A stretch of 63,865 bases of DNA, counting the filler, from Vicugna vicugna (lineage: Eukaryota), in the NCBI GenBank assembly GCA_013265495.1. It is 83 parts of 78 records of this genome, joined end to end, with 100 filler letters (N's around TTAATTAATTAA, not from the genome) between each part and the next. Parts side by side here need not be neighbours in the genome. Positions count along the whole stretch, not along the records: positions 2,961 to 4,098 come from MU060218.1; positions 4,199 to 4,964 come from MU060219.1; positions 5,065 to 5,857 come from MU060220.1; positions 5,958 to 6,699 come from MU060221.1; positions 6,800 to 7,493 come from MU060222.1; positions 7,594 to 7,738 come from MU060222.1; positions 7,839 to 8,579 come from PNXW01013384.1; positions 8,680 to 9,162 come from MU060224.1; 75 more parts are not named here. One strand, 5' to 3'. The notes under the pieces were generated by a model. It was not told the DNA's origin, did no database searches, and saw only the letters and a program-made list of their open reading frames with translations. The position numbers were made by a program, and so were the translations under genes. Of this stretch, positions 1 to 63,865 are shown one piece after another (position 1 is the stretch's first letter; the number at the start of each line of letters is the position of its first letter).

Positions 1-59
1 CTTACACAGCCCTAAATATAGTCAATGATAACAATAATAATAACACAACTTTTTAAAAA

Positions 60-583
60 CACTTTTTATTGAGTTATAATCATTTTACAATGTTGTGTCA
101 TATTCCAGTGTAGAGCACAATTTTTCAGTCATACATAAACATACATATATTCGTTGTCACGTTTTTTTCTTTGTGAGCTACCATAAGATCTTGTGTATAT
201 TTCCCTGTGCTATACNNNNNNNNNNNNNNNNNNNNNNNNNNNNNNNNNNNNNNNNNNNNNNNNNNNNNAACCACAAGTTTCTACATCTGTGAGTCTATTT
301 CTGCTTTGTATTTATGTTTTGTTTTTTTGTTTTAGATTCCACATACGAGCAATCTCATATGGTATTTTTCTTTCTCTTTCTGGCTAACCTAACTTAGAAT
401 GACATTCTCCAGGAGCATCCATGTTGCTGCAAATGGGATTATGTTGTTGGTTTTTATGGCTGAGTAGTATTCCATTGTATAAATATACCACATCTTCTTC
501 ATCCAGTCATCTGTTGATGGACATTTAGGATGTGTCCGTGTCTTGGCTATTGTAAATAGTGCTGCTATGAACATTGGGGTGCA
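60..583 (-). mobile_element. LINE-1 3' end (ORF2 C-terminus and 3'UTR)
   Basis: ORF 389-574(-) MFIAALFTIAKT..PKCPSTDDWMKKMWYIYTMEYYSAIK..FAATW..LENVILS is the typical L1 ORF2 C-terminus. Confidence 0.93.
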
Positions 584-683
584 NNNNNNNNNNNNNNNNN
601 NNNNNNNNNNNNNNNNNNNNNNNNNNNTTAATTAATTAANNNNNNNNNNNNNNNNNNNNNNNNNNNNNNNNNNNNNNNNNNNN
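584..683. other. Artificial 100-bp scaffold spacer (first of about 82 in the window)
   Basis: 44 N + TTAATTAATTAA (628-639) + 44 N. The identical structure recurs between all fragments, and the 12-mer gives stop codons in all six frames. Confidence 0.98.
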
Positions 684-1311
684 AGTTGTTTCTGAGATGA
701 TTGTAATGATTCAGTAACGGGCGCAGCGAGTGCTGGCAGGTAGCTGGTGCTTTAGGAGCAGAAGTCGCAGTCACTCTGTCAGCCTCTCCCTGTGCGCTCT
801 GTGCTTTGAGAAGTTGTGTGTTTGGTGAAAGTCCCGCCCAGACCCTAGGGTCTAGATGAACTGTTGTTCCTTTACTTTCCCTTCCTNNNNNNNNNNNNNN
901 NNNNNNNNNNNNNNNNNNNNNNNNNNNNNNNNNNNNNNNNNNNNNNNNNNNNNNNNNNNNNNNNNNNNNNNNNNNNNNNNNNNNNNNNNNNNNNNNNNNN
1001 NNNNNNNNNNNNNNNNNNNNNNNNNNNNNNNNNNNNNNNNNNNNNNNNNNNNNNNNNNNNNNNNNNNNNNNNNNNNNNNNNNNNNNNNNNNNNNNNNNNN
1101 NNNNNNNNNNNNNNNNNNNNNNNNNNNNNNNNNNNNNNNNNNNNNNNNNNNNNNNNNNNNNNNNNNNNNNNNNNNNNNNNNNNNNNNNNNNNNNNNNNNN
1201 NNNNNNNNNNNNNNNNNNNNNNNNNNNNNNNNNNNNNNNNNNNNNNNNNNNNNNNNNNNNNNNNNNNNNNNNNNNNNNNNNNNNNNNNNNNNNNNNNNNN
1301 NNNNNNNNNNN

Positions 1312-1381
1312 GCATCCCGGAGCCTGGCGGGAAGGCCTGTTCCCGACTCCTCCTGCAGACGCTTCCTGGCTACAGTCTGTC
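1312..1381 (+). pseudogene. TRAPPC9: TRAPPC9-like exon fragment (diverged paralog; gene or pseudogene undetermined)
   Basis: Translates IPEPGGKACSRLLLQTLPGYSL, versus human TRAPPC9 [22 protein letters not shown] (recalled). A pyrimidine tract at 868-886 lies just before the gap. Confidence 0.75.
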
Positions 1382-2045
1382 NNNNNNNNNNNNNNNNNNN
1401 NNNNNNNNNNNNNNNNNNNNNNNNNTTAATTAATTAANNNNNNNNNNNNNNNNNNNNNNNNNNNNNNNNNNNNNNNNNNNNAAACTGATAAAGAGCTCGC
1501 TTTTTCAGGAATAAGCATGGAGAAAAGAGTGTGGTGATGGTTGAAAGTGGAAGCCCATCTGAGAAATGGTAAAAACATGCATCTCAATGAATCCGAGTTA
1601 TGGCGAAAAGAAGGAGGAAGGTTAAGGAAATCTCTATTAATATCCATTCACCATACAAGACTAGCCAGCCATAAAAAGACNNNNNNNNNNNNNNNNNNNN
1701 NNNNNNNNNNNNNNNNNNNNNNNNNNNNNNNNNNNNNNNNNNNNNNNNNNNNNNNNNNNNNNNNNNNNNNNNNNNNNNNNNNNNNNNNNNNNNNNNNNNN
1801 NNNNNNNNNNNNNNNNNNNNNNNNNNNNNNNNNNNNNNNAAAAAAATTATTATGTGTCAGGTTGATTGGGAAATCCCAATAAGTAAATGACTCAAAAGTA
1901 GGAAAGACATGGGATTAAATAGTGGTAGTGAGATATGAAATTCAANNNNNNNNNNNNNNNNNNNNNNNNNNNNNNNNNNNNNNNNNNNNTTAATTAATTA
2001 ANNNNNNNNNNNNNNNNNNNNNNNNNNNNNNNNNNNNNNNNNNNN

Positions 2046-2860
2046 AACATGGAATGCAGAACACAGAATTTCGAATATAAATACAAAATAGTGAATGTAG
2101 GATTTTGAATATAGAATGGAGAACACAATATATAATAGAGTATACAGAACCCAGAATTTAAAACATGGAATCCAGAACAAAGAATTTAGAATATAGAAAA
2201 CAGAATACTGAATATAGAATTTAGAATATAGAATGTAGAACACAGAATAAAGAATATAGAATATAGATTATAGAACCCAGAGTTTAGAACATGGAATGCA
2301 TAACACAGAATTGAATATAGCATACGGAATACTTAATATAGAATTTAGAATATAGAATGTAGAACACAGAATTTATAATATAAAATAAAAGAATCCAGAA
2401 TAAACAACATGCTATGCAGAACACAGAATTTAGAATATAGATTACATAATACTGAATATAGAATTTAGAATATAGAATGTAGAATACAGAATTTATAATA
2501 TAGAATACAGAAACCTGAATATACTATTTTGAATATAGAATGTAAAACACAGATATACAATAAGAATATACTATATAAAACCCAGAATTTAGATCATGGA
2601 ATGCAAAACACAGTAATTAGAATATATAATACAGTATACTGATCATAGAAGTTAGAACATAGAATGCAGAACACAGAATTTAGAATATGGAATACAGAAT
2701 AATGAATATGGAATGGAGAACATGGAGTGCAGAACACAGAATATAGAATATATAATACAGAATACTGAATATACAATTTAGAATATAGAATGTAAAACAC
2801 AGAAATTAGAATATTTAATAAAGAATACTGAATATAGAGTTTAGAATATAGAATGTAGAA
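2046..2860 (+). repeat. SatE heptamer satellite (AGAATAT/AGAATAC/AGAACAC/AGAATTT/GGAATGC variants)
   Basis: 7-bp register of xGAAxxx units across the fragment. Confidence 0.92.
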
Positions 2861-2960
2861 NNNNNNNNNNNNNNNNNNNNNNNNNNNNNNNNNNNNNNNN
2901 NNNNTTAATTAATTAANNNNNNNNNNNNNNNNNNNNNNNNNNNNNNNNNNNNNNNNNNNN

Positions 2961-4098
2961 TCTTCAGTCACAGGTGTTCCCTGTCCGGGGAAGTCAGAGA
3001 AATAAATTCCCTGACCTTCAAAAGGCAGCCTCTGACACTGGGATATCCTGCAATCACCCCTAGCATTCCCTGGCACAGAGACATTAGGAAAATCCTCAGG
3101 GGAAACGAGCTTAGGCATTCCGTTGGATCCCACGCGCTGCCGACCNNNNNNNNNNNNNNNNNNNNNNNNNNNNNNNNNNNNNNNNNNNNNNNNNNNNNNN
3201 NNNNNNNNNNNNNNNNNNNNNNNNNNNNNNNNNNNNNNNNNNNNNNNNNNNNNNNNNNNNNNNNNNNNNNNNNNNNNNNNNNNNNNNNNNNNNNNNNNNN
3301 NNNNNNNNNNNNNNNNNNNNNNNNNNNNNNNNNNNNNNNNNNNNNNNNNNNNNNNNNNNNNNNNNNNNNNNNNNNNNNNNNNNNNNNNNNNNNNNNNNNN
3401 NNNNNNNNNNNNNNNNNNNNNNNNNNNNNNNNNNNNNNNNNNNNNNNNNNNNNNNNNNNNNNNNNNNNNNNNNNNNNNNNNNNNNNNNNNNNNNNNNNNN
3501 NNNNNNNNNNNNNNNNNNNNNNNNNNNNNNNNNNNNNNNNNNNNNNNNNNNNNNNNNNNNNNNNNNNNNNNNNNNNNNNNNNNNNNNNNNNNNNNNNNNN
3601 NNNNNNNNNNNNNNNNNNNNNNNNNNNNNNNNNNNNNNNNNNNNNNNNNNNNNNNNNNNNNNNNNNNNNNNNNNNNNNNNNNNNNNNNNNNNNNNNNNNN
3701 NNNNNNNNNNNNNNNNNNNNNNNNNNNNNNNNNNNNNNNNNNNNNNNNNNNNNNNNNNNNNNNNNNNNNNNNNNNNNNNNNNNNNNNNNNNNNNNNNNNN
3801 NNNNNNNNNNNNNNNNNNNNNNNNNNNNNNNNNNNNNNNNNNNNNNNNNNNNNNNNNNNNNNNNNNNNNNNNNNNNNNNNNCGAGCTTAGGCATTCCGTT
3901 AGAACCTACGCGCTGCCAACAGTTGGTGGAACCTCCCCACGCTCAGGATTCCGGAAACATTGTCAGTGTGTGGGCGAGCTCGATAGACAACTCCACGCAG
4001 CTCTCTTCAGTCACAGGTGTTCCCTGTTGGCCGAAGTCTGAGAAATAACTTCGGTGACCTTGGGGAGGCAGCCTCGGACACTGGGATATCCTGCAATC
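2961..4098 (+). repeat. SatA satellite (266-267 bp monomer)
   Basis: Carries the diagnostic GGGATATCCTGCAATC, GGCACAGAGAC and CTCAGGATTCCGGAA motifs shared with many other fragments. Confidence 0.93.
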
Positions 4099-4198
4099 NN
4101 NNNNNNNNNNNNNNNNNNNNNNNNNNNNNNNNNNNNNNNNNNTTAATTAATTAANNNNNNNNNNNNNNNNNNNNNNNNNNNNNNNNNNNNNNNNNNNN

Positions 4199-4964
4199 AA
4201 ACTTAAAGAAGGAATCAGATATCCAAGTACAGGAAGCTAAGAGTGTTCCAAACAGGAAGAATACAATTACACCCACACCAATATATTTAATTAAGATGGT
4301 GAGAGTCAAGGATAAAGAAATTATCCTAAGGACAGCAAGAGAATAGTAAAGTATGAGTTACAAGGGAATCCCCATAAGGCTACCAGCTGATTTCTCTACA
4401 CAAATACTACAGCCCAGAAGGGAGTGGCAAGATATATTCAGTCCTGAATGAAAAAAATTATATACAGTAGTATACTTTGACCAGCAATGCTATTCTATTT
4501 GGTAAATATAGAAATAAAGGATTTCACAACAAGAAAAAGCTTAAAGAGTTTAGTAACACTAGACCCATGCTAAAAGAATTATTGAAAGGTCTACTTTAAA
4601 AAGAAAAGCAGCAGGATGCTACAGAAATATGAAACTCACAACTTGAAATGTGATGATTCATGAATTACAAATAAAATAAACAAAAAATTTTAAAACAAGG
4701 CATACAAATCATTGAGAGTCGGAGAGGGAGGCAGGAAAATAGAGAAATTTTTNNNNNNNNNNNNNNNNNNNNNNNNNNNNNNNNNNTAGGATGGGTATCA
4801 TCTTACTATCCGTTTAATAGAAGCAGTTATAGTAATGGCCTAATGGACTTATAAAAAAGGGTAACAAGAAGACAAAAACTTATCAGGAAGTCACTAAAAC
4901 TAAGTAAAATTCTTGACACTACAAAGGAAAATAACCAAACCATAAAAGGAAGATGAAAGGAACA
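4199..4964 (+). mobile_element. LINE-1 ORF1 3' half and inter-ORF spacer, decayed
   Basis: Segments read DIQVQEA..VPNR, KDKEIILRTARE, YKGIPIRLPADFSTQILQPRREWQDIF, the L1 ORF1 consensus, with stops and frameshifts. Confidence 0.9.
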
Positions 4965-5064
4965 NNNNNNNNNNNNNNNNNNNNNNNNNNNNNNNNNNNN
5001 NNNNNNNNTTAATTAATTAANNNNNNNNNNNNNNNNNNNNNNNNNNNNNNNNNNNNNNNNNNNN

Positions 5065-5857
5065 CCTGATATTACGTGATCAGTAGAGTTGAAGAAGTAC
5101 AGTAAAAAACAATAAGTACCATTTTCAGTTCCAAAGATATTGAAGACCCAAAAGATAAGCTTTCAAACAACTAGACTGCAAAACGCTATCCAGACCAAGT
5201 GTTGAAAATGGAGGTCAGGAAAACACTGAAGAACAAAAGGGTCTCAGAATCACAAAAGGCAGAATANNNNNNNNNNNNNNNNNNNNNNNNNNNNNNNNNN
5301 NNNNNNNNNNNNNNNNNNNNNNNNNNNNNNNNNNNNNNNNNNNNNNNNNNNNNNNNNNNNNNNNNNNNNNNNNNNNNNNNNNNNNNNNNNNNNNNNNNNN
5401 NNNNNNNNNNNNNNNNNNNNNNNNNNNNNNNNNNNNNNNNNNNNNNNNNNNNNNNNNNAGCAAGTGCAAACCAATGAAAACATTGGTGTTGAATCCTGGG
5501 TTAAGACAGGGCATGAAAGACTAGAATTCATTAGAGTCCCAGATGGAAAAGCAAGAGATAAAAAACAAAAAATGTCTGAGAACTTATCTGTTGGAATATC
5601 AGACTGAAACTTGCTGAAAGCCAAGAAAGAGTCATCTATGCAAATTCAGGAAGTACACAGCGTCCAAAGGAGGTGGAATCCCTATAGACCTTCCAGCAGC
5701 GGTATGATTCAAATCAACAAAGTTCACGAATATCCCATTGATTTAAAATGCACCTGGAGGAAACAACATAGTCACAATGGAACCTGCAGAGAGGTTTCAG
5801 CTGATATCTCGTCAGCAATATTGCAGGACATGGAGGAGTGCCAGGACATAATTCACA
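5065..5857 (+). mobile_element. Heavily decayed L1 ORF1, member of a secondarily amplified family
   Basis: IQEVHSVQRRWNPYRP and VSADISSAILQDMEECQDII align to L1 ORF1. 5616-5850 closely matches 59135-59370. Confidence 0.75.
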
Positions 5858-5957
5858 NNNNNNNNNNNNNNNNNNNNNNNNNNNNNNNNNNNNNNNNNNN
5901 NTTAATTAATTAANNNNNNNNNNNNNNNNNNNNNNNNNNNNNNNNNNNNNNNNNNNN

Positions 5958-6193
5958 CTCTGCATGTGGAGCTTCTCCAAGGCCTTGGCAGAGATACAGT
6001 CGATAATGGTGACAAGGCCCATGACCTTGCAGTGTTTCTGGAAGACGCTCCACCCATTCTCGGGCACATAGCGGTGCCTGTAGTGGATACAGAGTGTCCA
6101 CTGGGAGCCACATGGGATGATATGGCTCACCGAGGTGAGTAGCTGATAGATGCAAAAGAAATTCTCCTCTGAGATGATCTCCATGGTTTGGAC
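5958..6193 (-). CDS. TRAPPC9: TRAPPC9-like N-terminal coding fragment, diverged paralog with open frame (partial; may be a pseudogene)
   Basis: VQTMEIISEENFFCIYQLLTSVSHII..SQWTLCIHYRHRYVPENGWSVFQKHCKVMGLVTIIDCISAKALEKLHMQ versus human [79 protein letters not shown] (recalled). No stop in 78 codons. Confidence 0.85.
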
Positions 6194-6799
6194 NNNNNNN
6201 NNNNNNNNNNNNNNNNNNNNNNNNNNNNNNNNNNNNNNNNNNNNNNNNNNNNNNNNNNNNNNNNNNNNNNNNNNNNNNNNNNNNNNNNNNNNNNNNNNNN
6301 NNNNNNNNNNNNNNNNNNNNNNNNNNNNNNNNNNNNNNNNNNNNNNNNNNNNNNNNNNNNNNNNNNNNNNNNNNNNNNNNNNNNNNNNNNNNNNNNNNNN
6401 NNNNNNNNNNNNNNNNNNNNNNNNNNNNNNNNNNNNNNNNNNNNNNNNNNNNNNNNNNNNNNNNNNNNNTGTCATTTCTTATTTTATATTTCCAAGCATC
6501 TAGCAAGGCTCTGATATAAAGTCACTACTCAACAATGCTGAATAAAGAAATGAACAAAGGATATGCTTTCCCCAAATCCCTTCAGCAGAATATAAAGAAA
6601 AGGACCACAGTAGGATCAAATGATCTGGAATTCTATTCAATTTATTTGACCCCTTTAGCTTCATAGTAATGGATAAGAAAACTTGCCTTGGGGTAGAGGN
6701 NNNNNNNNNNNNNNNNNNNNNNNNNNNNNNNNNNNNNNNNNNNTTAATTAATTAANNNNNNNNNNNNNNNNNNNNNNNNNNNNNNNNNNNNNNNNNNNN

Positions 6800-7040
6800 C
6801 CGTGGTCTAAGCTTTGAAGGGCCCGTGGTCTGGGGGAGCTCCTATTTAGCAGACACACTTGTCAGTGAGCAGATGAGGATGGAGGATCCCAGGAAAGGCG
6901 CTTCTCAAAAGCCCAGAAGACTCAAGTTTCTCCCGTGGTCTAAGCTTTGAAGGGCCCGTGGTCTGGGGGAGCTCCTATTTAGCAGACACACTTGTCAGTG
7001 AGCAGATGAGGATGGAGGATCCCAGGAAAGGCGCTTCTCA
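6800..7040. repeat. Exact ~108-bp direct duplication (period 133 bp)
   Basis: CCGTGGTCTAAGCTTTG...GGCGCTTCTCAA starts at both 6800 and 6933. Confidence 0.9.
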
Positions 7041-7593
7041 ATCCGACCCCTGGGCTCTCGGGAGCCACATAGTCAGCATTGGTGGCCAAACCTTTCCACC
7101 GGGTGAGATGAACCATGGTGGGGGTGAGAATCCAAGGTCCTAGGTCGGCCAAAGCATCTTCCTTCACGGTTGACTGGGGTGTTGGAGACGAGACTCNNNN
7201 NNNNNNNNNNNNNNNNNNNNNNNNNNNNNNNNNNNNNNNNNNNNNNNNNNNNNNNNNNNNNNNNNNNNNNNNNNNNNNNNNNNNNNNNNNNNNNNNNNNN
7301 NNNNNNNNNNNNNNNNNNNNNNNNNNNNNNNNNNNNNNNNNNNNNNNNNNNNNNNNNNNNNNNNNACCACAGACCCTGAATGCCCACTGGCTGAAGCAGA
7401 GTGGAAGCTACGGCTCCTTTAGCAATCCCTATGTCCAACAGATCCAGGTGAGCCAGCTACTTAGGAGAAGGCCATGTTGTTCTGATCTGATACNNNNNNN
7501 NNNNNNNNNNNNNNNNNNNNNNNNNNNNNNNNNNNNNTTAATTAATTAANNNNNNNNNNNNNNNNNNNNNNNNNNNNNNNNNNNNNNNNNNNN

Positions 7594-7738
7594 CTTGAAG
7601 CTGTCGTCAAATTGTAAAAACGTGTCCTACCTGCCCTACGGCATTTTCTGTGCCACATTATGGGTAAATCCCGGTGGGCTTTTACCCAATCACCTCTGGC
7701 AAATGGATGTTACTCATATTAAAGAATTTCGTAACACT
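7594..7738 (+). mobile_element. Betaretrovirus-like (class II ERV) pol integrase fragment, frameshifted
   Basis: RQIVKTCPTC (zinc-binding CxxC), then a 1-nt frameshift into VNPGGLLPNHLWQMDVTHIKEF, the first catalytic Asp motif of betaretroviral integrase. Confidence 0.9.
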
Positions 7739-7838
7739 NNNNNNNNNNNNNNNNNNNNNNNNNNNNNNNNNNNNNNNNNNNNTTAATTAATTAANNNNNN
7801 NNNNNNNNNNNNNNNNNNNNNNNNNNNNNNNNNNNNNN

Positions 7839-8579
7839 CAGGGGTCACAGTAATTCCCAAGTTGTGGGTTGTAGTTTAAATATGTCCACTACCCATTGAG
7901 ATGCACACGCTAATACATAGTTTTAGAGCCCAAATCCCACTTTCAACCACACACTGGCCTAGGCAAACCATCAGGGAAGACAAGCAAAGGGATTCTATTA
8001 AAACCAAGACGCTGATGTCAGTTGGAGGAACTACCCCACCCTCAGGATACTGGAACCCAACCTTGTGTGGTGGGGAGATTTGAAGCCCCACTCCACGCAG
8101 ATGAATGGGTGCTCAGGTGTTTCCCTTTATGGAGAATTCATCTAAATACTTCCTCAGTCCATCGGGGACACTCGCTACTATTTGGCCTCAAAGACCAAAC
8201 CCCAGGTTTCTCTCAGAGTCAGTCCTAGGGAAACACTCAAACAAGCTAAGGGATTCCATTAGAACCCAGCAGCTTCTGACACCTGAAATTGCCAGTCCAC
8301 ACTCAGGATAGCAGAAAACTTCTTCATGTGTGTTCTTTTGGTTGGGATACAGAGTCCACGCTTTTTTCAAAGAGCACAGGTGTTCCCATGTTGTGGGGTT
8401 TTGGTTAATATCCTCCAAATCCCATGGAGAAGCACTCGCTAATACTTGGAATTAGAGCCCAACCCACCCTTTCCCCAGCACTCCGTATCAGGCAACCAAA
8501 CAGGGTAGACAAGTTAAGCGATTTTATAATAAAAAAGCCATGCTCTCAGTTGGAGGAGGCTGCCCACTCTCAGGATAAC
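7839..8579 (+). repeat. SatB satellite (diverged relative of SatA)
   Basis: CTCAGGATA anchors at 8041, 8302 and 8569 (spacing 261 and 267). The last monomer closely matches 45379-45609. Confidence 0.85.
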
Positions 8580-8679
8580 NNNNNNNNNNNNNNNNNNNNN
8601 NNNNNNNNNNNNNNNNNNNNNNNTTAATTAATTAANNNNNNNNNNNNNNNNNNNNNNNNNNNNNNNNNNNNNNNNNNNN

Positions 8680-9162
8680 AATGCTAGGGGGGGGTTGCAG
8701 GATATCCCAGTGGCAGAGGCTGCCCCCACAAGGTCAGGGAAGTTGTTTCTCGGACTACCCCGACCAGGGAAAACCTGTGACTGAAGAGAGCTGCGTGGAG
8801 TTGTCTCTCGAGCTCCCCCACTCTATCACTATGGTTCCGGAATCCTGAGCGTGGGGAGGTTCCACCAACGGTCGGCAGCGCGTGGGTTCTAAGGGAATGC
8901 CTGTGCTCGNNNNNNNNNNNNNNNNNNNNNNNNNNNNNNNNNNNNNNNNNNNNNNNNGATAATCCCAGTGACCGAGGCTGCCTCCCCAAAGGCAGGGAAG
9001 ATATTTCTCGGACTGCCCCGAGCAGGGAACACCTGTGACTGAAGAGAGCTGCGTGGAGTTGTCTCTCGAGCTTCCCCACTCAATGAATATGGTTCCGGAA
9101 TCCTGAGCGTGGAGATTTTCCAGCAACGGTCGGCAGCGCGTGGGTTCTAAGGGAATGCCTGT
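8680..9162 (-). repeat. SatA satellite
   Basis: Reverse-oriented SatA motifs (TTCCGGAATCCTGAGCGTGG, GGTCGGCAGCGCGTGGGTTCTAA). Confidence 0.93.
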
Positions 9163-9262
9163 NNNNNNNNNNNNNNNNNNNNNNNNNNNNNNNNNNNNNN
9201 NNNNNNTTAATTAATTAANNNNNNNNNNNNNNNNNNNNNNNNNNNNNNNNNNNNNNNNNNNN

Positions 9263-10399
9263 ACATGGAATGCAGAACATAGAATATAGAATATAGAATA
9301 CAGAATAATGAATATAGAATTTACAAGATAGAATGTACAACTCAGAATATAGAATAGAGAATATACAACAGAGAATTTAGAACATGGAATGCAGAACATA
9401 GAATATAGAATATAGAATACAGAAGACTGTATATATTACTTAGAATATAGAATGTAGAACACAGAATATAGAATAAAGAATAGAGAATTTAGAACATGGA
9501 ATGCAGAACATAGAATATAGAATATAGAATACAGAAGACTGTATATATTACTTAGAATATAGAATGTAGAACACAGAATATAGAATAAAGAATAGAGAAT
9601 TTAGAACATGGAATGCAGTACACAGTATTTAGAATATAGAATACAGAAGACTGTATATATTACTTAGAATATAGAATGTAGAACACAGAATATAGAATAT
9701 AGAATACGGAATGCAGAATATAGTATGTAGAATATAGAATGAAGTACACAAAGTGTAGAATATAAAATAGAGAATATAGAACCCAGAATTTAGAACACGG
9801 AATGTAGAACACAGAATTTAGAATATAGAATTCAGAATACTGAATATAGAAATTAGGATATAACATGAAGAACACAGAATATAGAATAAACATTAGAGAA
9901 TATAGAGACCAGAAATTAGAACATGGAAAAAGACACAGAATATAGAATATAGAATACAGAATACTGAATATAGNNNNNNNNNNNNNNNNNNNNNNNNNNN
10001 NNNNNNNNNNNNNNNNNNNNNNNNNNNNNNNNNNNNNNNNNNNNNNNNNNNNNNNNNNNNNNNNNNNNNNNNNNNNNNNNNNNNNNNNNNNNNNNNNNNN
10101 NNNNNNNNNNNNAGAACAAAGAATTCAGATTATAGAATACAGAATACCTAATATAGGATTTAGAATATAGAATGTAGAACACAGAATTAAAAATATAGAA
10201 TACAGAATACTGAATATAGAATTTAGAACATGGAATGAAGAACACAGAATTTAGAATGCAGAATACAGAATACTGAATATAGAATTTAGAATATAGAATG
10301 CAGAACAGAGAATACAGAATATAAAATACAGAATACTGAATATAGAATTTACACCATGGAATGCAGAACACAAAATTTAGAATATAGATAAAGAATATA
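9263..10399 (+). repeat. SatE heptamer satellite with a 112-bp sub-period
   Basis: AGAAGACTGT at 9421, 9533 and 9645 (112 = 16x7). Confidence 0.92.
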
Positions 10400-10499
10400 N
10401 NNNNNNNNNNNNNNNNNNNNNNNNNNNNNNNNNNNNNNNNNNNTTAATTAATTAANNNNNNNNNNNNNNNNNNNNNNNNNNNNNNNNNNNNNNNNNNNN

Positions 10500-10860
10500 A
10501 GTGAAATAAGTCAGAGGAAGATAAACAAATATTCTATGTATTAACTTATATGCATATCTAAAAAATAAAACAAATTAATGACTATAATAAAACAGAAATA
10601 GACTCACAGGTACACAGAACAGACTGGTGGTTACCAATGGGGAGAAGGAGAAGAGGGGAGGCAGGAAGGGGTTAGGGGATTGAGATGAGAAGAGGTAAAA
10701 AGTACTACGTATAAAATGGATAGGTTACAGGGCTGTATCATACAGCACAGGGAAATATAGCCATTATTTTATGGTGACTTTAAATGGAATATAATCTATG
10801 AAAATGTTGAGCCTCTATTTTGTACACCTGAAACTAATATGATGTAAATCAACGACTCAA
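10500..10860 (+). mobile_element. Older LINE-1 3' end and 3'UTR
   Basis: AGTGAAATAAGTCAGA...AGACTCACAG..GAACAGACTGGTGGTTACC...TGTACACCTGAAACTAAT is a typical L1 3'UTR. Confidence 0.85.
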
Positions 10861-10916
10861 TTACAAAATTTTTAATCAAAGTTTTCTTTTCATATTATTT
10901 GCAATAAGTTAGAAGC

Positions 10917-11205
10917 CAGCACTCTCAATAGAAACATAGTGCAAGTCACAATTTTCCAGTAATTCCATTTAGAAAATAAAAAGCAATAAGTGAAATTAAT
11001 TCCAGTAATAATTACATTTATCCCAAAATATCCAATACACTATCATTTCAAAAGTGTGATTGACACTTTTAAAACTTATTAATAATATTTTACATTATTT
11101 TTGTTGTACGAAGTCTTGAAAATCTATTATGTATTTTCCACTTATAGAACGTCTCAATTCACAATAGCCACATGTGGGCTCGTGGCTACCATACTAGACA
11201 GACCA
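10917..11205. mobile_element. MER33-like hAT-Charlie non-autonomous DNA transposon
   Basis: CAGCACTCTCAATAGAAA ... TATCATTTCAA ... AAGTCTTGAAATC ... AATAGCCACATGTGGGCTCGTGGCTACCATACTAGACAG follows the MER33 consensus as recalled. Confidence 0.8.
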
Positions 11206-11459
11206 GATTACACCATTCACANNNNNNNNNNNNNNNNNNNNNNNNNNNNNNNNNNNNNNNNNNNNTTAATTAATTAANNNNNNNNNNNNNNNNNNNNNNN
11301 NNNNNNNNNNNNNNNNNNNNNCATCACGGATCGAGCTCCGGCTAGGACTGCTGTGTTCTGACATCTGCCTCTGAGGCCTCACCAGGGTGAGAGCACTAAA
11401 TTCGGTCATTCATGAGCATCTTTTGTAAGTCCTCCATTTGTGCTTCTGACTCTCCCCTC

Positions 11460-11550
11460 ATCAGCTCCTCTGAGGGAAGCAATGTTATCATCTTCCCCAC
11501 TCACAGATAAGGCCACTGAGGCACAGAGACTAAACCCGTTCCAGGTCACA
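11460..11550 (-). mobile_element. MIR fragment
   Basis: CCCCACTCACAGATAAGGCCACTGAGGCACAGAG...AGGTCACA core. Confidence 0.7.
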
Positions 11551-12305
11551 TTGGCATTAAAGGACTTCTGTAATTCTGCTGTTTTGCTTTTGACAAAGGA
11601 ATCTGAGATATCAATTCAAGGGAGACTGTTAAATAATCAAGTCTGTCAGGTCTTCACCTCAAAGAGCAGATACTATAAATTCCTGATGTAGGATGAGGCT
11701 GCCGCCACAAACTGACTCAGCTTGAAATTAATATCCAAGATGAAGCAGCGGATACAAGTAAATATTCACAATTGTCAACTCTGCTCACGGGTCTGGGCCC
11801 TTCACTGCCTGAACGGGGGTGAAATCCCCACCCATGTCTGGGAGAGAAGCGCGGCTCTTCCCGGGCTCACCCAGGCTTCACAGGCTATTTCCCTCCACAG
11901 ACTGGCCTCAACGATTAAAAGCTCTCAAGATTTTTACACCATGCAAATCTAAAAGACATTTCTGCAGATGGAGCACTTTCTCAGGCTTAAATCTTTTTTG
12001 CACCACTCAGCCAGGGGGAAAAAAGAAACATGACTCTTCAAAGCCTCTGACCCGCACCACTCACAGGAGTAGAACGGCCACAGCAGAAGATGGCCCTTCA
12101 CATTGCAGGATGAGAAAAAAATAAAGATGCCCCAACAACAGGCACTCCCAGAGACAGAGTTCAGCAGTCTTCTGCACACTCACGGTTGTGCAGCCCTCAT
12201 CACCTNNNNNNNNNNNNNNNNNNNNNNNNNNNNNNNNNNNNNNNNNNNNTTAATTAATTAANNNNNNNNNNNNNNNNNNNNNNNNNNNNNNNNNNNNNNN
12301 NNNNN

Positions 12306-13067
12306 CCGTACAGGGAACACCTGTGACTGAAGAGAGCTTCGTGGAGTTGCTTCTCGAGCTCCCCAACTCTTTGAAAATGTTTCCGGAATCCTGAGCGTGG
12401 GGAGGTTCCACCAACGGTCGGCAGCATGTGGGTTCTAACGGAATGCTTAAGCTCGTCTCCACTGAGTGTTTTCCTAATGTCTCTGTGCCAGGGAANNNNN
12501 NNNNNNNNNNNNNNNNNNNNNNNNNNNNNNNNNNNNNNNNNNNNNNNNNNNNNNNNNNNNNNNNNNNNNNNNNNNNNNNNNNNNNNNNNNNNNNNNNNNN
12601 NNNNNNNNNNNNNNNNNNNNNNNNNNNNNNNNNNNNNNNNNNNNNNNNNNNNNNNNNNNNNNNNNNNNNNNNNNNNNNNNNNNNNNNNNNNNNNNNNNNN
12701 NNNNNNNNNNNNNNNNNNNNNNNNNNNNNNNNNNNNNNNNNNNNNNNNNNNNNNNNNNNNNNNNNNNNNNNNNNNNNNNNNNNNNNNNNNNNNNNNNNNN
12801 NNNNNNNNNNNNNNNNNNNNNNNNNNNNNNNNNNNNNNNNNNNNNNNNNNNNNNNNNNNNNNNNNNNNNNNNNNNNNNNNNNNNNNNNNNNNNNNNNNNN
12901 NNATGTTTCCGGATTCCTGAGCGTGGGGAGGTTCCACCAACGGTCGGCAGCGCGTGGGTTCTAACGGAATGCCTAAGCTCGTCTCCCCTGCGGGTTTTCC
13001 TAATGTCTCTGTGTGAGGGAAAGCTTGGGGTGATTGCAGGATATCCCAGTGTCAGATGCTGCCTCCC
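12306..13067 (-). repeat. SatA satellite
   Basis: SatA motifs on both sides of the gap. Confidence 0.93.
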
Positions 13068-13167
13068 NNNNNNNNNNNNNNNNNNNNNNNNNNNNNNNNN
13101 NNNNNNNNNNNTTAATTAATTAANNNNNNNNNNNNNNNNNNNNNNNNNNNNNNNNNNNNNNNNNNNN

Positions 13168-13733
13168 GTAGAACACAGAATATAGAATATAGAATAGAGA
13201 GTTTAGAACATGAAATGCAGAACTCACAATTTGGAATATAGAATACAGATTACTGAATATAGAATTTGGAATATAGAATGTAGATCACAGAATATATAAT
13301 GTAAAATACGGAATGCAGAATATAGAACAGAATATAGAATTTAGAACACAGATTATAGAATATAGAATTNNNNNNNNNNNNNNNNNNNNNNNNNNNNNNN
13401 NNNNNNNNNNNNNNNNNNNNNNNNNNNNNNNNNNNNNNNNNNNNNNNNNNNNNNNNNNNNNNNNNNNNNNNNNNNNNNNNNNNNNNNNNNNNNNNNNNNN
13501 NNNNNNATTGAAGCCAGATTTTGGAACTTGGAAAACAGAACTCAGAATTTAGATTATAGAATACAGAATACTTAATAAACAATTAAAACTTTGAATGAAG
13601 AACACAGAATATAGTAGATAAAACACATAATACTGAATAAATAATTTAGAATATCGAATGAAGGAAACAGAATAAAAAATATAGCTTTGAGAATTTTGAA
13701 GCCAGATTTTGGAACATGGAAATCAGAACTCAG
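13168..13733 (+). repeat. SatE heptamer satellite (more degenerate distally)
   Basis: AGAATAT register. Confidence 0.88.
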
Positions 13734-13833
13734 NNNNNNNNNNNNNNNNNNNNNNNNNNNNNNNNNNNNNNNNNNNNTTAATTAATTAANNNNNNNNNNN
13801 NNNNNNNNNNNNNNNNNNNNNNNNNNNNNNNNN

Positions 13834-14556
13834 CATTGAAAAATCCACAAATGACAAATGCTGGAGAGGCTTTGTAGATCACGGTACCTTCCTTCATTGT
13901 TGGTGGCAATGCAGCTTGGTGCAGCAACTGTGCAAAACAGGATGGAGATTCCTTAAAAGCCTAGGAATAGACTTATCATATAACCCAAATCCCGCTCCTG
14001 GGCATAAATCCACAAGAAACCCTAATTCAGGATGACACCTGCACACCAATGTTCAAAGACAGCACTAAATTTACAATAACCAAGACATGGAAATACCCTA
14101 AATGTCCATTGAAAGTTGACTAGATAAAGAAGAGGTGGTATATTTATACAATGGATTAGTAGTCAGACTTATAAACTGACAACATAACACCATTTTCAGC
14201 AACATGGATGCGCCTGGAGAAAATCAGTCTACGTGAAGTAAGCCAGAAAGAGAAAGAAAAATACCATATGAGAATGCTCATTTATGGAATCTAAAAACTA
14301 AACCAAACCAAACAAAAAATGCAAAATACAAAACAGAAATAGACTTACAGGCAGAGAATACAAAGTTTTGGTTGCCAAGTGGGTGTGGTGTGGGAATAGA
14401 TAGGCTTGGAGTTCAAAATTGTAAGATTGATAAACAGGATTGTACTGTATAGGACAGGGAAATATATAAAAGATCTTACGGCAGCTCACAAGGAAAGAAA
14501 TGGGACAAGGGAAGAAATGGGACAACAAATGTATATATGTTCATTGTAAATAAATA
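13834..14556 (+). mobile_element. LINE-1 ORF2 3' end and 3'UTR, decayed
   Basis: ACAAATGCTGGAGAGG, TGCACACCAATGTTCA, GTGAAGTAAGCCAGAAAGAGAAAGAAAAATACCATATG. Homologous to the fragment at 60-583. Confidence 0.9.
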
Positions 14557-15182
14557 NNNNNNNNNNNNNNNNNNNNNNNNNNNNNNNNNNNNNNNNNNNN
14601 TTAATTAATTAANNNNNNNNNNNNNNNNNNNNNNNNNNNNNNNNNNNNNNNNNNNNTCGCTGTCACAAAGAAAGACTCAGCCGGCCCCACGGGGAGCACT
14701 GAGGCTGGGGTCACCCCTCATTGCTGACCCAGCAGAGGTAAAGGAATGAGTCATTTCTATGCCCTCAATTGGATGACCGCTCAGGGGTGGTTTTTTCCAG
14801 CTGAGAACATTCCTGAAGGGGCTGAAGGCCAAAGGACTGTCTTCCAGCACTATTCCCAGTAGCTGGAGGACCCCGTTCCTCATCCCTGAGGTGGGGTCTG
14901 AGAGTTAGGCAAGTGTAGCACTAGTTGTTTTCTTTATTTTTAGATATTAAAATTTGGTTCATCGTGGATTTTTTTATATTAACTTAGCTCGTTAAAAATA
15001 TTGCATCACAATTTTATGTTAAATAGTGCTGCTGTGTACATTGGGGTGCGGGTATCTTTTCGAATCAGAGTTTTTGTCTTTTNNNNNNNNNNNNNNNNNN
15101 NNNNNNNNNNNNNNNNNNNNNNNNNNTTAATTAATTAANNNNNNNNNNNNNNNNNNNNNNNNNNNNNNNNNNNNNNNNNNNN

Positions 15183-15544
15183 CATAAATGAATTGGTTCA
15201 TTCACACAGTGACAATTTCTTAGGGCCAACTCTGTTGGCCACCATGCTCAGCAGCAGGGATGCAGTAGGGACACAGCAGTGAACAGCCAATGGCCTGCTT
15301 TCCTGGAGCTCACAGTCTGAGTAGGAGTAAGTGTCCATCAAGGATCAGCCCTCGGAGAGTGTCGGAACAAGCTGAGAGCAGGCTGAGGGAAGGAGATGCG
15401 TGTCTATGAGAGCATGTAACCAAGGAACCAGCTTCGTGGGAGAGGGAGGAGTCTGCAGACAAGTGGAGATCAGGGTGTCCTTCCTGGAGGACTGGATCTT
15501 AGAGCCAAGGGGGGAAAGCAATGTAATAAGAAGAAAACAGTGAG
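15183..15544 (-). mobile_element. L2 LINE 3' fragment
   Basis: TTCATTCA...GGGACACAGCAGTGAACA...CCTGGAGCTCACAGTCT is the L2 3' signature. Confidence 0.7.
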
Positions 15545-16061
15545 NNNNNNNNNNNNNNNNNNNNNNNNNNNNNNNNNNNNNNNNNNNNNNNNNNNNNNNN
15601 NNNNNNNNNNNNNNNNNNNNNNNNNNNNNNNNNNNNNNNNNNNNNNNNNNNNNNNNNNNNNNNNNNNNNNNNNNNNNNNNNNNNNNNNNNNNNNNNNNNN
15701 NNNNNNNNNNNNNNNNNNNNNNNNNNNNNNNNNNNNNNNNNNNNNNNNNNNNNNNNNNNNNNNNNNNNNNNNNNNNNNNNNNNNNNNNNNNNNNNNNNNN
15801 NNNNNNNNNNNNNNNNNNNNNNNNNNNNNNNNNNNNNNNNNNNNNNNNNNNNNNNNNNNNNNNNNNNNNATGAGAGATGAGATGATCTCCAACTCCTCCT
15901 CAGGGCCAGGGGTTGAATGGGGGTGGGAGAGAGAGGCCAGGTCCTGGACAGAGTCCAGTTCNNNNNNNNNNNNNNNNNNNNNNNNNNNNNNNNNNNNNNN
16001 NNNNNTTAATTAATTAANNNNNNNNNNNNNNNNNNNNNNNNNNNNNNNNNNNNNNNNNNNN

Positions 16062-16253
16062 AAGGAGAATGGAAAGCTTTCCTGTTTCTTAAGAAATATT
16101 GAACCCGTTAAGTGATTGGAAGAAAAATGGAAATGTGTCAAGTTTGTAAAAGTTCTGAAATGAATTAGAATTGATTTTACAGACCATGTAGGAGACAGTG
16201 CTATACAGTTAGTGTGTCTTTGGGCTCTTTGAGTATTTCAGTACTTTCACTGA
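16062..16253 (+). repeat. Low-copy duplicated segment, paralog of 19335-19524
   Basis: About 190 bp near-identical, with scattered substitutions and a 1-nt indel. Confidence 0.9.
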
Positions 16254-16799
16254 NNNNNNNNNNNNNNNNNNNNNNNNNNNNNNNNNNNNNNNNNNNNNNN
16301 NNNNNNNNNNNNNNNNNNNNNNNNNNNNNNNNNNNNNNNNNNNNNNNNNNNNNNNNNNNNNNNNNNNNNNNNNNNNNNNNNNNNNNNNNNNNNNNNNNNN
16401 NNNNNNNNNNNNNNNNNNNNNNNNNNNNNNNNNNNNNNNNNNNNNNNNNNNNNNNNNNNNNNNNNNNNNNNNNNNNNNNNNNNNNNNNNNNNNNNNNNNN
16501 NNNNNNNNNNNNNNNNNNNNNNNNNNNNNNNNNNNNNNNNNNNNNNNNNNNNNNNNNNNNNNNNNNNNNNNNNNNNNNNNNNNNNNNATTCCTTTCACAA
16601 GCATGAAGACTTAACTGTGAAGAAAAGGATGATGAAAGAGAGTAGAGGAGAAAATAAAATGCTTTCTCTACAAACTGATGGCTTAAAAACTAAGAAAAAA
16701 CACCTTTTTAAGACTTTGGTCACCATATTCATAGCTTATACTTAGGTAGAGTTTTTCACATGCCTGCGGTTAATGTTCCAATTGTTTTCACAATTAGTA

Positions 16800-16945
16800 A
16801 ATAATTGACTCATCACAATAGTCCTATAAATTGCTATTATTATCCCCCCATTATATGGGTGAGGAGATTGAAGCCCCAAGAGTTTAAGAAATTTGCACAA
16901 GGCCTCACAGCTAGCATCAGAGCTGGGATCCAGATACAGGAGTGT
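16800..16945 (-). mobile_element. MIR fragment
   Basis: TATTATTATCCCCCATT..GTGAGGAGATTGAAGCCC..TTTGCACAAGGCCTCACAGCTAG..AGAGCTGGGATC. Confidence 0.75.
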
Positions 16946-17169
16946 GGCTCNNNNNNNNNNNNNNNNNNNNNNNNNNNNNNNNNNNNNNNNNNNNTTAATT
17001 AATTAANNNNNNNNNNNNNNNNNNNNNNNNNNNNNNNNNNNNNNNNNNNNCTCAAGATTTCCTGTGAGAAATGGATTTTTTTCCCCATCTTAAATCTGTG
17101 TTGTGTCTCTAAAAAAATTCTGTAGCCCTCCATCTTTTTGCTTTAATTCTCCATTTTAAAAAAAAATAG

Positions 17170-17254
17170 TTTTTAAATGGAGTTACTGGGGACTGAACTG
17201 AGGGCCTCATGCATGCTGAGCATATACTCTCTCAACTGAGGTATAATCTCCCCC
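17170..17254 (-). mobile_element. tRNA-derived SINE (vic-1-like)
   Basis: Reverse complement of GGGGGAGATTATACCTCAGTTG..ATGCTCAGCATGCATGAGGCCCTCAGTTCAGTCCCCAGTAACTCC. Confidence 0.8.
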
Positions 17255-17703
17255 GTAATTTTTTTAACTTTACTTTCCTTGTATTCAGAGGTTAGAGGCC
17301 TCTAATTCTTTTTCTGGAGACTTGTCCATGAACCTGTAAATCTATAATTAATGGACAAAATATTAATGGACATGGTTTATTAAAAAAATCAATAGAACTT
17401 TCTTCAATCCATTCAAAAGGAAATGCTCATTGAGTTTAAATGTTTCTCCTTTATGGTGATTTCTAATTTTTGGTCTAGCTTAACTTATTAAAAGTAATCC
17501 TCATCATCATAATGATAAAGCTTGCTGTGAGTGGACACCTACCAAAGGCTAAAATGCATTTCTCATGTTTTGCTTCAAAGCAGGTGTTTGCGGGTAGGTA
17601 TCANNNNNNNNNNNNNNNNNNNNNNNNNNNNNNNNNNNNNNNNNNNNTTAATTAATTAANNNNNNNNNNNNNNNNNNNNNNNNNNNNNNNNNNNNNNNNN
17701 NNN

Positions 17704-18060
17704 GGTTGGCCTTTTTAGAAACTCCAGACTGCTTCCAAAGTGGCTGCATCGTTTTACATAGTTTCACTAGCCGACTATGAGCCTTCCAACTTATCTCTAC
17801 ATTATAGGCAACACCTGTTATCGTCTGTCTTTCTGATGATAGTCATCCTCATGGTTCTGAAGTGGCATCTCCTTGTGGTTTTGGATTCTACTTCCCTAAT
17901 ATTGAGCTTCTTTCTTATGCTTGTTGGCCATTTGTATATCTTCTTTGGAGAAATATGTATTAGAAATTATATATTCTAGATAAAAGGCTCTTTTCAGAAA
18001 TATGATTTGTAAAAAATAGTCTCTCATTCTGTGGCTTCTCCCTTACTTTCTTGAGAATAT
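17704..18060 (-). mobile_element. Old LINE-1 ORF2 fragment
   Basis: TTCCAAAGTGGCTGCATC, GTTGGCCATTTGTATATCTTCTTTGGAGAAAT. Confidence 0.85.
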
Positions 18061-19334
18061 GCTGCCCCAGAGCCTGACGTTAGCTCTTACCTCGCATTGA
18101 ATCCTCCCTGGACACATATGTGGTNNNNNNNNNNNNNNNNNNNNNNNNNNNNNNNNNNNNNNNNNNNNTTAATTAATTAANNNNNNNNNNNNNNNNNNNN
18201 NNNNNNNNNNNNNNNNNNNNNNNNCGCTCTCCCTCTCGTGCTAGGTTCCTGGACAACTCCAACCTCTTCTTCTCACTCCTCTAGCCCTAGGGATGACGGC
18301 TGCTCCCAATATTTACCTGAGAGTCCCTTTTTGCTCTAACATGTCTTAACCTAATTACCTGTGTAAAATGATTTCCATTACACTAACAAATATGGCTTCT
18401 GTTTCCCTGACTTCACTTACAACTAGTAGAAACATTAATCTATTAATTTAATGGATTATATTTNNNNNNNNNNNNNNNNNNNNNNNNNNNNNNNNNNNNN
18501 NNNNNNNNNNNNNNNNNNNNNNNNNNNNNNNNNNNNNNNNNNNNNNNNNNNNNNNNNNNNNNNNNNNNNNNNNNNNNNNNNNNNNNNNNNNNNNNNNNNN
18601 NNNNNNNNNNNNNNNNNNNNNNNNNNNNNNNNNNNNNNNNNNNNNNNNNNNNNNNNNNNNNNNNNNNNNNNNNNNNNNNNNNNNNNNNNNNNNNNNNNNN
18701 NNNNNNNNNNNNNNNNNNNNNNNNNNNNNNNNNNNNNNNNNNNNNNNNNNNNNNNNNNNNNNNNNNNNNNNNNNNNNNNNNNNNNNNNNNNNNNNNNNNN
18801 NNNNNNNNNNNNNNAGATTCTTGGTACCTATTTTTATTTCTTCTTAAATACAATGATTAAAGATATATATGAACAGAGGAGCATATATAAAATGTATTTA
18901 ACATATACCCAATTTCCAACTTAAGACACAGAACAGAACTAATATTTTGGAAGGGTCCCTTATGCTCCTTACATCCCACCCTCAGGCNNNNNNNNNNNNN
19001 NNNNNNNNNNNNNNNNNNNNNNNNNNNNNNNTTAATTAATTAANNNNNNNNNNNNNNNNNNNNNNNNNNNNNNNNNNNNNNNNNNNNGTCTTAAACGAAC
19101 TGAGATCTACCTCTGGTGCTTCAGAAAGAGTGAGTCAATCGAGCTTAAATCACAGAACTGAAAACAAAAGGGAGGTTATTTATCTTAAAGCAAATTCTGG
19201 GTCCTCTTCTAAGACTGGGGACAGATCTAGGACAGCAGTTCTGTCCACTATTGAGTACTTTCAAATTTTCTTTAATGAACAAATGTTAAATTTATGATCA
19301 GAAAAGATGAAGATAAATAAGGAGAAACTTGAGG

Positions 19335-19524
19335 AAGAAGAATGGAAAACTTTCCTGTTTCTTAAGAAATATTGAACCCATTAAATGCTTGGAAGAAAAA
19401 TGGAAATGTGTCAAGTTTGTAAAAGTTCTGAAATGAATTAGATTGATTTCACAGACGATGAAGGAGACAGTGCTATACAGTTAGTGTGTCTTCGGGCTCT
19501 TTGAGTATTTCAGTACTTTCACTT
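19335..19524 (+). repeat. Low-copy duplicated segment, paralog of 16062-16253
   Basis: Direct sequence comparison. Confidence 0.9.
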
Positions 19525-20499
19525 AATAGTTGTTTCATTTGGGGCAAATTGCATCATCTCCACGTGGCTCTATTTCCNNNNNNNNNNNNNNNNNNNNNNN
19601 NNNNNNNNNNNNNNNNNNNNNTTAATTAATTAANNNNNNNNNNNNNNNNNNNNNNNNNNNNNNNNNNNNNNNNNNNNTTAAATATGTGTGGTTACCAAGT
19701 CTTACTTCTGTGCCTTTTGTCTATTATCCCTTTGGTTAATGATGTGGCCATTAACCTGTTAAACAGAGCCTACCCTGGCTATTGAATGGGGACTCCTCTT
19801 TGTTTTGTGGTTGTCACAGCTCCTGCCCTTGCCTTGCTTCATGAACTCAGCTCGTTGTTTCCAGAGACCCTCTGGTCACACCCTTGGTCTGTGCTGCTCC
19901 CAGTGCCTGTAGGTAGACATGTCACATCTCCTCCCAGTGCTGCATCTTGGTGCTGCACTCCTGCATGGTAGGTGGGCAGGTTGTGCCCCTTCCCAATGCC
20001 GTGTCCAGGTGCAGCAGTCCTCCACAATAGTTGGGTTGGTTGCTCCCATATTCAGTACACTCCATATCTGTTCCACACTCTGTGGGTGGGCTTGAGGCAA
20101 ATGGCCACNNNNNNNNNNNNNNNNNNNNNNNNNNNNNNNNNNNNNNNNNNNNTTAATTAATTAANNNNNNNNNNNNNNNNNNNNNNNNNNNNNNNNNNNN
20201 NNNNNNNNTATAACTATAATTTCTTTTTAAATAACGTTTCTGAGGGCTACCTATTTGGAGCGCTGGAGTAAGGAAACCCACCAAGGTAACATAGAATTAC
20301 TATACATGGTAATTTACCATAAACTTAACAATTGGAGTAGTTCATAATCAAACTTAGGAGAAATTGTCAAAGTAATTGTTATACAAGCTTGGTCTGGTGT
20401 CTTGGGTCAGCTGTCTACTTCAAATCTTGTCTCCTACTGATCCTGGCCTGGTAGCTTTTTCTCCATTTGGGCATTGTTTTAAGGTTAGCAGTGCACTGC

Positions 20500-20700
20500 A
20501 GGGGCTGTTTCTGATAGGAAATGAATCCGACAGTCCGTTTCCTTCAACTCTGTTTTGTACAAAAAAAATAGTTAAGAGTACCTGAAAAAGTGTCCTTCCG
20601 TTCAGGTTGGAGACAGTTCTTTAAGTCATGCCTGTTCCAGTGTGTATAATCCCCTGGCTGCAGGTCATGGGGCATTGGAACTTAACCCAAAGATAGATTA
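20500..20700 (-). mobile_element. Class I (gamma-like) ERV pol, integrase C-terminus remnant
   Basis: Minus strand HDLQPGDYTHWNRHDLKNCLQPERKDTF / QVLLT matches the QPGD.V..K....LQPRWKGPYQVLLT motif, with a frameshift. Confidence 0.7.
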
Positions 20701-20913
20701 CTGAGCTTCAGATACAAACCTAGTGTATCCTTTTCATAATTCAGTTAAACTGTACAGAAATTGACATAACAGCAAGGAATGACTTGGGAAGTGTCTTAGT
20801 AAATATAGACCTCNNNNNNNNNNNNNNNNNNNNNNNNNNNNNNNNNNNNNNNNNNNNTTAATTAATTAANNNNNNNNNNNNNNNNNNNNNNNNNNNNNNN
20901 NNNNNNNNNNNNN

Positions 20914-21397
20914 TGGTTCCCTTGGTATATGTCAGTCAACCGTACCCTTTTGTTACTTTTTTGTCTGTTTGATTCTTTGTTGGCCTGCTTCTCGTTTGTT
21001 TAGCCAAATATCATGCCATTCATCTCTCCGTTCGCTTCAAAGAGAGAGTCATATAAGCTGATTCACTTAAGAAAGTGCTTCCAATCACCTAGGATTTCCT
21101 GCTTCCCTCTCCCATCATTAGGGTTTTGTTGTCCTCCTTGCCTTATTGTTTCTTCTTTGCCACTCAAGCTCTTCTTGCATTTCCAATAATGGTTTGCTTC
21201 TTTTCCATTTCATCTTGCTATGCTGCTTTTCTATTCAGGGGAATATTCTCAACCTTTCTTTTAGGAAAAGTTTCGAACTGCTGAATTCTTTTAAGATTTG
21301 CCTGTCTGTGAAATTCTCTATCTCTGCCATTATTAGAAATGGCGGTCATGTTTCATAGGCTACCAGAGATGGCAGCATTTTGCCATTCAGGATATGG
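20914..21397 (-). mobile_element. Amplified decayed-L1 family member (paralog of 59360-59886)
   Basis: The reverse complement aligns end to end with the distal part of fragment 59135-59886. Confidence 0.85.
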
Positions 21398-21497
21398 NNN
21401 NNNNNNNNNNNNNNNNNNNNNNNNNNNNNNNNNNNNNNNNNTTAATTAATTAANNNNNNNNNNNNNNNNNNNNNNNNNNNNNNNNNNNNNNNNNNNN

Positions 21498-22131
21498 ATT
21501 TCAGTTTAAAGCTACATATTTGGAGAGACTTTCGTTCATCTAACACAATTGAAACTTGTTTCTGATAGAACCCTCACCCTGTTGTCTCTGTCTGTTTCTT
21601 AGTGCCGATTTTAATTTCCTGAAATTTTCAGTATAAACATAGTTGGAGGTTGTGCCTCCTCATATATATGTTTGTAGTGTAGTTTCCAAATGAAAAGCAT
21701 CTTTGTGTTCCCAAAAAGCTTGTTGATTGTTGGTTTTCACACTCACTTCTGTGTAATAATTTAGCATGTGTATTGTCATTCGTCTATCTAGCATTAATTG
21801 AATGTTTGTCATTTGTAACACTTACTCTTGTTTGTCATTATGTTTCCTTGAGCTTCTTAGAAGTTCATGCATTTTTCACTGTTAAATCGAGTTCGAGCTA
21901 TTACCTCCCAGTACATATCTATATAGTTTTTTTCCAGTAGAAAAAACTATGTGTTCACATCAAGCTAGGTGATTCACGGATTTCACACAAACTTTTTTCT
22001 CAGAGTTCAGCATGTGAGCAGACGTCCATTCATCTAACCGAAAGTGAATGGTTTGATGGTTTGCAGTCACTTACTCTAGTTTCTCTGTATGTTTTTTAGT
22101 GTCAATTTGATGTTCATGCAATTTTCACTGT
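21498..22131 (+). repeat. Degenerate, AT-shifted SatC monomers
   Basis: CAGCATGTG..GACGTCCATTCATC, TTACTCTAGTTTCTC, TTCACTGT and CCTCCC anchors in SatC order. Confidence 0.8.
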
Positions 22132-22231
22132 NNNNNNNNNNNNNNNNNNNNNNNNNNNNNNNNNNNNNNNNNNNNTTAATTAATTAANNNNNNNNNNNNN
22201 NNNNNNNNNNNNNNNNNNNNNNNNNNNNNNN

Positions 22232-23066
22232 CCAGGTTCTAAAATCGGACATTTGACACCAGAATACACTCTTTGATCTAATTCTCACCAACACACATGT
22301 AATTTACATTGTTTACATAACCATGGAATTCCGTATTACGAGCATGTNNNNNNNNNNNNNNNNNNNNNNNNNNNNNNNNNNNNNNNNNNNNNNNNNNNNN
22401 NNNNNNNNNNNNNNNNNNNNNNNNNNNNNNNNNNNNNNNNNNNNNNNNNNNNNNNNNNNNNNNNNNNNNNNNNNNNNNNNNNNNNNNNNNNNNNNNNNNN
22501 NNNNNNNNNNNNNNNNNNNNNNNNNNNNNNNNNNNNNNNTGTAAGTTACATTGTTTACATAACCGTGGCATTCCGTATTCGGAACGTGTTTCATGAATCA
22601 TGGATTCCTCAAACATGCATTTCTGAGTTGTGAACATGCGCATGACAGTTGTTTCAACCATAAAAGGTTACCTATGCACTTTGAAATATTTACTTTGACT
22701 TCATAACTTCTCAGTGTCACCAGTTTCAAGAGTTACAGTTTGATCCCAGAAAAACCCTCTTGGAGGGAATTCTACCCCAGAGATATGTAATTTGTATAGA
22801 TTCCATCAACATGATATTCCATGTTCCGTACAGGATACATGCATGACGGATTCGACAAACATGCATTCCTGAGTTGAGAACATGTGCATTACTGATCTTT
22901 CANNNNNNNNNNNNNNNNNNNNNNNNNNNNNNNNNNNNNNNNNNNNNNNNNNNNNNNNNNNNNNNNNNNNNNNNNNNNNNNNNNNNNNNNNCATTTTTCA
23001 CAATACTTCTGGAGTGATTTGAAACTAATACATATGTAAGTTGCATTAATTCCATCAACATGGCAT
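22232..23066 (+). repeat. SatD satellite (monomer types D1-D2-D3)
   Basis: TTGTGAACATGCG at 22628 and TTGAGAACATGTG at 22874 (246 bp apart). Confidence 0.88.
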
Positions 23067-23846
23067 NNNNNNNNNNNNNNNNNNNNNNNNNNNNNNNNNN
23101 NNNNNNNNNNTTAATTAATTAANNNNNNNNNNNNNNNNNNNNNNNNNNNNNNNNNNNNNNNNNNNNATGTAAGAAATTAAAATTACTTGTTAAATCTATC
23201 AGTAAATTGTTTAATTGTTTAAAATGTAATCCTTCTTATAAAACAGATCAAACATTTAGTTTTTTTAAAATCAAAAGGTTACTCATCTAAAGCTAGCAAA
23301 TCAAAATATTACTTTCTCTCATTTTTTAAAACTCAATTCATCTGCATAAAGTCCCACACAGGCCCTCTTAGAATTAATACTACAAATACTCAAATCTAGA
23401 GCAATATATACAGGTTTTAAATTGTGGAGCATGATCATCACATACTTTAAGCAAAGATTAGTAGTTTATGTTATCTGACAAATTCAGCAACACAACTGAA
23501 AGTAAAATCTGAAAGTGCTATTTCATAATATGGTAATTGGGATTCTAGTCTCCAATTTTCAGTTATCACAAGTTGATTCTTAAATTTGGGAAATAGAAAA
23601 TGATAAATACAATTATTTTATTCACATATATTCACATAACGTATACATTTTAAGATGCTATCATTTCATACTGAAAGATTTTAGAAATAACTTTGACCTA
23701 CTTCTACTTTAGATTATTTCTTAAATTTCTTATAAAATTATTATTTNNNNNNNNNNNNNNNNNNNNNNNNNNNNNNNNNNNNNNNNNNNNTTAATTAATT
23801 AANNNNNNNNNNNNNNNNNNNNNNNNNNNNNNNNNNNNNNNNNNNN

Positions 23847-24752
23847 GGCAATCATGCGTTTCTGACTTGTGAGCATGTGGATTACAGATCTATCACCCTC
23901 CGAACAATGCGTATATAGACTTCAAAATATTTATTGTGACTTCATAGGTTTTTCCTATCACCAGGGTCTAAAATCGGACATATGGCACCAGAAAACACTC
24001 TTTGAGCGAATTCTCACCAATACACATGTAATTTACATTGTTTACTTAACCATGGAATTCCGTATTACGAGCAATTTTCATGCATCACGGATTCCGCAAA
24101 CATGCATTTCTGAGTTGTGAACATGCGCATGACTNNNNNNNNNNNNNNNNNNNNNNNNNNNNNNNNNNNNNNNNNNNNNNNNNNNNNNNNNNNNNNNNNN
24201 NNNNNNNNNNNNNNNNNNNNNNNNNNNNNNNNNNNNNNNNNNNNNNNNNNNNNNNNNNNNNNNNNNNNNNNNNNNNNNNNNNNNNNNNNNNNNNNNNNNN
24301 NNNNNNNNNNNNNNNNNNNNNNNNNNNNNNNNNNNNNNNNNNNNNNNNNNNNNNNNNNNNNNNNNNNNNNNNNNNNNNNNNNNNNNNNNNNNNNNNNNNN
24401 NNNNNNNNNNNNNNNNNNNNNNNNNNNNNNNNNNNNNNNNNNNNNNNNNNNNNNNNNNNNNNNNNNNNNNNNNNNNNNNNNNNNNNNNNNNNNNNNNNNN
24501 NNNNNNNNNNNNNNNNNNNNNNNNNNNNNNNNNNNNNNNNNNNNNNNNNNNNNNNNNNNNNNNNNNNNNNNNNNNNNNNNNNNNNNNNNNNNNNNNNNNN
24601 NNNNNNNNNNNNNNNNNNNNNNNNNNNNNNNNNNNNNNNNNNNNNNNNNNNNNNCTATCACCCTAAGGCGTATATAGACTTCGAAATATTTACTCTGACT
24701 TCAAAGATTTTTCCTATCACCAGGATCTAAAATCGGACATATGGCACCAGAA
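23847..24752 (+). repeat. SatD satellite (D1-D2, gap, D1)
   Basis: Matches 47217-47757. GCGTATATAGACTTC recurs after the gap. Confidence 0.88.
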
Positions 24753-25108
24753 NNNNNNNNNNNNNNNNNNNNNNNNNNNNNNNNNNNNNNNNNNNNTTAA
24801 TTAATTAANNNNNNNNNNNNNNNNNNNNNNNNNNNNNNNNNNNNNNNNNNNNGGGCAAAGTGCGCATGAAAAGCCAGCGTCTCTTGTCACCATGTGTCCT
24901 AACAGGACTCCGACTAAAGGAATGCGCGGAGATTTGGGGAGGCCTTACTTTTTACCCTATTGTCAAACGTCTTTAATGCTGACTGTATTCATTCAAGATG
25001 ACACAGAGATCACCTGCAGAGCTGGAGGGAGCGGTGCTTGCTTCCTGTCTTGCCCGCCCCAGGCTCACTCATCAGACTCCTGATTCTTGCAGGCACTGCA
25101 GTGCCCGT

Positions 25109-25192
25109 GGGGGGAGCTCTGCTCTGGGGGTCTCTGCTCCAGTGGTGGGGGTCTCTGCTCCAGTTGTGGGAGCTCTGCTCCTCGGGGAGCTG
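25109..25192. repeat. Short GC-rich minisatellite (about 16-21 bp, GGGG[TA]..CTCTGCTC core)
   Basis: Four CTCTGCTC copies in 85 bp. Confidence 0.6.
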
Positions 25193-25310
25193 GGCACGGG
25201 AGTGCTCACANNNNNNNNNNNNNNNNNNNNNNNNNNNNNNNNNNNNNNNNNNNNTTAATTAATTAANNNNNNNNNNNNNNNNNNNNNNNNNNNNNNNNNN
25301 NNNNNNNNNN

Positions 25311-26240
25311 TTTTTAGAGGGGAGTTAATAAGATTTATTCATTTTATTTTTCTTCCTAAGCACGCAGTCTATCACTTGAGCTACCCCCTTCCCCTTTCAT
25401 TTCATTTTCTTAATGATGTCCTTTGTAACAAATGATTTTCATTTGATGAAGTCCATTTTATCTGTTTTGTTTTATCACTTGTGCTATTGGTATTGTATCT
25501 AGGAAGCCATAGCCTATCCTACGACCACAAAGATTTATACNNNNNNNNNNNNNNNNNNNNNNNNNNNNNNNNNNNNNNNNNNNNNNNNNNNNNNNNNNNN
25601 NNNNNNNNNNNNNNNNNNNNNNNNNNNNNNNNNNNNNNNNNNNNNNNNNNNNNNNNNNNNNNNNNNNNNNNNNNNNNNNNNNNNNNNNNNNNNNNNNNNN
25701 NNNNNNNNNNNNNNNNNNNNNNNNNNNNNNNNNNNNNNNNNNNNNNNNNNNNNNNNNNNNNNNNNNNNNNNNNNNNNNNNNNNNNNNNNNNNNNNNNNNN
25801 NNNNNNNNNNNNNNNNNNNNNNNNNNNNNNNNNNNNNNNNNNNNNNNNNNNNNNNNNNNNNNNNNNNNNNNNNNNNNNNNNNNNNNNNNNNNNNNNNNNN
25901 NNNNNNNNNNNNNNNNNNNNNNNNNNNNNNNNNNNNNNNNNNNNNNNNNNNNNNNNNNNNNNNNNNNNNNNNNNNNNNNNNNNNNNNNNNNNNNNNNNNN
26001 NNNNNNNNNNNNNNNNNNNNNNNNNNNNNNNNNNNNNNNNNNNNNNNNNNNNNNNNNNNNNNNNNNNNNNNNNNNNNNNNNNNNNNNNNNNNNNNNNNNN
26101 NNNNNNNNNNNNNNNNNNNNNNNNNNNNNNNNNNNNNNNNNNNNNNTTTTTTGGTGATACTTCAAAATATTCAGTGTACAAATCTTGTAAAATTTTGTTA
26201 AATGTATCTCTCATTTTATTTTTAATGCTGTTGTAAATGG
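25311..26240 (-). mobile_element. Truncated SINE remnant (25311-25392) followed by old L1 ORF2 fragments
   Basis: CTAAGCACGCAGTCTATCACTTGAGCTA. L1-like TTTGATGAAGTCCATTTTATC and FNKILQDLYTE segments. Confidence 0.65.
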
Positions 26241-26652
26241 AAAGGCTGAGATTCCTAAGAGTGGGAATATATATCAATTTATTTATTTCTAGGATTCCTA
26301 CACAGCAAATACCCTAGGTTTATATTTGCTACATTAATCTATCCACAATTCTTCCCACCCCCGTGTCATAAGAAACCAAGACCCAGGTTAAGCCACCTGA
26401 ACACCTATGTGGAAGTGAGAAATGAGACCTTTCGGTGGGGTTTTTGTAGATGATACTGAGAGCTTATTCAGTAAGGCTTCATCTTAATTCCTTTTAAACA
26501 ATCCTTTCAGTATATATAGTCAGATATATTAAGAAAATGCCCTTTTGATGTGNNNNNNNNNNNNNNNNNNNNNNNNNNNNNNNNNNNNNNNNNNNNTTAA
26601 TTAATTAANNNNNNNNNNNNNNNNNNNNNNNNNNNNNNNNNNNNNNNNNNNN

Positions 26653-27109
26653 GTTCAACATACAAAAGTCAATTCATGTAATATGCCATATTAATAGGAT
26701 AATGGATAAAAACTAGGATTAGAAGAGAACTTCCTCAATTTGACAGAGAATATCTATGAAAAACCTGGAGCAAAGATCATACATAATGGTGAAAGACTGA
26801 ATTAACTCCTCCCAAAATCCACATTGTACTAGAGGTTCTAGTCAAAGCAACCAGACAAAGAAAATAAAGCCTTTAGTTTAGAAAGAAAGAAATAAAACTA
26901 TTTCCATTCCAGATGACATGATATTATATATTGAANNNNNNNNNNNNNNNNNNNNNNNNGATAGAAAAGAAAAAAAAACCTATTAGAATTAATAAGCCAG
27001 TCAGACCAAAATTGTAAGACACAAATCAATATATTAAAAAAAAATCAAAATATAAAAAAAAATGTATATGTCTATACAACAGCAGTGAATAATCTAAAAA
27101 TAAAAAGAA
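26653..27109 (+). mobile_element. Old LINE-1 ORF2 (RT region) fragment
   Basis: GTTCAACATACAAAAGTCAAT, ATAATGGTGAAAGACTG, CAGATGACATGATATTATAT (DDMILY). Confidence 0.85.
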
Positions 27110-27417
27110 NNNNNNNNNNNNNNNNNNNNNNNNNNNNNNNNNNNNNNNNNNNNTTAATTAATTAANNNNNNNNNNNNNNNNNNNNNNNNNNNNNNNNNNN
27201 NNNNNNNNNGCAATTTGGGGGCATTTGGCTCCTAATAAGGGAGACACATGGGCAATGAGTGAGAGGAGAAAAAGGGATCCCTTAGCACATCCCTCTTAGA
27301 GCTTCACTGCTAAAGCAGGGGCTCATTCCTGCATCTCCACCCCCTGTGGAAGCCCCTGGGACCCAATATAGATCTGTCCATCATCACAGAGATGGACAAA
27401 GGCACACGGTGATGGTT

Positions 27418-27515
27418 GGGGGGAGGGTATAGCTCAGTGGTAAAGTGCATGCTTAGCATGCACGAAGTCCTGGGTTCAAAAACAAGTAAATAGATAAATA
27501 AACCTCATTACCACC
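27418..27515 (+). mobile_element. tRNA-derived SINE (vic-1-like, camelid type)
   Basis: GGGGAGGGTATAGCTCAGTGGTAAAGTGCATGCTTAGCATGCACGAAGTCCTGGGTTCAA with Pol III A and B boxes and an A-rich tail. Confidence 0.88.
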
Positions 27516-28655
27516 NNNNNNNNNNNNNNNNNNNNNNNNNNNNNNNNNNNNNNNNNNNNTTAATTAATTAANNNNNNNNNNNNNNNNNNNNNNNNNNNNN
27601 NNNNNNNNNNNNNNNGCACTGAAGGGGAGGGGAGGCAGCAGAGCCTGACTGGTACATACTGCACTTTCCTTTGATGAAAATGTTCTGGAATAGACGTTAA
27701 AAGGGGCTATTGTAACAGTGTCAATGTACTTAATGCCAAGTACATTTACAATTTAATCAAAAAATTAAACTTTAAAGTCACTATGTCATAGAATAAATAA
27801 TTTAGTGTATGTAATATAACAAATTTATTTTTTTTTTAAATAAGGAATTACAGGGAAGGGGAAGGACATCTCCAGTGTGGCTGCTGGCATCCGGGGCAGC
27901 TCAGCCCACGGCCCTGAAGGCACTGCGCGTGCTGGTGCTCCTTGCTGATCGGGTAGCAGCTCTAGGTGTATCCGGGGAGGACCTGGCTCTAGCACCTGAG
28001 TAACTAGGAGAACTGGGTGTGTTGTGGTCTCTGATCTAGAACTGGATAACCCTGTGGGGTCACAGCTGGGCCAAAGCACAGTGGCACCCCAGGGCCAGTG
28101 GGGGAGCTCTGGCTGAGGTTGGCTGAGGCTCTGGATGTGAGGCAGGGCAGGCGGCTGGCTGAGGTGGTAGAGGAAGTGCTAGAGCAGCTGTTCCTGATGT
28201 TTCAGGCTCTGAGATGGAGGACAGCTGTAGTGGAATTGGCGCTTGTGCGGGTGCTTTTCCTGGCTTTGAACTTAAATGAGAGCTGGGACGGGAGCAGGCT
28301 CTGGCTCTGGTTTTGGAGTTGGTATATCCCTTCNNNNNNNNNNNNNNNNNNNNNNNNNNNNNNNNNNNNNNNNNNNNTTAATTAATTAANNNNNNNNNNN
28401 NNNNNNNNNNNNNNNNNNNNNNNNNNNNNNNNNAAGGATCAAAGATCTTTTTTTAAAGAAATATAGAATGAGGAGATTTTATATATATATATTGCTGTGT
28501 TATTTCCAAGAGTCTCATATTCCACAATAGTAATGAAATTTTCTCCCCTGTAAAACCCCAAAAGGTCAGTGAGCAATTATAAGACTTCTCCTGCATATCT
28601 ACAGTATTAAATATAAAGAGTTCAAATATTTCTTTAAAACCAAGAAATTCAGTAC

Positions 28656-28869
28656 CTCATACTGCAGAGCTCTCGTTCCCACGCCACATTTTGACGTTCT
28701 AACTGTGAATTCATTTCTCTTGCTTCCAAAAGCTCTTTTTGTAGCTTGTTAACCTTATTTTCCATTTTTTTAACTTTTCCTCTAAGCAGTTCACAGTCAG
28801 ATTCTTTACATTCTATTAAGCTTCTGAATGAATGAACTGCATTCTGAATTTTCAATAAGGTACCATAAT
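28656..28869 (-). CDS. ANKRD26: ANKRD26-family (ANKRD26/ANKRD30/CCDC144-like) coiled-coil internal exon, 214 nt
   Basis: DYGTLLKIQNAVHSFRSLIECKESDCELLRGKVKKMENKVNKLQKELLEAREMNSQLERQNVAWERELCSMR versus ANKRD26 ..[59 protein letters not shown] (recalled). Acceptor ttccttatgcag, donor AG/gtact, open frame. Confidence 0.85.
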
Positions 28870-29029
28870 CTGCATAAGGAAGAAAACACAAATAGAAGTA
28901 AAATGAATGAGTAATTTTTGTGTATGAAGGACTGTGCATTTCACATTCACTCATCCATACATTGAACAGTTGGTACTGAGCATCTATTTGGTGGAAGACA
29001 TTCTTCTAAGCTCTGCAGATATTAAAAGA

Positions 29030-29278
29030 ATGACAAAGTAATATTGTGAACATTATGTAAATAAATTTGGCAATTCAGATGAAGTGGGTAAATTCCCCGA
29101 AAGAGAGAAATTACAAAAGCTCAATTAAGAAAGAACACATAAGCTAATAAGCCCTATATCTTAAAAACCAAAATGAAAGTCCTATTTAAAGACCTGACCA
29201 CAAAGAAAACTCCAGTCCCAATGGTCACACTGGTGAATTCTACCCAATATTTTAGGAAAATTTAATACCAATTGTACA
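29030..29278 (+). mobile_element. Old LINE-1 ORF2 fragment (preceded by an L2-like end at about 28940-29025)
   Basis: AATAAATTTGGCAATTCAGATGAAGTGG, AAAACTCCAGTCCCAATGGTCACACTGGTGAATTCTACC. Confidence 0.75.
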
Positions 29279-29378
29279 NNNNNNNNNNNNNNNNNNNNNN
29301 NNNNNNNNNNNNNNNNNNNNNNTTAATTAATTAANNNNNNNNNNNNNNNNNNNNNNNNNNNNNNNNNNNNNNNNNNNN

Positions 29379-29995
29379 ACGCCTAAGACCCCTGGGACGG
29401 GCGCCTGCGGCGAACAGGAGGGGCAGGAGGTCGCGCGGCCTCAGCCCGTCCTGCCGACCCCGGGGCGCTGAGGTGGCTCGCACGCCCCCGCCGGGCGCCG
29501 CGGATCCGCTGAAGAGGATCAAAAGGCGGCTGTCAGTGACACTCCGGGGCGGCCGAGGTGTAGACAAGACCAGTGGTGCCCCTGAACAGACTGGCCTGGG
29601 TGAGAGCGGCGGCGGCGGCGGCGGTGACCTTGGAGAGGCCCCCACACGAGCTGCCCCTGGGGAGCCCCGCTCTTATGACGCGGCCCGCCCAGCTCAGCAC
29701 CAGAGGCTGTACACGAGGACTGGAAGGTGGGGTCGGCCGGGGAGAAGGGGCAGGCTTCCGCCGAGCCCTCACGTGAGGGGCAGGCACCAGGGAGGGTGCG
29801 CATGCGCAACCCCACCGCCACCCCCGTGCAAGATCTCCACGGAAGATGTCAACAAGCGCCCATCACTAGCAGCCCCCATCCGGCTGCCCGATGGCTCCCT
29901 TGAGAAGTTGACTCCAATATCCCCGTCTTTGACAAGCCCCTCGGCTGCCGCCTCCGCCCTGTCAGCCTGCCTGAGATCGACTTTGGGAAACTGGA
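29379..29995 (+). pseudogene. CDK16: CDK16 (PCTAIRE1) processed pseudogene, 5' part
   Basis: KRIKRRLSVTLRGGRGVDKTSGAPEQTGLGESGGGGGGDLGEAPTRAAPGE ... [25 protein letters not shown] ... DFGKL matches the CDK16 N-terminus with no introns. The start ATG is replaced by GCG (29500) and there are several frameshifts. Confidence 0.93.
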
Positions 29996-30095
29996 NNNNN
30001 NNNNNNNNNNNNNNNNNNNNNNNNNNNNNNNNNNNNNNNTTAATTAATTAANNNNNNNNNNNNNNNNNNNNNNNNNNNNNNNNNNNNNNNNNNNN

Positions 30096-30706
30096 CTTGT
30101 TGGGAACACAAAGTTTCTCTTCAGTTGCAGACTCCAACCCTCACATATATATGGGGAGGTACCAGCTCCAACTCGGTTTTACTGTGAAAACTGCAGGAAC
30201 TTCAAACCGGCACTAGGAAACAGACTGAGAAACCAGAGTAAGTGTTTCTCCTGCAACCTGCTCCTTTTGTGCTAGATGAACGAACGTCTCTCCACATGCT
30301 CAGTTTTGAGAGTTAAGCGTGTGTGAAAGCCATCCTTCACCTAGCTTGTTGGGAACACAAAGNNNNNNNNNNNNNNNNNNNNNNNNNNNNNNNNNNNNNN
30401 NNNNNNTTAATTAATTAANNNNNNNNNNNNNNNNNNNNNNNNNNNNNNNNNNNNNNNNNNNNCATACATATATATGGGGAGGTACAAGCTCCAACTCGGT
30501 TTTACAGTGAAAACTGCAGGAACTTCAAACCGGCACTAGGAAACAGACTGAGAAACCAGAGTAAGTGTCTCGCCTGCAACCTGCTCCCTTTGTGCTAGAT
30601 GAACGAACGTCTCTCCACATGCTCAGGTTTGAGAGATATGCGTGAGTGAAAGCCGCCCTTAACCTAGCTAGTTGGGAACACAAAGTTTCTCTTCATTTGC
30701 AAACTC
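30096..30706 (-). repeat. SatC satellite (two separate fragments, 30096-30362 and 30463-30706)
   Basis: TGGGAACACAAAG at 30101 and 30350 (249 bp apart). Confidence 0.92.
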
Positions 30707-30806
30707 NNNNNNNNNNNNNNNNNNNNNNNNNNNNNNNNNNNNNNNNNNNNTTAATTAATTAANNNNNNNNNNNNNNNNNNNNNNNNNNNNNNNNNNNNNN
30801 NNNNNN

Positions 30807-31603
30807 ATATAGAATTTAGAACATGGAATGCAGAACCCAGAATTTAGAATACAAAATACAGAATACTGAATATAAATTTTAGAACATGGAATGCATAACC
30901 CAGAGTATAGAAAATACATTACGGAATACTGAATATACAATTTAGAATATAGAATGTAGAACACAGAATATAGAATATAGATTACGTAATGCAGAATATA
31001 GACTACAGAATATAGAATTTAGAACACAGAATATANNNNNNNNNNNNNNNNNNNNNNNNNNNNNNNNNNNNNNNNNNNNNNNNNNNNNNNNNNNNNNNNN
31101 NNNNNNNNNNNNNNNNNNNNNNNNNNNNNNNNNNNNNNNNNNNNNNNNNNNNNNNNNNNNNNNNNNNNNNNNNNNNNNNNNNNNNNNNNNNNNNNNNNNN
31201 NNNNNNNNNNNNNNNNNNNNNNNNNNNNNNNNNNNNNNNNNNNNNNNNNNNNNNNNNNNNNNNNNNNNNNNNNNNNNNNNNNNNNNNNNNNNNNNNNNNN
31301 NNNNNNNNNNNNNNNNNNNNNNNNNNNNNNNNNNNNNNNNNNNNNNNNNNNNNNNNNNNNNNNNNNNNNNNNNNNNNNNNNNNATGGAATGCAGAACACA
31401 GAATTTAGAATATAAATACAGAAAACTGAATATAGAATTTAGAATATGGAATGTACAACACACAATATAGAATATACAATAGAGAATATAGAACCCAGAA
31501 TTTAGAACTTGGAATGCAGAACACAGAATTTAGAATATAGAATAGAGAATACTGTATTTAGAATTTAGAACATTGAATGCAGAACACAGAATTTAGAATA
31601 TAG
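30807..31603 (+). repeat. SatE heptamer satellite
   Basis: AGAATAT register. Confidence 0.92.
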
Positions 31604-31703
31604 NNNNNNNNNNNNNNNNNNNNNNNNNNNNNNNNNNNNNNNNNNNNTTAATTAATTAANNNNNNNNNNNNNNNNNNNNNNNNNNNNNNNNNNNNNNNNN
31701 NNN

Positions 31704-32567
31704 AAATTCTGTGTTCTGTATTCTGTATTTTATATTCTATACTCTGTGACCTTCATTCCATGTTCTAAATTCTGGTTTCTGTATTCTCTATTCTATATTC
31801 TATATTTTTTGTTATAATTTCAATATTTTTCATTCTGTAAAGTCTGTTCTGTATTCTATATTCTATATTCAGTGTTGTACATTCTATATTCTTCATTCTA
31901 TATTCTGTATTCTGTATTCTATATTCTAACCCCTGTGTTCTACATTCCATGTTCTACATTCTGGGTTATGTATTCTTTACTCTATACTCTGTGTTCTACA
32001 TTCTATATTCTACATTCTGTATTCTTTATTCTAAATTCTGTGTTCTGAATTCCATGNNNNNNNNNNNNNNNNNNNNNNNNNNNNNNNNNNNNNNNNNNNN
32101 NNNNNNNNNNNNNNNNNNNNNNNNNNNNNNNNNNNNNNNNNNNNNNNNNNNNNNNNNNNNNNNNNNNNNNNNNNNNNNNNNNNNNNNNNNNNNNNNNNNN
32201 NNNNNNNNNNNNNNNNNNNNNNNNNNNNNNNNNNNNNNNNNNNNNNNNNNNNNNNNNNNNNNNNNNNNNNNNNNNNNNNNNNNNNNNNNNNNNNNNNNNN
32301 NNNNNNNNNNNNNNNNNNNNNNNNNNNNNNNNNNNNNNNNNNNNNNNNNNNNNNNNNNNNNNNNNNNNNNNNNNNNNNNNNNNNNNNNNNNNNNNNNNNN
32401 NNNNNNNNNNNNNNNNNNNNNNNNNNNNNNNNNNNNNNNNNNNNNNNNNNNNNNNNNNNNNNNNNNNNNNNNNNNNNNTCTGTGTTTTCTATATTCTGTA
32501 TTCTATATTCTACAATCCGTACTCTATATTCTATATTCTGTGTTATACATTCTATATTCTAAATTCT
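31704..32567 (-). repeat. SatE heptamer satellite
   Basis: ATATTCT register. Confidence 0.92.
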
Positions 32568-33551
32568 NNNNNNNNNNNNNNNNNNNNNNNNNNNNNNNNN
32601 NNNNNNNNNNNTTAATTAATTAANNNNNNNNNNNNNNNNNNNNNNNNNNNNNNNNNNNNNNNNNNNNGAACAGACAGGAGTGAGTGAAGAGTTAGGAGCA
32701 TCTCCTTATTGTGGTGGCTGCTCTCTGTCCGATGACTTGAGATTTGGGGAAGGGTTTACAAGTGTGGAGAGGGGAGATCAGGTCCTCTGTGCTCTTCCTG
32801 AGTGCCCTGGACTTATCCATTCCCCCAGCCACCTCTGGGCAGCCAAGCCTAGGAGCTGGGCCACCGGGGGTTGTGCTGATAAATAATCCACCTTCACCCC
32901 ATTTCCGGGGGGTAGGTACACCTGGTTGTAGTCTCTGGAGTCAGGTCCTTGGAGGAATTCCTCACCGAACTATGTTTTGGACCTTTTATTTTTCTCTATA
33001 ACCTCCAGCTGAAGAAGAAGATTGTTTTAGACACATGAAAGTTGAGGACGCCTACTGTCCCCTCGGAACCCAGGTGGGGCTGGGAGTNNNNNNNNNNNNN
33101 NNNNNNNNNNNNNNNNNNNNNNNNNNNNNNNTTAATTAATTAANNNNNNNNNNNNNNNNNNNNNNNNNNNNNNNNNNNNNNNNNNNNTTTCATTTCTGCC
33201 ATTTGACTTACACCATGGGGAGGGAAAGCTGCGTTGCAGTTCTTGGAGCTCACATGCCTGTTAATCCCGAATTTACTTTAACACTGTCCCTTACTTGATA
33301 CTTGATTTGAGAAAGGATGAAGAAAACCTAAAAAGATTCTAAGAGAGCATGTGATTTATACAGGGTAACTAACCAGCCACTGTTTACTATCCTAACAGGA
33401 ATCTGTAGGCATATTTCTTTTGTTTCTCTTTTTTCCTTTTTATGGGCAGCTTTAAAAAACCAAACCAAACCAACCAAACCAAATCACTGATAATTCAACA
33501 GCAGGTTCTCAATCAACCCCAAGACAGCAGCTAAACTCGGTTTAGACTTAC

Positions 33552-33838
33552 AATGCGGCTTCTGGTGGCTGGATAGAAGGATGTATCTCTATCCTGAATA
33601 TAAAAGACATTCACGCAGCTCTTCTCAAATAGGGCAATGAAAAACACTTACTCCGGCTTGATGATACTTTCATCCACTTGGAGGACTTTCATAAAACAGC
33701 TGAAATTATCAAAGACTGAGGACCAGGTTTTCAGATCATTCGGCATCAGAGGCAATTTTATGTGCAGTATCTCAGAGTATGTACAGAGCACCTCCCACAG
33801 GGCGTGTACTTTTCAAATACAAGCTTGTCATCCAAAAC
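33552..33838 (-). pseudogene. ANO6: ANO6 (TMEM16F) duplicated, unprocessed pseudo-exon, 287 nt
   Basis: VLDDKLVF/VHALWEVLCTYSEILHIKLPLMPNDLKTWSSVFDNFSCFMKVLQVDESIIKPE*VFFIALFEKS..FYIQDRD..FYPATRSRI versus ANO6 VLDDKLVFVKVHAPWEVLCTYAEIMHIKLPLKPNDLK..KVLSVDESIIKPEQEFFTAPFEK..NPATRSRI (recalled). Acceptor ctcccaatacag, donor gtaagt, 1-nt deletion near 33810, TAA at 33650-33648. Confidence 0.92.
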
Positions 33839-34030
33839 CTGTATTGGGAGAATGAAAACACAAACCAGGAAACTAACAGCACAGGTTTTTCTTACATTGC
33901 TGGTAGTTAAAGCACTTGTGCAAACACACANNNNNNNNNNNNNNNNNNNNNNNNNNNNNNNNNNNNNNNNNNNNTTAATTAATTAANNNNNNNNNNNNNN
34001 NNNNNNNNNNNNNNNNNNNNNNNNNNNNNN

Positions 34031-34925
34031 GGAATGCATAAGCTCGTCTCCCCTGAGTTTTTTCCTATTGTCTCTGTGCCATTGAATGCTAGGGGTGACT
34101 GCAGGATATCCCAGTGACCGAGGCTGCCTCCCCAAGTTCAGTGAAGGTTTTTCTCGGACTTCCCCGAACAGGGAAATCCTGTGACTGTAGAGAGCTGCGT
34201 GGAATTGTCTCTCGAGCTCCCCCACGCACTGACAACGGTTACGGAATCCTGAGCGTGGGGAGGTTCCACCAACGGTCGGCAGCGCGTGGGTTCTAACGNN
34301 NNNNNNNNNNNNNNNNNNNNNNNNNNNNNNNNNNNNNNNNNNNNNNNNNNNGTCTCTGTGCCAGGGAATGCTAGGGGTGATTGCAGGATATCCCAGTGAC
34401 CGAGGCTGCCTCCCCAAGTTCAGGGAAGGTATTTCTCGGACTTCCCCGAACAGGGAACTCCTGTGACTGAAGAGAGCTGCGTGGAGTTGTCTCTCGAGCT
34501 CCCCCACGCACTGACAACTGTTCCGAAATCCTGAGAATGTGGAGGTTCCACCATCGGTAGGTAGCGCATGGGTTCTAACGGAATGCCTAAGGTCGTCTCC
34601 CCTGAGGGTTTTCCTAATTTCTCTGTGCCAGGGAATGCTAGAGGTGATTGCAGGTTATCCCAGTGTCAGAGGCTGCCTCCCCAAGGTCAGGGAAGGTATT
34701 TCTCGGACTTCCCCGAACAGGGAACTCCTGTGACTGAAGAGAGCTGCGTGGAGTTGTCCCTCGAGCTCCCACACGCATGAGAACGGTTCCGGAATCCTGT
34801 GCGTGGGGAGGTTCCACCAACGGTCGGCAGCGCGTGGGTTCTAACGGAATGCCTAAGCTCGTCTGCCCTGAGGCTTTTAATAAAATCTCTGTGCCAGGGA
34901 ATGCTAGGGGTGATTGCAGGATATC
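34031..34925 (-). repeat. SatA satellite, more than 3 tandem monomers
   Basis: CCAGGGAATG at 34361, 34628 and 34894 (267 and 266 bp apart). Confidence 0.95.
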
Positions 34926-35025
34926 NNNNNNNNNNNNNNNNNNNNNNNNNNNNNNNNNNNNNNNNNNNNTTAATTAATTAANNNNNNNNNNNNNNNNNNN
35001 NNNNNNNNNNNNNNNNNNNNNNNNN

Positions 35026-36737
35026 GTAAAACCGAGTTGGAGCTTTTCCCTCCCCATATAGATGTATGGATTGGGGTTTGCAACTGAAAAGAATCTTGGT
35101 ATTCCCTTCAAGCCTGGTGAAGGACGGCATTCACACACACGTATCTCTCAGAACTGAGCATTTGGAGAGAGGTTCGTTCATCCAGCACAAAGGGAACGGG
35201 TTGCAGGAGAAACACATACTCTGGTTTCTCAGNNNNNNNNNNNNNNNNNNNNNNNNNNNNNNNNNNNNNNNNNNNNNNNNNNNNNNNNNNNNNNNNNNNN
35301 NNNNNNNNNNNNNNNNNNNNNNNNNNNNNNNNNNNNNNNNNNNNNNNNNNNNNNNNNNNNNNNNNNNNNNNNNNNNNNNNNNNNNNNNNNNNNNNNNNNN
35401 NNNNNNNNNNNNNNNNNNNNNNNNNNNNNNNNNNNNNNNNNNNNNNNNNNNNNNNNNNNNNNNNNNNNNNNNNNNNNNNNNNNNNNNNNNNNNNNNNNNN
35501 NNNNNNNNNNNNNNNNNNNNNNNNNNNNNNNNNNNNNNNNNNNNNNNNNNNNNNNNNNNNNNNNNNNNNNNNNNNNNNNNNNNNNCAAGAAACTTGGTGT
35601 TCCCTTCAAGCTAGGTGAAGGACGGCTTTCACACACACTTATCTCTCAGAACTGAGCATGTGGAGAGACGTTCTTTCATCCAGCACAAAGGGATAGGGTT
35701 GCAGGAGAATAACTTACTCTGGATTCTCAGTCAATTTCCTAGTGCCGGTTTGAAGTTCCTGTGTTTTGCACTGTAAAACCGAGTTGGAGCTTGTTCCTCC
35801 CCATATATATGTATGGAGTGGAGTTTGCAAGTGACAAGAAACTTTGTGTTCCCTTCAATCTAGATGAAGGACTGATTTCACACACACTTATCTCTCAGAA
35901 CTGAGCATGTGGAGAGACGTTCGTTCATCCAGCACAAAGGGAACGGGTTGCAGGAGAAACACATACTCTGGTTTCTCAGTCTGTTTCCTAGTGCCAGTTT
36001 GAAGTTCCTGCGGTTTGCACTGTAAAACCGTGTTGGAGCTTGTTCCTCCCATATATTGTATCGTTTGGAGTTGAGAACTGACAAGAAACTTGGTGTTTCT
36101 TTCAAGCTAGTTGAAGGACGGCTTTCACACACACTTATCTCTCAGAACTGAGCATGTGGAGAGACGTTCGTTCATCCAGCACAAATGGAACGGGTTGCAG
36201 GAAAAACACTTACTCTGGTTTCTCAGTCTGTTNNNNNNNNNNNNNNNNNNNNNNNNNNNNNNNNNNNNNNNNNNNNNNNNNNNNNNNNNNNNNNNNNNNN
36301 NNNNNNNNNNNNNNNNNNNNNNNNNNNNNNNNNNNNNNNNNNNNNNNNNNNNNNNNNNNNNNNNNNNNNNNNNNNNNNNNNNNNNNNNNNNNNNNNNNNN
36401 NNNNNNNNNNNNNNNNNNNNNNNNNNNNNNNNNNNNNNNNNNNNNNNNNNNNNNNNNNNNNNNNNNNNNNNNNNNNNNNNNNNNNNNNNNNNNNNNNNNN
36501 NNNNNNNNNNNNNNNNNNNNNNNNNNNNNNNNNNNNNNNNNNNNNNNNNNNNNNNNNNNNNNNNNNNNNNNNNNNNNNNNNNNNNNNNNNNNNNNNNNNN
36601 NNNNNNNNNNNNNNNNNNNNNNNNNNNNNNNNNNNNNNNNNNNNNNNNNNNNNNNNNNNNNNNNNNNNNNNNNNNNNNNNNNNTTTGCAGAACAAACACT
36701 TACTCTGGTTTCTCAGTCTGTTTCGTAGTGCCGGTTT
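35026..36737 (+). repeat. SatC satellite, tandem monomers
   Basis: ACTGAGCATG at 35651, 35900 and 36147 (249 and 247 bp apart). Confidence 0.95.
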
Positions 36738-37229
36738 NNNNNNNNNNNNNNNNNNNNNNNNNNNNNNNNNNNNNNNNNNNNTTAATTAATTAANNNNNNN
36801 NNNNNNNNNNNNNNNNNNNNNNNNNNNNNNNNNNNNNTATTTGAGCTGGTTTCTCACTGAACAATTTTTAGTGTTTTCTGGGGGCCCTCAGAGCCCCAAG
36901 GTTCCATGCAGCTGGGTGTCCCCTCAGTGCAGCTCTGTCAACGCTTGCCCTGGGCTGACGCGGTGTCACGGGGAGCAGGACTGTCACTGTCCCCGGCTCC
37001 TCCGAGGTCCGTCTCCTCATCCACAGAGCCGGGTTTCTCTTCCGTGTCTACTTAGTAGGGTTGCTGAGAATAGATGGTTGTCAGGTGTGATTTGTGGTTG
37101 TGTCTGTGATTGGCATATAGTCAATATTTGATAGAAACACTTGTTTTTTATTGTAATTGTGGGTCCTAGATTGCAGTGGTTTTAGTCTGCATTTTTTTAT
37201 ATCTTTACTCTTATTTTTAAATATGCACT

Positions 37230-37322
37230 TATTTTTATTTATTATTTTGGAGGTACTCGGGACTGAAGCCAGGACATTGTGCTTGCTAAGCAGGTGGACT
37301 TCAACTGAGCAACACCCGCCCT
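37230..37322 (-). mobile_element. tRNA-derived SINE (vic-1-like)
   Basis: GGAGGTACTCGGGACTGAAGCCAGGACATTGTGCTTGCTAAGCAGG..ACTGAGC preceded by a T-rich tail. Confidence 0.8.
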
Positions 37323-38223
37323 CCTTCTTTGCACTTAAAAATAAATATTGCAATAAACAAAATAGCTCTTAAANNNNNNNNNNNNNNNNNNNNNNNNNNN
37401 NNNNNNNNNNNNNNNNNTTAATTAATTAANNNNNNNNNNNNNNNNNNNNNNNNNNNNNNNNNNNNNNNNNNNNTCCACACGTCCCAAGGGTCATTTCCAA
37501 GCCCTTGAGACCAAAATGTACCAAGCCCAGGTAGGCCTTTTCCCAGGATGGGGCCTAGCAATCAAGAACTTGCCCTTCCCTCCCCCCTACTCAGGCATCC
37601 ATTTGAAGGATCAGAACCTGAGCTGAAATGAAGCCAGTACGAGAATGGCAAGCCCCTCCTAGAATCAGAGTTCCTCCAGCTTCACACTCTGTGAACAACA
37701 GTGAACTCCTTAAAGTTCAAAAAGCCTCAGCTGAAATAGATAGGAATTGAATACTTACCTCCCACAAAGAAACGATGGCCTTCCGCTAGATTCCGCAAAT
37801 GCTGGGTTTATGTCTTCCCTGGGGTGAAGGGAGTGTGGTAAGTGAGGGGAATCTTTGACTGAACTTGAATCTGTATTAGGCCTCAGTTTTTCAAGAATGT
37901 TTTCAACAATGTAAATATTAGAATCAGAATGTGAAATGTACTGTAAAAGCCGCCAATGAAATTAAACACACAGCTTATGTGGATCGTCTTTCACTTGAGT
38001 CAAGCCCCCGGGGGCACTATATCATGCGGGTGCAGACTTGGTTGCGTTAAATGGCTTTACCCAACATGATCAAAAGCTTTCTCATCACTGATAGAAATAC
38101 ACCTGGTTCTCCATAGACTAGCANNNNNNNNNNNNNNNNNNNNNNNNNNNNNNNNNNNNNNNNNNNNTTAATTAATTAANNNNNNNNNNNNNNNNNNNNN
38201 NNNNNNNNNNNNNNNNNNNNNNN

Positions 38224-39197
38224 TTTCTGGGTTCTATATTCTCTATTCTCCATTCTATATTCTGTGTTGTACATTCTACATTCTAAATTCTATATTCAGT
38301 ATTCTATATTCTATATTCTAAATTCTGTGCTCTACATTGTATATACATTTTCTATATTCAGAATTCGGTATTCTATATTCTATATTCTGTGTTCTGCATT
38401 CCATGTTCTCAATTCTGGGTTTTGTATTCTGTTTTCCGTATTCTATATTCTGTGTTCTACATTCTATATTCTCTATACTTTATTCAGCATTCCGTATTCT
38501 ATATTCTGGGTTCTACATTGTATATTCTAAATTCTATATTCAGTATTCTGTATTCTATATTCTAAATTCTGTGCTCTACATTGTATATACATTTTCTATA
38601 TTCAGAATTCGGTATTCTATATTCTATATTCTGTGTTCTGCATTCCATGTTCTGAATTCTGGGTTTTGTTTTCTGTTTTCCTTATTCTATATCCTGAGTT
38701 CTACATTCTATATTCTAAATTATGTATTCAGTATTCTCTATTCTATATTCTAAATTCTGTGTTCTGCATTCCATGTTCTGAATTCTGGGTTTTGTTTTCT
38801 GTTTTCCTTATTCTATATCCTGAGTTCTACATTCTATATTCTAAATTATGTATTCAGTATTCTCTATTCTATATTCTAAATTCTGTGTTCTTCATTCCAT
38901 ATTCTAAATTCTGGGTTCTCTATTCTCTATTCTCTTTTCTATATTTTGTGTCCTACATTCTATATTCTAAATTCTATATTAAGTATTCCGTATGCTATAT
39001 TCAATTCTGTGTTATGCATTCCATGTTCTAAACTCTGGGTTCTCTAATCTATATTCTATATTCTTTATTCTGTGTTCTACATTCTATATTCTAAAAATAC
39101 CATGTTCTCAATTCCTGGTTTTGTATTCTGTTTTACATATTCTATATTCTGCTTCTACATTCTATATTCTGTATTCTATATTTTGTATTCCGTATTC
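38224..39197 (-). repeat. SatE heptamer satellite with 244-bp and 126-bp sub-periods
   Basis: CAGAATTCGG at 38359 and 38603. GTTCTGCATTCCATGTTCTG at 38635 and 38761. Confidence 0.92.
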
Positions 39198-39297
39198 NNN
39201 NNNNNNNNNNNNNNNNNNNNNNNNNNNNNNNNNNNNNNNNNTTAATTAATTAANNNNNNNNNNNNNNNNNNNNNNNNNNNNNNNNNNNNNNNNNNNN

Positions 39298-40251
39298 ACT
39301 GGGATATCCTGCAAACCCCCGTAGCATTCCCTGGCACAGACAAATGAGGAAAACCCTCAGGGGAGATAAGCTTTGGCATTCAGTTAGAACCCACGCGCTG
39401 CCGACCGTTGGTGGACCCTCCCCACGCTCAGGATTCCGGAACAATTTTCAGTGCGTGGGGGAGCTCGAGAGACAACTCCACGCATGTGTCTTCATTCACA
39501 GGATTTCCCTGTACGGGGAAGTCCGGGAAATACCTTCCCTGACCTTGGGGATGCAGCGTATGTCACTGGGATATCCTGCAAACCCCCCTACCATTCCCTG
39601 GCACAGACACATTAGGAAAATACTCAAGGGAGACGAGCTTAGGCATTCCGTTAGAACCCACGCGCTGCCGACCGTTGGTGGAACCTCCCCACGCTCAGGA
39701 TTCCGGAAACATTGTCAGTGCGTGGGGGAGCTCGAGAGACAACTCNNNNNNNNNNNNNNNNNNNNNNNNNNNNNNNNNNNNNNNNNNNNNNNNNNNNNNN
39801 NNNNNNNNNNNNNNNNNNNNNNNNNNNNNNNNNNNNNNNNNNNNNNNNNNNNATTCCCTGGCGACATTAGGAAAACCCTCCGGGGAGACGAGCTTAGGCT
39901 TTCCGTTAGAACCCATGCGCTGCCGAACGTTGGTGGAACCTCCCCACGGTCAGGATTCCGGAACCATTGTCATGTCAGNNNNNNNNNNNNNNNNNNNNNN
40001 NNNNNNNNNNNNNNNNNNNNNNTTAATTAATTAANNNNNNNNNNNNNNNNNNNNNNNNNNNNNNNNNNNNNNNNNNNNCTTCCCTGACATTGGGGAGGCA
40101 GCCTCTGACACTGGGATATCCTGCAATCACCCCTAGCATTCCCTGGCACAGAGACATTTGGAAAATACTCAGGGGATACGAGTTTAGGCATTCCGTTGGA
40201 ACCCAATAGCTGCCGACCGTTGGTGGAACCTCCCCACGCTCAGGATTCCGG
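39298..40251 (+). repeat. SatA satellite (fragments 39298-39978 and 40079-40251)
   Basis: GGGATATCCTGCAAA at 39301 and 39568 (267 bp apart). Confidence 0.94.
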
Positions 40252-40351
40252 NNNNNNNNNNNNNNNNNNNNNNNNNNNNNNNNNNNNNNNNNNNNTTAAT
40301 TAATTAANNNNNNNNNNNNNNNNNNNNNNNNNNNNNNNNNNNNNNNNNNNN

Positions 40352-41130
40352 AAAAATGGATGAAAAAATTTGATGTATATATGCAATGGAATCAATCCTT
40401 TTCTTTGTTTATTTCTTTTCTTTTTCATGAGAGCTTTCTGACAAGTGTGAGGACTTGTCTCATTTTTGGTTTATGACTTTCCTAATAATTTATAACTCTG
40501 AACACATTTTCATGTGTCATATAGCCAACTGTATGTTTTCTACAGAAAATTAATTCAGATCTACCTATTCAGNNNNNNNNNNNNNNNNNNNNNNNNNNNN
40601 NNNNNNNNNNNNNNNNNNNNNNNNNNNNNNNNNNNNNNNNNNNNNNNNNNNNNNNNNNNNNNNNNNNNNNNNNNNNNNCACTTGGAAATCTACCATTGTG
40701 TTGGTTGACTGTTCATTTTATTGATCATTTCTTCTGCAGAGTAAATCTGTTTATTGTGACACAATCATATTTTCTTAGTTTTACTGCTGCTTCCCATGCC
40801 AGAGGAAACATTTGCAGAATCAAATTAAGTCCAATATCAGAGTTTACTTCTTATATTTTACCCTAGGATTCTCTAATTTCCGGTTTTATGTTTTATATGC
40901 CCAGGAGTGGGATTGCTGTGTCATATGATAAGTCTATTTTTATTATTTAAAGGAACTTCCATACTGTTTCCAAAGTTGTTTCACCAAATTTGATTCCCAC
41001 AAAAGTGTTGGAGAGTCCCTTTTTCTCCACAATCTTCCCAGTTTTTATTATTTTTAGACATTTGGATGACAGCCCTTCTCACTACTGTGAGGTAAATCAT
41101 TATTTTATTTTTGTCTTGCCTTTGTATAAT
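40352..41130 (-). mobile_element. Old LINE-1 fragments, rearranged
   Basis: ATATGCCCAGGAGTGGGATTGCTG, GGAACTTCCATACTGTTTCCA, CCCTTTTTCTCCACA. Confidence 0.8.
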
Positions 41131-41230
41131 NNNNNNNNNNNNNNNNNNNNNNNNNNNNNNNNNNNNNNNNNNNNTTAATTAATTAANNNNNNNNNNNNNN
41201 NNNNNNNNNNNNNNNNNNNNNNNNNNNNNN

Positions 41231-41647
41231 ATTCTGTATTCTATATTCTTAATTATGTGTTGTGCATTCCATGTTTTCAATTGTTTATTTTGTATTCTGT
41301 TTTCCATATTCTATATTCTGTGTTCTACATTCTATGTTCTGTATTCTATACTCTGCATTCCGTATTCTATATTCTATATTCTGTGATCTACATTCTATAT
41401 TCTAAATTGTATATTCAGTATTCCGTATTCTATATTCTATACTCTGTGTTCTATATTCTATATTCTAAAATTATATTCAGTATTCTGTGTTCTATATTCT
41501 AAATTCTGTGCTCTGCATTCCATGTTCTATATCCTGGGTTCTCTATTCTATATTCTATATTCTATATAACTGTGTTCTTCATTCTATATTCTAAATACTC
41601 TTTTCAGTTTTCTTCATTCTATATTCTAAATTCTGTGTTGTGCATTA
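41231..41647 (-). repeat. SatE heptamer satellite
   Basis: ATATTCT register. Confidence 0.92.
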
Positions 41648-42903
41648 NNNNNNNNNNNNNNNNNNNNNNNNNNNNNNNNNNNNNNNNNNNNTTAATTAAT
41701 TAANNNNNNNNNNNNNNNNNNNNNNNNNNNNNNNNNNNNNNNNNNNNGGTCAGTGGGTAAAAGCGAACAGATTGAAGGCATATTTCGATGGTAAAAAGGA
41801 AAGGATGAATGCTGTCTGTGAAGGTAATGTGGAGTAAGGCCCAGGTTTCTGGGTGGATTAATGAGGTAAATGATGGTCTTGCTGTGCTCTGAGGAGGGAA
41901 AGCTGCAGCGGGAGCTCTGGGGGAAATCTGATGATTTCAGCTGTGGGTAAAGTGAAAGGCTGTTAGATGTGTGGTCTTGGAGCTCAGGTGAGAGCCCGTA
42001 GTGAGTCGGGGGGGAGAGAGACTTTCAAATCATTTTGTCTTGTGAACATACAAATAAGGATGAGTAATGACACACTTAACCCATCTATATTCTGGATTTA
42101 AAACCCAGTAACAATTTGCTATATTGACTGCAGGAGTTCTTAATTTTTTAATAGAAACAAAATAGTGGAGTTAGTGAACATCTTAGAGTTGATGTGTGTC
42201 ATTGTATGTATTTTCATACTTCATCTGTTTATAAACATAATCTACAAAACGTTAACTTTCTTTGCATAAGANNNNNNNNNNNNNNNNNNNNNNNNNNNNN
42301 NNNNNNNNNNNNNNNNNNNNNNNNNNNNNNNNNNNNNNNNNNNNNNNNNNNNNNNNNNNNNNNNNNNNNNNNNNNNGGGCCCCTCATCACAGCTGATTTC
42401 CTAGACTAGATGTTGGGAGGGAGGCTGCTGAAGGGAGTAAGAGGTGGCAACTGCTAGGGATACTGAAGAGAGAGACAAAAACAGATTAAAGGAGAGAAAC
42501 TGAGTACAAATACCCTCAAAAGAGAAAGAATCCCGCAGTGTTTTGAGCCACTTAGCGTAAGGGAAACAAAATCACGTGGATCCAAAGCTCTTGAGCATGA
42601 GAGTATTGTGGGTGGGAGGGTGTCATCAGAAAAGGGTTGAGAAAAAGGCCTTTTGGTTTCCCATTACATTTCCAGTAAGGATGGTGCGCAGAAGCGAAAA
42701 CCACCTGCTTCACAGTAGATGGTGCTGTTTTGTGCGAAAATGACCAAAGGGTGGAGAGCAGTCATCAGCGGTGCTGGCAAATGAAGAGGCTTCTGGATTG
42801 GGTNNNNNNNNNNNNNNNNNNNNNNNNNNNNNNNNNNNNNNNNNNNNTTAATTAATTAANNNNNNNNNNNNNNNNNNNNNNNNNNNNNNNNNNNNNNNNN
42901 NNN

Positions 42904-44068
42904 TAGAATGCAGAACACAGTATATAGAATATGGAATACTGAATACTGTATATACAATTTAGAACATAGAATGCAGAACACAGAATTTACAATATAGAAT
43001 ACAGTATACTGAAAACAGCATGCAGAATATAGAATGTAGAACACAGATTATAGAATATAGAATACGGAATTCAGAATATAGAATATAGAACACAGAATAT
43101 AGAATATGGAAAACAGAATACAGAACCCAGAATTTAGCCCATAGAATGCAGAACACAGAATTAAGACTATAGAATACAGAATGCTGAATATAGAATTTAG
43201 AACATAGGATGCAGAACACAGAATATGGAATACAGAATACAGAACGCAGGCTTCAGAACATGGAATTCGAAAGACAGAATACATAATATAGAATAAAGGA
43301 ATAGAATGTTGTATATAGAATGTAGAACACAGAATATAGAATACAGAATGCAGTATGCAGAATTTAGAACAAGGAATTCAGAACAGAGAATTTAGAATAA
43401 AGAGTTCAGAATGCACAATATAGAACGTAGAATATAGAATGNNNNNNNNNNNNNNNNNNNNNNNNNNNNNNNNNNNNNNNNNNNNNNNNNNNNNNNNNNN
43501 NNNNNNNNNNNNNNNNNNNNNNNNNNNNNNNNNNNNNNNNNNNNNNNNNNNNNNNNNNNNNNNNNNNNNNNNNNNNNNNNNNNNNNNNNNNNNNNNNNNN
43601 NNNNNNNNNNNNNNNNNNNNNNNNNNNNNNNNNNNNNNNNNNNNNNNNNNNNNNNNNNNNNNNNNNNNNNNNNNNNNNNNNNNNNNNNNNNNNNNNNNNN
43701 NNNNNNNNNNNNNNNNNNNNNNNNNNNNNNNNNNNNNNNNNNNNNNNNNNNNNNNNNNNNNNNNNNNNNNNNNNNNNNNNNNNNNNNNNNNNNNNNNNNN
43801 NNNNNNNNNNNNNNNNNNNNNNNNNNNNNNNNNNNNNNNNNNNNNNNNNNNNNNNNNNNNNNNNCACAGAATTTAGAATATAGAATACAGATTACTGAAT
43901 ATAGAATTTAAAATATAGAATGTAGAACACAGAATTTAGAATATAGAATACTTAATACTGGATATAGAATATAGAATATAGAATGTAGAACACAGAATTT
44001 AGAATATACAACACAGAATACTAAATATTGTATTTAGAATATAGAATGTGGAACACAGAATATAGAAT
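42904..44068 (+). repeat. SatE heptamer satellite
   Basis: AGAATAT register. Confidence 0.92.
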
Positions 44069-44249
44069 NNNNNNNNNNNNNNNNNNNNNNNNNNNNNNNN
44101 NNNNNNNNNNNNTTAATTAATTAANNNNNNNNNNNNNNNNNNNNNNNNNNNNNNNNNNNNNNNNNNNNTTAAGAAATATCCAAGTTGTTACATTTTTAAA
44201 CATTGTTGAATATTTTTAAATTCACACTTTTAGAAGTTTCTTTTAAAAA

Positions 44250-44337
44250 CTTTTTTTGGGGGGGTAATTAGATGGGTTTTTTTCTCCTTTCTTTTAATGG
44301 AGGTACTGGGGATTGAACCCAGGATCTTGTGCAGGCT
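44250..44337 (-). mobile_element. tRNA-derived SINE (vic-1-like), 3' part
   Basis: TTTTAATGGAGGTACTGGGGATTGAACCCAGGA (B box, reverse). Confidence 0.82.
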
Positions 44338-45378
44338 NNNNNNNNNNNNNNNNNNNNNNNNNNNNNNNNNNNNNNNNNNNNTTAATTAATTAANNNNNNN
44401 NNNNNNNNNNNNNNNNNNNNNNNNNNNNNNNNNNNNNTTCTGTCTCGGCGATGGAGGGTTCTAAAAACTCGTGAAAACCTTCATTACATAAGTTCCTTAA
44501 AATGAAGATTAAGAAATAAAACCTTCCTTCTTCATCTTTCAAGCTGCAAGGCTAATTGTCAAGAAAATGAGGGGAAATCTTCAGAAGCCACGACAAACCA
44601 GAAAGTAGGGATTCTGGGAGAAGCCCTGGGGTTCTGGTTGGCTCCTGAACTGAGATTCAGTTGCCCTGGCAGGAGGGCAGTAGGTGAGCCCGAGGCCACT
44701 CACACTGGGTGTTGGATGGCTGTTCTTATGTAAGGCCAAGTACATCCTGAGAATCCTGCTTTACAAAAGGTTGAATTTGAAACATAAGAAAAAATACATT
44801 CCTCAAGGCAAGGAAATAAGGAAGGTCAATTTTTTTCGAAGAGGGGAAAAATAACATATACAAAGTAAGGATTTAGTTTAAAGCTGTTATGGCATGAGAG
44901 TGACCACAAACTCCTGGTAGAAAATCTCAGCTCCTCCCGGAAAGAGAAGTTGTGCTTTGAAGATTCAGTGGACAGCCATTCTGAAAATGGCCTCCAGAGT
45001 CTTCTATATCAAGATACTGGACCCACCATGGTCTCACTTATATAACCAGAAAGGTTTTAAAGGAAAGAAGCAATAATCATAGTTCTATTTATTGACATTA
45101 TTATATGCTAGGAATTCAGAGGTGACTATGGAGTTGTCTCCTCTTTTATGGACCTTACTTTCTATTTGACATAGTTGGGGAACTTGGTAGAGGGTGTTGT
45201 TGGTCTGTTGCAATTAGCCAGGAGAGGAGATTTAGAAAGCAGTGAAGGGTGGGTGATATTTTTAGCTGAGGACAGTCCNNNNNNNNNNNNNNNNNNNNNN
45301 NNNNNNNNNNNNNNNNNNNNNNTTAATTAATTAANNNNNNNNNNNNNNNNNNNNNNNNNNNNNNNNNNNNNNNNNNNN

Positions 45379-46250
45379 CACGCATTTTTCAAGGAGCACA
45401 GGTATTCCCATGTTGTGGGTTTTAGGTTAATAACCTCCAAATCCCATGGAGGGGCACTCGCTAATACTTGGATTTAGAGCCCAACCCACCCTTTCCCCAG
45501 CACTCCGTATCAGGCAACCTAACAGGGTAGACAAGTTAAGCGGTTTTATAAGAACCAAGGCCCTGCTCTCAGTTGGAGGAGGCTGCCCACTCTCAGGATA
45601 ACTGTGCAANNNNNNNNNNNNNNNNNNNNNNNNNNNNNNNNNNNNNNNNNNNNNNNNNNNNNNNNNNNNNNNNNNNNNNNNNNNNNNNNNNNNNNNNNNN
45701 NNNNNNNNNNNNNNNNNNNNNNNNNNNNNNNNNNNNNNNNNNNNNNNNNNNNNNNNNNNNNNNNNNNNNNNNNNNNNNNNNNNNNNNNNNNNNNNNNNNN
45801 NNNNNNNNNNNNNNNNNNNNNNNNNNNNNNNNNNNNNNNNNNNNNNNNNNNNNNNNNNNNNNNNNNNNNNNNNNNNNNNNNNNNNNNNNNNNNNNNNNNN
45901 NNNNNNNNNNNNNNNNNNNNNNNNNNNNNNNNNNNNNNNNNNNNNNNNNNNNNNNNNNNNNNNNNNNNNNNNNNNNNNNNNNNNNNNNNNNNNNNNNNNN
46001 NNNNNNNNNNNNNNNNNNNNNNNCTAAAGTAACACTCAGGGAACAGAATCTAAGGGATACTTATAGAACCCAGGTGCTGCTGTCAGTTTGAGGAACCTCT
46101 CCAAACTCATAATACGAGAACAATTCTTCGTGTGTGTGCTTGATGTAGGGAAACAGCCAAAGCATTTCTCTGGGGGCACCTTTATTACATGGTTGTGGGT
46201 TGAAAGTTAAAAACCCACATCCCATGGATAAGCTCTAGCTAATACTTGGT
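45379..46250 (+). repeat. SatB satellite
   Basis: 45379-45609 is near-identical to 8357-8579. The distal part is another monomer type. Confidence 0.87.
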
Positions 46251-46803
46251 NNNNNNNNNNNNNNNNNNNNNNNNNNNNNNNNNNNNNNNNNNNNTTAATT
46301 AATTAANNNNNNNNNNNNNNNNNNNNNNNNNNNNNNNNNNNNNNNNNNNNCCGGAGCCGGGCCCCTCCCCACCTATGCTCCTCTCTCTCCCGAGGGCCCG
46401 CTCCCAGGTCCCCAGGCTCCCTGATCTTCTGTCTTTCTCATCTACTCTACTCCCAGCCCTTTTCCTCTTCCTTTTTTCCCTGATTATCCCCAGCTGGAGT
46501 GATTTTTCCATCACAGTATCTGAANNNNNNNNNNAGCTGAAAAAGAGGTCTCCAGAGGGCAATGCCCATATGCTGGTACCTGAAGAGAGCCCCTGGCTAG
46601 GGGGACCCTCACCAACACTCATCGGGCATCAGACATGTTGCAGGGTAGGCCACCCCCAAGAAGAGTTTGCTGTGACCCCAAGGCACGCACAGAATCCCTG
46701 CTCATAAAACTGTAGTTGGCCCACATATCCGTAATTAAGTAACAAAAACAAAAAAATTGCTCATGTTTCTTACTAAAATTATTTATGAAGTGGAAAAAGA
46801 AGT

Positions 46804-47116
46804 TGTAATACAAAAGAACAAATTTGACTCCATGTTAGATATGTTCGTTTGGCTTTAGACCTGTACCCTGTTTTCTAGTCTNNNNNNNNNNNNNNNNNNN
46901 NNNNNNNNNNNNNNNNNNNNNNNNNNNNNNNNNNNNNGATAGTTGCCCCTGAAATATCCAGGACAGCCTATTCTCCGGGCTCTGATCTTTAAGGATGTTA
47001 GCTCTTCTACACTTACGTAGAGATGAAAAGTTGCAAAATAGAGAATAACCTATTTTTTTTTTTAGAGGTAATACGGGGACACCATGATTTGACCCACATG
47101 GACAGCTGCAAGATCA
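46804..47116 (+). mobile_element. Possible ERV LTR 5' portion
   Basis: Begins TGTAATACAAAAGAACAAATTTGACTCCATGTTAGA, an LTR-like start. Family not identified. Confidence 0.4.
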
Positions 47117-47216
47117 NNNNNNNNNNNNNNNNNNNNNNNNNNNNNNNNNNNNNNNNNNNNTTAATTAATTAANNNNNNNNNNNNNNNNNNNNNNNNNNNN
47201 NNNNNNNNNNNNNNNN

Positions 47217-48345
47217 AATTCCAACAACATGGCCATCCCGGGTTCCTTACATGCTACATGTGTGACGGATTCAGCAATCATGCGTTTCTGAATTGTGAGC
47301 ATGTGGATTACTGACCTTTCATCCACCGAAATAGGCGTATATAGACTTAGAAATATTTACTGTGACTTCATAGGTTTTTCCTATCTCCAGGTTCGAAAAT
47401 CAGACATTTGGCACCAGAAAACACTCTTTGAGCGAATTCTCACCAATACAAATGTAAATTACATTGTTTACATAACCGTGGCATTCCGTACTACGAACAT
47501 GTTTCATGCATCATGGATTCCTCAAACATGAATTTCTCAGTTGTGAACATGCGTATGACTGATGTTTCAACCACCAAACAAGATACCTAAGCAGTATGAA
47601 ATATTTACTTTGACTTCANNNNNNNNNNNNNNNNNNNNNNNNNNNNNNNNNATCACATTTTCAGAAAAACCCTCTTGGGGCGAATTCTACCCTAAAGATA
47701 TATAATTTGAAAAGATTCCATCTAGATGATATTCCGTGTTCCGTACATGCTACATACNNNNNNNNNNNNNNNNNNNNNNNNNNNNNNNNNNNNNNNNNNN
47801 NTTAATTAATTAANNNNNNNNNNNNNNNNNNNNNNNNNNNNNNNNNNNNNNNNNNNNGTGCGCATGACTGATATTTCAACTACCAAAAAATTTACCTATA
47901 AGATTGATATATTTATTTTGTCTTCGTATCTCCGTCCTATCACCAGTTTCAAGAATGAAATTTTGATCCCAGAAAAACTCTCTTGGAGCATATTTTACCC
48001 TAGAGATATGTAATTTCAGTAGATTCCATATACATGGAATTCCATGTTCCTTTTATTCTACATGCGTGACGTATTCGACAAACATGCATTCCTGAGTTGA
48101 GAGCATGTGAATCACTGATCTTTCATTCTCTATAAAAGGAATGTTTTCATCTAGACACGTGTACTCATTTTCACAAGCTTTACCAACAACCAGTTTCGAA
48201 TTCATGCATTTTTCACAGAAAAATTCATATGGAGCGATTTCCCTTAACAGATATGTAATTTACATGAATTCCATCAACATGGCATTCTGGGTTCCGTACA
48301 TGCTACATGCAAGACGGATTCAGAAAACATGCGTTTCTGAGTTGT
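47217..48345 (+). repeat. SatD satellite (fragments 47217-47757 and 47858-48345)
   Basis: Anchors at 47293/47541 (248 bp) and 48097/48342 (245 bp). Confidence 0.9.
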
Positions 48346-48445
48346 NNNNNNNNNNNNNNNNNNNNNNNNNNNNNNNNNNNNNNNNNNNNTTAATTAATTA
48401 ANNNNNNNNNNNNNNNNNNNNNNNNNNNNNNNNNNNNNNNNNNNN

Positions 48446-48838
48446 AGCTAAAGGATATTATTAGAACCCAGGCGCTGCTGTCACTTGAAAATGCGGGCCC
48501 ACACTCAGGACACCTGAGCACGTCTTTGTGTGTGTGTTGGAAGTGGGGAAACAGAGTCCATGCATCTTTATGCGGGCACAGTTATTCCTAGGTAGATGAT
48601 GTATTTTAAACACCTTCACTGCCCATAGAGAGGCACTGGATATTACTTGGCTTTACAGCCCAACCCCCACCTTCGCTCAAAGCCCNNNNNNNNNNNNNNN
48701 NNNNNNNNNNNNNNNNNNNNNNNNNNNNNTTAATTAATTAANNNNNNNNNNNNNNNNNNNNNNNNNNNNNNNNNNNNNNNNNNNNAAGAACAGTTCTTCA
48801 TGTGTGTGCTGGAGGTGGGGAAAGAGACTCCACGCATT
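48446..48838 (+). repeat. SatB satellite (fragments 48446-48685 and 48786-48838)
   Basis: ATTAGAACCCAGG, CACACTCAGGA and GTGGGGAAA..GAGTCCA motifs. Confidence 0.82.
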
Positions 48839-48938
48839 NNNNNNNNNNNNNNNNNNNNNNNNNNNNNNNNNNNNNNNNNNNNTTAATTAATTAANNNNNN
48901 NNNNNNNNNNNNNNNNNNNNNNNNNNNNNNNNNNNNNN

Positions 48939-49408
48939 GAGAGATGTTCGTTCATCCAGCACAATGGGAACGGGTTGCAGGAGGAATCCTTACTATGATT
49001 TCTCAGCCTGTTTCCTAGTGCCGGTTTGAAGTGCCTGCCGTTTTCACTGTAAAACCGAGTTGGAGCTTGTACCTCCCCATATATATGTATGGAGTGGAGT
49101 TTGCAACTGAAAAGAAACTTTGNNNNNNNNNNNNNNNNNNNNNNNNNNNNNNNNNNNNNNNNNNNNNNNNNNNNNNNNNNNNNNNNNNNNNNNNNNNNNN
49201 NNNNNNNNNNNNNNNNNNNNNNNNNNNNNNNNNNNNNNNNNNNNNNNNNNNNNNNNNNNNNNNNNNNNNNNNNNNNNNNNNNNNNNNNNNNNNNNNNNNN
49301 NNNNNNNNNNNNNNNNNNNNNNNNNNNNNNNNTATATATATATGGAGTGGTGTTTGAAACTGAAAAGAATCTTTTTATTCCCTTCAAGCTATGTGAAGGA
49401 CGGCTTTC
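48939..49408 (+). repeat. SatC satellite
   Basis: GTTCGTTCATCCAGCAC, GTAAAACCGAGTTGGAGC. Confidence 0.92.
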
Positions 49409-49750
49409 NNNNNNNNNNNNNNNNNNNNNNNNNNNNNNNNNNNNNNNNNNNNTTAATTAATTAANNNNNNNNNNNNNNNNNNNNNNNNNNNNNNNNNNNN
49501 NNNNNNNNGGGGGCCAGATGCACAGGCAAGACCAGCCTGAGCACGGAGGTTTTAGGAAGCCAGAAGGCATACAGTCGCCTGAGCAGCCTTGTTCCTGCCA
49601 GAATGGAGGGAAAAGGTGCGGAAAAGTCAGGCTAGGTTCAGACCCTGTGGTGGGTTATGAGTGACAGGAAAGGACTGCTCAGGCAGGCATGAGAGAAACC
49701 TGTGGGCCTCCCAGCCGGGGCTTCACGCTGGAGGGAAGAGCAGAGTTATA

Positions 49751-49845
49751 GACTTTGCCACTTATTAGCTGTGTGAGTTTGAGCAATATCACCCCACCTC
49801 TCTAATCTGTAAAGTGACAGAGTGACAAGCTCGTGTCATCAGAAG
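49751..49845 (+). mobile_element. MIR fragment
   Basis: TTTGCCACTTATTAGCTGTGTGAGTTTGAGCAA..ATCTGTAAAGTG. Confidence 0.7.
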
Positions 49846-50151
49846 GCTTAGTTTAGCTCTGATCCTTTTGTCCAGTCCTGCCAGTGCTTCCCTGCAAGGT
49901 TCTGCTGCGGCTGCTCTTACCCTGAGATGGTAGGGCGTAGAGGGACATTGTAGCACCCGAGGGCAGGAGGGGGGTACTTTAAAAATAGACATGTAACCGC
50001 CTGCACCTGCAGACCTGCAGTCAGTTTTGTTGACGGTCGTGGTGAGGACTTNNNNNNNNNNNNNNNNNNNNNNNNNNNNNNNNNNNNNNNNNNNNTTAAT
50101 TAATTAANNNNNNNNNNNNNNNNNNNNNNNNNNNNNNNNNNNNNNNNNNNN

Positions 50152-51070
50152 CTGAGGGTTTTCCAAATGTCTCTGTGCCAGGGTATGCTAGGGGGGATTG
50201 CAGGATAACACAGTGTCAGAGGCTGCCCCCCCAAGGTCAGGGAAGGTATTTCTCGGACTTCCCCGAACAGGGAACACCTGTGACTTAAGAGAGCTGCGTG
50301 GAGTTGTCTCTCGAGCTNNNNNNNNNNNNNNNNNNNNNNNNNNNNNNNNNNNNNNNNNNNNNNNNNNNNNNNNNNNNNNNNNNNNNNNNNNNNNNNNNNN
50401 NNNNNNNNNNNNNNNNNNNNNNNNNNNNNNNNNNNNNNNNNNNNNNNNNNNNNNNNNNNNNNNNNNNNNNNNNNNNNNNNNNNNNNNNNNNNNNNNNNNN
50501 NNNNNNNNNNNNNNNNNNNNNNNNNNNNNNNNNNNNNNNNNNNNNNNNNNNNNNNNNNNNNNNNNNGTTTTCCGAATGTCTCTGTGCCATGGAATGCTAG
50601 GGGGGTTTGCAGGATATTCCTGTGACAGAGGATGCCTCTCCAAGGTCAGGGAAGGTATTTATCGCACTCCCCGAACAGGGAACACTTGTGAATGAAGAGA
50701 GCTGCGTGGAGTTGTCTCTGGAGCTCACCCACGCCCTGACAATGTTTCAGGAATCCTGAGTGTGGGGAGGTTCCATCAGCGGTCGGCAGCGCGTGGGTTC
50801 TAACTGAAATATAAGCTCGTCTCCCCTGAGGGTTTTCCTAATGTCTCTGTGCCAGGGAATGCTAGGGGGGTTTGCAGGATATCCCAGTGACAGAGGCTGC
50901 CTCCCCAAGGTCAGGGAAGGTATTTCTCGGACTTCCCCGAGCATGGAACACCTGTGAATGAAGAGAGCTGCGTGGAGTTGTCTCTGGAGCTCACCCACGC
51001 CCTGACAATGTTTCAGGAATCCTGAGTGTGGGGAGGTTCCATCAGCGGTCGGCAGCGCGTGGGTTCTAAC
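50152..51070 (-). repeat. SatA satellite
   Basis: GCTGCGTGGAG at 50701 and 50967 (266 bp apart). Confidence 0.95.
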
Positions 51071-51170
51071 NNNNNNNNNNNNNNNNNNNNNNNNNNNNNN
51101 NNNNNNNNNNNNNNTTAATTAATTAANNNNNNNNNNNNNNNNNNNNNNNNNNNNNNNNNNNNNNNNNNNN

Positions 51171-51855
51171 GCCGACCGTTGGTGGATCCTCCCCACGATC
51201 AAGATTCCGGAACCAAATGTCAGTTCGTGGCGGAGATCGAGAGACAATTCCACGCAGCTCTCTACAGTCACAGGTGTTCCCTGTTCGGCGAAGTCCGAGA
51301 AAAACCTTCCCTTAACTTGGGGAGGCAGCCTCTGACACTGGGATATCCTGCAATAACCCCTAGCATTCCCTGGCACAGAGATATTAGGAAAACACTCAGG
51401 GGAGACTCGCATAGGCTTTCCGTTAGAACCCACGAAAAAAATTCGGGGAAGGAAATATCTTCCCTGAACTTGGGGAGGCAGCCTCTGACACTGGGATATA
51501 CTGCAATCACCCCTAGTATTCCCTGGCACAGAGACTTTAGGAAAACACTAAGGGGAGGCGAGGCGAGCNNNNNNNNNNNNNNNNNNNNNNNNNNNNNNNN
51601 NNNNNNNNNNNNNNNNNNNNNNNNNNNNNNNNNNNNNNNNNNNNNNNNNNNNNNNNNNNNNNNNNNNNNNNNNNNNNNNNNNNNNNNNNNNNNNNNNNNN
51701 NNNNNNNNNNNNNNNNNNNNNNNNNNTTCCCTGACCGAGTCAGCCTCTGACACTGGGATATCCTACAATCACCCCTAGCATTCCCTGGCACACAGACTTT
51801 AGGGAAACCCTCAGGGGAGATGAGCTTAGGCTTTCCGTTAGAACCCAACCCACGC
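51171..51855 (+). repeat. SatA satellite with one internally deleted 153-bp monomer
   Basis: GGAGGCAGCCTCTGACAC at 51321 and 51474. Confidence 0.92.
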
Positions 51856-52534
51856 NNNNNNNNNNNNNNNNNNNNNNNNNNNNNNNNNNNNNNNNNNNNT
51901 TAATTAATTAANNNNNNNNNNNNNNNNNNNNNNNNNNNNNNNNNNNNNNNNNNNNGTGAGCAACTGAAACAAGAAGTATGGCAATTGCAAATTAGTTTTA
52001 TATTCAATTTAATTTCTTTTGTTCACACATAAAAAACTGCATAGCACAAAATTGATGTGTAAGAAAATAAATACTTGGAGAGTTCTTATTTAAAAGAAGA
52101 TGGTGAAACAGGAAATGCTTCAGGAGGTAATTTATGTATTCCAATATGTAATACAAAATTATGAGATAGGCTTGTAGAGACAGAAATGATGGAAATAAGG
52201 GAGGGAAATGGCAAATGAGACCTGAGTGCTACTGATGAATGACAGGCGTTGATGAAATTTTCACATGTGATAATCTGAGTATCACATCTTCACTACTGCC
52301 GTTTTAGAGCTAGAAGCTGGAAAATGCAATTGATAAAACTCTGCCAAGAAATTAGGTTGATAAAGAAATGTAAAGAATGAGAAATACCTTCAGGGATATG
52401 AGTGGCGAAAGTAGAGGTCGTATTTCTGTATAACGAAAGCACNNNNNNNNNNNNNNNNNNNNNNNNNNNNNNNNNNNNNNNNNNNNNNNNNNNNNNNNNN
52501 NNNNNNNNNNNNNNNNNNNNNNNNNNNNNNNNNG

Positions 52535-52763
52535 TCAAATTGAAATGCTAAACAGAATAGAGAGGACCAGAAAAATCCCCCAAATCCGTAAACATGTTAT
52601 AAAAACTTAGGACATCAAAGTGAAAGGAAAAACCTCAAAAATTCCAGAGAGAAAAAAAAATCACTCAGAAAGGAAGAGGAAATTAATATGACATCAGGCT
52701 TTTCAACAGCAACAATGCATGTTAAGAAAACAATGGATTTTCTTTTGCTATAGAGCTGAAGAA
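52535..52763 (+). mobile_element. Ancient L1 ORF1 fragment
   Basis: AAATTCCAGAGAGAAAAAA..TGACATCAGGCTTTTCAACAGCAACAATG..AAGAAAACAATGG. Confidence 0.6.
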
Positions 52764-52863
52764 NNNNNNNNNNNNNNNNNNNNNNNNNNNNNNNNNNNNN
52801 NNNNNNNTTAATTAATTAANNNNNNNNNNNNNNNNNNNNNNNNNNNNNNNNNNNNNNNNNNNN

Positions 52864-53755
52864 TGTCTCTCGAGTTCCCCAACGCACTGACAATGGTTCC
52901 AGAATCCTCAGCGTGGGGAAGCTCCACCAACGGTCGGCAAAGTGTGGGTTCTAACGGAAAGCCTAAGCTTGACTCCCCTGAGGATTTTCTAAATGTCTCT
53001 TGCCAGGGAATGCTAGCGGTGTTTGCAGGATATACCAGTGAAAGAGGCTGCCTCCCCAAGTTCAGGAAAGGTTTTTCTCGGACTTCCCCGAACAGGGAAC
53101 ACCTGTGACTGAAGAGAGCATTGTGGAGTTGTCTCTCGAGTTCCCGCACGTACTGACAATGGTTCCGCAATCCTGAGCGTGGGGAGGTTCCACCAACGGT
53201 CGGCAGCGCGTGGGTTCTAACGGAAAGCCTAAGCTCGTCTCCCCTGAGGGTTTTCCTAATGTCNNNNNNNNNNNNNNNNNNNNNNNNNNNNNNNNNNNNN
53301 NNNNNNNNNNNNNNNNNNNNNNNNNNNNNNNNNNNNNNNNNNNNNNNNNNNNNNNNNNNNNNNNNNNNNNNNNNNNNNNNNNNNNNNNNNNNNNNNNNNN
53401 NNNNNNNNNNNNNNNNNNNNNNNNNNNNNNNNNNNNNNNNNNNNNNNNNNNNNNNNNNNNNNNNNNNNNNNNNNNNNNNNNNNNNNNNNNNNNNNNNNNN
53501 NNNNNNNNNNNNNNNNNNNNNNNNNNNNNNNNNNNNNNNNNNNNNNNNNNNNNNNTAGGGGTTTTGCAGGATATCCCAGTGACAGAGGCTGCCTCCCCAA
53601 GGTCAGGGAATTTATTTCTCGTACTTCCCCGAACAGGGAACACCTGTGACTGAAGAGAGCTGCGTGGAGTTTTCTCCCGAGCTCCCCCACGCACTGACAA
53701 TTGTTCCGGTATCCTGAGCTTTTGGAGGTTCCACCACCGGTCGGCAGCGCGTGGG
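52864..53755 (-). repeat. SatA satellite
   Basis: Tandem SatA motifs. Confidence 0.94.
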
Positions 53756-53855
53756 NNNNNNNNNNNNNNNNNNNNNNNNNNNNNNNNNNNNNNNNNNNNT
53801 TAATTAATTAANNNNNNNNNNNNNNNNNNNNNNNNNNNNNNNNNNNNNNNNNNNN

Positions 53856-54365
53856 CCCCACGCTCAGGCTTCCGGAAAATTTGTCAGTGCGTGGGGGAGC
53901 ACGAGAGACATCTCCAATAGCTCTCTTCAGTCACAGGTGTTCCCTGTTCGGGGAAGTCCGAGAAATACCTTTCCAGAATTAGTGGAGGCAGCCTCTGTCA
54001 CTGGGATATCCTGCAAACCCCCCTAGCATTCCCCGGCACAGAGAAATTAGGAAAACACTCAGGGGAGACGAGCTTAGGCATTCCGTTAGAACCATAGCGC
54101 TGCCGACCGTTGGTGGAACCTCCCCACGCTCAGGATTCCGGAACCANNNNNNNNNNNNNNNNNNNNNNNNNNNNNNNNNNNNNNNNNNNNNNNNNNNNNN
54201 NNNNNNNNNNNNNNNNNNNNNNNNNNNNNNNNNNNNNNNNNNNNNNNNNNNNNNNNNNNNNNNNNTGCAAACCCCCCTAGCATTCCCTTGCACAGAGATA
54301 TTAGGAAAATCTTCAGGGGATGCGAGCATAGGTTTTCCGTTAGAACCCACGCGTTGCCGACCGTT
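53856..54365 (+). repeat. SatA satellite
   Basis: Tandem SatA motifs. Confidence 0.94.
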
Positions 54366-54875
54366 NNNNNNNNNNNNNNNNNNNNNNNNNNNNNNNNNNN
54401 NNNNNNNNNTTAATTAATTAANNNNNNNNNNNNNNNNNNNNNNNNNNNNNNNNNNNNNNNNNNNNGGATTTCACTCTAATGTGCACTTCCTGAAGAAGTC
54501 TGATGGCTATAGTAGAATTTCCTCACATTTTAATATCTTGAATCTCTGCCCTCTCCTATCATTTCTTGTTTTGTATTGGTGACTTTGCTAATATCTCTTC
54601 CACAAGAGAGTCTTCTTCCAATGCTTTCTGTTGTATTCTTCATATCACTTATTAAGTTCATCTGGTCCTCTAATAATGTTTGGTTGTTTCATAGTTTCGG
54701 TCCCTTAGGTAATGTATACCTTATCAACATTTATTTTATTCCTGAGCTCACTAAACTGCTTTCTGAGTTTTGTTTTTTATATTCAGTTTTTGTATGGCAT
54801 CTCTTCGGATTCTCTATTAGTTATACGGCAATATTCCATGACTTTAAATTTGTTTGCTGCAGTGTTGATGTTTGA

Positions 54876-54972
54876 GTGTGTGTGTGTATGTGTGTGTGAA
54901 TGTGCATTTGCCTGTGCATGTGTGTCTTTGTCTGTGTCAGTGACTGTGTGTGTGTATCTGTGTGTGTGTGTG
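54876..54972. repeat. Imperfect (TG)n microsatellite following decayed L1-like sequence
   Basis: TG runs visible. Confidence 0.8.
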
Positions 54973-55131
54973 CCCTATAATGTTATTGTGATTGATCATG
55001 GACCTGGTAAATTATTGCTCTGATGACACTANNNNNNNNNNNNNNNNNNNNNNNNNNNNNNNNNNNNNNNNNNNNTTAATTAATTAANNNNNNNNNNNNN
55101 NNNNNNNNNNNNNNNNNNNNNNNNNNNNNNN

Positions 55132-55537
55132 ACACAGAATATAGAATAAAGAATACGGAATTAAAAAATATAGAATGTCGAATTTAGAAAATAGAATGTA
55201 GAACACAAAATATAGAATCAAGAATAACGAATGCAGTATATAGGATGTAGAATATAGAATGAAGAATACAAAATATAGAATATATAAAGAGAATATGCAA
55301 CACACAATTTAGAACATGGAATGCGGAACATAGAATTTTGAATATAGAATACAGAATACTAAATATATAATAAATTAGAATATAGAATACAGTATATGGA
55401 ATATATAATATACAATACAGAATATTGAATAAAGAACACAGAATATAGAATACGGTAAACTGAATACAGAACCCAGAATTTAGAACATCGAATAGAATAT
55501 AGAGTGAAGAACACAGAATATAGAGTAAAGAATAGAG
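55132..55537 (+). repeat. SatE heptamer satellite
   Basis: AGAATAT register. Confidence 0.9.
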
Positions 55538-56729
55538 NNNNNNNNNNNNNNNNNNNNNNNNNNNNNNNNNNNNNNNNNNNNTTAATTAATTAANNNNNNN
55601 NNNNNNNNNNNNNNNNNNNNNNNNNNNNNNNNNNNNNATATTTCGGGGACCACCCCAGGTAACCCAGGCAACAAGTGGCACATGCCTGCAGAGAGGCCAT
55701 GGGCAGAGGGAGAGAGACATGGGCGGCAGAATTGGTGACTGCTGCAGAGGGGACTGCAGGGCCGGGGCGGCTGGCCACAGAGCTGCTGAGGTGANNNNNN
55801 NNNNNNNNNNNNNNNNNNNNNNNNNNNNNNNNNNNNNNNNNNNNNNNNNNNNNNNNNNNNNNNNNNNNNNNNNNNNNNNNNNNNNNNNNNNNNNNNNNNN
55901 NNNNNNNNNNNNNNNNNNNNNNNNNNNNNNNNNNNNNNNNNNNNNNNNNNNNNNNNNNNNNNNNNNNNNNNNNNNNNNNNNNNNNNNNNNNNNNNNNNNN
56001 NNNNNNNNNNNNNNNNNNNNNNNNNNNNNNNNNNNNNNNNNNNNNNNNNNNNNNNNNNNNNNNNNNNNNNNNNNNNNNNNNNNNNNNNNNNNNNNNNNNN
56101 NNNNNNNNNNNNNNNNNNNNNNNNNNNNNNNNNNNNNNNNNNNNNNNNNNNNNNNNNNNNNNNNNNNNNNNNNNNNNNNNNNNNNNNNNNNNNNNNNNNN
56201 NNNNNNNNNNNNNNNNNNNNNNNNNNNNNNNNNNNNNNNNNNNNNNNNNNNNNNNNNNNNNNNNNNNNNNNNNNNNNNNNNNNNNNNNNNNNNNNNNNNN
56301 NNNNNNNNNNNNNTGTGTGTGTGCATATGTGCACACACTGTTTTCTGCCTGGGCTTTTAAAATTTATTTAAGTAAAACCAATATTAAGGGGGAAAATCAT
56401 TCCATTGAGAGGAAAATATTTGTCCACAGGAAAAGCTACCTGGTAATCAAATAAACAGGAGCTGAAAATGCCGACTGGTTTGAAACACACAACCACCATC
56501 AGTGTAACTCCTGTCTCAGTGCCGCGGTGAGGGCCGTGGGGCTGCAGGGCTCTGAGCCCTGGAGGAGTCATCAGCGCAGGCANNNNNNNNNNNNNNNNNN
56601 NNNNNNNNNNNNNNNNNNNNNNNNNNTTAATTAATTAANNNNNNNNNNNNNNNNNNNNNNNNNNNNNNNNNNNNNNNNNNNNTTTACATATATATAATTA
56701 TATACATTATATTTTTAAACACGTTTCTC

Positions 56730-58025
56730 ACACAAATACAACAAGCAGAAGGCAGTGGCAAGACATATTCAAAGTCCAGAATGAAAGAAATATGTTATCT
56801 AAGATAATATATCAAGCAAGGCTACCCATTAGAATAGAAGGAGAGATAAATGATCTCCACACAAGCAAATACTAAAAGTATTTAGCAACAGAAAAAGAAA
56901 TAATGAAGCATCAACCCTAAAAATAAAGAAGCAGGATGCTATAGAAAAGAGAAAAGCATAATTAGAAAGGCAATAGCTAAAATGACTTAAAACATTATAA
57001 ACATGATGTTGTAAAACAGACAAAATATTTAAGTGTCAGAGCATGAAACAGGACAAAACAGAGTATTTTATTCTTGTTTCTATTCTCTGTATTATGAGTT
57101 TGACTTTGTATTCATTTCAGTTAAAATAAACATATATAGTAATGGTTCAATATAAATACAAAACTGGGTAACCATATATCAAAATCTAACAATGAGGTCA
57201 CAAAACCAGAAAAAAACCAAAATAATAAAAGCAAATTTATAAAGCCACAAATAGATAAAGAAATGAACATAAAGGAAATACCAAATTAATTGGAAAATGA
57301 AGTTCAAAATGGAAATAAACACCAGTTTATCAATAATTGGTTCAAATGTTAATGGAATTAGTGCTTCAATCAAAAGATTTATATTGTCAGATGGGATANN
57401 NNNNNNNNNNNNNNNNNNNNNNNNNNNNNNNNNNNNNNNNNNNNNNNNNNNNNNNNNNNNNNNNNNNNNNNNNNNNNNNNNNNNNNNNNNNNNNNNNNNN
57501 NNNNNNNNNNNNNNNNNNNNNNNNNNNNNNNNNNNNNNNNNNNNNNNNNNNNNNNNNNNNNNNNNNNNNNNNNNNNNNNNNNNNNNNNNNNNNNNNNNNN
57601 NNNNNNNNNNNNNNNNNNNNNNNNNNNNNNNNNNNNNNNNNNNNNNNNNNNNNNNNNNNNNNNNNNNNNNNNNNNNNNNNNNNNNNNNNNNNNNNNNNNN
57701 NNNNNNNNNNNNNNNNNNNNNNNNNNNNNNNNNNNNNNNNNNNNNNNNNNNNNNNNNNNNNNNNNNNNNNNNNNNNNNNNNNNNNNNNNNNNNNNNNNNN
57801 NNNNNNNNNNNNNNNNNNNNNNNNNNNNNNNNNNNNNNNNNNNNNNNNNNNNNNNNTGATATTTCCACTACTTCTCTCCAAAACAGAATATACATTCTTT
57901 TCCAGTGCACATGGAACATTTTCTAGGAAAGTTTTTGTACTGAGGCATAGAAGAAGCCTCAACAAATTTAAGAAGGTAAGAATTATTTCAAGCATCTTTT
58001 CTGAGTATAATACCATGAAACTAGA
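56730..58025 (+). mobile_element. LINE-1 ORF1 end, spacer and ORF2 endonuclease start, decayed
   Basis: MEINTSLSIIGSNVNGISASIKR and TEYTFFSSAHGTFSR..SLNKFKKVRIISSIFSEYNTMKL are L1 EN-domain sequences. Confidence 0.92.
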
Positions 58026-58125
58026 NNNNNNNNNNNNNNNNNNNNNNNNNNNNNNNNNNNNNNNNNNNNTTAATTAATTAANNNNNNNNNNNNNNNNNNN
58101 NNNNNNNNNNNNNNNNNNNNNNNNN

Positions 58126-59034
58126 ACCGAAGCTGCCTCCCCAAGGTCAGGGAAATTATTTCTCAGACTTTCCCGAACAGGGAACACCTGTGACTCAAGA
58201 GAGTTTCGTGGAGATGTCTCTCGAGCTCCCCCACGCACTGACAATGGTTCCGGAATCCTGAGCGTGGGGAGGATCCACCAACGGTCGGCAGCGCGTTGGT
58301 TCTAACGGAAAGCCTAAGCTCGTCTCCCNNNNNNNNNNNNNNNNNNNNNNNNNNNNNNNNNNNNNNNNNNNNNNNNNNNNNNNNNNNNNNNNNNNNNNNN
58401 NNNNNNNNNNNNNNNNNNNNNNNNNNNNNNNNNNNNNNNNNNNNNNNNNNNNNNNNNNNNNNNNNNNNNNNNNNNNNNNNNNNNNNNNNNNNNNNNNNNN
58501 NNNNNNNNNNNNNNNNNNNNNNNNNNNNNNNNNNNNNNNNNNNNNNNNNNNNNNNNNNNNNNNNNNNNNNNNNNNNNNNNNNNNNNNNNNNNNNNNNNNN
58601 NNNNNNNNNNNNNNNNNNNNNNNNNNNNNNNNNNNNNNNNNNNNNNNNNNNNNNNNNNNNNNNNNNNNNNNNNNNNNNNNNNNNNNNNNNNNNNNNNNNN
58701 NNNNNNNNNNNNNNNNNNNNNNNNNNNNNNNNNNNNNNNNNNNNNNNNNNNNNNNNNNNNNNNNNNNNNNNNNNNNNNNNNNNNNNNNNNNNNNNNNNNN
58801 NNNNNNNNNNNNNNNNNNNNNNNNNNNNNNNNNNNNNNNNNNNNNNCAGGGAATGCTAGGGGTGAGTGCAGGATATCCCAGTGTTCGAGGCTGCCTCCCT
58901 AAGTTCAGTGAAGTTATTTCTCGGACTTCCCCGAACAGGGAACTCCTGTGACTGAATAGACCTTCGTGGAGTTGTCTCTCGTGTTCCCACACGCACTGAC
59001 AATTGTTCCGGAATCCTGAGCTTAGGGAGGTTCC
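58126..59034 (-). repeat. SatA satellite
   Basis: SatA motifs on both sides of the gap. Confidence 0.93.
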
Positions 59035-59134
59035 NNNNNNNNNNNNNNNNNNNNNNNNNNNNNNNNNNNNNNNNNNNNTTAATTAATTAANNNNNNNNNN
59101 NNNNNNNNNNNNNNNNNNNNNNNNNNNNNNNNNN

Positions 59135-59886
59135 GAAAGCCAAGAAAGAACCATCTATGCGAATTCAGGAATTACACAGAGTCCAAAGGAGGTGGAATAC
59201 CAATAGACCTACCAGCAGCTGTTTGATTCAAATCAACAAAGTTCATGAGCATCCCAGTGACTTAAAATGCACCTGGAGGAAAGCAACATAGTCACAAGAG
59301 AACCTCCAGAGGGGTTTCAGCTGATATCTGGGCAGCAATTGTGCAGGACAGGTAGGAGTGCCAGGACTTAGACCATGTACTTAATGGCCAAATGCTGCCA
59401 TCTAGGGAAGCCTATGTCACATGACCGCTGTTTCTAATAATGGCAGAGCTAGAGAATTCCACAGACCGGCAAATCTTAAAAGAATTCATCAGTTCGAGAA
59501 AAAAAAAAAAGAATTCAGCAGTTTGATTCTTATCCTAAAAGGCAGGATGAGAATTCTCTCCTGAATAGAAAAGCCGCAAGATGAAATGGAAAGAAGAAAA
59601 CCATTATTGGAAATGCAAGAGGAGAATGAGTGGCAAAGAAGAAACAAGAACAAGGCAAGGAGGACATCAAAACCCTAAAGATGGGAGAGGGAAGCAGGAA
59701 ATCTTAGGTGATTGGAAGCACTATCTAAAGTGAATCCGCTTATATGACTCTCTGTTTGAAGCAAACGGAGAGATGCATGGCCTGACGTGTTTGCCAAACA
59801 AACGAGAAGCAGACCAACAAAGAATCCAACAAAAAAACTATCACCAAAAGGGTACGGTTGGCTGAAATATACCAAGGGAACCATGA
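59135..59886 (+). mobile_element. Amplified decayed-L1 (ORF1 and spacer) family member
   Basis: Overlaps 5616-5850(+) and 20914-21397(-) at high similarity. Confidence 0.82.
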
Positions 59887-59986
59887 NNNNNNNNNNNNNN
59901 NNNNNNNNNNNNNNNNNNNNNNNNNNNNNNTTAATTAATTAANNNNNNNNNNNNNNNNNNNNNNNNNNNNNNNNNNNNNNNNNNNN

Positions 59987-60712
59987 TCCATACATATATA
60001 TGGAGTGGTACAAGCTCCAACTCGGTTTTACTGTTCAAACCGCAGGAACTTTTAGCCTGCACCGGGAAACAGACTGAGAAACCAGAGTAAGGGTTTCTCC
60101 TGCATCCCGTTCCGTTTGTGCTGCATGAACGAACGTCTCTTCACATGTTAAGGTCTGAGAGATATGTGTGTGTGAAATCCGTCCTTCACCCAGCTTGAAG
60201 GGAACCCAAAATTTCTTTTCAGTTGCCAACCCCACACCATACATATATATGGGGAAAAATAAACCTTCACCCAGCTTGAAGGGAACCCAAAATTTCTTTT
60301 CAGTTGCCAACCCCACACCATACATATATATGGGGAAAAATAAACACCAACTAGGGTTTACAGTGAAAAAGGCAGGCACTTCAAACCGGCAGTAGGAAAC
60401 ATACTTAGAAAACTTAGATAATGTTTCTCCAGCGACACGTTCCCATTGTGCTGGATGGACGAAAGTCTCTCCACATACTCAGTTCGGAGAGATAAGTGTG
60501 TGTGAAAGCCATCCATCAACTAGATTTATGGGAACACAAAGTTTCTTTTCGTTGCAAACCCCTCTCCATAAATATGTATGGGGAGGAAGAAGCTCCAGCT
60601 CAGTTTTACAGTGAAAAAACAGGCACTTCAAACCGGCAGTAGGAAACATACTTAGAAAACTTAGATAATGTTTCTCCAGCGACACGTTCCCATTGTGCTG
60701 GATGGACGAAAG
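59987..60712 (-). repeat. SatC satellite with an internal exact 81-bp tandem duplication
   Basis: AGGCACTTCAAACC at 60374 and 60621 (247 bp apart). CCTTCACCCAGCTTG at 60183 and 60264. Confidence 0.92.
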
Positions 60713-60812
60713 NNNNNNNNNNNNNNNNNNNNNNNNNNNNNNNNNNNNNNNNNNNNTTAATTAATTAANNNNNNNNNNNNNNNNNNNNNNNNNNNNNNNN
60801 NNNNNNNNNNNN

Positions 60813-62216
60813 CAACTCCAGCACACACACGAAGAACTCTTCGGCTATCCTAAGTGTAGGGAGGCTCTTCAAACTGACGGCAGCACATGGGATCTAATAT
60901 AATCTCTTGGATTGACATCCCTGATTGATTCCTTTGGCCGTGATGTGAGTTAAGGTGTGATTGGGCACTAAACCAAAGTAATAGCGAGTGCCTCTCTATG
61001 AGCAGTGGAAGTGTTTACCTACATCCCCAACCTGGGAACACCTGTGATCCAACAAATAAACGTGGACTTTGTTTCCCCACCTCCAGGACACACATGAAGA
61101 ACTTTNNNNNNNNNNNNNNNNNNNNNNNNNNNNNNNNNNNNNNNNNNNNNNNNNNNNNNNNNNNNNNNNNNNNNNNNNNNNNNNNNNNNNNNNNNNNNNN
61201 NNNNNNNNNNNNNNNNNNNNNNNNNNNNNNNNNNNNNNNNNNNNNNNNNNNNNNNNNNNNNNNNNNNNNNNNNNNNNNNNNNNNNNNNNNNNNNNNNNNN
61301 NNNNNNNNNNNNNNNNNNNNNNNNNNNNNNNNNNNNNNNNNNNNNNNNNNNNNNNNNNNNNNNNNNNNNNNNNNNNNNNNNNNNNNNNNNNNNNNNNNNN
61401 NNNNNNNNNNNNNNNNNNNNNNNNNNNNNNNNNNNNNNNNNNNNNNNNNNNNNNNNNNNNNNNNNNNNNNNNNNNNNNNNNNNNNNNNNNNNNNNNNNNN
61501 NNNNNNNNNNNNNNNNNNNNNNNNNNNNNNNNNNNNNNNNNNNNNNNNNNNNNNNNNNNNNNNNNNNNNNNNNNNNNNNNNNNNNNNNNNNNNNNNNNNN
61601 NNNNNNNNNNNNNNNNNNNNNNNNNNNNNNNNNNNNNNNNNNNNNNNNNNNNNNNNNNNNNNNNNNNNNNNNNNNNNATAGAATCCCTTACTTGACTTCC
61701 CTAAGTGTTTTCCTAGGCCTAGCAGTAAGCGATGGTGGGGGATGGGCTCTAAAGCCAAGTATTAGCGAGTGCATCTCTTTGGGCCGTGGAGGGTTTTAAA
61801 ATACTTCCCCAACCTTGGAAAACCTGTGCCCCATAAAGATGCGTGGAATCTGTTTCCCCACCTCCAGCACACACACGGAGACGTGCTCAGGTATCCTGAT
61901 TGTGGGGAGGCTCCTCCAAATAACAGCAGCACCTGGGTTCTAATAGAAACCCTTAGCTTGTCTTCCCTGATGGCATGCCTAGCCTGGAGAGTGGGGGAAA
62001 GTGCGGGTTGGGTTTGAAGTCCAAGTAGCAACGAGTGCCCCCCGATTTTCTGAAGAAGTACTTAGAGGATTTCACGCTAATGTGGAACACCTGTGCCCCC
62101 ATTCATCTGTGTGGACTGGGTACACACACCTCCCCCAAACACAAGTCTAGGTTCCGGAATCCTGAGTGAGAGGAAGATCCTCCAACTGACAGCAGCGCCT
62201 GCGTTCTAATAGAATA
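60813..62216 (-). repeat. SatB satellite
   Basis: GGTTCCGGAATCCTGAGTG..CCAACTGACAGCAGCGCCTGCGTTCTAATAGAAT is homologous to the SatA core. Adjacent monomers are divergent. Confidence 0.87.
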
Positions 62217-62859
62217 NNNNNNNNNNNNNNNNNNNNNNNNNNNNNNNNNNNNNNNNNNNNTTAATTAATTAANNNNNNNNNNNNNNNNNNNNNNNNNNNN
62301 NNNNNNNNNNNNNNNNAAAGAGTAGACAGGTGATAAATGTCTTCTTTGTTACTGATGAAGCGAAGTTCTCCATGAACTTTAGGGCTGTGGGAAAATCCAT
62401 GTCATGATACTGTGTCCCAGAATTAGAGACTCACGCTGTCCCATGTAGCTCTGGGCCACAGTGAGCCTTCCCTTGAGAGGACCTGCCCCTTCATGCACAG
62501 GGCTGTCCTGCCATGGAGCTGAGCATGCCGGGTGCTTCTGAAGGGTGGCCAACACTAGAGGGAAAGGAAGGGTTACAAATGCCCTGCTTGTCTCCCCGGA
62601 CTCACACCTCACTCTGTTAGTGTGAGGAGGGCTACCTGTGGGCCAGGGGCCAGGAGTGTGAAGGAAGAAGCACACTCCATGGCCCAGAGGAGTGGTTAGG
62701 AGGCATCACCTCCCTCGGTTTAAACAGGTGGTCAGATGGAAGAGAAGGGTGCTCCCCAAGAGTTTATGAAAGTAGAAATAAGGATTTTCTTTGGGAATTA
62801 GACTAGCCAGGAAACACATAAGATGATTAGAAGGGAGACTTGTAAATCACTTTGATATT

Positions 62860-63040
62860 AAGTTGACGTTTGTTGAGCACCAAAAATGTGCTACATTCTT
62901 TTCTGAGTGTTTTACAGAAATGAATCCTTCAATCTTCTCAACAAGCGAGTAAGGAAGGTTTGATTTATATCTCAGGTTTACAGTGTTTAAACTTGAGTAA
63001 GTTGTCCAAAATCACAAACTAGCAAGTGGCAGAGCTGGTA
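62860..63040 (-). mobile_element. MIR
   Basis: TTTGTTGAGCAC..ATGTGC..AATCTTCTCAACAA..GTCCAAAATCACAAACTAGCAAGTGGCAGAGCTGG. Confidence 0.75.
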
Positions 63041-63140
63041 NNNNNNNNNNNNNNNNNNNNNNNNNNNNNNNNNNNNNNNNNNNNTTAATTAATTAANNNN
63101 NNNNNNNNNNNNNNNNNNNNNNNNNNNNNNNNNNNNNNNN

Positions 63141-63638
63141 GACAACTCCATGCAGCTCTCTTCATTCACAGGAGTTCCATGTTCGTGGAAGTCCGAGAAA
63201 TAAATTCCCTGACCAAGGGGAGGCAGCCTCTTTCACTGGGATATCCTGCAAACCCCCCTAGAATTCCCTGGCACAGAGACATTAGGAAAACCCTCAGGGG
63301 AGACGAGCTTCGGCTTTCCGTTAGAACNNNNNNNNNNNNNNNNNNNNNNNNNNNNNNNNNNNNNNNNNNNNTTAATTAATTAANNNNNNNNNNNNNNNNN
63401 NNNNNNNNNNNNNNNNNNNNNNNNNNNGCGCTGCCGACCGTTGGTGGAACCTCCCCACGCTCAGGATTCCGGAACCATTGTCAGTGCGTGGGGGAGCTCG
63501 AGAGACAACTCCACGCAGCTCTCTTCAGTCACAGGTGTTCCCTGTTCTTGAAAGTCCGAGAAATACCTTCCTGACCTTGAGGAGGCAGCATCAGACACTG
63601 GGATACCCTGCAATCAACCCTAGCATTCCCTGGCACAG
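63141..63638 (+). repeat. SatA satellite (fragments 63141-63327 and 63428-63638)
   Basis: SatA motifs. Confidence 0.93.
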
Positions 63639-63865
63639 NNNNNNNNNNNNNNNNNNNNNNNNNNNNNNNNNNNNNNNNNNNNTTAATTAATTAANNNNNN
63701 NNNNNNNNNNNNNNNNNNNNNNNNNNNNNNNNNNNNNNCCAGATCCCTCCCTACTCTCTGCTCATCGTGTCCATCTGTATCTCTCCAATTTTCCCGTCCT
63801 ATCCACCCGCTCCCATCTTTTCCCTCCCTCCCTCCCTGTCCCACCTTCTCTCACAGAACCCAGAG

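Follow-up and report, generated by a model that had tools for sequence, protein, structure and literature searches.

Five vicuña satellite families as probable descendants of a single tandem unit

Introduction

Do the satellite families found on short scaffolds of the Vicugna vicugna assembly GCA_013265495.1 descend from one ancestral repeat, and did they diverge from it in one direction? The original prediction, made on the window (the whole 63,865-nucleotide stretch of DNA analysed here), was that four families, SatA to SatD, share a single ancestor and changed from CpG-rich A to AT-rich D while keeping their unit length. In primate alpha satellite, one ancestral unit underlies young homogeneous arrays, multimers of monomers that are 60–70% alike, and diverged relics.

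Among camelids, a 248-bp candidate centromere tandem repeat of Lama glama (45% GC, 2.9% of the llama genome) has been named by abundance alone, with higher-order structure given as 'not found' (Melters et al. 2013, PMC4053949). In alpaca, VpaSat16-1836 (listed size 1863 bp) and VpaSat15-3718 are presented as monomers of 1.8 kb and 3.7 kb, with neither primers nor FISH, in a paper whose available part leaves a ~266-bp subunit unmentioned and takes centromeric satellites out of consideration (Mendoza-Cerna et al. 2026, PMC13751797). SAC-SAT is the NOR-associated satellite of South American camelids (as cited in PMC13751797 and PMC13477059). By title and abstract opening, we found no earlier report of kinship among these camelid satellites, the subscription papers (Vidal-Rioja 1987, 1994) and Dfam/Repbase lying outside the scope of this search; the word 'satellite' is absent from the available part of PMC6598621.

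Results

Satellite families in the window

Positions 2961–63638 are not one locus: an artificial spacer (N44/12-mer/N44) links the 83 scaffolds found there. Pure satellite accounts for 28 of the 83 scaffolds, each holding a single family and no other DNA, and no two families adjoin on any scaffold. Besides A, B, C and D we distinguish SatE, a diverged C-like fifth family that had no separate name in the original prediction. Unit lengths are 266–267 bp in A, 261–267 in B, 247–249 in C and 245–248 in D; rather than one conserved length, as had been proposed, there are two classes, 261–267 bp (A, B) and 245–249 bp (C, E, D). In real copies, GC content falls from A (0.548) through B (0.478), C (0.445) and D (0.372) to E (0.347), and the CpG observed/expected ratio ranks D 0.76, A 0.61, C 0.48, E 0.42 and B 0.30. 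Per kilobase, CpG is most frequent in A (45.5), followed by D (25.8), C (23.7) and B (17.2). No subrepeats were detected inside the unit (17–188 of 200 shuffles scored as high), and Rfam gave no matches in the window.

SatA is a young, homogeneous family, with 23 segments (5758 bp) on 13 scaffolds, spread from 2961 to 63638 on both strands without flanking DNA and with a mean pairwise identity of 0.87 (253 pairs). Representative tandem arrays lie at 34352–34925 (+; TRF period 267 bp, 90% matches) and 50567–51070 (+; TRF period 266, 94% matches); the range starts with a SatA scaffold at 2961–4098 (−; 0.88–0.89 identity to a SatA monomer) and ends with two more at 63141–63638 (−; 0.90 identity). 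Its unit equals in length that of SAC-SAT, reportedly 267 bp, a possible counterpart of SatA.

SatB is represented by seven segments (2324 bp) on five scaffolds, with a longest contiguous stretch of 741 bp. Three consecutive diverged monomers of 261–267 bp at 7839–8579 (−) show neighbour identities of 0.58–0.68, compared with 0.93 to a same-type copy at 45379. Further SatB scaffolds occupy 45379–46250 (−), 48446–48838 (−; two short scaffolds) and 60813–62216 (+). The last contains positions 62150–62216, for which homology to SatA had been proposed, and here 53 of 66 columns match the SatA consensus; between the full consensuses 187 of 262 columns match, and A–B homology is beyond doubt (0/300 shuffles as high). 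The same scaffold shares an exact 19-mer with alpaca VpaSat16, around which ~130 flanking bases agree by eye within the first 400 letters of that repeat, and the first 400 letters of VpaSat15 are also SatB-like by eye. Divided by seven and fourteen, the VpaSat lengths resemble the ~266-bp SatB unit (1863/7 = 266.1; 3718/14 = 265.6). A search with four of the 26 primers in Table 1 of PMC13751797 gave no match in the window at ≤3 mismatches.

SatC (eight segments, 2405 bp, five scaffolds) includes a scaffold at 35026–36737 (+; period 247–249 bp, TRF period 249, 90% matches), two scaffolds at 30096–30706 (−; 0.86 identity to a SatC monomer), one at 48939–49408 (+) and, at 59987–60712 (−), a subtype carrying a ~168-bp deletion and a perfect 81-bp duplication. 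In length, tandem arrangement (TRF) and GC content (247–249 bp, 44.5%) SatC corresponds to the llama repeat (248 bp, 45%), and the two share an exact 40-mer, as listed for Lama glama in the supplement of PMC4053949. By eye count, the SatC consensus is ~96% identical to the llama repeat (eight substitutions and one indel); the relatives A, B, D and E are absent from the rows examined in that source. SatE, at 21498–22131 (+), consists of AT-rich monomers whose neighbours are 66% alike, and its consensus matches that of C in 183 of 244 columns.

SatD (eight segments, 1936 bp, four scaffolds) resembles a higher-order repeat of three units (739 bp), judging from the order and similarity of its monomers. 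With slashes marking assembly gaps, the types run D1 / D1-D2-D3 / D3 at 22232–23066, D3-D1-D2 / D1 at 23847–24752, D3-D1-D2 / D2 at 47217–47757 and D2-D3 at 47858–48345 (all +), so that the D1-D2-D3 order is kept at 7/7 contiguous junctions and on 4/4 scaffolds. Identity is 0.80–0.94 within a type and 0.57–0.85 between types, for type references drawn from these same four scaffolds and with three flanking pieces of just 17–26 nt, one of them settled by 23 versus 22 matches. Diverged monomers in a fixed order, with same-position copies more alike than neighbours, agree with the definition of a higher-order repeat in PMC4053949. The longest contiguous SatD stretch, 488 bp, is shorter than the 739-bp unit, and a tandem full unit was not seen within these scaffolds. 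The colinearity originally described between C and D was borne out, all eight words lying at the same offset ±1 base between C (consensus or the copy at 35902) and the D copy at 47296–47543, and under each of four scoring schemes the C–D consensus score exceeded 300/300 dinucleotide shuffles (z 15.7–17.5). As for A and B, there is no doubt that C and D are homologous.

Homology across the AB/CED split

Seven short words had been cited as linking A directly to C. Their offsets are as originally given, but their coverage near one diagonal is at chance (65 versus a shuffled mean of 64.7; 28/60 shuffles as high), and TTGCA at 114 is present in the C copy at 35902 and absent from the C consensus. 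In a five-way alignment, four of the seven are in register (TGAGC, GGGTT, TTTCCTA and CCTCCCCA), CAGC and GTGCC are 6–7 columns off and TTGCA is 2 off. The A–C consensus alignment was significant in no scheme (25–220 of 300 shuffles as high), and on both counts we rejected this direct A–C evidence. Consensus tests of A–E, A–D and B–D against shuffle controls were also not significant; in profile form, weak signals were obtained for A–C and A–E (2/150 shuffles as high in each) and B–D (3/150).

Common descent is supported instead via SatB, the apparent bridge from A to C/E/D. When the B and C consensuses were aligned circularly on both strands, none of 300 shuffles scored as high in any of four schemes (z 7.2–8.3), nor did any in larger sets of 3000 and 1000 (Gumbel p 1e-4), although shuffle controls miss some biases common to satellites; 132 tiles of real window sequence from outside the families scored at most 24.8, compared with 37.6 for B–C. 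The comparison of A/B with C/D against shuffles, proposed with the original prediction, held for B–C, B–E and pooled profiles, but not for A–D. Colinear homology above chance connects the families along the chain A–B–C–(E,D), direct A–D homology being undetectable. Of the profile HMMs, the B model found seven matches in C with nhmmer (best E 1.2e-4, compared with 2.1 in unrelated and 0.033 in reversed segments) and an AB model reached E 0.0028 at best, but the A, C and CED models had no significant match on the other side of the split (best E 0.83, from C to B).

Independently built AB and CED profiles aligned with z 9.8, a score reached in 0/300 column shuffles and 0/300 block shuffles (Gumbel p 8e-6 and 6e-5; 41.9 versus 1.3 for the reversed control), and the signal persisted at three other gap settings (z 7.1–8.6). 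Because the free-end B–C alignment overshoots at its tail, we rechecked with strict circular alignment, in which 0/40 shuffles of the AB–CED comparison scored as high and the best placement was on the plus strand at rotation 0. Three non-overlapping thirds of the AB profile, placed freely on both strands, all fell on the plus strand in register (0, 0 and 12 of 300 shuffles as high), and with disjoint scaffold sets, 6/6 B-set by C-set pairs exceeded 150/150 shuffles, peaking at rotation 0. In an alignment fitted to B and C alone, the held-out A or D letters sided across the split at 43/98 sites (0.44 versus 0.33; 10/1000); another held-out measure was weak (18/44; 155/1000) and the A=D measure was null (6/28 sites; 760/1000). 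These many tests were run on the same few copies, with one scaffold for E and four for D. Identity across the split is just 0.41–0.52 after gap fitting, many single monomer pairs score at chance, and single-copy blastn gave nothing across the split better than E 0.44 among the matches listed.

(A,B) and (C,E,D) are two deep branches that stay colinear from end to end of the unit, with strand and register shared, and several small indels part the two length classes. Two independent lineages, whose cross-match would reflect chance, composition or nucleosome-friendly convergence, would accord with the chance-level A–C words, the four non-significant consensus tests, the lack of a blastn link among the matches listed and the two length classes; the B–C and pooled-profile scores above all shuffles, the low reversed and real-DNA controls, and the single strand and register found with every third and with each of the six disjoint set pairs make this improbable. 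We consider it very improbable that homology is partial, with a segment rather than the whole unit shared via inter-array recombination or a common dispersed repeat: the signal is strongest in columns 1–180, and the last third is weaker (z 2.0) with unstable gap placement, but this third and columns 160–266 (4/300) still finish in register, and no non-satellite segment of the window could be tied to any family (best blastn E 0.05 among the matches listed).

Tree and base composition

A monomer phylogeny, proposed earlier as a check, recovered the AB/CED split in 100/100, placing A, on a long stem, next to B and grouping D with C/E; stem lengths are 0.31 for A, 0.05 for B and 0.28 for D, branch lengths that rest on an uncertain deep alignment. 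The SatA copies form a star of near-equal branches on their long stem, which fits a recent expansion.

The tree has no outgroup, and direction is therefore unreadable from it. A polarised history, in which loss of methyl-CpG turned a CpG-rich A-like ancestor stepwise, via B and then C, into an AT-rich D, would agree with the GC ranking A > B > C > D > E, with A having most CpG per kilobase and with D-specific changes being mostly strong-to-weak (28 versus 7). However, D has the highest CpG observed/expected ratio and more CpG per kilobase than B or C, A-specific changes are mostly weak-to-strong (19 versus 4), letters common across the split are 47% GC (by parsimony on the unrooted tree, which leans to the average), and the SatA star beside B fits recent expansion. 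On the CpG figures, branch-specific changes and tree, we rejected the A-to-D CpG-decay series and with it the proposed direction; a polarised history of this kind is quite improbable.

Sequence motifs

A hairpin at the TGAGC junction, promising by eye as a feature of all families, was rejected as such: it was significant just in the C consensus (fold z −3.3, 1/200; centre score 0/150), marginal in A (9/150) and at chance in B, D and E (25, 49 and 69 of 150), and 0/5 real 100-nt copies folded better than shuffles (z −0.15 to −1.23). The CENP-B box core has no exact match in the window and is not enriched, with four one-mismatch occurrences against 2.6 expected, one of them inside a D copy.

Discussion

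The satellite superfamily is real, and it reflects a familiar, ordinary mode of satellite evolution. From the sequence comparisons, A, B, C, E and D very probably form one camelid superfamily that arose from a single non-coding tandem unit of ~250–266 bp. Turnover would have proceeded by unequal exchange and gene conversion, as in the library model and concerted evolution, with one variant occasionally spreading to form an array that is young and homogeneous, as for A out of a B-like pool and C out of a C/E-like one, and older layers persisting as diverged monomers (E) or fixed higher-order repeats (D, the 739-bp 3-mer). SatB has probably been fixed as the published 1863-bp unit, 7 × 266, and base composition would have shifted on separate branches, not in one A-to-D series. 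SatC is the strongest candidate for a functioning centromeric repeat, and for A, B, D and E a place in pericentromeric or NOR-linked heterochromatin is probable.

The superfamily resembles primate alpha satellite in having one ancestral unit, young arrays, multimeric repeats and relics. It differs in unit length (245–267 versus 171 bp), in a deeper split (41–52% identity) and in lacking CENP-B box enrichment, and we claim no sequence relation between the two.

A broader joint reading is possible, though we hold it to be doubtful. The main heterochromatic satellites of camelids, among them the centromere candidate C and, should SatA prove to be SAC-SAT, the NOR-associated one, would be paralogs of one ancient unit with separate roles at the centromere, at the pericentromere and next to the rDNA; the centromeric branch, and no other, would have an imperfect palindrome of ~97 bp and an excess of dyads standing in for the CENP-B box; and the 1.8-kb and 3.7-kb alpaca 'monomers' would be 7- and 14-unit higher-order repeats of that unit. 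If so, centromere turnover would have left in the karyotypically static camelids a layered record on a par with that of primate alpha satellite.

Separately catalogued repeats (the llama 248-bp repeat and VpaSat15/16), together with families for which no description was found, would be brought into one family tree, which predicts hidden ~266-bp subunits inside the two published kilobase 'monomers' and could serve as a scheme for centromere annotation in complete camelid assemblies. Camelids would also become a case in which to test how satellites turn over while the karyotype is conserved. Since the principle is textbook knowledge, the gain is for specialists in camelids and centromeres.

By base pairs in this small, biased window, SatA (5758) and a heptamer family (5672) both exceed SatC (2405).

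Satellite content of the window

The window consists of 83 short scaffolds with 44,382 called bases in total and is not one locus; the scaffolds are separated by an artificial join marker, N44-TTAATTAATTAA-N44, with a 12-base core and stop codons in all six frames, and order and distance across joins carry no meaning. Grouping of the segments by all-against-all blastn placed the tandem satellites SatA and SatB in one cluster of 30 segments, SatC and one diverged, SatC-like stretch (named SatE) in a second of nine, and SatD in its own cluster of eight. Together, these five families account for 13,057 bases. They were found on 28 scaffolds, each with a single family and no flanking DNA, and no two families adjoin on any of them.

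We built one consensus unit per family from the copies inside the window only, and aligned these units as circles, on both strands and under four scoring schemes, in comparison with 300 dinucleotide shuffles. The pairs A-B, C-E, C-D and E-D outscored all 300 shuffles in 4/4 schemes. This confirmed the homology of SatB to SatA proposed in the original prediction, with positions 62150-62216 agreeing with SatA at 53 of 66 columns, as well as the colinearity of SatC and SatD, in which eight words lie at equal offsets, at most one base apart.

SatB bridges the AB and CED groups

The original prediction had also proposed that SatA to SatD may derive from one ancestral unit, linking SatA to SatC through seven short words. 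The words were located as described, but they provide no evidence of homology, as shuffled SatC covers as much in 28/60 trials; in the final alignment, four of the seven were in register and three out. Likewise, the A-C consensus alignment was no better than chance, with 25 to 220 of 300 shuffles scoring as high.

The B-C consensus alignment outscored 300/300 shuffles in every scheme, and 3000/3000 and 1000/1000 in larger shuffle sets (Gumbel p 1e-4), and its score of 37.6 compares with a maximum of 24.8 among 132 real tiles from other segments. Two disjoint sets of SatB copies were compared with three disjoint SatC sets, and every pair scored above 150/150 shuffles and peaked at rotation 0. 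An HMM from SatB alone matched SatC at E 1.2e-4, while HMMs of A, C and CED gave no significant match across the split between the two groups. Pooled AB and CED profiles, each aligned separately within its own group, scored 41.9 against each other, compared to shuffle maxima of 20.2 (300 column shuffles) and 23.0 (300 block shuffles), a result that was stable at three further gap settings; in a strict circular test, 0/40 shuffles scored as high. Thirds of the AB profile, unconstrained in place and strand, all fell on the plus strand and in register, matched by 0, 0 and 12 of 300 shuffles, respectively. When the alignment was fitted to SatB and SatC alone, the SatA and SatD letters unused in the fit sided across the split at 43/98 sites versus 0.33 expected (10/1000); of the separate held-out measures, A=D gave no signal and A=C on its own a weak one.

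On these sequence comparisons, common descent of A, B, C, E and D appears very probable, and the single ancestor is supported by the SatB bridge and the pooled profiles rather than by the A-C words. Against it, cross-split identity is 0.41-0.52, many single-copy pairs across the split score at chance, and an A-D relation was never directly detectable in the comparisons made; the homology tests also draw repeatedly on the same few copies. A satellite superfamily from a single ancestral unit would be of a familiar kind.

Family structure and base composition

A tree of the 26 pieces (out of 88) spanning >75% of the unit, midpoint-rooted for drawing only, separated AB from CED with support 100/100. 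SatA copies formed a star of near-equal copies (stem 0.31), the SatB stem was nearly absent (0.05), and SatD was a clade (stem 0.28), with SatC and SatE unresolved. Mean within-family identity was 0.87 in SatA, 0.84 in SatC, 0.70 in SatD and 0.67 in SatB. Three SatD monomer types followed the fixed order D1-D2-D3 at 7/7 contiguous junctions, their lengths summing to 739 bp; three flanking pieces are short, and no SatD scaffold holds a full tandem of the 739-bp unit. SatB contains distinct types too, one of which occurs twice (0.93 identity). One SatA stretch (51171-51568) is ~113 bp net shorter than the consensus, representing a real variant or a mis-join.

The GC ranking of the families is real; however, it does not form a CpG-decay series, with CpG o/e values of 0.76 in SatD, 0.61 in SatA, 0.48 in SatC, 0.42 in SatE and 0.30 in SatB, and the predicted direction from CpG-rich SatA to AT-rich SatD is not supported. 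By parsimony, which leans toward the average, the letters that the two sides of the split have in common show a GC content of 47%; A-specific changes ran 19 toward GC versus 4 opposite, and D-specific changes 28 toward AT versus 7. Within each branch, GC content is higher in the homogeneous family than in the diverged one (A > B, C > E), a pattern that on an unrooted tree fits either GC-biased conversion in active arrays or AT decay in abandoned ones.

The data show that the units are homologous and colinear, that they fall into two length classes, that some families are homogeneous and others diverged, and that the SatD types are ordered. From established satellite biology, single variants may have burst repeatedly out of an old pool, with earlier layers persisting as diverged monomers or multimers; the library model and concerted evolution of satellites are discussed in PMC13751797.

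Published camelid repeats and a candidate centromeric role

SatA may already be known, a candidate identity being SAC-SAT, the NOR-associated satellite of South American camelids, which has a unit of 267 bp. SatC is already known, and SatB is catalogued, as a longer unit. For SatD, SatE and the shared descent of the five families, no report was found in the literature examined, which was mostly without subscription papers and included no repeat databases. The CENP-B box was not enriched in SatC.

An exact 40-mer of SatC occurs in the Lama glama entry in the supplement of PMC4053949, a 248-bp repeat (45% GC, 2.9% of the genome) that is ~96% identical to the SatC consensus over the whole unit, counted by eye. 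There it is called a candidate centromere repeat because it is the most abundant tandem repeat, and on this abundance argument SatC is the likeliest candidate for the working centromeric repeat. Among the five consensuses, SatC alone showed excess dyads (1/300) and a ~97-bp imperfect palindrome, located across the junction at the anchor word TGAGC (35586-36232; 0/200 shuffles, fold z -3.3 for the consensus); of the real copies folded, including a single SatC copy, none was better than shuffles. The consensus features would be consistent, as a lead only, with the proposal in PMC5889037 that a centromere either arises on dyad-rich DNA or relies on a sequence-specific binder.

A 19-mer of SatB is present in the first 400 letters of alpaca VpaSat16 (PMC13751797), and the lengths of VpaSat16 (7 x 266.1 bp) and VpaSat15 (14 x 265.6 bp) listed there suggest multimers of SatB. 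The llama and alpaca matches together point to a camelid source for the DNA. Positions 59135-59886 (relatives at 5459-5857 and 20914-21397) have an 11-mer and, by eye, ~40 flanking bases in common with alpaca VpaSat12-5280, which is assigned there to a ~5.3-kb short-arm satellite group; 0/4 primers of this group tested matched the window.

Other repeats

A sixth tandem family, at 2046-2860, 9263-10399, 13168-13733, 30807-32567, 38224-39197, 41231-41647, 42904-44068 and 55132-55537, formed a blastn cluster of 14 segments (5672 bp) with a 7-bp AT-rich unit and longer periods of 63 bp and up (112-126 bp). This heptamer family had no link to SatA-SatE among the window segments, and no description of it was found in the literature examined. 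One scaffold (29379-29995) resembles a CpG island (GC 0.69, 54 CpG per 617 bp) and has no relative in the window. Two perfect tandem duplications, at 6800-7041 (period 133 bp) and 60183-60345 (period 81 bp), both with 100% matches, are probably assembly or gap-filling artefacts.
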